Assembly (NCBI GenBank): GCA_038087875.1
Contig: CM075989.1
Coordinates: 19,904,001 to 19,968,000, forward strand
Direction of reading: 5' to 3'
DNA: 64,000 nucleotides
DNA from: Malacoraja senta
Taxonomy: Eukaryota
In this document: piece by piece, positions 1 to 64,000 of the stretch
Layout: each line of letters begins with the position of its first letter
Position numbering within the stretch: the first letter of the stretch is position 1
Translations under genes and position numbers: made by a program
The notes under the pieces: generated by a model
What the model was told of the DNA's origin: nothing
What the model saw: the letters and a program-made list of their open reading frames with translations, nothing else
The model's database searches: none

Positions 1-3000
1 TGTGAAATTCATTGCCACAGAAGGCTGTGAAGGCCAAGTCAATGGATATTTAAATGTGGAGATGGACAGATTCTTGATTAGTACGGGTGTCAGGGGTTAT
101 GGGGAGAGAACAGGAGAATGGGGTTGAGAGGGAGAGATAGATCAGCCATGATTGAATGGCAGTGTAGACTTGATGGGCCGAATGGCCTAATTCTGCTCCA
201 CGAACTTATGAAGAATATGGATGAACGTAGTGGGCATTGCTATTAATTAATTGCATTGTCCTCAAGTCATACAGCCCTTTGGACCAACGCAGTGGTGGCA
301 CAGTGGCGCAACTGTCAGAGCTACTGCCTCACAGCGCCAGGGACCCGGGTTCAATCCTAACTGTGAGTGCTGTCTGTGTGGAGTTTGTACATTCTCCCTG
401 TGACCGCATGGGTTTTCTCCGGGTGCTCCAGTTCCCTCACACATTCTAAAGACGTGCATGTTTGGCCTCCGTATATTGCCTTTGGTGGCTGGGATGGGGT
501 AGCGTAGAACTGGAACACAGGTGATCGCTGGTCTGCGTGGTTTCAGTGGGCCGAATGGCCTGTTTCCATGCTGTATCTCGAAACTCAAAACTCGTCCAAG
601 ATGCCTCACCTAAGCTCGTCCCATTTGCCTGTGCTTGGCCTGTATTCAATAGACAATGGACAATAGACAATAGGTGCAGGAGTAGGCCATTCGGCTCTTC
701 GAGCCAGCACCGCCATTCAATGTGATCATGGCTGATCATCCCCAATCTGTACCCTGTTCCTGCCTTCTCCCCATATCCCCTGACTCCGCTATTTTTAAGA
801 GCCCTATCTAGCTCTCTCTTGAAAGCATCTTCACAGACTGAGGTAGAGTATTCCATTAAACCTGTCCACAATTTGCCAACCAATAATTAGAACTAAAAAT
901 CCACTGTCCTCTTAATATTACAAGTGTCGCCTTTATTCTCTGATCGACGTTAATTGCTGCCTGTCATAATATATATTGACATTCACATCTTTCAAAGGTG
1001 TCTCGCAATAATCCCTGTGTAATTTTCAAAGTGATTCTGAGCAAATTTGCTCTAATAAATTCCATTTGCTGTGCGGTCAAGTCAATTGGAATGAAAAGGT
1101 TGTGCATAAGTAAACACCGACTCGCTAACTACCCTCCCCCCCCCCCCCTCCCTGTGTAGGACTGTAATAACTTCCTGGAGATTTTAATACATTTGCAATA
1201 AATGATTAATCCAATACCAGGAAGCTGTGCTCATAATGAAATAAGTTAACTCGAGGAAAGATCCCCCGACTGGTTTGATGAATGAAGGAGCGATTTAATT
1301 AGAAATGGATTTTGAAGTATGTTGACATGCATTTTGATGAAATGTCCTGTTATGCATGCGTTCTGCACTCTCATCAGCAATAGAATCTATAGCGCTGATG
1401 TATTTGCCTTCTGATTGAGCAGCCTTAAGTTACTGTTCTCATGTTAAAAATTGTCCATCGCTTTGTGATGAGTATACGTACCATTCTGTTTCTAGTCACT
1501 GACTGGAAAGAAAGTCCTAAGTGGACAGGTGGCATTATTTGGAGCTGCGGTCGACCAGTTGGCACTGCAGTAGAGTTGCTGCCTTACAGCACCAGAGACC
1601 TGGGTTCGATGCTGACTACGGGTGCTATCTGTACGGAGTTTGTACGTTCTCTCTGTTACCACGTGGGTTTTCGCTAGGAGCTCCGGTTTCCTCCCACACT
1701 TCAAAGATGTACAGGTTTGTCGGCTAATTGGCTTGGTAAAATTGTAAATCGTCCCTAGTGTGTGTAGGATAGGGTTAGTGTACGGGGATCGCTGGTCAAT
1801 GCGGACTTGGTGGGCTTGAGGGCTTGTTTCTGCGCTGTATCTCTAAACTAAACTAAACTGAGCTAAAGTTAGTACACATTGTACAGAATTCTCTTGGGCC
1901 ATTTTTAGACCATTTATTTTTTCCACCCAGTTTATTTTTTGTTAGCACCAGCGCTCCCCTGCACATGACCCATTGCAAATGTTGGAGTTTAGACAGGATT
2001 CAAGTTGGACCCTGTCCACAAAAATGTACAACATTGGGCAGCACAGTGGCGCAGCTGGTAGAGCTGCTGCCTCACAGCGCCAGAGACCCGGTCCTTGGGT
2101 TCTGTCTGTGTGGAGTTTGCACAATCTCCCTGTGGCTTTCCTCTGCCTGCTCCGGTTTCCTCACGCATCCCCAAAGACGTGCGGGTTTGTACTTTAATTG
2201 GCCCTCTGTAAATTGCTGCTGGTGTGCGGGGAGTGGATGAGAAAGTGGGATAACACAGAACGAGTGTGAACGGGCGATCCACGGTTGGCATGGACTCGCT
2301 GGGTCGAAGGGCCTGTTTCCACGCCGTGTCTTTCCAGTGGAGCAATATTGCAAGTGAATAATTACACGCAGTATCCCCAGAAGGCAAATCTGAAGAGATT
2401 CATTATGGGATATAAGTTCTGATGAAGGGTCTCCAGACACAAAACATTAACTGACTTTCTTTTGACAGATGAGTGTTTCCAGCATTTTCTGTTTTAATAT
2501 CTGATGGATTTGGGGTTAATGGACCACATATGTTCCCTTCTACTCATGTTGTGGTATTGTGCCCATTTCAATTTCTCCTTTCCCTGGAGGTCAGTGGAAT
2601 AAGATCACAACAGTTCCTGCCTTTGATCATTGTCCACGCTACTTTTAACTGGTCTGAACACTGATGTTAATAAGTCACCTGGTGCACGGCTGAATGAGTT
2701 GTTCCTTCATATCCTCAATTTTTCCAGCTCGACTCAGCAGGGTTTGAAAACAATGCACAAATCACTGACGAGCTTTAAACCCTGCAACATCCTTCTACAG
2801 AAGCAATGTTGACCTTTAATTTTTAGTTTAGAGATACAGCGCGGAAACATGCCCTTCGGCCCACCGATTCCGCACCGACCAGCGATCCCCGCACATTAAC
2901 ATTACCCTACGCACACTAGGGACAATTTTACATTTACACCAAGCCAATTAACCTACAAACCTGTACGTCTTTGGAGTGTGGTAGGAAACCGAAGATCTCA

Positions 3001-3494
3001 GAGAAAACCCACGTAGGTCACGGGGAGAACGTACAAACTCCGTACAGACAGCAGCCGTTGTCAGGAAGTAGCTCTATCACTGCGCCACTGTGCCCCCCCA
3101 TTTCATGGAACAATGGTCAGTGGTTAAATGCTGCTTTATTTGTCACATATGCAACTTCACGGTGAAAATCTCTTTGCAAATATTGCACATGCAAGCACCG
3201 CCATTATTGGCATCATTATTCTAAATCCAAAGGGCCGCGTGCTTGATGTAGTGGCGCTGTTCCTGTGAACTGACGCCCCTCTCCTCTCCTTTAACTCTCT
3301 TGTATGGTATTCCAATGTCGATCAGGCTGAAACTGTCTGTAACTGAGCTGGATGAAGTCTCTGTGCCTCGAATCTCCCAGCACACAAGTTAATAACTCCT
3401 TTTCCATTCCATCAAATGACTAACACAATGCATTGACCATCATTGTCCGGATTAGAAAGTTTAGCTGTGAGAATGGACAGTTTATTGTCACGTG

Positions 3495-3918
3495 TACACT
3501 CTGGAGTTTAGAAGGATGAGAGGGGATCTCATTGAAACATATAAGATTGTTAAGTGTTTGGACACGCTAGAGGCAGGAAACATGTTCCCGATGTTGGGGG
3601 AGTCCAGAACCAGGGGCCACAGTTTAAGAATAAGGAGTAAGCCATTTAGAACGGAGAAGAGGAAACACTTTTTCTCACAGAGAGTTATGAGTGTGGAATT
3701 CTCTGCCTCAGAGGGTGGTGGAGGCGGGTTCTCTGGATGCTTTCAAGAGAGAGCAAGATAGGGCGCTTAAAAATAGCGGAGTCAGGGGATATGGGGAGAA
3801 GGGAGGAACGGGGTACAGATTGGGGATGATCAGCCATGATCACATTGAATGGTGGTGCTGGCTCGAAGGGCTGAATGGCCTACTCCTGCACCTTTTGTCT
3901 ATTGTCTATTGTCTATTG
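3495..3918 (+). mobile_element. CR1-clade LINE 3' fragment (HER1-like)
   Basis: [39 protein letters not shown]; (CTATTGT)n tail; similar pieces at 1-210, 650-826(-), 12925-13360, 41455-41665, 57030-57370, 61860-62118(-). Confidence 0.9.
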
Positions 3919-5011
3919 TACCAAGGTACAGTGAAAAGCTTTTGTTGCGTGCTAACCAGTCAGCGGATAGACAATACATGATTACAATCGATCCATTTGC
4001 AGTGTACTGATACATGATAAGGGAAGAAAGTTTAGTGCAAGGTAAAGCCAATAAAGTCCAATCAAATATAGTCTGAGGGTCAGCCTAGAGGTAGATAGTA
4101 GTTCAGGACTGCTCTCTGGCTGTGGTAGGATGATTCAGTTGCCTGATAACAGCTGGGAAGAAACCTGGCTTATCTTCTCTGGAGCGTTGGAGATCGAGGG
4201 GCAACTAGATCGATGTATATAATATTATGAGCGGCACAGGGGGAGGGGATAACCAGTCAGAACCACATCCCCAGTGTGGAAATATCAAAGACCAGAGGGC
4301 AGAGCTGTAAGGCATGAGGGGCAAAATTTAAAAGAGATGTGCAGGCCCAAGTTTTCCACACAGTGAGTGGTGAGTGCCTGGAACACACTGCCTGGTGGTG
4401 GTGAAGGCAAATACCATAGTGACGTTTAAGAGACTTTTAGATAAAAGCACATGGATATGCAGGGAATGGAGAGATATGGATTACATTCAAGTAGGGGGGG
4501 ATTAGTTTAATTTGGCATTATTTTCAGCAGGAACTGTGGGTCGAAGGGCCTGTTCCTGTGCTGTACTTCTTTAAAGTTCCGTGACTTTATTTGAAGTTCT
4601 TTTAATTTTGCGATTGCAGATGTACAGGGTAAACCTGGAACCACAATGGAAATTCAAGAATGACAAAGTTACGATCCTGACCACAGACCTTCCTATTTTT
4701 GGCCACATACTGACACTTATTTTCCTTTTGAAATGTTCTACTATGATGTTGCGGCTGGCCAACATGTTTGAAAATATCTCTTCTGCTCGAGATCGAACAC
4801 TTGTAGTTCCTGGAACTAACAGTTGTAATATAATGCACAGTACCAATAGTGTCTTTATTCCACAGGACCTTATAGGTTCAGTTTAGAGATACAGTGTGGA
4901 AACAGGCAAATCTTGGCCCACCGAGTCCACTCCGACCAATAATCGCCCGTACACTAGTTCTGCCCTACACCACTAGGTACAGTTTACAGAAGCCAATTAA
5001 CCTACAAACCT

Positions 5012-5208
5012 AAGGTAGACAAAAAATGCTGGAGAAACTCAGCGGGTGAGGCAGCATCTATGGAGAGAAGGAATTGCCGATGTTTCGGGTCGAGACCTGA
5101 AACATCGCTAATTCCTTCTTTCCATAGATGCTGCCTCAACCGCTGAGTTTCTCCAGCATTTTTTGTCTACCTTCGATTTTCCCAGCATCTGCAGTTCTTT
5201 CTTAAACA
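5012..5208. mobile_element. Fold-back PLE terminal-repeat unit with 14-bp TSD, inserted in a SINE
   Basis: Inverted arms; taacctacaaacct duplicated at 4998-5011 and 5209-5222. Confidence 0.8.
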
Positions 5209-6931
5209 TAACCTACAAACCTGTATGCCTTTGTGGGTGGTGGGTGTATGGAGCGAGCTACCGGAGGAGGGAGTTGAGGCTGGGACTATCATTATATTTA
5301 AGGGATGCTTGGACAGGTACATGGACAGGGTAGGTTTAGAGAGTTATGGGTCAAGCATGGGCAGGTGGGACTAGTGTAGTTGGGGCATGTTGGCCGGCAT
5401 GGGCTAATTGGGCCGAAGGGCATGGATCCACGCTGCATGACTCTATGACTCCAAACGCATTAAGAGTTGCACGGTGGTGCAGCTGGGAGAGCTGCTGCAC
5501 CAGAGACCCAGGTTCAAACCTGTCCTTGACTACTGTCTGTGTGGAGTTTGCATGTTCTCCGTGGGATTCCTCCCACATCCTAAAGAGGTTTGTAGATGAA
5601 TTGGTTTCTGTAAATTGCCCCTAATGTGTAGGGAGTGGATGAGAAAGTGGGATAACATAGAACTAGTGTGAATGGGTGATCGATGGATGGCATGGACTCG
5701 GTGGGCCGAAGGGCCTGCTTCTTGCTGTATCTTTCGATCAATCAAAAATCTGAGATGTGGGTCATGAGATCCTGGCGATGTATCACCTTCTTACCCCATT
5801 CATATTTTCAATAATGTTTATTTTTATGAATGCTAATTCCTTTCCACTCTTTATTTTCTCTTTCTGGCCAATCCCCCACTCCTCTGGGAGGTTATCTGTT
5901 ACTTCCTCCATGAGATGGACACAAAATATTTGTTCATGTTCTCGACCATATTCCTCTTCCAATATATAATTTTTCCTATCTTGCTTTTTATTTTGCTTTT
6001 GACATATTTATAAAGCTTTCACGATCATCGTCGACCATCGATCACCATACACATGCTATCCCAGTTAGGCATCCACTGCCTGCACACTAGGAGCAATTTA
6101 TAGAGGGCCAATTCACCTACAAACCCGCACGTCTTTGGGATGTGGCAGGAAACCAGAGTGCCTGGAGAAAACCGAGGCGGTCACAGGAAGAACGTGCAGA
6201 CTCCACGCAGACAGCGCCCAAAGTCGGGATCCAACCAGAGGCAGCAGCTCTACCAGCTGCACCACCCTGCTGCCCATTTGAAGGAGGTGGCTGTGGAGAT
6301 GGTGGGTAAATGAATCTTCTAAAATTCCATGGATTCGAGAGCAATGCACACAAGTTGCAAAGTTACCCCACTGTCTCTCAGACGGGAGGGAGCAACTTGG
6401 GAACATTCATCAATTTAACCTGACCTCAGTAACAGAGAGAATACTGGAGCGAACTATTCAGGAAGAGGAAATCGCCTATTTAGAAAATAGTAACAGGATT
6501 GGGCCGAGTTAACGTGAAGTTATAAAAGGGAAATCATGTTCAACATATCTGCTTGAATCTTTTGAGATTGCAGATGTCAGAATCAATAAGATGACCCCAG
6601 TGATGAGTTTGCTGCTTCACACAGTCACGTGATTTAGCATTACTGGAAAATTCTGTCAAAAATTATATTTACAATCCTCAGGGATGGCCCATGTCCCAGG
6701 ACACAGATATGTCTCATATTAATAATGTGGGAAGTTGAAGTGGTCCTGCCTTGTGGTTGATATGAACACAGCTTAAAATGTACGTTCTGCTAAATGTCCA
6801 CTGCCCCTTCCATTGCAATGAAAGCAGCGGACAAACAGAGTTCATTTTCATCGTGCGTGCAATCAATGCAGTCGGCTGCTCTCTTGCCGTCTGTTAGTTT
6901 CTTGGGTAGTTAGTTTAGTTTTGATATTGGA

Positions 6932-7751
6932 ACACACACACACACGCGCACGCACACACACACACGCACAGACACACACAAGCACAGACACACACGCACA
7001 GACATGCGCACAGACACACACGCGCACACACACGCACGCGCACACACACGCACACACACACACGCACAGACACACACGCACAGACACACACACGCACAGA
7101 CACACACATGCACAGACACACACACGCACAGACACACACACGCACCACACACACGCACAGACACACACATGCACAGACACACACACGCACAGACACACAC
7201 ACGCACACACACACACACGCACAGACACACACACGCACAGACACACACAAGCACAGACACACACATGCACAGACACACACACGCACAGACACACACGCAC
7301 AGACACACACGCACAGACACACACGCGCACACACACGCACGCGCACACACACGCACACACACACACACAAGCACAGGCACACACATGCACAGACGCACAC
7401 GCACAGACACACACGCACAGACACACACGCACAGACACACACGCGCGCACACACACGCACGCGCACACACACGCACACACACACACGCGCACAGACACAC
7501 ACGCACACACACACGCACAGACACACACACGCACAGACACACACACGCACACACAAACACACGCACAGACACACACACGCACAAACACATGCACAGACAC
7601 GCACACGCACACACACACGCACAGACACACACACGCACAGACACACACACGCACAAACACACATGCACAGACACGCACACATGCACACACACATGCACAG
7701 ACACACACGCACAGACACACATGCACAGACACACACACACGCACAGACACA
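6932..7751. repeat. Compound (CA)n/(CG)/(CAGA) microsatellite, about 820 bp
   Basis: Recurring gcacagacacacac units, mostly alternating purine-pyrimidine. Confidence 0.97.
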
Positions 7752-8178
7752 TGTCCCTACATGACACACTGGTCAACCTGAGGAGCACCTTCAGCAACAG
7801 ACTGGTTCCACCAAGATGCAGCACAGAACGCCACAGGAGATCCTTCTTCCCTGCGGCTGTCAAACTGAACAACTCCTCCCCCTTCTGTCGTGGGGTAGAC
7901 TGACTCTTTGCACATCCCCAATCCTGGACTTTCCACTCGTCACTTTAATTTCATGTTCCACGTATCTCCTTGTGTTTTATGACTGTTGGCAGACCAATTT
8001 CCCCCCTGGGATAAATAAAGTTCTGAAGAAGGGTCTCGACCCGAAACATCACCCATTCCTTCTCTCCAGAGATGCTGCCTGTCCCGCTGAGTTACTCCAG
8101 CATTTTGTGTCTATCATCGAATAATCCAGCATCTGCAGTTCTTTCCCACAAGTAAATAAAGCTCTATCGTAACGTATC
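7752..8178 (+). mobile_element. Rex1/Babar LINE 3' fragment with a PLE repeat inserted in its tail
   Basis: [36 protein letters not shown]; tail taaataaag(t/c)tct duplicated at 8012-8024 and 8153-8165. Confidence 0.75.
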
Positions 8179-11100
8179 ATAAATGCAACCAGTTTACTTC
8201 TCTCTATTCTGTTTCTCCTTGCCCATCTCTTCTGCTGTCCACGTATCAATTGATCCACTCCTGAGTGCCCAGCTTTCCAAATCTCTGTCCTATCAATCTT
8301 TGTCGGGTTGAACGACTGTCTGTCTATCTTTTCAAAGCTTTTGCCACGAAGATCAGCTGCCAGATTGGTGAGTGGAACAGGAGTCTCAATCTCACAACAG
8401 TACTAACTCAAATTGGTGCAACTTCACCCTTACTCTGAAGAGTTTTGCCTATCAGCTCTCCCGTTACTCAACTAATAAAAATGTTTGTACTCATTTTCTT
8501 TGCAAGCTGTTCTAACGCTGATTAAGATGGTGTTTTAACAATTCTAATGCATACACTTGAATGAGCGTTCTACCTGATTAAATGAAGCTCTCTAATTGCT
8601 ATGTTGTAGAACTTATACAATATGGAAGCAGGCCCTTCGGCCCATCGTAACCATGCTGTCAAAGTCGGCATATTGAGTCATTTGTCCCATTTGCCTGCAT
8701 TTGGCCCATAGCCCTCTAAAACCTTCGTATCCGTACATCTGCCAAAATGTCTTTCAAAAGTTTTAATTTTTGACTTTGAAATTGTCCCCAGTGTGTTAGT
8801 GTGCTTGTTAGTGTGCGGGGATCACTGGTTGGCGTGGACTCGGTGGGCCAAACGGCCTGTTTCCGCGCTACATATCCAAACTAAACTAAATATAAACATT
8901 TTACATGCAGAAGTCATGTTTAATGCAGCAGTCATAATTTAATGTTGTATGACTGTACCAAGGGTTTTGGTGGAAAGTGGAAAATGGATGCTTTTATTTT
9001 ATAACATAAAAAAATCCCTTGGAAGAGGAACAGAGAAAGAATCTTGGAGCAAGCTGGATTTGCTTTCCCAGCCATTGCACAAAACCGCCCAGGGCCTCTC
9101 AGGCTGGTAAACACTCAGCTATTTTTCCAGTGTAGATAACAGTATTCCACGTTCTGTTCATTCATTCAGCTGCAATCTGCAGCGTGGAGCTGCTCAAGCA
9201 ACCGGGGCAATGAAGCATGTTTGTGGGCTTCTGATTCTTCCAGGGGGAAGTCACACCCTCCGTGCAGCAGCTTATTTTGAAGCAAAACACCGTGAACTGT
9301 CTCTTTGAAACATTTCTGGTGCGAGAGTGACTTCTATTTTGGTTTGGGTGGGGACTGCCGTTTGGCCAAGGAGGGAAGTTCTGGGAAGAGTTGGAATGGT
9401 TCCCGTCAGACAGATTGGAAGCACTGGAAAAGAGGCCGAGGGGAGCCGACGGGATTTTTGCTCTTTGAGTGCCGGGTTATTACATTCAGGAATGTGTTGC
9501 TTAAAAGGATGTTGGAAGCAGCTCCTTTCAGGAATACCAGGGGGGGGAATGGAGAGATTTGCAGGGTTAGAATCACAGAGTCATTCAGCAAAAATGTTAG
9601 AGATTGTATTATTTGATAGACTTGTAGGAAAAGAAAGAGGCATACGGCACAGAAACAGGCCCTTCGGCCCAACTCTTCCATGCTGGGCCCTGATGTCCCA
9701 TTCATGATACTCCCGTTTACCCACATTTGGTCCACATCCCTCTCAACTTTCCCTGCCCATGAACATGTCCGAGTGTCCTTTCAATGTTGTTATTATGGGT
9801 TGTGGGGAAAGAGCAGCCACTAATTGCATGGACTTATATTGCTTATTCACACAATTAGTACAGAAACCATTTTACAATGGTCTACAATTTCAGTTGGCCA
9901 CTTCCTCGCCTGAGGTGAGCCTGCAACTCAAATAATGTAATTCCCTCAGACTTTACAGCGCAGAAACAGGCCCTTCGGCCCACCGAGTCCACGCCGACCA
10001 GCAATCACCCCCATACACTAGCACCATCCTACACACTAGGGACAATTTACAAATGTTACCAACGCCAAGTAGCCTAAAGCCTGTATGTCTTTGGAGTGTG
10101 GGAGGAAACTGGAGCACCCGGAGAAAACTCACGCAGGTCACGGGGAGAACGTACAAACTCCGTACAGACAGCACCCCTAGTCGGGATTGAACCTGGGTCT
10201 CTGGTGCTGTGAGGCAGCAACTCTACCGCTGCGCCACTGCTGGGATATTTGGTCGATGTTGTTCGAAGGGCACGGGTGATGGGACTCCCGTGAGCAATGG
10301 TGCTGGCTTGGGAGCCAAGGGCATCATGCGTTACCCTCCCGAGATAACAGAAAGCCCGGCCCTCTCCCTGCCACCAGTCCCCCTCAACGTTCCCCAACCT
10401 CAGACCAATGATAGACCAATTCGACGGCCCCTGATTCACACCAAGCATCGAGTCTCCAGCCCAAATCGCCTGACTCCCCATCTCCCCCAATAGTAGCCTG
10501 ATCTCCAACATCAAGGCTCCAAAACAATGCAAATGGCTTCATGTAGGTTCATGATACCACTGAGGTTTGGGGTGGCGATTGGTCAACCAAACTCATAATT
10601 GGCACACCATCCCATGCCCATGTGTGCCCATCAACATTTCTTCTCGGTTTCTTCCCAGCTGTTATCAGGCAACAGAACCATCCCTTCAACAACTAGAGAG
10701 CGGTCCTGAGCTTCTATCTACCTCATTGGAGACCCTCGAACTATCTCTAATCGGACTCTACTGGACTTTATCTTGCACTAAAAGTTATTCCCTCTATCAT
10801 GTATCTGTCTACCGTGGATGGTATGATTGGAATCATGTGCAGTCTTTCCACTGACTGGATAGCACGCAACAAAATGTTTTTCACTGTATACGTGACAATA
10901 AACTAAATTCAAACTGAGACGGCAATTTCCAGCACTTTAACATAGAACGTCGTACAGTACAGCACAGGAACAGGCCCTATGGCCCATAATGTCCAGACCG
11001 AGCATGTTACCAAGTTAAACTAATCTCCTCTACCTGCACATGATCCATATCCTTCCATTTTCTACATATCCATATGCCTATCCAAAAGCCTCCAAAATGC

Positions 11101-12132
11101 CACATTTGTACCAACCTCCACCACCACCTCAGGCAGCATGCTCCAGGCATTTACGACTGTGTGTAAAAAAAAACTTGCCCTGCATATCTCTTTTGAACTT
11201 TGCCCCTTTTACCTTGAAGCTCTACCCTCTAATCTTTGACATTTCCACCCTGGAAGAAAAAAGGTTCTGACTATCTACCCTCTCTATGCCTCTGATAACT
11301 TTGTACACTTGTACCAGGCCTCCCCTCAACCTCCGACGTCTTGAGAAAACAATCCAAGTTTGCCCAACTTCGTCTGATAGCTTATACCCTCCAATCAAGG
11401 GCCTTCTCCGCTATCTCATGTTTAACACAGAGAGGCCATGCGACCAGATTTCAACTACAGTCGAAGGTTAATGATACCTTTGACATATCAACAATTAGAA
11501 TGGGAATGGCAGCAATAATTGTGTCAATTACTTTTAGATTAAAAATTGCACGAATATCTTCGAGCTTGACTGATGGGAATTGAATGAACTGTATGAAGCT
11601 GTCTCGAGGGGTTGGATTGGCATTTTGGGTCGGTTTCCAGAAAGGCTTGACTTCTCATACAGCCAAGAACATTATGTGCTCGAAAGTCGGAATAATTGCC
11701 TCCCGGGACAAAGCGTACAGGAGCAATTTAAATCTGCCACGTCGCTTCCTGTGAAATGGACTTATTTCTGTGTTAATTTATCTGATCTTTCCGAGACCCA
11801 GTGTGTGTAAAGTCGGGGATGAAGGCTTCGCTCCCCCCCCCCCGTTTGATCTGAACTTGTGGCTGTGTCGATGCCTGGCTCTCGTCTCATGATCAACAAT
11901 ACGCCAAGCATGTTGACGTAGACTGTACAGCCCGTGTTGCTGGGAGGAGTTTTAGCCCAGAGAACCACAGGCCTGGTTGTTACTGCAGGAGGAACACTTT
12001 CACCTCTCACCTTGCGTCGGGCAGAGCAGACACCAGTTCCATTTCACAGCCCTCTGCAGGGGAAGTGGGACATCTGCAAGTTCTGGGAACGTTTTGGAGC
12101 AAATTCAATCTGTACAATTTACACAGAGAGTA

Positions 12133-12339
12133 TTTTAGAAAGAACTGCAGATGCTGGAAAATCGAAAGTAGACTAAAGTGCTGGAGAAACTGAGCGGGTG
12201 CAGCAGCATCTATGGAGCGAAGGAAATAGGCAACGTTTCGGGACGAAACCCGAAAGGGTTTCGGCCCGAAACGTTGCCTATTTCCTTCGCTCCATAGAAG
12301 CTGCTGCACCCGCTCAGTTTCTCCAGCACTTTTGTCTAC
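12133..12339. mobile_element. Fold-back PLE terminal-repeat unit with 14-bp TSD
   Basis: Inverted arms around 12240-12265; ttacacagagagta duplicated at 12119-12132 and 12340-12353. Confidence 0.8.
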
Positions 12340-12403
12340 TTACACAGAGAGTAGGTTGGAGAGAAAGAATGGGTGACGTTTCGGGTCGAGACCCTTCACC
12401 AGT

Positions 12404-12431
12404 CTGAAGAAGGGTCTCGACCCGAAACGTC
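12404..12431 (+). ncRNA. Minimal hammerhead ribozyme core
   Basis: CTGAAGAAGGGTCTCGACCCGAAACGTC; helix I essentially absent in this copy. Confidence 0.45.
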
Positions 12432-15403
12432 AATTATATCGCCAAGACATAACTACAGTTTGAATGCTTTAAATAATGTTGTTTAGTTTTGTTACATTGC
12501 CTCTGCCACTCTGTTCAGTTGGATGGGCATTTGAAAAGAAAAGTTTACAGGAAAGTGAGATTGCCCCGTGAGCCAGCATGGTGTAGATGGGTTAAATGGC
12601 CTCCTACGTCGTGAAAATATATGAGAACAAGATAAGGCAATGTCTCGACCTGAAACGTCACCCATTCCTTCTCCCCAGAGATGCTGCCTGTCCCGCTGAG
12701 TTACTCCAGCTTTTTGAGTCTATCTTTGGTTTAAACCAGCATCTGCAGTTCCTTCCGACACAAAGAACAGTACAGCACAGGAGTGGGCCCTTCAGCCCAC
12801 AATGTTTGTGCCAAACATGATGCCAAGTTAATGATCCATGAGGCAATGGGAACATGGGAGTACGTTGTAATACGAAGGACATTTACAGTCACGCTATTTT
12901 AGTTTGTAGAATAAAAAGACTTATGTCAGGTTCACCAAGTTAATTGCCGGGATGGCGGGACTGACATATGATGAAAGAATGGATCGACTGGGCTTATATT
13001 CACTGGACAGGCTTAATGCAGGAAAAATGTTCCCGATGTTGGGAGAGTGCAGAACCAGGGGTCACAGTTTAAGAATAAGGGGTAGGCCATTTAGGACTGA
13101 GATGAGGAAATACTTTTTCACCCAAAGAGTTGTGAATCTGTGGAATTCTCTGCCATAGAAGGCAGTGGAGGCCAAGTCACTGGATGGTTTCAAGAGAGAG
13201 TTGGATATAGCTCTTAGGGCTAATGGAACCAAGGGATATGGGGGAAAAGCAGGAACGGGGTACTGATTCTGGATGATCAGCCGTGATCATATTAAATGGC
13301 GGTGCTGGCACTAAGGGCCGAATGGCCTACTCCTGCACCTTTTTTCTATGTTTCTATGTAATAAAGATGTGAAACTCTCAAGCTCATCTGATTCATTAGG
13401 AAAACCACAATTCGGTTAATTACTTTGGATTAAAACATTGGTAGGGAATTTGAGGGAGAATAACTAGCCACCACTAATTACATCACCTGCTGTTGTATTT
13501 TGAAGACAGGCACAAAAAGCTGACGTAACTCAGAAGGGTCTTGACCCGAAACGTCACCTATCCCTTTTCTCCAGAGGTGTTGCCTGACCCGCTGAGTTAC
13601 TCCAGCTTATTGTGTTTATTCGCGGTTTAAACCAGCATCTGCACTTCCTTCCCACACACTTGTATTGAGGAGGGTTTTTTTCACATTAGTCTCCAAAGCA
13701 AGAGTATGTAAAATTGCAATGTAACTGCAGTACTAATGATTCTATTTGACATTGGAACCAAAATCTCTGCAGGTGCTGGAAATTCAAAATAAAGCAAAAA
13801 ATTGTTTTAAAGAGCAAAAACCGTGAGGGGATTATATAAGGTGAATGCATCGTGATTTTCCTGGGATTTGTGATTCAAGAACTTGAAGGCATTGGTTTAA
13901 AGTGAGAGGGGGACGATTTAATAGGAACCTGAGGGACAACATTTTCACGCAGAGAATGGTGGGTATGTGGAACGAGCTGCCAGAGGAAGTAGGCAGGTAA
14001 AATTACAGCATTTAAAAGACATTTGGACAAGTATTTGGACAGAAAAGGATTAAAGGGATATAGGCCAAACGCGGATAAATGGGACTAGTTTAGATGGGGC
14101 ATCTTGATCTGCATGGACAAGTTGGGATGAAGGACCTGTTTCCATGCTGTAAGAATATGACACATTGTAGAAAGGGTGCAATTGCTCTGGAGAGGATCCA
14201 GGGGCGATTTATGAAGATGTTGGCAGGGCTGGAATTTTTATTTCACTTTGAAGAAAGATTTGATAACTGGGATTGTATTCTCCGCAGCAACGGAGGTGAA
14301 GAGATGACTTAGTTGAGGTGAATAATGTTAGGAGAATAGGACCTGTTTCGCGTTACAAAGTGTGTCGGACGGAACTGCAGATGCTGGTTTAAACTGAAGA
14401 TAGACGCAAAAAGCTGGAGTAACAGCGGGACAGGCAGCATCTCTGGAGAGAAAGAATAGGTGATGTTTCGGGTCGACTGAAGAGGTTGAAAACCAGCCAT
14501 ATAGATGTAAAACACAATGACTGGAGATGTGTGTCATCCAACTAAGGGCAGAAATCAGAATCATGTGTTCATCTTTATTGACGTGACACCATAATAAATA
14601 TATTATAGAAAAAAGAATTTAATGGGGTGGCATGGCGGCGCAGCGGTAGAGTTGCTGTCCTACGGCACTTTGATCCTGACTATGGGTGCTGTCAGTACAG
14701 AATTCGTACAGACCACATGGGTTTTCTCCGGATTTTCTCCCACATCCCAAGACCGTGCAGGTTTGTAGGTTAATTGGCTTCTGTAAATTGTCCCTGTAAA
14801 TTGCGTGTAGGATAGAACTGGTGTATGGTAGATTGCTGGTCGGTGTGGACTTGGTGGGCCGAAGGGCCTGTTTCCACGCTGTGTCTCTCTAATGACTGGT
14901 CCCTTATTTTCCAGCTCTGTCCCCATATTGTGGACTCAACATCTACCCTTTCAAGTAGGTAGAAAGGAACTGCAGATGCTGGTTTATACCAAAAATAGAC
15001 ACAAAGTCCAGGAGTAACTCAGCGGGTCAGACAGCATCTCTGGAGAAAATGGATATGTGACGTTTTGGGTTGGGACCCTTCTTCAAACTGATTGTGGTGG
15101 GGGTGGGGGGGGCAACTGGAAGCAAGAAAAATAAACAAATCTCTTTATATCCCTTTACGGTGGGTATACAGAAGGAAAGCTGGGATTTGGGTAGATGACT
15201 AATTGACAGTCATCTCAATCTCAGTGGGCTGTTGTACTGTCTAACTCTACATGTGACTCAAGTGTGTTAGAAATACACGTTTGGAAACAATGTGGCTTCT
15301 ATTGGTAGTAGGCCAAGTTCCTTGTAATTGTATGATCTCTTTATGCCAGTTGTTTGCCGTCTGAGTTTGTACATTTTACATTTAATTCTGTTTTCACTTC
15401 CAG

Positions 15404-15462
15404 AGGAGGAGAGGCGAGTGATAGCCAACAACCGTGAATACAATGAAAAGTTTGAGTACGCT
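15404..15462 (+). CDS. ATP8B4: ATP8B exon, 59 nt: (E)[19 protein letters not shown]
   Basis: ttttcacttccag acceptor, gtaagt donor; matches the ATP8B N-terminal ANxREYNEKFxYA motif. Confidence 0.9.
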
Positions 15463-18400
15463 GTAAGTATTGATTAATCTATCAATATTCCATCCATAGT
15501 CTGCTTGTGATGGATGAGTGACTGATATCAATGTTAGTGATATTCGATGAGCTACAAACTAACCGACTTTCAAAAGCTAATAATATGTTGGATACCAATA
15601 GAGGCACCAAGTGCAGCAGTATCTCAATGGACCAGGCAGCATCTCTGGAGAACATGGATTAGATGACATCTTGCGTCGGGACCCTTTTTCAGAACCGACT
15701 CAAAACACCATCTATTCATGTTCTCCAGAAAGGCATCAATAAGGAACTGCAGATGCTGGTTTATACAAAAGAACACAAAGTGCTGGAGTAACTCAATGGA
15801 TCTGGCAGAGTCTCTGGAGAACATGGATAGGTGACATTTTGGGCTGCGCATCTGTGCCACTGCTTAACAACTCTAAACTGGTAGAACATGGAAGAGTACA
15901 GCACAGGAACAGGACCATTGTACCTTGGTGCATGTGACAACAATCAACCTAAACCTATACTGAATGTAATGCAAAGATAAATGAATCTCCTCTGCCTGTC
16001 TGTGATCCATACCCCTCCTTTTACTGCTTATTCGGGTGCCAAGCCAAAGGCCTTTCAAACGCCACTATCGTATCTGCCTCCTGCACCTCCCTTGGCAGTG
16101 CATGCCAGGCACCCACCACTCTCCGCACCAAACACCTGCCCCACACGTTTCCGTTAAACAGCCCCCCTCACTGTGAAGCTACGGGGTCTAACTTTTGGCA
16201 TTCCCACCCTGGGAATTGTGGCCATGGGCTTTGGCATCACACGATACCATGTTTTGAGATGATGCCACAGAGGTGATTGAATAGAATCAGCCATGGAATA
16301 GTTCTTGTTGGACTTGACAGGGAGTAATATGTTAGGAAGGACAACGTTGCAGTGTAGTTTAGTTGTTTGTCACGTGTACCAAGGTGCGGTGAAACGCTTT
16401 TTTTTGTAAGACCATATGTGATTACAAACAAGCCATCCTAAGTATACATATACAGGATAAAGGGAATAACATATAGTAGCAATGTTACAAAATTTTGAGA
16501 TTTAAAAAATAAAGTCTGTAATTTATCCCATCAGATAAAGCATAAAAAGAAGTTTAATTTCTAAGTCTAACTCACTTTTGTATCTTCAGTATTTAAAAAG
16601 TTATGGCCATTTTCATACTCGGAAATTAGCATATTGCTTTGCCATTGACTTAACACAAAAGCTGTGATCGAGGACAGTCAAAAGCCCATAACTTTCTTAA
16701 AAATTAAGAGAACTGAAAGAAATTGTTCTGAAACAAATATGAAACAATCTTACTTAGATGACATGAAATTAAAGCATATAATTAGTTAGTTATCTAATTG
16801 TAGCTAATTACAAAATTCAATTACTAGATCTAAACATTTATCAATTTCTTAAGAATAGATTAACATTTTTAAATAGCCTAAGTGTCCAAATAACATTCAC
16901 ACAAGAATTCACAATATAACATAATTTTTAAATCTCATTGTCATGGATTTACAGGCCAAATGGAAGGAAGTTAATGTTTAATACCTGTAAATTAATGGCC
17001 ATTTAAATCATCTTGCGAGTGGGGTTTTCTGGAACGCGATCATTTGGAACGTGGATTTGCGGTGAATTTAACCCCGTATCGGCATGAAAAATTCTGCCGT
17101 TAGGTCGGGGAAAAGAATCACCGTTTCGCATTAAAAAATGTGAATTAAAGGCCTCTTAAGAAGCACTTTTATACAAAAAAATAAACTGCTTTCGTTTACC
17201 TGTCCTGTGCGTGAAATCCGTCCCCGTTGTCGGCGTTGACGGCTTTCGAAGCTGATTTTAAAATAAATCCAGCCCTGACATTGTCGATCGAATAAAAATA
17301 AAAAATACACAAAACGCCCGTCGGAACGATTTTTCAGCAAACGCTGGCACTCCAACGAAATATAATACAGGACAAGGTAGGAGAAACCCGCGTTTTAACC
17401 CCGCCCCCTCCTTCAAAGGCGCCAAAATCGCGCACACGGCCAGTGGCAGAATTGCAGCGCCGCTAAAGGTAAGTATTGTAACATACCTACGTAAAGTCCA
17501 GCAAAGTCCGATTAAAGATAGTCTGAGGGTCTCCAATGAGATAGATGGGAGGTCAGGACCACTCTCTAGTTGTTGATAGAATGGTTCAGTTGCCTGATAG
17601 CAGCTGGGAAGAAACTGACCCTGAATCTGGAGGTGCATTTTCAGACTTCTGTACTTCTTGCTTGATGGGAAGAGAGGAGGCAAGAGCTCTAGAAGTGTGA
17701 AAACAAGATGGGCTGAAGGGATTGTTTCCATGCTGTATCTCTAAACGAAACTAGACTGACTGCAGAGTAAATACCAAAGAAAAATGTTATAAAAAGTGTT
17801 CTGAATATTAACAATAAAATCTGTATCAGTGCACAGTGACAGCATAGTTAACAGGAACTTGTCCCACCCTGCTTCAGTAGCTAGAGATGTATTGTCTTTC
17901 CACTGGCTGTTAGCACGCAACAAAAGCTTTTCACTGTACCTTGGTACATGTGACAATAAACGCAACTCAAACGAACAGTCTATCCATCCACTCCACATAT
18001 GCTGCCTGATCTGCTGAGTTCCTCCAGCACTTTATGTTTTGTTCCGTAAAGGTTTTCATTTTTGTTTGGGCAGCTTACACCCCAGCGGTATGAATATTGA
18101 CTTCTAACGTCAAGTAACCCTTGCTTTCCCTCTCTCTCTCCATCCCTCCCCCTTCCCAGTTCTCCGACCAGTCTGACTGTCCCCCTGGTTGCATTGTACC
18201 TCTTTCTACTTGGTTGGTCACCTTCACCAAACTAACAATGGTCTATTCTACATTTTCCTTGATCTGCATCTCTTTTGATCTCTCACTTCCTTCCCTCTGT
18301 AAAGGCTCTGTCCCACTTTCCCGAGTTACTCACAAACTCGCCCGAGTTTTCCCCTTGATTCAAACTCAGAGAATTACGGTAATAGCCGTTCGTAGGTACT

Positions 18401-21400
18401 CGGGGCTATTTTTTTTACTCGTGGACATTTTTCAACATGTTGAAAAAACGTCCTGACTTACCTGATGCCCCGAGTTCCAACGGCTGGCATTACGAGCCGC
18501 TACGAAATATCTACGGACTCCTACGGACTCTTACGAGCTCGCTACCGACATTCCCCGAGTTCGAATAAAGGGGAAAAGGCGGGAGAGTTCGTGAGTAACC
18601 CGGGAAAGTGGGACAGGGCCTTAACTCCCTCTCTCCTGACGCTCAGTCTGAAGAAGGGTCTGGACCCGAAACGTCATCCAATCCTATCCAGAGATACTGC
18701 CTGTCCCACTGAGTTACTCCAGTATTTTGTGTCTATTTACATTTTTACAAACTGTTTACATAACTGCTCTATGAGTAAAAATCATGTTTATCATTAGTTG
18801 GAAAATGCAGCTATAACAGTCAATTATATTTAAATATCATTGAATTATTTGCTTTTATCCTTTTTCAGAGTAACCGCATCAAGACCTCAAAATACAACGT
18901 TATCACATTTCTGCCTATTAACCTGTTCGAGCAGTTCCAGCGGGTCGCCAATGCATACTTCTTGTTCCTGTTGCTCTTACAGGTTGGTACATTTTTGGAC
19001 AAGTGTGGCATGCATCGCCTTCCTGTTGCTAATGGATATTCCAGGCCTTGTCGCACACTTCTTCAGTAGCAAGAGATGCATTGTCTTTCCACTGACTGGT
19101 TAGCACGCAACAACAGCTTTTCACTGTACCTCAGTACACCTGACAATAAACTAAACTAAACTAAACTAACAGGTTGTTCGAAGGAAGGTATTTAACGTCC
19201 TTTATTGAATTTCAGTAGAGGCCCTTCAGGATGATCGAAAGTGTGTGTGTGTGCGTGTGTACAGTGGCTTGCAAAAGTTTTCATACCCCTTGAACTTTTC
19301 CACATTTTGCAACGTTACAACCACAAACGTAAATGTATTTTATTGGGATTTTATGTGATAGACCAACACAAAGTGGTGCATAATTGTGAAGTGGAAGGAA
19401 AATGATACATGGTTTTCAAATTTTTTTACAAATAAAAAACTGAAAAGTGTGGCGTGCAAAAGTATTCAGCCCCCCTGAGTCAATACTTTGCTGCAATTAC
19501 AGCTGCAAGTCTTTTGGGGTATGTCGCTACCAGCTTTGCACATCTAGAGACTGAAATATTTGCCCAATCTTCTTTGCAAAATAGCTCAAGCTCAGTCAGA
19601 TTGGATGGAGAGCGTCTGTGAACAGCAATTTTCAAGTCTTGCCAGAGATTCTCAATTGGATTTAGGTCTGGACTTTGACTGGGCCATTCTAACACATGAA
19701 TATGCTTTGATCTAAACCATTCCATTGTAGCTCTGGCTGTATGTTTAGGGTCGTTGTCCTGCTGGAAGGTGAACCTCCGCCCCAGTCTCAAGTCTTTTGC
19801 AGACTCTAACAGGTTTTCTTCCAAGATTGCCCTGTATTTGGCTCCATCCATCTTCCCATTAACTCTGACCAGCTTCCCTGTCCCTGCTGAAGAAAAGCAT
19901 CCCCACAGCATGATGCTGCCACCACCATGTTTCACAGTGGGGATGGTGTGTTCAGGGTGATGTGCAGTGTTAGTTTTCCGCCACACATAGCGTTTTGCAT
20001 TTAGGCCAAAAACTTCAATTTTGGTCTCATCTGACCAGAGCACCTTCCTCCACATGTTTGCTGTGTCCCCCACATGGCTTGTGGCAAACTGCAAACGGGA
20101 CTTCTTATGGCTTTTTTTCAACAATGGCTTTCTTCTTGCCACTCTTCCATAAAGGCCCGATTTGTGGAGTGCACGACTAATAGTTGTCCTGTGGACAGAT
20201 TCTCCCACCTGAGCTGTGGATCTCTGCAGCTCCTCCAGAGTTACCATGGGCCTCTTGGCTGCTTCTCTGATCAATGCTCTCCTTGCCCGGCCTGTCCGTT
20301 TAGGTGGACGGCCATATCTTGGTAGGTTTGCAATTGTGCCATACTCTTTCCATTTTCGGATGATGGATTGAACAGTGCTCCGTGAGATGTTCAAAGCTTG
20401 GGATATTTTTTTATAACCTAACCCTGCTTTAAACTTCTCCACAACTTTATCCCTGACCTGTCTGGTGTGTTCCTTGGGCTTCATGATGCTGTTTGTTCAC
20501 TAATGTTCTCTAACAAACCTCTGAGGCCTTCACAGAACAGCTGTATTTATACTGAGATTAGATTACACATAAGTGGACTCTATTTACTAATTAGGTGACT
20601 TCTGAAGGCAATTGGTTGCACTGGATTTTATTTAGGGGTATCAGAGTAAAGGGGGCTGAATACTTTTGCATGCCACACTTTTCAGTTTTTTATTTGTAAA
20701 AAAATTTGAAAACCATGTATCATTTTCCTTCCACTTCACAATTATGCGCCACTTTGTGTTGGTCTATCACATAAAATCCCAATAAAATACATTTACGTTT
20801 GTAGTTGTAACGTGACAAAATGTGTAAAAGTTCAAGGGGTATGAAAACTTTTGCAAGCCACTGTATATGTGCGTGCGAGTGCGTATGTGTGTGTGCGTGC
20901 ATGTGCGCGTGCGTGTGTGTGTGTGCGCGAGTGCATGTGTGTGTGTTGGTCTGTGTTGATGTGTGCGTGCATGTGCGAGTGCGTGTGTGTGTGTGCATGT
21001 GTGTGTGTCTACGTGTGTATGTGTGCGTGCGACTGAGTGTGTATGTGCATGCGAGTGTGAGTGTGTGTGTGCAATTGCGTGTGCATGCGTGTGTGTCTAA
21101 TTACATGTGCATGTGTGTGCGAATGTGTGCGTGTGTGTGGAGGTTTGGAGTGGGGGGTACGTAATAAAGGGTAGAGGTGGGCAAGGAGTGGGGACGATCT
21201 ACCAAGGAGAGGCAAGATCAAGAGATATTTTAATTTAGTTTATTATTGTCACGTGTATCGAGGTACGCTGGAGAGATGTAATGGGTGACATTTTGGGTCT
21301 GAAGAAGGGTCTCGACATGAAATGTCACCCATTCCTTCTCTCCAGACATGTTTTCTGTCATGCTGAGTTACTCCAGTATTTTGTGTCTAACTTCGGTGAA

Positions 21401-24400
21401 AACGTTTTTGTTGCGTGCTATCCAGTCAGCGAAAAGACTATATGTGATTACAATCAAGCCACCCACAGTGTACAGATACGGGATATAGGGAACAGATTGG
21501 TATAAAGGGAACTTAAATTTTAATATGCCATAAAACAATGTTATTTACTTTACCTATTCACATTTGGTGGATGGCACGGTGGCGCAGCGGTAAAGTTGCT
21601 GCCTTACAGCGCTTGCAGCACCGGAGACCCGGGTTTGATCCCGACTACGGGCGTTGTCTGTATGGAGTTTTACGTTCTCCCCGTGACCACGTGGGTTTTC
21701 TCCGAGATCTTCGGTTTCCTCCCACACTCCAAAGACGTACAGGTTTGTAGGTTAATTGACTTGGTATAAGTGTAAATTGTCCCTAGTGTGTGTAGAATAG
21801 TATTAATGTGCGGGGATCACTGGTCAGTGCGGACTCGGTGGGCCAAAGGGCCTGTTTATGCGCTGTATCTCTAAACTAAACTATACCTAATTTGAATTAC
21901 AGTATTATTCATATTTCTATCTTGGAAATGATTGAATTAACGGCTATAAATGTAATACATTTTGTAAGAATATATTTGTGAATTGTTCAACATAATCTTC
22001 ACTGTGTAAATCTGATTATTTCTCTCTCTAGTTAATCCCGCATATCTCCTCGCTTTCCTGGTTCACCACGATAGTGCCTTTAGTATTGGTGTTAACAATC
22101 ACAGCGGTTAAAGATGCCACAGATGACTATGTGAGTACCAGTACAATTCTGGCTTGTGAGAGGGACAGGAATACTAATTTGTATCTGATGTTAGAGGCAA
22201 GGTCTTGGGCACCATCTCTGAGAACTCCAGAGCCAGCCATTTCGGTTCATAACTTCATCCCTGGCTGAGATTGTTTGTTGACATGAATTACAGCAAACTC
22301 TATAAGGGCGGCATGGTGGCGCAGCGGTAGAGTTGCTGCCTTACTGCGAATGCAGCGCCGGAGACCCTGTTTTGATCCTGACTACAGGTGGAGTTTGAAC
22401 GTTCTCCCCGTGATCTGCTTGGTTTTACTCCAAGATCTTCGGTTTCCTCCCACACTCCAAAGACGTACAGGTTTGTGGGTTAATTGGCTTGGTAAATGTA
22501 AACATTGTCCCTAGTGGGTGCAGGATAGTGTTAATGTGTGGGGATCGCTGGTCGGCGCGGACTCGGTGGACCGAAGGGCCTGTTTCCGTGCTGTATCTCT
22601 AAACTAAACGAAACTAAACACAAAGTGCTGGAGTAAGATAGATACAAAGTGCTGGAGTAACTCAGCAGTTCAGGCAGCATCTCTGGTGAACATGGATAGG
22701 TGACATTTCGGGTTGGAACCCTTCATTAGTCTGGAGAAGGGTCCCGACCTGAAACGTCGCTTATCCACATTCTCCACGGATGCTGCCCGATCCGCTGAGT
22801 TACTCTAGCACTTCATGTCTATCTTTGGTATAAACCAGCATCTGCAGTTTCTTGTTGTTACAAAATGCTGGAGTAACTCAGCAGGTCAGGCAGCATCCCC
22901 GGAGAACATGGATAGGTGACGTTTTGAGTCAGGACCCCTCTTCAGACTGATTGCAGGGGCGGGGAGGAGGGGTGGGGAGGGAGGTGGGGAGCATGGCAGG
23001 TCATAGGTGACAATGGAAGAGGGGGAGTTGAGAGGCAGAATCCCCCCCACCCAACCCCCCCCCCTTCCTTTGATCACCTATGACCTTTCATGCTTTGTCC
23101 TGCCCTTCCATTCTTCTAGTTTGCCCATCCCCCAAAACCCTTCCAATCTGCTTAAAGCTGGGTAGCGACCCAAAACGTCACCTATCCATGTTCTTCAGGG
23201 ATGCTGCCTGACCCGTTGAGTTACTCCAGCATTTTGTGTCTTTCCTTGGTAAACCAGCATCAGCAGTTCCTTGGTTCTTCAGCAAACTCTTCTATTTTGA
23301 AGATCCTTACTTTTGTGTTACCTCATCCAGATTAGATAGTTTACTCTATTTCCCATGCAGGGCATCTGACTGAGTGACTCCAACATCTCATAGCTTCATG
23401 ATAAATGTCAGTGAATCAGTTATTTGTGGCGTTTAAATGGAGCTAGGTTTGTAGACATACATACACGTTTAATTTAGTGTAGTTTGGAGATACAGGCCCT
23501 TCAGCCCACTGAATATGTGCAGACCCGTTCTATCTTAATAATAATAATAATAATAGATTTTATTTTAAGGGCGCCTAATACCGAGGTCTCTAGGACACCT
23601 TACAATTTAAGAAACATATAAACATATAAACATATAATCAGAGTAAAACAAGTTATAAAGACATCACAAATACACAAATTAAAAACAGAAATTCGATCCA
23701 AAAAAAGACAACAAAATTCAGAAAACACAACATGAAGGGAGAGCAGCGGCAGCCAAACCGCGCCAGCGTACACTCTCCTTCCGCCCGCCATGTTGGACAT
23801 AGACTAACACAGACACTAGGGGCAATTTACAGGGGCCAATTAACCTACAAACCTGCACGTCTTCGGGATGTGGGAAGAAACCGGAGCACCCGGAGGAAAC
23901 CCACGCGGTCACAGGGAGAACGTGCAAACTCCACACAGACAGCACCCGAGATCAGGCTGGAACTAGGGTCTCTGGCGCTGTGAGGCAGCAACTCTTACCG
24001 CTGTGCTGCCGCAATGAGGAAGCGATTAGCAGATTTAATACACACTAAGCACTGTGTTTTTTTTTGGCAAGTCATAATTTTCCGTTCCATTTTAGTGTAC
24101 TTCTGTAAATATTTCTGAGGTGGAGCTGGCCAAATGTTCAGAACCCCAGCTTCCCAGGAGATGGGCTGAGGACTATCTTTAAGCTTTAACTCTGGTTTAG
24201 GAGGTCACAACAACATCATAAATATAAGCCATGGTTGGCCACATGACCTCTTAGACGGACCCAACTATTAAAAGGGATCATTGTTGATCTGATCATAACC
24301 GCAGCTCCACCTTCATATCTGTGTGCTGCAACCCAATAAGCTCAACAAACTTACTCTTGATTTATTGAAAGATACAGCATGGAAATACCTTGACCCTTCG

Positions 24401-27400
24401 GCCCACCGAGTCCATGCCGACCATCGATCACCAGTCCACGCTAGTGGATGTTATCGCACTTTTGCATCCACTCGCTACATACCAGGAGTGATTCATAGAG
24501 GCCAATTAACCTACAAACCCGAAGATAGGCACAAAATGCTGGAGTAACGCAGCGGGACAGGCAACCTCTCTGGAGAGAAGGACATTTTGGGTCGAGATCC
24601 CACAAGCCCACACATCTTTGTGGTGTGGGAGGAAACTACATTGCGTTTGAACGTAGACAGTGCGGTTCAACTCAATGAGTTTCCACTCCATGCACTCCAA
24701 AGACGTACAGGTTTGTGGGTTAATTGGCTTGGTATAATTGTAAACTGTCCATAGCGTGTGCAGGATAGCGATAGTGTGCGGGGATCGCTGGTCAGCGCTG
24801 ATTCGGTGAATCGAAGGGCGTGTTTTTACACTGTATCTCTAAACAAAACTCAATCTCTCTCCAGCAGCTTGCGGGATTTGTCACTTTGTGAGTTCATGAG
24901 TTGACTGCTCATCTGCACAAAGTGAGGTTGTTAGACAACTGTAAGAAAATAACCTTCCCTTGTTTGTAGACCATTTAACAATAGTATCAAAACTTTTTTC
25001 AATAGTATCAAGACTTTCTGATTAAAAATATTTCCTTTTCCAACCAAAAATGCATTAAAAATTAATTTTAATGGATACAGTGATTCTTTGTTTTTTAATT
25101 TTTAGTTTCGCTACAAGAGTGATAATCAAGTCAACAATCGACAGTCTCAGGTGCTCATCGATGGCAAGTGAGTACGGTGTCAATTTTCATCCTGCAAAGG
25201 TATCTACGAACCAAGAAAGAACTGCAGATGCTGGTGAAAATGAAGGTAGACACAAAATGCTGGAGAAACTCAGCGGGTGAGGCAGCATCTATGGAGAGAA
25301 GGAATTGGCGACGTTTCGGGTTGAGACGTTTCGGTTCGTGGTCTGAAGAAGGGTCTCGACCCGAAACGTCGCCAATTCCTTCTCTCCATAGATGCTGCCT
25401 CACTCGCTGAGTTTCTCCAGCATTTTGTGTCTACCTTCAAGACTGTTTTATTGTCATATGTCCCAGATAGAACTGTGGAATTCTTACTTGCTGCAGCACA
25501 GAATATGTAAACATAGTACTCTGTAAACAATATAAGAAACCAGAGAGAAAAAAAAGTTCAGTGTGTGTGTATATATACACATACTCACAAATATACATAT
25601 ATATCGATCATATAAATATATGCATATAAATACACACACACACGCACACATACATACATCCCAAAATACCCCATAATAGTGCAATAATAACAATAATAAT
25701 CTATGTAGTTCAGAGCTTATTTGAGGTTGTAGTGTTAAATAGCTGAATGGCGGTAGGGAAGAAGCTGTTCCTGAACCTGGACATTACAGTTTTTAGGCTC
25801 CTGTACCTTCTTCCTGATGGCAGCGGTGAAATGAGTGTGTGGTCAGGATGGTGTGGGTCTTTTGATGATGCTGGCTGCCTTCTTGAGGCAGCAACTCCGG
25901 TAAATCCCTTCGTGAGGATGTCAGAGCCGGTGATGGACCGGGCAGTCTGGAGAATAAAGGGATATGGACCATGTACAGGCAGATGAGATCAGTTTAACTT
26001 TGCATCATGTCCGGCATGACATTGTGGGATGAAGTGGCCATTCCATGCTGTACTGTTTTATGTTCTAAATCTTCGGATGTACTAACCTTTAGTTAACCAT
26101 CAGAAAATACCAAATCATTTACTCCCTGAGAAAATAATGTCACTAATGGATTTCTAAAACCACATTGTTCTGTTTTTGGCTTGTTTTGCACTTTTAGATT
26201 TTAGATAATTATTTACGAGTTTATCAATGTAGCCGAAGAAATTGCTTCATCTGGAAATAACTGGGAACACGTAGAAATGCAATAAAACACAGTGGCGGCA
26301 TGGTGGAGCAACGGTAGAGTTGCTGCCTTACAGCGCCAGAGACCCGGGTGCCGGGTTCGATTGTGACTACGGGTGCTGTCTGTATGGAGTTTGTGCGTTC
26401 TCCCTGTGACCTGCATGGGTTTTCTCCGAGATCTTTGGTTTCCTCCCACACTGCAAAGACGTACGGGTTTGCAGGTTAATTGGCTTGGTGTAAATGTAAA
26501 TTGTCCCCAGTGCTTGTAGGAATGTGTTAACGTGTGCGGATCGCTGGTCGGCACTGACTCGGTGGGCCGAAGGGCCTGTGTCCGCGCTGTATCTCTAAAG
26601 TAAATAAACAACTGCCCCGAGACGTTGAGGTGAACTTTGTTGAACGGTCACATGGAGCGTTTCCTGGCCATTTCGTGCTCATTTCCTGAGCGACTGTCGA
26701 AGACTAACCAGACCTTGTAGATAAGCAATTTGTGCCGGAAGGAGCTGCAGATTCTGGTTTAAACTAAAGATAGACACTTAAAGCTGGAGTAACTCAGCGG
26801 TCAGCAACTTCTTGGTCCCTTCCCCCTCTTGTTCTGTCAACCATTTACAGTACTTTCTCAAATTTCTTGATACATCTGCAGTTTACTTTCTTCTGTTCCA
26901 AAATGTATTTCAAATACCATTATCAGACGTACTTTTTTAATTCAAGAAGTATGATAATGCTGGATAACATGCTCTAGTCGTGGGAGAGTTGACTTACAGT
27001 GCAGTTGGAGGTACCTCAGCTGGTTGAGTTTATGCAGATGCATTCTAACATAATCTCATTTCCTCTGCCCTTTGTCCATATCCTTTTATACTTTTGTAAA
27101 TACATATTCAGATTCCTTTTAAACAACGTTGTCTCTTCCACAAAAGATATCTGCGTTAAAGCGTTTCATGTTCTGTCAGCCTCTGTGTGACCTCTCTACC
27201 TCACCCATTTATTACCACCTTCTATTACCTGCAGAGGGGTCCACAGCTCCCTGAAAGTGGAAACACAAGTGGATAGAATAGTTAAAGGGGCCGCTCCTTG
27301 CCTTCTGGCTGCACTTGACACCTGCCATCCTCATCTTTGGACACCATGTGCATAGGGGAGAGGGGAGAGGTTAGGGGCTGCAGATGTCCTGGTCGGGTTT

Positions 27401-30400
27401 GCTGTTAGGCCTGGCCAAGCTGGCCATCCACGAGTCACGGCGCCAGGCGGAAGAGGGCTCTGCCCGAGCCGCCTGCCTGCCCCTTTTCCGGGGTAATGTC
27501 TATCGCCCGGCTGGCACTAGAGAGGGACTACATGCTGTCCACGGGTGCCCTGGGTGATTTCCGGGACCGCTGGGCACCGCGGGGGGTGGAACGTATCCTT
27601 GACAAGGATTGTGAAATAGTTATTTAATATTCAGAATTTAAGAATATGTGTTTAACTTTTTGTATTATGGTGGTGTGTTTGTTTGTATTACTTTGTATTG
27701 TACATATTTTGGCAAATAATTGATTAAAATTATGTTTGGTTATATTTTAAAAAAAGTAGATAGAAGACTCAAGGGAGCATCTGCCATGCTTGCCTTAAAC
27801 TTGGCCTCCATGACACTTTAAAGCTGTACACTTTAGTGTTTGGTATTTCCACCAACAAGGAAGGATTCTGAATCTCAACCCTTTCTATGCTTGGCGATTG
27901 TTTCGCCGAACACCTCCGCATTAACCAACCTGATCTCCCTGTGGCTCAGCACTTCAACTCCTCCTCCCATTCAGAATCCGACCTTTCTGTCCTGGGCCTC
28001 CTCCATTGCCAGAGTGAGCACCACCGGAAACTGGAGGAGCAGCACCTCACATGGGCAGTCTGCATCCTTGGGCAGTCTGCATCCCGGTGGCCTGAACATT
28101 GACTTCTCCAATTTCCGGTAGCCCTTGCTGTCTCCTCCCCTTCTCAGCTTTCCCTCAGCCCTCTGGCTCCTCCTCTTCCTTTCTTCTTCTCGCGCCCCCC
28201 CCCCCCCCCTACCCTGCATCAGTCTGAAGAAGAGTTTTGGCCCAAAACGTTGCCTATTTCCTTCGCTCCATAGATGCTGCCGCACCCGCTGAGTTTCTCC
28301 AGCAATTTTGACTACCTTTGATTCTACAGCATCTGCAGTTCCTTCTTGAACTTTCTATGCTTCTCGTAGTTTTATATAATACTATCTGTTCCATCATGTT
28401 TAAGAAGGAACTTCAGATGCCGGAAAAATCGAAGGTAGATAAAAATGCTGGAGAAACTCAGCGGGTGAGGCAGCATCTATGGAGCGAAGGAATAGGTGAC
28501 GTTTCGGGCCTTCGCTCCATAGATGCCGCCTCACCCACTGAGTTTCTCCAGCATTTTTATCTACCATCTGTTCCATCATATTATGTTGTGCTGCTGCAAG
28601 TAAGACTTTCATTGTTCTATCTGGGACATATGACAATAACAAACTCTTGACTCATGACTATCAAGTCACCCCCTCAACCTTCAGTATTTCAGAGAAAACA
28701 ATCTGGGTCTGCCTAACCTCTCCTTATAGCTCATACCCCCAAATCCAGGCATCATTCTGGCAAACTTCATTTGCACCCTTTCCAAAGTCTGCAGATCTTT
28801 CCTGTAATGGGGCAACCAGAACTGCACGCAATATTCCAGTTGCAGCCTCACCAAAGCCCTGTAAAGCTGCATCATGATTTCCTGACTTGTACTCAATACC
28901 CCAACAATGTCAGAGTTAGGCCACATGCAAATTGGAGGAACAGCTCCTCATCTTCCGCTTGGGCAGCTTACAACCCAGTGATGTGAGTATTGATTTCTCT
29001 AATTTCAGGTAACCCTTGCAATCCCTCACACTCCGTTCCTCCCCCACCCTAGTTATCCTGCTAGTTTCACTGTTCGTATCCCTTCATTATCACCTCTTCC
29101 ACAGCCAACAATGGACCATTGTGGGCTCCACCTCTCCTTGGTGCCGGCTCTGATTTGTTCTGAACCTTTTCATATCTCTAGTCTCCCTCTCCCCTGACTC
29201 TCAGTCTGAAGAAGGGTCTCGACCCGAAATGTCACATTCCTTTTCTCTAGAGATGCTACCTGTCCTGCTGAGTCTAATCCCAACAATGGAGACAAACACA
29301 CCTTTACCATTTTATCCACTTGTGTTGTCACTTTCAAGTCTGCCTCTTCCCACAAACGCATTGTGGATCCTTGATTGTTGTCAACTACTTCAAAGTAGTT
29401 GTTGAAAATAATCTCCAGTTGATGAAAACTTTATGTGTCTGCTGATTAGGTTGTCACGATCTGATTGTACGACAGGTTTTACACCATTTGCCTTTGTCAG
29501 CATCTCCTTGTTGATGTGTGTTTGAAAATGGTCCTCTCTGCCAGAAGGATGCCTCTGCTTTGCAAATCCTCAAGTGATTGTTGGAGAAACAAAATGCAAA
29601 TGAGTTTGTGAACATATGTTGCACCTTTTGATCAAAGAGGCAGGCTCTGGATCTCGGCTCCGTGATTCACCCTTGAGGCAGTAAATAATTATTCAATCCT
29701 TGACAAACTGTCTGAAGAAGGGTCTCGACCCGAAACGTCACCCATCCCTTCTCTCCAGGGATGCTGCTTGTCCCGCTGAGTTACTCCAGCATTTTGTGTC
29801 TATCTTCGGTTTAAACCAGCATCTGCAGTTCCTTCCTACACTTGTTACAACACTTGTAACGTGTTTGACATCTGTTGTCTGTAGGATTGCTCTACAGTTT
29901 ACAGTTTAGTTTATTGTCACGTGTACCGAGGTGCAGTGAAAAGCTTCTGTTGCGTGCTATCCAGTCAGCGGAAAAACAATACATGATTACAATTGAGCCA
30001 TTACAGTGTACAGATACATGATGCAGGAGCTTCGATCGCCCCGATGCGGGGGCTCCGATCGCCCCGACTGTGGATGGTTCGACTGCCCTGACCGCGGGAG
30101 AATAAGGAGGAAGAAGATTGGACTTTATTGCCTTCCATCACAGTGAGGAATGTGGGGAATCCGCTGTGGTGGATGTTTATGTTAACTTTTATGTAGTTGT
30201 GTGTCTTGTTGCTTTTTTTTTAGTATGGCTGTATGGCAATTTGAGTTTCACTGTACCTTAATTGGTACATGTGACAATAAACTGACCTTTGAACCTTTGA
30301 TAAGGCAATAACGTTTAGTGATCTGAGAGGAGTCTAAAGAAGATTATAGTTAAAGTAAGAAATGTTGCTGTAGGAATAGAGATTAAAGAGTGTGGAGCGA

Positions 30401-33400
30401 TTGTAATATGTGATTGTGGATCTGCTTCTGTGGCTGGCACGCACATGGTCGCCTGGGTTGGGCGCCATTTTGGAAACAGACTCGGATTGTACGACATGTT
30501 ATTGTAATGTTCAAAACACAAAGTACTGGAGGAACAGCGCAGTGGCGCAGCAGTAGAGTTGCTGCCGTATGGCGCCAGAGACCCATTGAGGATAAGTGAT
30601 GTTTCATAACTCTTCAACTGAAAGGGTGGCAGAAGCGGAAACAATGAAGCAGTGATGTACCTCTCTTGGGATCACACCATCCCCAGCCAACAATTGGTCT
30701 ATTGCAGAATCACCCTGCTTGAGGTCACATGTTGTCGGCCCTTATTTGTCCTGGTGAAAGTATCATTCATTCATTCATTCATTCATTCCTCCCTTCCAAT
30801 CACATACCCCACAATCAGTCTGAAGAAGGGTCCCGACCCGAAACGTCACCCATCCATTTTCTCCAGAGATGCTGCCTGACCCGCTAAGTTACCCCAGGAT
30901 GTTCTGTCTATCTTTGGTATAAATCAGCATCTGCAGTTCCTTTTTATTACATTGTATTCATTTTTTATTCATTATTTCTTGCAGGCTGCAGAACGAGAAG
31001 TGGATGAATGTTCGGGTCGGAGATGTAATCAAATTGGAAAATGATCAGTTTGTGGCAGTAAGTGTTCACTGAGAATGTTTACACTTGTTCTAGATTTATG
31101 GGTTAACCTGGTAAGTTCTTGCCCATCCTTCTAACACTAATGGTTACACTGATACTCAGGGCGCAGAGAAGATTTACGAGGATGTTACCAGGATGCCGAG
31201 GACCTGAGCTGCAGGGAGAGCTTGCACAAGCTAGGACTTTATTCCTTGGAGTGCAGGAGGCTGAAGGGTGATTTTATAGAGCTGCATAAAATAATGAGGG
31301 GAACTGATATAGGTGACCCAGGGTTGATGAATCAAGAACTAGAGGCCATAGGTTTAAAATGAGAGGGGAAAGATTTAATAGGAACCTGAGGGGCAACTTT
31401 TCAATTCAGTGGGTATATGGATGGAGCTGCCAGAGGTAGTTACAATAACAACATCTAAAATATACTTGGACAGGTACATGGATAGGAAAGAGATATGGTC
31501 CATATGTGGGCAAATGGGACCAGCTTAGTAGATGAGGCATCTGGATGATTTGGGCCAAAGGTGCGCATGATTCTATGACTAAAACACAGAGGTGGAATCA
31601 TTGAGCTTCTTCTTGTCGAGTCAACACACAAGATTAGAAGTTGTTCAGCCAGAGCTGAACACACTTTTCGGCATCTGCATACAATGGTGTCTGTCTTGTC
31701 GCTTCTTGTCGCTTCTTGTGGGGGGTGGTGGAAATATTGGTGGAAACAGGTCCGTGACGTGAACGCTCTTTCCTTGACCCCCAACATTGAGTGGTCCCAT
31801 GAAAAAATCACATCTAATTGTTTTGAACATTGTGCCCCCGTTTATGTTTTTGAACTGTCATTTGTCATTGTTCCAGTCCGGATAGTTGCCTGACCATATG
31901 GGGATTAAACAAAATTCAGCTGCGCTCTTGTTTATTTATTTTTTATTTTTTATTTTTTTATTTATTAGAAGTATTTTACATTACAGTAATCTGCAATAAC
32001 GTAAATTTATACAGTTCTTGTACCACTTCTGTTTTTCAACTTTAATAGAAAAAAAGGATAGAAAGAGCTAGCAAAGACAGTCAGTGAGTGAATGAAAAAG
32101 TGGTCCAGGAACACACATGTGAACCTAAACCACATGAAGTAGTTAAAGAAGAAAAGAAAAAAAAAAGAGAAAAAAGAAAATAAGATAGGACCGTATGAAA
32201 GGGATGCACCTACTTCATATCTTTACTCACCCCTCGCCAGTACCTAAAACCATTTATTATCATCTTTTGTTGCACCCTATGTTTGTAATAAGTCAATATA
32301 TGGAGACCAAATCTTTTGGAATTGGTCTTGTTTACCTGCTAGGAGGAATCTCATATCTTCTAGATGTAACAATTCCGACATATTAGAAGTCCACATTTTT
32401 ATTGTTGGCGTAGGAGCATTTTTCCAAAAAAAATTGCCGTTATTAAGCCATAACTAAGAAAACTCCTTTGAAATGAAGTCAGCTCCAAACTTGCTTCTAT
32501 TGTTCCAAAAATAATCAGTTCTGCATTCGGTTTCAGTTTTATTTTACATAATTTAGTGAAAATTTCAAAAATTTCATTCCAAAATTTTTGAATTTTTATA
32601 CAAAAAACCAAAAGAATGTGCTATAGTTGATTCTTGGACTAGGCATTTGTCATAGTTTGCCGAGGTATTTGGGTAAAATTTACTTAATTTAGCTTTTGAA
32701 TAATATAATCTATGTAAAATTTTAAATTGAATCAGAGTATGTCTTACGTTAATCGAACATTTATGCACATATAATAGATGTTTATCCCAACTCTCTTTCG
32801 AGATCTTTATAGCCAATTCCTGTTCCCATTCTCTTCTGATCCCGTCCGATGATGGAATTTCTATATTTAAAATGGAATTATATAGGTATGATATTAAATT
32901 AGCTGATTCCGCTTTTGGGAATTTTAACAGATGTGTCGATTCCTGAGGTTTAATTGGCATAATTTCACCTTTATTCCAATTTATTCTATATCCTGAAAAG
33001 GATCCAAATTCCTCAATTAAATTTAATGTATTTGGTATACTAGTTTGTGATTTTGTAATATATAGTAGTACATCATCTGCATATAAAGATATCTTATTAT
33101 TTGAATATTTTGTATTGTACCCATGAATATTCGGATGTATCCTAATACTTTCCGCTAACGGTTCTATTACAAGAGCAAATAGCAGGGGTGATAATGAACA
33201 CCCCTGTCTATTTACCCTTGATACCTGAAATTTCGAGGACAAGATATTATTAGTTAATATTCTGGCCGTAGGCCTATAATAATTTTACCCAAGCGATAAA
33301 ATTCTCTCCCACTTGAAATTTTTGCAATACTTTAACCATATAATCCCATTCCACTTGATCAAATGCTTTTTCTGCGTCCAGTGAAATAATTGATAAGTCT

Positions 33401-36400
33401 TGCTCTTCGGTTTTATGTGAGTGCATTATATTAAACAGATGTCTCAGGTTATTACTTGAATATCTCTTGGGTATAAACCCTGTTTGATCCGGATTTATTA
33501 ATTTACTGACATAGTTACTTAGCCTTCTAGCTAATGTTTTCGCTAATATTTTTTGATCTGTATTTAACAGTGCAATAGCTCTATAAGAGCCCGGATCTTC
33601 TAAATCTTTACCTTTTGTAGGTATTAGTGTAATCGTTGACTCCGCCAGTGTTTCTGGAAGTGTATGTTCTTTAAAAGCATATGTATACATTTTATGTAGT
33701 TGTGGTGTAATTATCTCGTAAAATCTTTTATAAAATTCATTACTAAAACCATCTGGTCCTGGAGTTTTTCCATTCTTTAATGTATTTATTGTTTCTTCTA
33801 TTTCCTTAGTTGAGATTTGTGCACCTAATTCCTCTTGTTCACTCACATTGAGTTTTGGGAGATTACAATTATCCAGGAACTCTCTAACTTTAGTACTATC
33901 TGCTACCGCTTTAGATGTATATAAATTTTGATAAAATTGAGCGAGTCTTTTATTAATATCCTTAGGTAGTGTTAACAATTCCCCTTTATTTGATTTAATC
34001 CTTAAAATCGTGTGGTCCTTTTCCCGTTTTTTCAGTTGACGAGCCAGAAGCTTGTGTGGTTTATCCCCAAATTCAAATTTTTCCTGTTTTGTGATTTGAA
34101 ATAATCTAATAACATTTGCTGATAATATTTTGTTTAATTTAAATTTCATTCTTGTTATTTTATTATGTTTGTCTATAGTAGGCTCTTTAGCATTATCTAA
34201 TTCCAATTCTCTAATTCGTTCTTCTAACTGCCTTTGTTCTTTCTTATTCCTTTTATTTAGAAAAGCTTGGTATGAGATTATAGATCCTCTAATAACTGCT
34301 TTGAATGATTCCTATAGCAGAACTGGTGAAATATCTGGGGTATCATTATTCTTTTAAAAAAGTTCCATCTGTTGTTTTAAATATATTTCCCCTTGTGGAT
34401 CATTTAAGATTTGAGGATTAAACCTCCAAAACGATTTATTAGAAGGCATTCCTTCTAATTAAAAAAAAAAAGTTAACGGGGAGTGATCAGAAATTATACT
34501 ATTGTGATATTTTGGGTTCAATGTATAGGGAATTAGTTTTGTATCCACTAAGAAATAGTCGATACGTGAATACGTTTTGTGTACCATTGAATAAAACGAG
34601 TATTCCCTTCCGACAGGGTTAGCGATCCTCCAAACATCTGTTATATTTGTGTTTTTTATGTATTTAAGATTTCCCTGGTTTTAGATTTTGTGTTGCCCCT
34701 ACTCTATTGTGAAGATTTATCCAAATATGGATCTAAAACACAGTTAAAATCTCCCCCAATTATCACATTTTGATAATTGAACTCTGTAATTATATTCAAA
34801 ATTTTATTAAAAAATTGAGGATTATCAAAATTAGGCGCATAAATATTTACCAAGGTGATTGGGGTATCATGAATCTCTCCGGTAACTATAAGGTATCTCC
34901 CTTCCTTATCTGTCACGATATTCTTCAATTTAAATGGTATATACCTTTTCGAATAATGATTGCTGTGCCTCTAGCTTTGGAAATATATGAAGATTGGTAT
35001 GTTTGGCCTATCCAGTTTGCCTTCAATCTGGCTTGAGCTTGCAGTTTCAAGTGAGTTTCTTGTAGGAATATTATGTCCGAATTGAGTGACTTCAGTTGTG
35101 CAAAAATCTTACCCCTTTTAATTGGTTCATTAGCACCCCTAATATTCCAACTACAGAATGTGATTCCTCCAAATTTCTTTTGTATATCGTCTTGCATTTT
35201 AAATTATTTACTACCTTTTAAACGTGTGGTGCAAACAATACCTTAGGTCTCTGGCTGTTGGGCGAGCATTTGCAATATTAAATTCAATTATTACATCCCT
35301 CTCAAAATTGTCCTTAAGTAAAGAAACCAAAAAGTGTACATTATTGTGATATTTTAAAAAAATCAAAAGAGTGAGGTTGCAGTGTCTACAAATGACGACA
35401 CTGTGACCAATTATCCACCTAATAGTGGTAGTTACACAATTAATGACTTCCATAGTTGTTAATCTACATTTGGCTCCGTCCCCTTGAATAATCTTACAAA
35501 AGGGAGTTGGGACCCATTCAAAGCCAAATTTTATGTGTCAGCCTTACCGTATCTACCATATCTTTATATTTAAATAAATCTTCTCTAATCTCCAAGCTTA
35601 TCTACCATTTACTTATGTTAACAATTATTACATTTTCTTCCTCCATACTAAACTGCCTTTGGTTGGAAGGGGTTAACCCGATTCAGGCACCTGGCTATTT
35701 GCCAAGATTCTGAATCTCCTCACCTCCTTCCGCACAAATTTGAACTACAACTTATCATAATTTCTAAATTAATTTGTTAGTCTGTTGTAAATCTATTTAC
35801 TTATATTTAGCCCCCCTCCTCCCCTACCCAGGGGGGGGGGGGAGGGGGGGTCAATCCTTGCAATGAATTATTACATTTTATCAGTTAAGCAATTCAATTT
35901 TAAATCAATTACTATTACTGTTAGTGTATTAATTTCAATAACATTAATTACTATAACTATATTAGTTCAGTAGTTTTTGTGTTAGCATGGAATTAGTGTA
36001 AGGATAACATTTTAACACTTTCATTCAAGATTTTTGCGCTCTTGTTTATTTGATAAAGAATCGGCGATGTTTTGGTGTTTAATTGAAGTTGGTCTGAAGC
36101 TCATCCACTATTTCAGATGCGACATTGAATTCTTAAAGAAAGAAGCTTTATAGACATTGGACTTTGTCTGTAGAACTGATGCACCACAATGCTGAGAACT
36201 ATGTTCTGCTTTGATCTACCTGTGGTACTTGAGTTTGACTCCATTGTATGTGTGCGGAGTATTGTCTGACCTGTTTGGATGGCAAGCAAAACAAAGCTTT
36301 TCACTGCACGTCATGTGGCAACAATAAACTAAAGCTAAACTTGAAAATAAATTGATGAGGGCAGCACAGTGGTTCAGCTGGTGGATCCGAGTTCGATCCT

Positions 36401-39400
36401 GACCTCGGCTGTTGCCTGTGTGGAGTTTGCACGTTCTCCCTGTGACTGCGTGAGTTTCCACCGGGCGCTCTGGTTTCCTCCCGCATCCTGAAGACATGTG
36501 GGTTTGTGGTTCAATCGGTCTCTGTGTTTTGCCCCTGGTGTGTAGGGAGTGGATGCGAAAGTGGGACAATGTAGAACTAGTGTGAACGGGTGATCGACGG
36601 TCGGCGTGGACTGGATGGGTCGAAGGGCCTGTTCCCATGCTCTATCTTGCAATCCAAATCAAACACGTGAGAGTCTTCTGAAGTTGCTGATGGAACAAAA
36701 GACAATCTCTCCATCAGCCCATCATTGCTGGCCTGTCAGAGACTTACCGTTCTGAACAAACCTCACTTTACAAGTAGAGTACCGCCATAAATTGAGATTG
36801 TCAGACATCATATTCACCATAACACAGCTGGACCTACACACCCAAATTATAAATGCAACGCTGGCTTCTTCTCGCAATTCTGGCATATGCATTGCTTCTA
36901 TTTTTCAAGGCATGTCTTCCATTATCCACTGTCATAGAGTGATACAGTGTGGAAACAAGCCCTTGGCCCAACTTGCCCACACTGGCCAACATACCCATCT
37001 CCACTAGTCCCACTGGCCCGCGTTTGGCCCATATCCCTCTAAACCTGTTCTATCCAAGTACTTGTCAAAATGTTTCTTAAACATGTCATCGTCCGTGCCT
37101 CAATTACCTCTTCCGGCAGCTTGTTCCATACACCCACCACCCTTTGCGTGTAAAAGTTACCCCTCAGGTTCCTATTAAATCTTCCCCACCCTCACCATAA
37201 ACCTATGTCCTCTGGTTCTCCATTCCCCTGTACTGGGCAAGAGACTCTGTGCGTCTACCCGCTCTATTCCTCTCGTGATTCTGTACACTGGCCTATCATT
37301 CACATGTCACTCGCTCCCATGGGAGTCTGTGGAGGTTCAAATCCAAGCACGATTCCATTCCAGCTGTCTTGTTTGTCTCCACAGTGTAGCAAAGCCAAAT
37401 GCATTATGCTTGGTGATTATGTTAGTGTTCCATCTTGGACAGTCTATTCCAAGGCCGCACTACTGCTAATTGTGTGTTTTTTTGGCCTTGAAGCATTTTT
37501 TTCTAATCTCTTATGTTCACTCTCATCACCCCTCCCTCTCCCTCCCCCTCTCCCCCTCTCCCCCTCTCCTCTCTCCTCTTCTCCCTCTCCCCATCTCTCC
37601 CCCTCTCCTTCTCCCTCTCCCCCTCTCCCCTTTCCCCCTTCCTCTCCCTTCCCCCCTTTCCCCACTCCCCCTCTCCCTTCTCCCTCTCCCCCTCTCCAAC
37701 TCTCTCTCTCCCCATCTCACGAAATGCAGAACTCCAAAGCACCGTTGAGCCTTGCCTCATTCCAACGTGTTCCACGTCTCTCCTTTAGTATCCGTGCCGA
37801 ACATGACACCAATCTCCTCTGCCTGCACGTGATCCATATCCCTCCATTCCTTGCATGTCCATGTGCCTATCTAAAAGTGCAGGCCCAGTCCCGTCAAAAA
37901 CTTATCATATGTTAACCTACTCATTCCTCGAGGAAAGCTGAACTATAATTGTAGCTGAGCACTATCATAGACTGGGAAATGTTAATCTGCTGTGTGTTAT
38001 GAAATTTGATTTCCATTGATTTTTGTTTAACCTTGTCTTGTCACATCTGCTTTCAGGCGGATATCTTGTTGCTCTCGAGCAGTGAACCTCACGGACTCAG
38101 TTACGTCGAGACGGCTGAGCTCGATGGGTAAGATTCCTGAAATACTGGCATTTAACAAAGAACATAAAACAGTACAGCACAGGAACGGTCCCTTCGGCCC
38201 ACAATGTTTGTGCCGAACAAGATATGAAGTTGATCTGATCTCATCTGCCTGTACATGATCCATATCCCTCTATTCCCTGCACTTCCATGTGCCTATCTAA
38301 AAGCCTCTTAAACACCACCATCCAATCTGCCTCCACCACAACCCCTGGCAATGCATTACAGACCCCACCACCCTCTGTGTAAAAAAACTTGCCCCACACA
38401 TCTCCATTAAACCTCCCCCCTCCCACCTTAAGATCGCCCCGTCAACGGAAGGCTCAAGGCCCCCGACCGTGGGAGAGCAAAGAAAGGAAGAGATTGAATT
38501 ATTTTTTCGCCTTCCATCACAGTGAGGAATGTGGAGGAGTCACTGTGGTGGATGTTTATGTTAAAATGTATTTTGTGCATTCTGTTGCTCTTTATTTGTA
38601 AGACTGTATGGCAAATCAAATTCCTTGTATGTTGTTGCAAAACATACTTGGCTAATAAAGTATGATTATGATTATAGCTATCCCCCCTAATGTTGAACAT
38701 TTCTTCCCTGGGGAACAAGGTTCTGACTGGCTACCCTTCCCCTATATTCTGCCTCTCATAATCTTATATACTTCTATCAAGTCTACCGAGGATAGACACA
38801 AAATTCTCCAGCGATGCTGCCTGACCCGTCGAGTAACTCCAGCATTTTGTGTCTTTCCATATTAATTTCCCTGACTGATGAAGGCCAATGCACCAGAAGC
38901 TTTCTCCACCACCCTATCTACCCTGTGACACCACTTTCACAGCATCAATTAAAAAACCACGGCCAGTTTGCAACCTCCCACAAATAGCAATACACCAATA
39001 ACTAAATAACCTTTATTTAAGCGAGAAACTCAGCAGGTGACGCAGCATCTATGGAGCAAAAGAATGGGTGATGTCACCTATTCCTTTGCTCCATAGATGC
39101 TGCCTCATCTGCTGAGTTTCTCCAGCATTTTTGTCCACCTTTTATTTAAGCGATGTTCTTTAAGAAGCAAGTAAAGGGGAGGGGGGGGGGGGGTGTTGTC
39201 CGGCCCTTCAGAGGGAGCTACTGTATCATTTCCATTGGCCTGAGCATTAAGATGAGGGATGAGTGTTCCTTCTGACAGCGGATACCTCCAAAATAGCGAG
39301 TGTCAGCTTAAAGTTTGTGTGGAAATCTCTGGCATGGGATTTGAACTTACAACCCCCTGACTCCAGTCGGACGGCTGCCACAGCTGAGACCAGAGTCAAT

Positions 39401-42400
39401 TAGACTTTGAGTTGATCTTTACAAAGCTTTAAGATGATTAGCACTGATCCATTTTGAGGTATGCTCTTTGTTCTGGTAAACATTGATTTTGGAGGTTTTA
39501 TTATAGCAGGGCTTTCCGCAGAATTGTGTAGCTGGGAATTTTCTTTTGATAGTTTTAAGCCTTTAAGGTACTCTGTGCTGTAATGAAGATATTACCAGTG
39601 GCTGCGTTAAGAGTCTTTAGAGAAAGTGTGACAAATTTAATGTCTTATAATTCTGCAGCCCTGCAGTCATTTATACGGATATTAAAAATACTTTAATATC
39701 CATTGCGACAACATTTATTCGAAGCTTTAAAGATTCTGAAGAGGTTGATCGTGTCGTTGTGTGGATATTAAAGGCCCAGATTCTGAAATCCTCAATATGT
39801 AACGATATTAGCATGGTGGCGCAGCGGTAGAGTTGCTGCTGGGGTTCGTTCCCGACTACATGTGCTGTCTGTACAGAGTTTGTACGTTCTCCCTGTGACA
39901 GCTTGGGTATTCTCTGAGATCTTCGGTTTTCCTCCCATTCTCCAAAGACGTACAGGTTTGTAGGTTAATTGGCTTGGTATGAATGTAAATTGTCCTAAGT
40001 GTGTGTAGGATAGTGTTAATGTGCGGGGATCGCTGGTTGGCACGGACTCGGTGGGCTGAAGGGCCTGTTTCCGTGCTGCATCGCTAAACGAAACTAAACC
40101 AAATTAGGTACAAATTCTTCGAAGTGTTTAATTTGTTGGATGTGACCTTGCTTCAATATTGTTGGAGTTGGAGTACTAGTTCTTTGTTTATAATTTCAAC
40201 AGGGAAACCAACTTAAAAGTCCGACAGGCACTGACAGTAACATCAGAGCTCGGTGCAGACATGAGCATATTGGCAGAATTTGACGGTGAGTCTGACATCT
40301 TCTATTAACGCTGATTACACATGTAGCAAGCTTGGCAGGGAGCAGTGCACACTAGGGTTTGGGTTGCCACGATCCAGTGGTTCAATGCTACTTTATTTAT
40401 CTCATGTACTGAGATAGAGTGAAATTAATTTTTGGTATACAGTTCAGTACAAGTATCACTATTCTTAGATATGCATCTCAGATACAGTACAAGTGTAGTA
40501 AGGTGGCGCAGCGGAATAGTTGCTACCTTACAGCGACAGAGACCCGGGTTCGATCCTGGTTCGAGGTTGAGGAGTGACCTCCAAGAGGTATTAAAAAAAA
40601 TCATAAGGAGAGTAGATAATATGGATGGTCACAGTCTGTTTCCCCAGGGTAGGGGAATCACGAACTAGAGGCGGCACGGTGGTGCAGCGGTAGAGTTGCT
40701 GCCTTAACAGCGCCAGATATCCGGGTACGATCCTGACCTTGACCCTGATCCTGTCTGTACCGAGTTTGTACGTTTTCCCTGTGACCTCGTGGGGTTTTCT
40801 CCGGGAGCTCCAATTTCCTCCACACTCCAAAGACGTACAGGTTTGTAGGCTTAGCTAAATTAAATAGAACTAAACTATTAAGAGTTGTACGCTGAGACAA
40901 TATACAGGGTCGCCAGTTTCCAGGTTGTTGTAAGCAAAGATCCTATAGCGAGCAAGATGGCCCACTCGACGAAAAAGACGTAGTACGGTCATGGGCAGAT
41001 TCATGGGTAATTTATGGCCCCATTTCCTTAATCGGCTTCCGTCTCCGCACCAAAGATCCCATAGGATAATAGTGCGGAGACGGAAGCCGGTTACGGAAAC
41101 ATCCTCGTAAAAATAAAAGTTATTTGGGAAAAATCTTCTCCTCATTTTCAGAATTTTAATTTATTAACACAAATTGTTCCCCCGCAACGCTGATTACACT
41201 GCGAGTCGGGTCGGGTCGGGTCCGGTTACGGAAATGGATGAAAAAAAGGCCCACGTTCCGTTCCGTTTCGTACTGCACGTCAGCCCATTGCATTTAGCAG
41301 GAGTGGTCTATCTTGCTCTGCTATAGGATCTTTGGTTGTAAGTGCAGGGAATCTTGACCTGACCGAGAAGGCCCGTTGCCATGGTGACGGTGCAGGGTTG
41401 GCCTTGCCCAGAGTAGCCATAGTACCCTCCACTGCTGCTCCACCACTGGAGGGGATCTCTGCCACAGAAGGCAGTGGAGGCCAATTCATTGGATGTTTTC
41501 AAGAGAGAGTTAGATTTAGCTCTTGGGGCTAACGGAATCAAGGGATATGGGGAGAAAGCAGGAACGGGGTACTGATTTTGGATGATCAGCCATGATCATA
41601 TTGAATGGTGGTGCTGGCTTGAAGGGCCGAATGGCCTACCCTGCATTTATTACCTATGTTTCCATGTTTAATGTGAGTTGCAACACGATGAGGCAACTGC
41701 AAATGAGCGAGCAAGATAGGTATGTGCTGATCTCATTCATTGCCAGCTCTTGTGTATTCTTTAAACATGAAGCTTAGCCATTTTACCTCGTGACTTCATA
41801 TTTCAGAGCCAGCAAAGGCATTGCTCTGTGTTCAACATTAATCAAAGATTGTAGGTTACTCACCATGACAACCAAGCCTCTTGACTTCTGTAATACGACT
41901 GTCAGGTTTCTGTTGAACGTTCTGTTATATTATAAAGCAAGTGTGTGAATTGAATGATTGAAAGTGGCAGCATGGAAACAGGCCCTTCGGCCCACCGGTA
42001 CTAATAATTTTTGATTAGTACAGGTGTTTCTTGATTAGTACAGGTGTCAGGGGTTATGGGGAGAAGGCAGGAGAATGGTGTTAGGAGGGAGAGATAGATC
42101 AGCCATGATTGAATGGCGGAGTAGACTTGATGGGCCGAATGGCCTAATTCTACTCCTATCCCTTATGACCTTATGACCACTGAGTCCACACCAACCATCG
42201 ATCACCCGTTCACACCAGTTCTATGTTATCCCACTTTCTCATCCACTCCCTGCACACTAGTAGTTTTACAGAGGGCCAATTAACCCGCAAACCTGCTTGT
42301 CTGTGGGATGTGGGAGGAAACCGGAGCACCCGGAGGAATCCCCTCATGGTCACAGGAAGAACGTGCAAACTACACACAGACAGCACTATTTTAATTTATT

Positions 42401-45400
42401 CAAGGTGCTTTAAGACCTGAAATGTCTCAAAATTTGATACCGAACCATATACTGCATGAAATCTCTGGCACCGTAAGGCAGCAGATCTACTCGTTATGAT
42501 GGATAATTGGTCAACTCAGTTATTGAATTGTAACATCAGTACCACAGCAGGCCCGGGAGCGTGAGTATCATGAGCGTTTGACGGCACCAGGCCTGTACTC
42601 GCTGGAGTTTAGAAGGATGAGGGGGATCCCATTGAAACGTACCGAATAATGAAAGGCCCGGGTGTGGAGAGGATGTTTCCACTAGTGGGTGGCATGGTGG
42701 GCTAGCGGTTGAGTCGTTAAAGCGCCATAAACCAGGGTTCAATCCTGACTACAGATGCTGTCTGTACAGAGTTTGTACGTTCTCCCCGTGATCGCGTGGG
42801 TTTTCTCCGAGATCTTCGGTTTCCTCCCACACTCCAAAGACGTACAGGTTTGGAGGTTGATTGACTTGGTATAAATGTAAAAAATGTCCCTAGTGTGTGC
42901 AGGATAGTGTTAATGTGCAGGGATCGCTGGTCAGCGTGGACTCGGTGGGCCGAAGGGCCTTTTTCCGCACTATATCTCTAAACTAAACTAGACCAGTGAG
43001 TGTCTATGACCAAAAGGCACCGCCTCAGAATAAAAGGGTGTTCCTTTAGAAAGGAGATGAGGAGGAATTTCTTTAGCCACAGGGTGATGAATCTGTGGAA
43101 TTCACTGCCACAGACGGCTGTGGAGGCCAAGTCACTTGGTATTTTTAAAGCGGAGATTGACAAGTTCTTGATTAGTAACAGTGTCAAAGGTTTCCGGCAG
43201 AAGGCAGGAGAATGGGGTTGAGAGGGAAAGATAGATCAGCCATGATTGAATGGCGGAGTGGGCTCAGGTTTTCTTACACAAAGATTGGTGAGTGCCTGGA
43301 ACGCACTGCCAGGGGGTGGGGGAGGGGCAGATATGAAAGTGAGGTTTAAAAGGTTTATGGATAGGCACATGGATATGCAGGGAATGGAGGGATAAGGATC
43401 GTGTGCAGGCAGAGGAGATTAATTTAACTTGGCACTGTGTTCGCCTGGGTATTGTACTATTACCATTCGGGGAATCTTCCGACAAGCAGACCGGAAATGT
43501 GTGGTCACCATGGGATCACTACTGAGCGAATTTTAAAGTTTGGTCTTTTGTAACTTGTGAATAAATCAATTTACTGACAATCTAAGTCAGTTTGATTGCA
43601 ATATTCTACCTCCTACAATGTTGTTCAGTGTGCAGCTTTTAGGACCATGCAAATAATTGAAGTCACAGGCATGGAAATAAATATTGCAAATCATTTTGTT
43701 TTACTGCTGATTTCACCAGGAGAGATATTTCCTGGTCTGTTTCTCCCATTCCCACACCGACCTTTCGCAGTGGAGTTGTGGAACAATCTCCGGAGAGAGG
43801 AGGAGAACTTCTTCAAAGTAGGCATACCTTGACGAGATTTCGCAGTGGAGGCTTGAACATTGAATTCTCCCAATTCTGCTAGCCCTTGCTGTCCCCTCCC
43901 CTTCATCAGCCATCTGGTTGTCTCCTCCCCTCCCCCAGCCCTCGGGCTCCTCCTCCGCCTTTTTCCTTTTTTCCTTTCTTCTCCCCACCCCCTATCAGTC
44001 TGAAGAAGGGTTTCGACCCGAAACGTTACCTATTTCCTTCGCTCAATAGATGCTGCTGCACCCGCTGAGTTTCTCCAGCATTTTTGTATACCCACACCGA
44101 CCTTTCTGTCCTGGGCCCTCCTCCACTGTCAGCCTGAGGCCACACATAAACTGGAGCAAAAGAACCTCATATTTCGCTTGGGCAACCTTCAACCCAGAAT
44201 TTTGATTTATCTAACTTGAAGTAACCTTTGCATTTCCCTTTCTTTCCCGTCCCTCCCCAATCCTAGTCATCCATCTAGTTTCACTATCGTCCTGCTTAGT
44301 TTCAGTGCTTCACTCATTAGTTTAACTCGTTATCACCCTCTCCACAGACAACAGTGGACCATGATGGCCTCCATTATGGTCTGACGATGGGACTCGACCC
44401 GAAACGTCACCCATTCATTCTCTCTAGAGATGCTGCCTCACCCGCTGAGTTACTCCAGCATTTTGTGTCCACCTTCGAGTTAAACCAGCATCTGCAGTTC
44501 TCTCTTCCACATTATGGCCTCCACCTGTCCTTGATTATCTTTGCCAGCTTTGATTTATTCTTTTACATACCTTTCATTCAATTGCTCTTTGTACCTCTTC
44601 ATATCTCTAGTTTCCCTCTCCCCTGCCTCTCAGTCTTGAGAAAGGGTCTCGACACGAAACATCTTCTATTCCTTTTCTCTGTCCTACCCCCACCCCCCAG
44701 TTCTCTACTACTTTCACTGTCCTGAATAATTTTACTGTTTGTATGCCTCAGTCACCTTCCCCTCAGCTGACAAGGAACGATTGTAGATTTCCTTGAGCAT
44801 CGTCTGCTTTGATCCGTCCTTTTCACACCTCACATTCTCTTTGTACCCTTCCATATCTCTAGTTTCCCTCCCCCATAAGTCTGAAGAAGGATCTTGACCC
44901 AAAACATCACCCAATCCTTCGCTCCAGAGATGCTGCCTGTCCTCTGATTTACTCCAACATTTTGTGTCTGTCTTCGGTTTAAACCAGCATCTGAAGTTCC
45001 TTCCTACACATAAAATATCCATCGACCTCCGTTGGGAAATTTAAATTGTTTAACAGCTGGCATAAACATTTTTTTGGACTAAAGGATAATTTCCCAGAAT
45101 AGTGAGCTAAAAATTCAGTTGGACAAAATCCAAGGTACTGCCTCCGACCAGAATATACATTGAGAACCCACGGAGGGGTAGTTTACACTGTCTGCTGACT
45201 GCCCGGTTTAAAATGTTGGCCAATTGTGGTTTTAATAGTGGTTTATAGTTATAAAGGGGCGCATAATGCTACATGTGAACTCCTGTTAGAGTCTAATCTT
45301 CCGTGCCCCGATATGACATTTAAACAAAAAGTTTCAGAATAGTTTTAGTTTCGGAGACACAACATGGAAACAGGCCCTTCGGCCCGCCGAGGCCATACCG

Positions 45401-48400
45401 ACCATCCATCAACAGTCCACGCTCGGTCTATGTTACCCAACTTTCGCATCCACTCCCTTCACACGAGGGGCAGATTACAGAGGGCCAATTAACCGACGAA
45501 CCCGCACGCCTCTGAGATGTGGGAGGAAACCGGAGCACCCGGAGGAAACCCACGCCGTCTCAGGGAGAACGTGCAAACTCCACACAGACAGCACCCGAGG
45601 TCAGGATCAAACCAGAGTCTCTGGCACTGTGAGGCAGCAGCTCTACCAGCTGCGCACTGTGCCACCCAGATCAGCCAGTTGTGCTTTGACAACTATTATC
45701 AAAATGTATATGACATCTATTTAGTGATTGAGGCTAAAAACCAAAACAGATTGAAGCGCTCATTTGCAGGTGAGAGGGGCAAAGTTTAAAGGAGATGTGT
45801 CAGGCAAGTTTTTTACACAGAGAGTAATGGGTGCCTGGAAGGTGCTGCCAGGGGTGGTGGTGGTGGTAGATACCACAGTGGTGTTTAAGAGGCTTTTAGA
45901 TAGGCACATGGAGGGATATGGATCACGTGCAGACAGAGGAGATTAGTTAACTTGGCATCATGTTCGGCACAGACACAGTGGGCCAAAGCCTCTGTTCCTG
46001 TGCTATACTGTTCTATGTTTAGATTAGCTTAATTTAGAGATATAAGCCCTTCGGCCCACCGAGTCCGCGCCGACCAGCGATCCCCGCACATTAACACAAT
46101 CCTACACACACTGGGGACTATTTACATTTACATAAAGCCAATTAGCTTCTAAACCTGTACATCTATGGAGTGTTTAATAAGAAACTGCAGATGCTGGAAA
46201 ATCGAAGGTAGAGAAAAATGCTGGAGAAACTCAGCGGGTGAGGCAGCATCTATGGGGCGAAGGAAATAGGCAACGTTTCGGGTCGAGACCCTTCTTCAGG
46301 GAGGATCTCGGGGGAAAACCCACGCAAGTCACGGGGAGAACGTACATACTCCCTACAGGCAGTAGTCGGGATCGAACCCAGGTCTCTGGCGCTGCAAACG
46401 CTGTACGGCAGCAACTCTACCGTACAGAATACGCCAAGAAGTCATCTTAGTCAGCTCTCCGCTGGGGAGCTCCTGTTGTTAGTAACATAGAAAATAGGTG
46501 TAGGAGTAGGTCATTCGGCCCTTCAAGCCAGCACCGTCATTCACTATGATCATGGCTGATCATCCAAAATCAATACCCCGTTCCAGCTTTTTCCCCATAT
46601 CCCTTAATTCCGTTAGCCCTATGAGTTAAATCTAACTCTCTCTTGAAAACATCCAGTGAATTGGCCTCCACTGCCTTCTGCGGCAGAGATTTGCACAGAT
46701 TCACAACTTCTAATTCAAAAGCGTCCACGTCACGGGGCTGGAAACTGGAAGTATCTAGAGCTACTTCTGCCACCACCATCATCTATTGCAACAAGTGATG
46801 GCTCCCACTGATTGTCGCCGGTAGCTTGCGTCCTTTTCAGGACGGACGATGACAGCGAGGTCAACATTTGAAACATGGAAGATGGACATGAAAGACAAAG
46901 ACTGTTTGTCCATTACATGACACACACCCCACTGCCTCGAGCCCTCTCACTGCAGGGTGACAGTGGGTTTCGAAGCCGCTTGAACCCAGCATTGATGTGA
47001 AGGCCTGTGGCCTCCACTATCGGTATAATTGTAAACTGTGCCATGTGTGTGTGGGATAGCGTTAGTGTGCGGGAATTGCTGGTTGGAGCAGTCTTGGTGG
47101 GCCGAAGGGCCTGTTTCCGTGCTGTTTCTTTAAACTAATCTAAACTATTCACAGGCCACACATGCACAAATACATTTGGGGGAAGTAATGTCATAATGTG
47201 CCCCTCTGAGAATAGCAGCCTAAGTACTCAAGTATGTTCTACAGATGATTTTTTAATTAAGTTCCTTTGTGTGAGGCACAATATTTAATCCTTTATGCAA
47301 AATAAATTCAATGACCACTCTATTAAAATGCATCACATCCAATTGTTTTGTTCTTTTAATGGAATCGTGTGGAATCCCATAAGTGGTTGGTTTTCTGGCA
47401 TATAACAGGCTTAATAGATGTCATTAATCAAGTTATACCACCCAATAAATGTATGAGATTGTTGCAAAGTAGATTTCCTAATATGAAGGATACATGGAAG
47501 GAGATTAAAAAGCTGCTGCTGCTACTGTTGCATTGACTAACGTTGTCTGAAGCCACACTCAGTAAATTCAAGAATCAAGAGTGTATAATTGTCATGTGCC
47601 AGCTGCTGAACAATGAAATTCTCACTTAATGCCACCGAACGGGTCAATTAATGAAATAGCACACAAATAAATATCCAATAATCAAAAATACAGTGAACAA
47701 TAATACTAATATTAGCTGTTATCAGGTGTTATCAGCTGTTATCAGGCAACTGAACCATCCTAACAACCAGAGAGCAGTCCTGAACTACTATCTACCTCTT
47801 TGATGACCCACAGACTATCCATGATCGGTCTTTGTTGGCTTTACCTTGCACTAAACGTTATTCCCTTATCATGTATCTATACACTGTAAATGGCTCGATT
47901 GTAAACATGTATTGTCTTTCTGCTGACTGGATAGCACACAACAAAAGCTTTTCACTGTGCCTCGGTACACGTGACAATAAACTAAACTGAACTATAATCA
48001 TAGTAGTACAAAACTCAAGTTTAGTGCAACCAAAGACACAGTCCATAGAAGATCAGAGTTGCTGAAGTTAGTATTGTGTAGTGTTCAAGAGCCTGATGAT
48101 TGTTGGGAAGAAGCTATTCTTGAACCTGGTGGCCATGGGTTTCAGGCTCCTGTACCTTCGTCCCAATGGTAGCAGCGAGATGAGAGCCTGGCCAGGGTGG
48201 TGTGGGTCTTTGATGATATTGGCTGCCTTATTCAGGCAGCACCTCCTGTAGATCCTGTCAATAGTGGTGAGGGCATTACCGTTAGACTGTAGCGATACAG
48301 CGCAGAAACAAGCCCCCTCATTGAGCCCACGTCGGCCAGCGATCACCCCATACACTAGCACTATCCTACACACTAGGGACAATTTACAATTTTACCAAAG

Positions 48401-51400
48401 CCAATTAATCCAGAATCCTGTAGGTCTTTAGTGTGTGGGAGAAAACCGGAGCACCCGGAGAAAACCCAGACGGTCACGGGGAGAGCGTACAAACTCCGTA
48501 CAGACAGTACACATAGTCAGGATCGAACCCGGGTCTCTGGCGCTGTAAGGCAACAGCTCTACCGCTGCGCCACCGTGTCATCGATCTAGGTAGAGGCATC
48601 CTCCAGTTGAGATATGATGTCGGATTGCTGGGTATGCTCTGTGTTTCTTGTCATATGGAGGCTTGATTTCCTCATCACTTTCATTGAACCATTTTGGTTG
48701 TTTCTGTGTCTTCGGTCCAAGCTGCCCGTGATGGACCAGGCAGTTTCTAACACTCTCTGTAATCTCCGTACATTCCTGGACGTTCAGGTTTCTGAGCCAG
48801 GCCGTGATGCAACCAGCCAGTCTGCTCTCTACAGGACACCAATAGCGTTTCTATAGAATATTCGGCGACGTACTGAATTCACCAGAGAGGACCACTGTAA
48901 TAAGGTCATAATGAATGGGAGTAGAATTAGGCCATTCGGCTCATCAAGTCTACTCCACCATTCAATCATGGCTGATCTATCTTTCCCTTTCAACCCCATT
49001 TTCCTGCCTTGTTCCCATAACGTCTGACATCTGCACCAATCAAGAATCTACCGATCTCTGCCTTAAAAATATCCACTGACTTGGCCTCCACAGCCTTCTG
49101 TGGCAAAGAATTCCACAGATTCACCACCCTCTGACTAAAGGGCCTGTCCCACTTTGGTGTCATTTGCGCGTCACGCAGATGGCGCGCGAAGATTTTGTAC
49201 ATAACCAAAACCTTGGGGCGCCGCGCGTCACTGCCTACATCACCACGCACCATGCGCGCATCACGTGACGCGTAAATGATGTCGCTTAAATGACGCGCAA
49301 ATGACGCCCAAGTGGGACAGGCCCTTAAAGAAATTTCTCCTCATCTCCTTCCACAAAGAAAGTAATATGTTGGTTGGTAGCAGTGAGGATCTCAGGCTGG
49401 AGAATGATGAACTGTACTGAGTAATTCTGCATTTGCTGAAATGTGTCCTATTGCAATTTGCTAGATAAAGTTTTTACTGAGCTTGGGTCTTCCCCAGGTA
49501 TTGGCCTTGGCTTTAAGTGACTCATGCAGTGACCTCAGTAACTGGCTTTGGGTGGTTCTATTACATCCTGGAACTGTTCCCAGAAATAAATTAGGAGCTA
49601 ACTAACTCATTGAGCAGTAAGACCTATTTGTTGTGACAACTCTTAAATAACTTCTGCAGGGCAGTCACTTTCAGCTGAGCACTTATAGTCCCCAACCAGG
49701 TGACCCCAATGTTCACTTGCATGCTAGGTTGTACACAAATAGGCTCCAGGGGTAACGAGGTGGGAGAGGCAGTACCTCCTGTGAGGGGCAACTTTTCCAC
49801 ACAGAGGGTGGTGGGTATATGGAACATAGCTGCCTGAGGAGGTCGTTGAGGCAGGTACAAGAACAACATATAAAAGACATTTGAACAGGTACATGGATTG
49901 GAAAGGTTTAGAGGGATATGGGCCAAACCTGGGCAGGTGGGACTAATGTAGATGAGGTATCTTGGTCGGCATGGGTAAGTTGGGCCGAAGGGCCTGTTAC
50001 CTTGCTGTCTAACTCTACGACTATCTGGCTATAAAACTTCAGAAAAGTTCCCTGTTGTAAACTAATGAATATCTCAATGGAATTAACTATCTGTCTAGTT
50101 TAGTTTAGAGGTTTAATTTAGAAATACAGAGCGGAAACAGGCCCTTAGGGCTCACCGAGTCCACGCTGTCCACCGATCCCCGCAAATTAACACTACTCTA
50201 CACACACTAGGGACAATTTCACATTTACACCAAGCCAATTAACTCACAAACATGTACGTCTTTGGCGAGTGGGTGGAAAATGAAGATCTTGGAGAAAACC
50301 CATGCAAGTTACGGGGTGAAAGTACAAATTGTGTGCAGACAAGCACCCGTGGTCAGGATCGAACCCAGGTCTCTGGCGCTGTAAGGCAGTAGCTCTACTG
50401 CTACACCAATGTGCAGCCCATGTTCTTGTTTCGTTTAGAGGAGATACAGCATAGAAACAGGCCCTTCAGCCCTCCGTGTCCATGCCGACCATCGATCGCC
50501 CATTCACACCTGCTTACACAAGTGGTCATTTTACAGAGCCTGATTCACCTACAAACCCACACGTCTTTGGAGTGTGGGAGAAAACCGAAGCACCCGGAAA
50601 AACCCACACGGTCACAGGGAGAACATACACACTCCGTACAGATAGCACCCATAGTCAGGATCAAACCCAGGTCTCTGGCGCTGCAAGGCAGCAACTCTAC
50701 CGATACGCCACTGTTCTGCCCCTAACCTTTACTTTAAAACTCTGCCTAGTACCATACGACCTCTATTGCAATGTTATCCTCAGCCTTTATCTATTTCTCT
50801 TGATGGGTATTTCCCCCTCTTTCTCTGAGGTATTGCTACCCTCTCTCTACATATTTTTATCGTAATGACAGGAAATGCACATGACAAAGATTAAGATGAA
50901 AATGACAAATGAGGCTGGAGGGTAGTAATTATCATTCGTGGAATTATTACATGCAGTGACTGACCAAGTAGGTTTAGAGGGATACGGTTCAAATGCGGGC
51001 AAATTGGACTCGCTTAGGTGGAATATCATTGTCAAAGGGGCTGTTTCTGTGCTGTTTGACTCTCTAACTCCATAAAAGGAGAAGAGGTTTTTGTTGAAGA
51101 TAAACACAAAATGCTGGAGTAACTCAGCGGGACAGGCAGCATCTCTGGAGAGAAGGAATGGATGACATTTCGGGTCGAAACACTTCCTCAGACTAAAGTA
51201 GTTCTTGTTTGTAATTGCTGAATTCTTTGTTGAAACCAGCTTTTGGAAAACACCTCCCCTTCCTTTTAACACCTGATCAAATGTGTAATTTGATTGAGTC
51301 AGTATATTTCTTGGTTCACTCATTTGCTAACTCGCCATCTGGTGTTGGGAAGCTTACCAGAACCTGACTGAGGAAAACTGTCTGCTTTGGGAAATGTCCT

Positions 51401-54400
51401 GGCAAGGAAACAAATCTTATCAGTCGAAGACCCAAAACATTGAACAGAGTGTGTTACATTCCACACTCCAGTACACACACTGAACTTTCATTCTCATTTG
51501 TTATATTGTTCACAGAGTACTATGTTTACATCGAAGATAGGCACAAAAAGCTGGAGTAACTCAGTGGGACAGGCAGCATCTCTGGAGAGAAGGAATGGGT
51601 GACGTTTTGGGTCGAGGCCTTTCTTCAGACTAGTTATGGATAAGGGAAATGGGAGATATTGATGATGATGTAGAGAGACAAAGAACAATGAATGAAAGAC
51701 ATGCAAAAAGTGACGATGTTAAAGGAAACAGGCCATTGTTAGCTGTTACATATTCTGTTGTGCTGCTGAAGTTCATTGTTTATGACAATAAAACACTCTT
51801 GTCTCTTGACTTGTCACCAATCTGAAGAAAAGTCACAACTTGAAACGTCATCGGTCTATTCCATCCGAGCCGAGTTCAATTTAACTTTATCGGCCTTCAA
51901 TGCTACAGTATTTATTTAAACTAAAAGTTGTGTCCTATATCCTTTAGCTTTCCACTGTGGATGGCTTGATAGTAATGTATAGTCTTTTTGAGTGTACAGC
52001 ATGCAAAGAAAATCTTTCCACTATATCTTGTGCACGTGACAATAATAGACAAACTAAACATTAGTCGAGCACTTTGTATTTTATGCCACCTGTTATATTC
52101 ATAAATTCATAAGTTCATAAGTGATATGAGCAGAATTAGACCATTCAACCCATCAAGTCTACTCCGCCATTCAATCATGGCTGATCTATCTCTCCCTCCT
52201 AATCCCATTCTCCTGCCTCTCCCCATAACCCCTGACACCCGTACTAATCAAGAATCTATCTAGCTCTGCCTTAAAAAATTACCCATTGACTTGGCCTCCA
52301 CATACTTCTGTGGCAATGTATTCCACAGACTCACCACCCTCTGACTAAAGAAATTCCTCCTCATCTCCTTCCGAAAGGAACGTCCTTTAATTATGGAGTA
52401 CTATCTGTGTGTGTGACTTTGTTTCCCAGAAACCAGGCCCATATTTTGTGATGGCTAGTTTTGTTCATTGTATTTAAAGAACAGATGCAAACTGTTCCAA
52501 TTTCTGGAGCAGTTATGTTGTTGAGGTGTGCTTTGTGCATTTTATTCTCGTAGAAAATAAAGAGTGAAAAATGTAATCCCGATTGGAATGCATATCGCTT
52601 AATATGCAGACCCAAAAAGTGATGATGTTGGGGACAAGGCAGGTGGTGCTGTGTTGTTACTGACAAAAAAATTAATCATGTGTTAAAAGAATGAAAGGAA
52701 TAAACTTTCATAAGTTTGTAAGTAATAGGAGCAGAATTAGGCCATCGAAGTCTACTCTCCATTCAATCATGGCTGATCTATCTCTCCTTCCTAACCCATT
52801 CTCCTCCCCACAGCCCCCGACTTTGCTAGGATGATGCTAGGATTGTCCAGACTGTTTTAACATTGCAGCTGTATAACGTGTATGAAACGCAAACTGCTGG
52901 ATTAATTTATCGGGTCACGACGTTTCTGGTCGGGACCCTTCTTCAGACTGAGGAATGGTTCCGTCCCGAAGCGTCATCTATCTATGTCCTCCACATATGC
53001 TGTCTGAGTTAATCCAGCACTTTGTGTTTTACTCAAGATTCCAGCACCTGCAGTTCGGAAAGAACAAAGGAGGACCCGGTGTGTGGGGGCCGCCGTGAGG
53101 GAGGGGGAGGGGTAGGGGGGAGAACGGGCGGGGGGAGGGGGGGGATTTGTAGCTTTGTCCACGCCCTTTATGTGGCAACTATTTGCATACCTTTTTTATG
53201 CGAGCAAAGAATTTCACTGTGACTTGTCCCATGTGACAATAAAGTATTCAATTCCTTGTGTCTCCTGTATAACTTGCACATATTTTAACTGACTGGATGG
53301 CACACAAACCAATGCTTTTCACTGCACCTCGGTCCACATGACAATAGTACGCCAATACTGTTGGGTGGGTTTTGTGCGTTGTACTGATGCAGTTCTTGTC
53401 TCATTTTTGCGGCAGGCGAGATCATTTGCGAGCCACCCAACAACAAACTGGACAAATTCACCGGGACTCTGTTTTGGAAAGACAAGAAGTATTCACTTAA
53501 TAATGAAAAGATGCTTCTTCGAAGCTGCGTTCTGCGGAACACAGGATGGTGCTTTGGTCTGGTTATCTTTGCAGGTAAATTCTTCTTATTCCTCTTAAAT
53601 AAAGCTACTAATGGTACAAGTGCTTGGTGTTATGCTGGGTTTCTGGAGCGTTGAGGTGTTCTATAGTTATAGAGTCACACAGCACGAAAACAGGCCCTTC
53701 AGCCCAACTTGTCTATACCGACCAAGATGCTCCATCCAAGATAGTATCACCTGCCCTCGTTTGGCTCATGTTCAAAAGTTCACATTATAGTAGAACTCGG
53801 CCCATCGAATCCACTCCGACATTCAATCATGGCTGATCTCTGCATCCTAATCCCATTCTCCTGCCTTCTCCCCATAACCCTTCACACCCGTTCGAATCAA
53901 GAATTTGTCTATCTCTGCCTTAGAAATAACCACTGACTTGGCCTCCACAGCCCTCTGTGGCAATGAGTTCCACAGATTAACTACCCTCTGACTAAAGAAG
54001 TTCCTCCTCACCTCCTTTCTAAAAGAGTGCCCTTTAATTCTGAGGCTATGACCTCTGGTCTTTGACTCTCTCACCAGTGGGAACATCCTCCCCACATCCA
54101 CTCTATCTATGCCTTTCATTATTCTGTAAGTTTCAATGAGGTCCCCCCTCAACCTTCTAAACTCCAGCGAGTACAGGCCCAGTGCTGTCAAACGCTCATC
54201 ATACGCTTCTAAACTTTTCCTATCCATGTACCTGTCCAAATGTCTAAAATGTTGTTATTGTACCTGCCTCAATTACCTCCTCTGGCAGCTTGTTCCATAC
54301 ACTCACCAACTACTGTGTGAAAAAGTTGCCCCTCCGGTTCCTTTTAAATCTTTCTCCTCATCTTAAACCTGTGTCCTCTGTTTATTGATTCCCCAACCTG

Positions 54401-57400
54401 GGTAAAAGACTGATAATAGGGGTTATGTGCAGGCAGATTTAATTAGTTGAACTTGGCATCATATTCGGCCGAATGGCCTTGTGGGCCGAATGGCCTTTCC
54501 TGGACTGTACTATTGTCTGTTCTGTGGCACCATTGCTTATGTTGGCTTGGCATGTGGCGCTTTATTAGAGTCAGAGGAAGTTGCAGCACGGCCACATGCC
54601 CTTCAGCCACCGTGTCCACACCAACCATCAAGCATCCAGTTTTACACTAATCCCACATATGCCCCTTTCATTCCCCTCACATTCCCACCAAACCCTCCCC
54701 AAATTGTACAAACTCACTGGGGACAATCTGCAGCATCTACTTAACCAACCAACCACTGCATTTTTTCCGGAGCACCTCGGGAAATTCCAGTTCATACGTT
54801 CTAGGAGCAGAATTTCGGGCGGTCACGGTGGCGCAGCAGTAGAGTTGCTGCCTTGCAGCGAATGCAGCGCCGGAGACCCGGGTTCGATCCCGACTACGGG
54901 TGCTTGTCTATACGGAGTTTGTACGTTCTCCCCGTGATCTGCGTGGGTTTTCTCCGAGATCTTCGGTTTCCTCCCACACTGCAAAGACGTACAGGTTGTA
55001 GGTTAATTGGCTTGGTAAAAATGTAAAAAGAAATTCTCCCTAGTGGATGTAGGATGGTGTTAATGTGCAGGGATCGCTGGTCGTCGCAGACCCGATGGGC
55101 CGAAGGGCCTGTTTCCGCGCTGTATTTCTAAACTAAACTAAACTAATTAGGCCATTCGGCCCATCGAGTCTACTCCGCCATTCAATCATGGCTGATCTAT
55201 CTTTTCCTCGCAACCCCTTTCTCCTGCCTTCTCCCCATAACCCGTGACTGTTGGTAGCTCAACATCACACTCGAGAATCTACTTGAGATAAAACTTAAGC
55301 ATCGGGAGAACTCAAAGCCTTCTGACTCATGTAGGTCCCATGGTAAATCTACCAACTAATCCTGATCGCCATCAACACTGACAGTAGCACTTTCCAGCAT
55401 TGGCTAAATCTGTTGAAATGGTGAAGGAAGCGGTCTACCTACCAATAGTATGGAGTGGTACACAAAGTGCTGGAGTAACTCAGCGGATCAGGCAGCAACT
55501 CAGTCTGAAGAAGGGTCTCGACCCGAAACGTCACCCATTCCTTCTATCCAGAGATGCTGCCTGTCCCGCTGAGTTACTTCAGCATTTTATGTCTATCTCG
55601 GTGTAAAGCAGCATCTGCAGTTCCTTCCTACACATCTCCGGAGGACGGATTGGTGCTGATTCGGGTCGGGACCCTTGGAGTATTTCCATCGTCTTGGAAA
55701 GCCATCCATCCATGTGATTTGACCCCTCCCCCTTCATTTTCATACAGAATGTGGTAGATAATGGAATGAGCTGCTGACGCAATAACAATATATAAAACAA
55801 ATTTGGGCAGATGCATGGATAGGAAAGGTTGAAAGGGATATGGGCCAAATACAGGCAAATAGTACGAGCATAGATGGGGCATCTTGGTTAGACTTTACTG
55901 ACACAGCGTGGAAACAGGCCCTTCGGCCCACCGAGTCCGGGCCGACCTGCAATCACACTGTACACTTGCAATATCATACACAAGGGATAATTTACAATTT
56001 TACTGACGCCAATTAACCTACAAACCTGCACGTCTTTGGAGTGTGGGAGGAAACCGGAGCACCCGGAGAAAAACCCGCGGTCACAAGGAGAATGAGCAAA
56101 CGCCGTACAGACAGCGCCCGTAGCCAGGATCGACCCCAGTTCCCTGGCCCTGTAAGGCAGCAACTCTACCGCTGCACCACTGTGCCGCCCAGAATGAATT
56201 GGTGGAAGGGCCTGTTTCCATGTGTGTGACTCTAGGGTGATATCCTTGTTTTCTAGGACCTGATACCAAGCTAATGCAGAACAGTGGACATACCAAATTG
56301 AAACGAACAAGTATTGACCGTCTGATGAATACCTTGGTCCTGTGGGTAAGTAGATAACATCCTGTGAAAATTTCAATCTTGTCACCGAGGGCAACCAAGA
56401 AAATTCTGTTCAATAAAAGGTCTGTCTCACGAATCTGCGGTCATTGGCGGCGAAACGGGAAGAATCTGCCGCCATAGACCGCGCACTCATGAGAAAGAAC
56501 AATTCCCGGGCCGTGCGACGGTGTTCCCAACACCGCGCGGTGCAAAAATAAAATCGACAATGTCGAAAACTCTATACTCACCGCACAACCTCCACCAGTG
56601 ATGCACGAGTGCGCACGGCCGCTCGCACGGGCCGCCGCCAGTGTGGGTCGAGCGCCGTGCGTCAAACCTCCTCTGCCACAGCCTCCGCCAGTGACGCACG
56701 TGCCGCCGCCAGTGAGGCACGTGTGCTGCGCGGCCACAGGCACAGCCATCGCTACAGCGCCGCGATCAGGATGGCCGCCGCCACAGCCGCCGCTGGTGAG
56801 TCACGTGCGGGGGGCCGACGTCATCGCAGTCGGCCCGCCCTTTTTTTACTTACCGCAAGCACGTGGGACCCGCCGTGTTTGAATTAACTCGGCCCCCGCG
56901 CAACATCCGTGCGGCGCTCCGGTGGATAGGCTCGACGCTCTCGCCGTTGCCGCGCGGTCCTAGCTACCGGCGACACCGCGCTTCACCGCCGATGACCGCA
57001 AACAGGTAAGACACGGCCTTTAGTTTACGCTAGAGGCAGGAAACATGTTCCCGATGTTGGGGGAGTCCAGAACCAGGGACAACAGTTTAACAATAAGGGC
57101 TAAGCCATTTAGAACGGAGAGGAGGAAACACGTTTTCACACAGAGTTGTGAGTCTGTGGAATTCTCTGCCTCAAAGGGCGGTGGAGGCCGGTTCTCTGGA
57201 TACTTTTAAGAGAGAGCTAGATAGGGCTCTTGTAGATAGCGGAGTCAGGGGATATGGGGAGAAGGCAGGAACTGGGTACTGATTGGGGATGATCAGCCAT
57301 GATCACATTGAATGGTGGTGCTGGCTTGAAGGGCCAAATGGCCTACTCCTGCACCTATTGTCTATTGTCTAAGTGCATATATTCGAGGAGTGGAATCGGA

Positions 57401-60400
57401 CCGTTTGGCTTTTATCTTTCCTCACTGACAACAATAATTTTCTCCTCAGATCTTCGGCTTTCTCATCTGCATGGGAACCATTTTAGGAATTGGAAATTCC
57501 ATATGGGAAACCGAAGTTGGAATTTACTTCCGCTGCTACCTGCCCTGGGACGAATGGATGAAAAGCCCCATTTTTTCCGGATTTCTAAGTTTCTGGTCAT
57601 ACATAATTATCCTTAACACAGTTGTGCCAATTTCGCTTTATGTCAGGTAAGCAAGCCAGTGTTCTCAATTGAATCGTTTTATTGAGCCTTCCGCATATTC
57701 CTTATTTTCATATTAAAATATGTTAACAATAGTATTATTTCCCAGAAACATCCATGCAAATTTGAAAAAAAACCTGTGGTATTCATCAGCCATCTTGTTA
57801 ACTTGATCCATTAGAGTTAAAGAGACCTACAGTTGTACAGCAACAAGACAGGCCCTTCGGCCCGACTTGTCCATGCTGACCTAGTTGACCAACTGAGCTA
57901 GACCTACTTGCCTGCATTTGACCCAACTCTCTCTCTAAAGGCAGGTTGCCAAAAAATTTCAAAATGTTGAAAATCCAGCGGCGACCAGAAAAGGGTACGA
58001 CTCTTTGGGCGACTACACACGACCATGCAGACATCACGTGTTGACATGTCGCGGGACATCAAGTCTACTCCGCCATTCACTCATGGCTGATCTATCTCTC
58101 TCTCCTAACCCCATTCACCCGCCTTCTCCCCATAACCTCTGACACCCGTACTTATCAAGAATCTTTCTGTCTCTGCCTAAAAAATATCCTTGGCCTCCAC
58201 TGCCGATGTGGCAATGAATTCCACAGATTCACCACCCTCTGACTAAAGAAATTCCTCCTCATCTCCATTCTACTGTGTGGCTTGAGTGTGAAACAATGCA
58301 CAGAAATGCGTGTATGTCTTACAAGCTAACACTTGATATATAGGCAAGTGTGTTTAGATGAAGATTTTAATTTGATTCTTTCTTTGATATTGATTCCTTG
58401 AAGCAACATATGGACATATCTGTTATATCTCCAGTCACTTATGTTACAAGCAAACATAACCCTTCATTCTTCATTAAGTGTTACTTTAGATTTTATTTTT
58501 TAATGGTTGACATTAAACATTAACTTCACTGCTGTTTGTGTGGTGATAATTTAAATTCAAGTTTGATAATTTAAATTCAGTCTGAAGGAGGGTCCTGACC
58601 CAAAACGTTGCCTATTCCTTCTCTCCATAGATGCTGCCTCACCCGCTGAGTTTCTCCAGCATTTTGTCTAGCATCTGCAGTTCTTTCTTAAACATTTAAA
58701 TTCAAAATGTATTTTGATGTGCTGCTTTGTTACTTTTTTTAATTGTAGCTCCCTGTCAATTTTTTTGAAACTAGTATCGAAACTATGACCTTAATTTCCT
58801 TTTGATTTTTGTCTTCATTTAAGCGTTGAAGTCATCAGACTTGGACATAGTTACTTCATAAACTGGGATCGGAAGATGTACTTTGCACCGAAAAATACTT
58901 CAGCTGAGGCGCGGACCACAACTCTTAATGAGGAGCTGGGACAAATAGAATACATCTTTTCAGACAAAACAGGAACACTGACACAGAATATCATGATTTT
59001 CAACAAATGCTCAATAAATGGGAAAGCCTATGGTAAGCTGTTGGTGAGGCTGCACTTGGAGTATTGTTGCTCGGTTCTGGTCATCCTGCTGTGGGAAAAG
59101 CGCCATTAAGCTGGAAAGAGTCCAGCACTTTGTGCAAAACCTGTCCAGGCTCTCCTCATATCTCAAGCCCTCCCTGTCCCAGCCACATCCCTGCATTGGG
59201 GATGTTGCCCGGACACGGGGACCTGAGCTGTCGGGAGAGGTCGGGCAGGCGAGGATTTTCTTGGAGCGCAGGAGGCTGAGGAGTGATTTTGTATAATTGT
59301 GAGGGAAATCGATAGGATGAATGCAGGACTTCTCCCCCAGAGTAGGGGAATCAAGAGCTAGGCGACATCAGCTTAAGGTGAGGGGGGGGGGGGGAAGATT
59401 TAATAGGAATCTGTGGGGCAATTTTATCACTCAGAGGGTGGTGGTTACTTGGAACAAGTTGTCAGAGGAGGTAATCAAGGCAGGTGCAATAACAACATTT
59501 AAAAGACATTTGGACAGGTGCATGGATAGGAAATGTTTAACGGGATGTTTAAACAGTTAACAGTTCAGTTTATTGTCATGTGTACCGAGTTACGGTGAGA
59601 AGCTTTCATAGCGTGCTATCCGGTCAGCAGAAAGACAACACATGATAATAATCGCGGCCTCAAACATGGGCGAACGTAGGCGTAGATAGGGCACTCTTTG
59701 TCCTTCTGGTCCTTGATTCCCCTGTACAATATTGTACAGTATATACACATGAACAGTGCTTTTATTGTGACGGCACAGTTCACCAGCACCTCAAAAAGAT
59801 TAAAATCTAGATTTTCACATTTATAGATATTTTAATATTACAACGGCGCAGGGGTAGAGTTTTTCCTTACAGCGCCAAGAGACCCAGCTTCGATCCTGAC
59901 CACGGATGCTGTCTGTGTGGAGTTTGTACGGTCTCCCTGTGACCGCGTGGGTTTTCTCTGGGTGCTCCGGTTTCCCCCCCCCCACACTCCAAAGATGTAC
60001 AGATTTGTAGGTTAATTGACTTTGGTAAAAAGTGTAAACTGTGCCTAGTGTGTCAGATAGCACTAGTGAATAAGGTGATCGCTGGTTGGTGCGGACTCGG
60101 TGGGCCGAAGGGCCTGTTTTTCGCGCTGTATCTCTAAAGTCTCAAAATAAAGAAAGATTACCAAAGTTTAAAATATAACATTTATGAATTAAATTAGGCG
60201 GTCATGCCTTTGAGCAGCTTTTCGTTTGGCAATCTGCCAAGGAACATTATGTGGCAGGTTTTAGTCTACATAAAAACCAGTGCTTCTGAGGACAACTTGT
60301 TATCACGCTGTTCCCATCTGCACTTTAATTTTTATCATGTGGGACTGAGCGCCAACTGGTGGAGGATAAAGGTAGAACATGCACTTATCCAGACTACATC

Positions 60401-61021
60401 CAGAATAAAACACCATGCATACTATTGTCAAGGAATGTGTGGAGAAAGGCACGTGCAAACCACTTGGCAATGTGAGAGTTATATCTCCATCTGTGTGACT
60501 TTTAGTTTAGTTTAGAGATACAGCGCAGAAACAGGCCCTTCGGCCCCACCGAGTCCTCACCGACCAGCGATCCCCGCACACATCCTACACACACTAGGGA
60601 CACTACACACATCCCGAGCCAATTAACCTATACACCTGTACGTCTTTGGAGTGTGGGAGGAAACCGGAGATACCAGAGAAATCTGCGCTGTCACGGGGAG
60701 AACATACAAACTCCATACAGACAGCACCTGTAATCAGGATCGAACCCGGGTCTCTGGCGCTGTGAGGCAGCAACTCGACCGCTGCGCCACCGTGCCGCTA
60801 CGTGACTTCTACAGAATGTTACATTTCCTATGCCATTAAACACCTTGGTTTTTTTTAAATTCTTATGATGAAAACAGGTTTCTTCTCCCAAAGAATGTGA
60901 AGAAAATTTTCCAGCATCTGCAATTCCTTCTTAAACATGGAGAAATGTTAATGCTTTTCTGTATAACTTTTGTTTAGGAGATGCCTATGATGAACTGGGG
61001 GGGAAAATGGAGATCTCTGAG
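15404..61021 (+). CDS. ATP8B4: ATP8B-subfamily P4-ATPase (phospholipid flippase), partial multi-exon gene; ATP8B4-like, ATP8B2 not excluded
   Basis: 12 exons with AG/GT boundaries and compatible phases splice into one open frame of about 420 aa: [30 protein letters not shown]...[12 protein letters not shown]...ETAELDGETNLK...[13 protein letters not shown]...[47 protein letters not shown] and QIEY favour ATP8B4; EEERR, SSLSWF and YLPWDE resemble ATP8B2. Family assignment is firm; the paralog symbol is tentative. Confidence 0.9.
16476..17490. mobile_element. Unclassified ~1-kb element with short imperfect TIRs
   Basis: GTAGCAATGTTACAAAATTT at left versus reverse complement GTAGGTATGTTACAATACTT at right; interrupts a repeat seen intact at 4020-4080. 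Confidence 0.6.
18050..18735 (+). mobile_element. Penelope-like element 3' fragment interrupted by a MITE
   Basis: [13 protein letters not shown] remnant near 18066; terminal repeat at 18648. Confidence 0.7.
18303..18621. mobile_element. PIF/Harbinger-type MITE, 319 bp
   Basis: Long imperfect TIR AGGC(T/C)CTGTCCCACTTTCCCG(A/G)GTTACTCAC..; TAA on both sides. Confidence 0.8.
18869..18982 (+). CDS. ATP8B4: ATP8B exon, 114 nt: [38 protein letters not shown]
   Basis: tttttcag acceptor, gttggt donor; P4-ATPase N-terminal motif and TM1. Confidence 0.95.
19262..20863 (-). mobile_element. Tc1/mariner DNA transposon, IR/DR type, Passport/Eagle-like, 1602 bp
   Basis: Ends CAGTGGCTTGCAAAAG...CTTTTGCAAGCCACTG flanked by TA on both sides; about 214-bp inverted repeats (19262-19475, 20651-20863) with inner and outer direct repeats; inserted in a TG microsatellite. 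Confidence 0.97.
19480..20484 (-). CDS. Tc1-family DD34E transposase, 334 aa
   Basis: Uninterrupted ORF with paired-like [23 protein letters not shown] and SPDLNPIE; 34 residues between the second D and E. Confidence 0.96.
   Translation of the reverse strand: MKPKEHTRQVRDKVVEKFKAGLGYKKISQALNISRSTVQSIIRKWKEYGTIANLPRYGRPPKRTGRARRALIREAAKRPMVTLEELQRSTAQVGESVHRTTISRALHKSGLYGRVARRKPLLKKSHKKSRLQFATSHVGDTANMWRKVLWSDETKIEVFGLNAKRYVWRKTNTAHHPEHTIPTVKHGGGSIMLWGCFSSAGTGKLVRVNGKMDGAKYRAILEENLLESAKDLRLGRRFTFQQDNDPKHTARATMEWFRSKHIHVLEWPSQSPDLNPIENLWQDLKIAVHRRSPSNLTELELFCKEDWANISVSRCAKLVATYPKRLAAVIAAKY
20864..21138. repeat. Degenerate (TG)n microsatellite, continuing 19241-19260 across the Tc1 insertion
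   Basis: Directly visible. Confidence 0.95.
21572..21885 (+). mobile_element. tRNA-derived SINE (HE1/V-SINE-like), representative of dozens of copies on both strands
   Basis: A box TGGCGCAGCGG, B-box-like GGTTTGATCC, conserved core GTTCTCCCCGTGACC..GGTTTCCTCCCACA, LINE-like tail ending in (CTAAA)n; other copies near 293, 1557, 2037, 2823(-), 9953(-), 22308, 26293, 39831, 42690, 48300(-), 54817, 60506(-), 61265(-), 63037(-). Confidence 0.9.
22032..22130 (+). CDS. ATP8B4: ATP8B exon, 99 nt: [33 protein letters not shown]
   Basis: tctctctag acceptor, gtgagt donor; TM2. Confidence 0.95.
25106..25167 (+). CDS. ATP8B4: ATP8B exon, 62 nt: [20 protein letters not shown](K)
   Basis: tttttag acceptor, gtgagt donor; phase matches neighbours. 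Confidence 0.95.
25339..25374 (+). ncRNA. Minimal hammerhead ribozyme motif in PLE terminal repeat (representative copy)
   Basis: tggt-CTGAAGA-A-GGGTC-tc-GACCC-GAAAC-GTC-gcca: CUGANGA and GAAA cores, 5-bp helix II, palindromic ACGT helix III, GUC triplet, 4-bp helix I (one G-U). Confidence 0.6.
27279..27753 (+). mobile_element. Tx1-clade LINE 3' fragment
   Basis: Translates with frameshifts to [16 protein letters not shown]...[15 protein letters not shown]...[12 protein letters not shown], resembling a Tx1 ORF2 C-terminus; A-run end; TSD aagt(g/a)gatagaa at 27267-27278 and 27754-27765. Confidence 0.75.
27880..28350 (+). mobile_element. Penelope-like element 3' end: GIY-YIG endonuclease C-terminus plus terminal repeat
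   Basis: [51 protein letters not shown] (ORFs 27887.. and 27840..) followed by a pyrimidine tract and the CTGAAGA...GATGCTGC...GCATCTGCAGTTC repeat. Confidence 0.85.
28905..29275 (+). mobile_element. Penelope-like element 3' fragment
   Basis: [20 protein letters not shown] coding remnant, then the same terminal repeat with CTGAAGAAGGGTCTCGACCCGAAA at 29206. Confidence 0.75.
29712..29739 (+). ncRNA. Minimal hammerhead ribozyme core
   Basis: CTGAAGAAGGGTCTCGACCCGAAACGTC at the head of a PLE terminal repeat; only 2-bp proximal helix I. Confidence 0.5.
30985..31057 (+). CDS. ATP8B4: ATP8B exon, 73 nt: [24 protein letters not shown]
   Basis: ttcttgcag acceptor, gtaagt donor; actuator-domain VGD motif. 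Confidence 0.95.
31938..36034 (-). mobile_element. L1-clade LINE, 5'-truncated, with decayed ORF2 (APE endonuclease + reverse transcriptase)
   Basis: ORF pieces SWNIRG..FLQETH (34925-35197), IYAPN..GDFN (34704-34928), [27 protein letters not shown] (33274-34206), [14 protein letters not shown] (32574-33242); A-rich tail near 31938-31966; 17-bp TSD tgcgctcttgtttattt at 31921-31937 and 36035-36051. Confidence 0.95.
37530..37713. repeat. Polypyrimidine (C/T) low-complexity tract
   Basis: Near-pure C/T for about 180 bp. Confidence 0.9.
38057..38127 (+). CDS. ATP8B4: ATP8B exon, 71 nt: [23 protein letters not shown](G)
   Basis: ctttcag acceptor, gtaaga donor; first half of DGET motif. Confidence 0.95.
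40203..40285 (+). CDS. ATP8B4: ATP8B exon, 83 nt: [27 protein letters not shown]
   Basis: tttcaacag acceptor, gtgagt donor; completes DGETNLK. Confidence 0.95.
40935..41334. mobile_element. Non-autonomous DNA transposon, 400 bp, 8-bp TSD (hAT or P superfamily)
   Basis: TIR CAAAGATCCTATAGC(A)GAGCAAGAT..CCACTC; exact TSD gttgtaag at 40927-40934 and 41335-41342. Confidence 0.85.
43737..45010 (+). mobile_element. Cluster of nested Penelope-like element fragments
   Basis: GIY-YIG remnant ([22 protein letters not shown]) interrupted by a second copy bounded by TSD cccacaccgacctttc (43751-43766, 44091-44106); several terminal repeats (44000, 44381, 44881). Confidence 0.75.
48060..48275 (-). mobile_element. 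Rex1/Babar LINE RT C-terminal fragment
   Basis: [53 protein letters not shown]; related pieces near 17500-17670 and 25700-25910. Confidence 0.75.
49139..49325. mobile_element. PIF/Harbinger-type MITE, 187 bp
   Basis: 35-bp TIR AGGGCCTGTCCCACTT(T/G)GG(T/C)GTCATTTGCGCGTCA; TAA TSD; splits the CR1 motif ctgacTAAagaaatt. Confidence 0.85.
53416..53574 (+). CDS. ATP8B4: ATP8B exon, 159 nt: (G)[52 protein letters not shown]
   Basis: tttttgcggcag acceptor, gtaaat donor. Confidence 0.95.
53797..54203 (-). mobile_element. CR1-clade LINE 3' fragment
   Basis: ORF 53847..54239: [48 protein letters not shown]. Confidence 0.9.
54817..55144 (+). mobile_element. tRNA-derived SINE inserted in a CR1 3' end
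   Basis: A box TGGCGCAGCAG, B box GGTTCGATCC, (CTAAA)n tail; splits ggagcagaatt|aggccattcgg. Confidence 0.85.
55505..55532 (+). ncRNA. Minimal hammerhead ribozyme core
   Basis: CTGAAGAAGGGTCTCGACCCGAAACGTC at the head of a PLE terminal repeat; only 2-bp proximal helix I. Confidence 0.5.
56257..56345 (+). CDS. ATP8B4: ATP8B exon, 89 nt: (G)[29 protein letters not shown]
   Basis: ttttctag acceptor, gtaagt donor. Confidence 0.95.
56417..57020. mobile_element. GC/CpG-rich non-autonomous TIR element (possibly Harbinger-related)
   Basis: Imperfect ~40-bp TIR aaggtctgtctcacgaatctgcggtcattggcggcgaaacg versus the reverse complement of cgcttcaccgccgatgaccgcaaacaggtaagacacggcctt; abrupt GC shift. Confidence 0.6.
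57450..57646 (+). CDS. ATP8B4: ATP8B exon, 197 nt, TM3-TM4: [20 protein letters not shown]...[18 protein letters not shown](S)
   Basis: tctcctcag acceptor, gtaagc donor; P4-ATPase PISL motif. Confidence 0.95.
58824..59032 (+). CDS. ATP8B4: ATP8B exon, 209 nt, with phosphorylation motif: [19 protein letters not shown]...[34 protein letters not shown]
   Basis: catttaag acceptor, gtaagc donor; DKTGTLT P-type ATPase signature (also in ORF 58876..59109). Confidence 0.97.
60978..61021 (+). CDS. ATP8B4: ATP8B exon, 44 nt: (G)[14 protein letters not shown]
   Basis: ttttgtttag acceptor, gtagga donor; phase fits the previous exon and sequence resembles the ATP8B GDxxDxLG segment. Confidence 0.85.
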
Positions 61022-63604
61022 GTAGGACTCCAGTAAAGAAAATACTTGTGGAATCATTTGAATGCATAGCTGATACGATTTTATATATATTTTTCTAAAT
61101 TGAGATGTGCGGGATTGTCATTCGATTATCTGTCGTGTGTGATGAAAAGTATCGTTTATAGTCTTCGCTCTGTCCCAACCAAAACCCCACATTTTCTTGT
61201 TCGTTTTTCACACCCTCACATTTGTACAAATACTGATTAACCCCAAGCCACAACCAAGATTTTAGCTTGGTTTAGTTTAGTTTTAGAAATACAGCGTGGA
61301 AACAGGCCCTTCGGCCCACCTGGGTCTGCGCCGACCAGCGATCCCCGCACATTAACACCATCCTACACACACTAGGGACAATTTTTACATTTACCAGGCC
61401 AATTAACCTACAAACCTGTACGTCTTTGGAGTGTGGGAGGAAACCGATCTCGGAGAAAACCCACGCAGGTCACGGGGAGAGCGTGCAAACTCCGTACAGA
61501 CAGCACCCGTAGTCGGGATCGAACCCGGGTCTCCGGCGCTGCATTCGCTGTGAGGCAGCAACTCTACCACTGTGCCACTGCGACTGCCAGACAGCAAAGG
61601 CCATAATCCATTTATGAATGAGCAAAAATTGGACTGAGTATCTTCTGCAGAAATCCATGATGGTCAAATGAGGCAACAAATTGCTCTTCCCTTAAATTAT
61701 TTTTTCTGCAGTTTCTTTAGTCAGAGAGTGATGAATCTGTGGAATTCATTGCCACGGAAGGCTGTGGAGGCAATAGATATTTTTAAAGCAGAGATTGATA
61801 GATTCTTTATTAGCACGGCCTCACAACGCCAAGGTTCGATCCTGACCTTGGGTGCTTAGATACATAGATACATAGAAAATAGGTTCAGGAGTAGGCCATT
61901 CGGCCCTTCGAGCCTGCACCGCCATTCAATATGATCATGGCTGAACATCCAACTCAGTATCCCGTACCTGCCTTCTCTCCATACCCCCTGATCCCTTTAG
62001 CCACAAGGGCCACATCTAACTCCCTCTTAAATATAGCCAATGAACTGGCCTCAACTACCCTCTGTGGCAGAGAGTTCCAGAGATTCACCACTCTCTGTGT
62101 GAAAAAGTTTTTCCTCATTACTGTTACTGTTGAGTTAGTACGTTTTCCCTGTGACCATGTGGGTTTCCTCTGGGTTCTCAGGTTTCCCCTCCACATCCAA
62201 ATTACATGCAGGTTTGTAGATTAATTGGCCTGCTGTGTAGATGAGTGGCAGAACTGGAGGGCGAGGGAGAGATGATAACAGTATGAATAGAATAAAGTTG
62301 GATTAGATATGTGTAACATTATTGTGAATGGGCGATTGATGGCCAGTGTGGACTCGTGGGACAAAGGGCCTGTTTCCATGCTGTATATCCATGCTCTGAA
62401 AAAGATTTTGCATCAGTGCAGGTGCGATAACCAACTTTTACCAACTGACCACAAAATCAATGCCAATTTGTGCACTTTGATATGTCATTTGATTGATATG
62501 ATTTTAGGTCAGAGGAATGTTAATTGAACAGTGATCCTAATACCTTTGGGGGTTTAGTTAATATTCATAATTCAGGAAACACTGCCTCCTAGAGGAAGCA
62601 TTTACTATTACAGAAATTATGACGGAAGTGTTGGTAACTTTGTTTAATGTTAACGAAAACAATATAAGAAAGATAAATAGACCAACAAAACAGTGTACTA
62701 CATAGAATAGCTTTTGTTGCTGAATGAGGTCTGGTTATTCTTGATTAGTATGGGTGTCAGGGGTTATGAGGGGAAGGCAGGGGAATGGGGTTAGGAGGGA
62801 GAGATAGATCAGCTATGATTGAATGGTGGAGTAGACTTAATGGGCCAAATGGGCTGAAAATGGGCCGAATGGCCTAATTCTGCTCCGATCACCGTGACAC
62901 AAATATTAATAAAATGTCAACGGCTCAAAGTACTTTATTGTCACATGTACCTAAGAACAGTGAAATTCCTTTTTTGTATAAAGTTTAGTAAAAATCTTAC
63001 TATACATGGGCACAATGTACAAGAGTCATAGAATGTAGTTTAGTTTAGTTTAGTTTAGAGATACAGCGCGGAAAGAGGCCCTTCGGCCCGTCGAGTCCGC
63101 ACCAACCAGCAATCCCGCACATGAACACACTAGGGACAATTTTACATTTATACCGAGCCAATTAACCTACACACCTGTACGGCTTTGGAGTGTGGAAGGA
63201 AACCGAAGATCTCAGAGAAAACCCACGTAGGTCACGGGGAGAATGTACAAACTCCGTACAGACAGCAGCCGTTGTCAGGATCGAACCCGGGTCTCTTGCA
63301 CTGTAAAGCAGCAACTCTACCACTGCGCCACCGTGCCGCTGAAGGAATAGTAGATTACACTGACACGTTAGACAAGAGTCGCCACATTTCCGGTGCCATT
63401 TTGTATGATTGAAGTCCAAAGTTGTTAAAAATGTTGAATCTTTAACTTGGCCTACAATTTAGACATTTGTTGTCTCAGCAAATGTCTAAATTGTACAAAC
63501 TAATTATTGCTAGAAATTTGCACAAATTCAATTTGTAACAGCTCGGGTAACAATGATGGATGGGCAACATTTGTTGAAATAATTAAAGCATATTAAATGT
63601 GCTG

Positions 63605-63810
63605 AAGATAAACACAAAATGCTGGGGTAACTCAGCGGGACAGGCAGCATCTCTGGAGAGAAGGAATTGGTGACGGCTTGGGTCGAGACCCTTCTTCAGA
63701 CCTGAAAAGTCACCCATTCCTTCTCTCTAGAGATGCTGCCTGTCCCACTAAGTTACTCCAGCATTTAGTGTCTATCTTCGGTTTAAACCAGCATCTGCAG
63801 TTCCTTCCTA
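63605..63810. mobile_element. Fold-back PLE terminal-repeat unit with about 16-bp TSD
   Basis: Inverted arms; catat(t/c)aaatgtgctg at 63589-63604 and 63811-63826. Confidence 0.75.
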
Positions 63811-64000
63811 CATATCAAATGTGCTGTATTCTCAAGGTCAATAGTTGGTAATGCAAATTTATCATGTAAAAACATTGTAACCTTATACCCTGTTGGTCTA
63901 AATTATTAAGTTGCAATAGATCCAGTGCTTGTCCAATTTGGTGATATGTCACTGGGTCATGTTCTGCTTAATTAAATTGTAATCTAAAAATGCTGTCGTT

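Follow-up and report, generated by a model that had tools for sequence, protein, structure and literature searches.

A Penelope-like pseudo-LTR with a known minimal hammerhead motif in a skate- or ray-like genome, with an additional G at many insertion edges as a hint of templates that were capped and uncut

The window analysed here, a stretch of 64,000 nucleotides, carries a short hammerhead-like motif many times on both strands, and this raises the question of which element the motif belongs to, whether it acts as a ribozyme and how its copies were inserted. The exact 28-nt motif is found on the plus strand at 12404, 18648, 25343, 29712, 30820 and 55505, as listed in the first-pass annotation. 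The variants at 8023, 29206, 44000 and 44381 were also recovered, together with the minus-strand copies (C3 at 22945, 46299, 51628 and 63699); G12 is gone in three of these four minus-strand copies, and the helix III palindrome is lost in the 8023 copy. The motif heads a repeat of ~135 nt, for which a profile search returned 50 matches in the window, 395 in an unbiased 1 Mb genome sample of evenly spaced stretches and 0 in a shuffled Mb. With a minimal-hammerhead descriptor, the window gave 7 matches and the sampled Mb 32, every one within this repeat, and each of five shuffled sequences gave none; the same search found no second minimal-hammerhead family in the scanned stretches. The exact pattern occurs 34,000 times in the genome, a copy number that by far exceeds the 4,000-9,000 reported in coelacanth and Xenopus (PMC4209133, Cervera and De la Pena 2014), and a form in which helix I is longer has no exact match there. 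Recognition by an Infernal-type search, which had been envisaged earlier, did not follow, the 47 matches of an Rfam scan at E<=5 including no hammerhead family; such a miss is expected because the motif is without helix III. The matches obtained were hairpin look-alikes arising from inverted pairs.

Pfam gave no match on three short remnants from the window, and the identity of the element was taken from longer genome copies. A 771-codon frame (L031:3213-5528) matches RVT_1 with an E value of 1.6e-4 and GIY-YIG with one of 2.4e-3, neither of which reaches the Pfam curated cut-offs, and among its 2090 homologues at E<=1e-20 the best rows carry RT and related domains; the motif lies ~95 nt past its stop codon. 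All 20 long genome copies fetched end in the ~135-nt repeat, and in a partial tandem at one locus (L032, minus strand) the motif stands just ahead of the coding start of the next copy, as a pseudo-LTR before the ORF. The L031 translation has a CX4CxxC linker ahead of GIY-YIG, which agrees with the CX2-5CxxC form in Neptune/Nematis-type EN+ PLEs; the C-terminal GIY-YIG after this linker, the partial tandems, the inverted truncated partner and the 30-40-bp tail at one end are likenesses to that group as described (Craig et al., bioRxiv 2021.04.23.441226), to which the element may belong. The coding copies and the published consensus (PMC4209133) together bear out the claim that a minimal hammerhead motif resides in the pseudo-LTR of an elasmobranch PLE, a piece present in hundreds of thousands of decaying genomic copies. 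That the motif lies just 3' of GIY-YIG remnants holds in the window for the copies at 28224, 29206 and 44381, the only ones with a sense remnant within 600 nt by tblastn, and for the 44000 copy by its 3' UTR and a ten-residue ORF tail. None of the six exact copies has such a remnant within 600 nt, and genome-wide it is found upstream of 27 of 209 copies.

The copies of the window range from truncated coding elements to solo stubs. The 5'-truncated PLEs, all on the plus strand, comprise 27887..28346 (GIY-YIG C-terminal remnant at 27887-28051, 3' UTR and a pseudo-LTR with G12 changed, 28224), 28905..29273 (final ORF codons, a second 3' UTR family and the core at 29206) and 43847..44092 (final 10 ORF residues, 3' UTR and the core at 44000), and a GIY-YIG remnant followed by a stub occupies 44094..44504 (+, core at 44381). 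The reference solo pseudo-LTR stub with tail extends over 29709..29841 (+), with its core at 29712-29739, the predicted cut after 29739, a short 3' end near 29806 and the tail end near 29841. Further plus-strand stubs are located at 30817..30945 (older subfamily, intact core 30820-30847), 18641..18745 (intact core 18648-18675) and 8017..8146 (solo, the core at 8023 having a broken helix III palindrome). On the minus strand, the stub at 46181..46299 has an intact core beginning exactly at C3 (46299), and those at 22844..22952 and 51524..51635 are decayed, with G12 changed. Head-to-head units, with arms on both strands, are found at 55460..55629 (plus arm with intact core 55505-55532, short inverted arm 55460-55505), at 25214..25451 (plus arm with intact core 25343-25370, minus arm tailed and without the 5' core) and at 63599..63809 (minus arm with broken core 63699-63672, plus arm tailed). 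A short palindromic unit at 12357..12432 is centred on CAG-T-CTG, and its plus core (12404-12431) terminates one base past GTC.

Minimal hammerheads of PLEs were described in 2014 in many animals (PMC4209133), and the motif itself adds little, save that a skate- or ray-like genome with a very large number of copies now joins their range. It agrees with the consensus of metazoan PLE pseudo-LTRs in CUGANGA(H) with one extra base, G10.1-C11.1, GAAA and UH, in the 2-nt palindromic helix III stub and short helix I, and in its place 3' of the RT-EN frame, mostly as solo copies with some close opposite-strand pairs; it resembles such rows as Culex, Takifugu and cichlid, whereas the 56 rows of Fig. 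S3 in that work are without cartilaginous fish (PMC4209133). Two features noted by the first-pass annotation are real and regular at once: the extra A is present, and helix I is short (2 bp in 30 of the 32 descriptor matches, within the 2-5 bp of PLE minimal hammerheads), yet both are ordinary in the published motifs (PMC4209133). Its helix II stem also stands, but not the 2-nt loop, which is unable to form; helix II is therefore read as 4 bp with a 4-nt loop, at the short end of the published range (PMC4209133). The ACGU palindrome, a 15.1-16.1 stub permitting a dimer helix III, is kept in all main subfamilies. Within the motif, subfamilies differ only at tolerated positions, namely loop bases, U-A to U-G changes in helices I and II, and C17/U17. 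A covariation check gave no signal above shuffles, 354 of 500 shuffles reaching the score (120/173 copies, too closely related and too decayed to show one), so that support for the fold consists of likeness to the published motif and of stem changes between subfamilies, all one-sided wobbles. The predicted hammerhead dimer reaches about -6 kcal/mol, competing folds lie between -17 and -72, and helix II reaches a probability of at most 0.03 in a 130-nt context in all five copies tested. The short helices, this unfavourable fold and the lack of covariation would fit the view that the motif is a catalytically dead relic in this lineage, retained as a promoter or protein-binding sequence. We regard that reading as possible but unlikely, because three main subfamilies of different ages keep all core positions and because a 2-bp helix I is also present in published PLE motifs (PMC4209133).

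The inserted copies themselves decay neutrally. Mismatch at non-CpG core positions is 5.1% against 9.8% downstream, a gap that we do not read as selection, since it shrinks after base matching and restriction to columns fixed across subfamilies, the copies compared had been selected for aligning over the core, and G12, which sits in a CpG, is altered in 29% of copies, comparable to other CpG sites (16-26%). Core conservation among genomic copies, put forward in the first-pass annotation as a refuting test, is the wrong test of ribozyme function, as the decay of dead copies is neutral with or without a working ribozyme in the master element.

How the copies were inserted is recorded in their ends. 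The 3' ends of stubs fall by preference at two places ~35 nt apart, and their 5' ends have a hot spot within the 0-6 nt ahead of C3; the best-supported loose ends, in contigs of four runs under four other organism labels, are at 29710, 29806-7, 29834 and 29841. Among unpaired copies retaining the 5' edge of the core, 114 of 185 are without common upstream sequence, the consensus fading between -1 and -6, and the 5' breakpoints are scattered over 0 to -6 rather than fixed at one base. One third of copies form head-to-head pairs. A single tailed arm is seen in 51 of 65 informative pairs (32.5 expected, p=4e-6), and flank words of at least 8 nt are shared in 30 of 78 pairs against 12 of 390 controls; such head-to-head pairs, mostly one-tailed and often with target-site duplications, are the known PLE insertion pattern. 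The cut site shows no excess of ends: 3 of 289 unpaired copies begin at profile columns 34-39, and 3 of 210 copies end within a base of C17, two misaligned rows being set aside. A slight excess of paired arms beginning at these columns (10/156) was not taken for cleavage, being offset by the unpaired copies and explained by microhomology at the ACGT palindrome. The idea that cleavage shapes the inserted copies is thus left unsupported.

The 5' edge carries a further mark. Genome-wide, the base preceding AGT-core is C in 27390 matches, G in 2666, A in 2173 and T in 1771, whereas one base further out G and A number 717 and 1389, an odds ratio of 2.4 for G relative to A; the extra G is carried by only ~8% of AGT copies. 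Where a duplication abuts the site, four of six sites with G have this base beyond the duplication and none of four with A or T do, a difference that is not significant in these ten sites among the first matches listed on one contig. Full-length L1 insertions owe the additional G at their 5' junctions to capping (PMC11702581), and the G excess before AGT-core, as expected of a copied cap, makes a capped, uncut RNA starting at the initiator-like TCAGT the likely template. We consider it probable that the repeat represents the pseudo-LTR of a PLE with RT and GIY-YIG domains and a known minimal hammerhead, and that the short stubs, which make up most copies, derive from uncut capped RNA with a predicted start at the A at -3. 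It can be proposed that the element protein would prime reverse transcription within the RNA at either 3' site, as has been demonstrated for the Anolis element, that the RT would copy about 100-135 nt up to the RNA 5' end and often add a C opposite the cap, giving the extra G, and that two such cDNAs joined via their 3' ends would yield the head-to-head units. The ribozyme would probably cut no more than rarely, in transcripts of tandem master copies, with the 4-nt ACGU palindrome holding the dimer together and protein assisting; the stubs in introns would likely be inert. If transcription began at the A of TCAGT, helix I would have no more than three bases.

This proposal resembles what is described for Poseidon of Anolis, in which the uncut RNA is the template, cleavage requires protein, and two 3' ends define a tail, the cut position showing no sign of ends (Frangieh et al. 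2024, PMC11167929). In Poseidon, however, the hammerhead and the start codon share sequence and the priming site is within the ORF, whereas both 3' ends here precede the likely start codon; cleavage has been demonstrated there and is a prediction here (PMC11167929). It speaks against the proposal that Penelope of D. virilis has its start farther 5', with 46 bp between it and an intron that runs up to the hammerhead (PMC4209133). The value of the present data is mechanistic: tens of thousands of junctions indicate that the inserted RNA was uncut and suggest that its capped 5' end lay three bases ahead of the core. A cap-derived G at PLE junctions was not listed for any of the best 15 of 35 papers, and no paper was found on cartilaginous-fish PLE hammerheads in a search that was incomplete, so that earlier elasmobranch examples may exist. 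A bolder hypothesis, which we judge doubtful, is that the hammerhead forms the tip of the capped mRNA as a self-decapping switch responsive to the level of element RNA or protein: transcription would begin at the A of TCAGT, dimer- and protein-gated cleavage would remove a 31-nt capped leader, and only uncut capped RNA would be inserted, leaving the cap-derived G in thousands of junctions.

The extra G may alternatively come from C addition by the RT at blunt cDNA ends without a cap. Separately, the RT might be halted or diverted by the TCAG-T-CTGA palindrome. A rival built on this palindrome places the 5' hot spot at the cDNA stage, where the RT would stall or self-prime at it or at hairpins close by, and transcription would not begin at this point. 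It accounts for the scatter of ends over several bases and for the 14 of 79 head-to-head junctions centred on the palindrome, with 4 more on a second one in helix II/GAAAC, and palindrome self-priming has been proposed for rotifer PLEs (PMC3846280). We nonetheless hold it to be unlikely, since it does not predict a G excess limited to -4, fold-back copying would restore the consensus C, and the hot spot is common also to unpaired stubs with unrelated flanks.

Rather less credible is that the stubs belong to a family apart, a non-autonomous SINE or retrozyme that has short master copies of its own. The scarcity of upstream GIY-YIG remnants would fit, as would a preprint in which pseudo-LTRs are the source of animal retrozymes and one chondrichthyan genome is covered (bioRxiv 10.64898/2026.07.22.740005); the stubs resemble non-LTR retrozymes in being non-coding, hammerhead-bearing and PLE-derived (PMC7229834). 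Non-LTR retrozymes are defined as head-to-tail tandem arrays, however, whereas the stubs are dispersed in the stretches examined, and the window copies are singles or head-to-head units with few short duplications. Moreover, subfamily letters are common to stubs and coding copies, the 5' edges are variable rather than fixed, and the one-tail pattern is that of PLE insertions. This view also overlaps with insertion from capped PLE RNA, as short read-through transcripts of any pseudo-LTR promoter would look alike.

Least probable is that element RNA is routinely processed by the ribozyme and that copies lying sense in introns are able to cleave host pre-mRNAs, that of ATP8B among them: the tolerated subfamily differences, the 103 of 224 core-spanning copies with all core bases and the sense orientation of all seven descriptor sites in the window would suit it, but the cut site is without an excess of ends, competing folds are far stabler, sense copies are not depleted in the gene, and published monomers showed no cleavage and dimers cleaved poorly (PMC4209133). 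The suggestion that sense copies matter for this pre-mRNA accordingly found no support, unpaired copies within the gene numbering 12 sense and 7 antisense (p=0.36). The host gene itself, recognised by its exons as an ATP8B-type P4-ATPase, extends over 18869..59028 (+), with exons near 18870, 22040, 30990, 53420 and 57600 and at 58843-59028, edges being approximate, and its top match is to ATP8B1 structures (E 6e-26). The repeat reaches 7.8 copies per 10 kb in the window against 3.95 in the genome sample, and 13 of 100 sampled stretches are equally dense.

The first-pass annotation was correct in naming the motif the minimal hammerhead of a Penelope-like element (PLE), and every published sequence feature fits. 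The minimal PLE hammerhead described by Cervera and De la Pena combines CUGANGA and one extra base, G10.1-C11.1, GAAA and UH with a palindromic two-base helix III stub and a short helix I, and several rows share identical CUGAAGAA and GAAA-CG-UC ends with the skate motif (PMC4209133). The skate helix II consists of 4 bp and a tetraloop, and helix I is 2 bp long in 30 of the 32 matches to the descriptor (a minimal-hammerhead pattern search), as it is in the Culex, D. virilis and Oikopleura rows of the same paper, whose motif table contains no cartilaginous fish (PMC4209133). Cleavage in that report was absent for the monomer and poor for multimers. In the Takifugu and Tetraodon rows (PMC4209133 Fig. 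S3), a short inverted CUGA-core repeat lies just upstream, comparable to TCAG-T-CTGA in the skate repeat.

The six exact copies and the variants previously claimed are all present at their positions, and the motif heads a repeat of ~135 nt. A profile made from nine window copies gave 50 matches in the window, 395 in 100 evenly spaced 10-kb genome stretches and none in a shuffled control, which extrapolates to ~0.75 million pieces on scaling to 1.94 Gb (large contigs only); exact matches to the 28-base pattern from AGT through GAAAC number 34,000 genome-wide. A genome search with the window remnant at 27887-28051 returned 61,931 first-look candidates, 150 of them scored, and one such match falls within a 771-codon frame of a copy outside the window (L031). 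This frame contains RT and GIY-YIG matches, both under Pfam cut-offs, and a CX4CxxC linker, with the hammerhead ~95 nt past its stop codon. All 20 long PLE copies fetched terminate in the repeat, and in another copy (L032) a truncated 3' end is followed by a full repeat with its tail (the extra stretch between two preferred 3' ends) and the beginning of the coding region that comes next. A partial tandem of this kind is what makes the repeat a pseudo-LTR. A GIY-YIG remnant lies within 600 nt upstream of only 27 of 209 core-bearing copies, and most copies are therefore stubs. Leucoraja erinacea is among the sources of homologues of the window endonuclease remnant. The coding region of L031 also carries an insertion of ~381 bp (L031:1798-2178), a very young retroposon family with short tandem repeats at its end and at least 39 copies elsewhere at 98-100% identity (3319 candidates).

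Clustering of 291 near-complete copies from 601 matches, on bases downstream of the cut, separated three main subfamilies with divergences of about 7, 10 and 16-18%. Within the motif they differ only by C17/U17, by two loop bases and by U-A/U-G changes in helix I and helix II, a restriction that is consistent, if weakly, with constraint on master copies. The covariation score does not exceed that of shuffles (120/173 copies, picked for motif match). G12 lies within a CpG and is altered in 29% of copies, similarly to other CpG sites, and all core bases are intact in 103 of 224 core-spanning copies.

The proposed role of the ribozyme in processing the element RNA is unsupported, and the genomic record says that the template inserted would be uncut RNA. 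There is no gathering of 5' starts at the cut site, where 3 of 289 unpaired copies (those outside head-to-head pairs) begin (columns 34-39), and 3' ends fall there in 3 of 210 copies (5 rows within a base, 2 misaligned). Two copies, at 12404 (+) and 52946 (-), stop no more than one base from the predicted cut site, with no genome-wide enrichment of such ends. The 3' ends cluster at about 55-70 nt and again at about 95-105 nt beyond the cut site, which is the PLE tail pattern assigned by Frangieh et al. to two internal priming sites (PMC11167929). Head-to-head pairs contain 156 of 445 pieces; in 79 pairings (two loci entered twice), exactly one arm is tailed in 51 of 65, once 14 with a very short arm are excluded, and matching flank words of at least 8 nt occur in 30/78 pairings versus 12/390 mismatched controls. 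Such pairs are single insertion events of the type known for PLEs (PMC3846280; bioRxiv 2021.04.23.441226).

The 5' edge could be anchored in 352 of 601 matches. Among unpaired copies reaching C3, the first base of the core, 114 of 185 have no common upstream sequence, and the consensus fades from -1 to -6. In four sequencing runs labelled as four other organisms, the best-supported loose ends of contigs, among the rows listed, correspond to window positions 29710, 29806-7, 29834 and 29841, at the 5' edge and the preferred 3' ends. A G precedes AGT in 11 of the 22 unpaired, upstream-unrelated copies with AGT but without the preceding C (p=0.009, one of four tests). Genome-wide, the base at -4 is C in 27390 cases, G in 2666, A in 2173 and T in 1771, and at -5 G in 717 and A in 1389, a G-versus-A odds ratio of 2.4 for -4 against -5; none of 106 long copies has G at -4. 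Among 80 sites on one contig (the first 40 G, 20 A and 20 T listed, including two duplicated pairs), a duplication of at least 8 nt was found at 14 unpaired sites, abutting the junction in 10. The base lies outside the abutting duplication in 4/6 G and 0/4 A or T cases, a position of the G that agrees, in small numbers, with the expected direction. An extra G also marks capped full-length L1 insertions (PMC11702581). We propose that transcription would begin, capped, at the A at -3. An Inr is noted in Drosophila Penelope, and an Inr-like TCACT in a rotifer pseudo-LTR (PMC3846280). It is possible that C is added by RT independently of the cap, or that RT stalls at the TCAG-T-CTGA palindrome. 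The G excess is explained neither by the flanks, which are rich in A and T, nor by mutation of the C, which yields mostly T. We take the TCAGT around the A at -3 to resemble the initiator consensus, and a capped start at this A would account for the very short helix I.

The host gene is of the ATP8B-type P4-ATPase (+ strand), and the suggested effect of sense copies on its pre-mRNA lacks support. Cleavage of ATP8B RNA appears unsupported, because the predicted folds are unfavourable, unpaired copies within the gene number 12 sense and 7 antisense, and all 7 window descriptor passes are sense, the reverse of what is expected under selection against host cleavage. For five copies from the window, the best cofolds score -17 to -72 kcal/mol, compared with ~-6 kcal/mol for the hammerhead dimer fold, and the helix II probability is at most 0.03 in a 130-nt context; most single-strand folds pair the core with a pyrimidine stretch that lies downstream of it.

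Other repeats of the window include abundant SINE-like families on both strands (D5, D9, D13, D14, D17-D19; e.g. 1575-1858, 2822-3089, 10042-10247 and 63049-63341), which presumably resemble the HE1 SINE of elasmobranchs. Inverted arms of 222 nt, 96% complementary and 1162 nt apart (19260-19481 and 20644-20865), lie in an ATP8B intron and may belong to a fold-back element or to a DNA transposon of recent origin. Long low-complexity, short-period tandem arrays at 6843-7660 and 20844-21139 are mutually related on opposite strands, and a reading frame at 34462-34680 (-) has what we take to be a likeness to a LINE endonuclease domain fragment.
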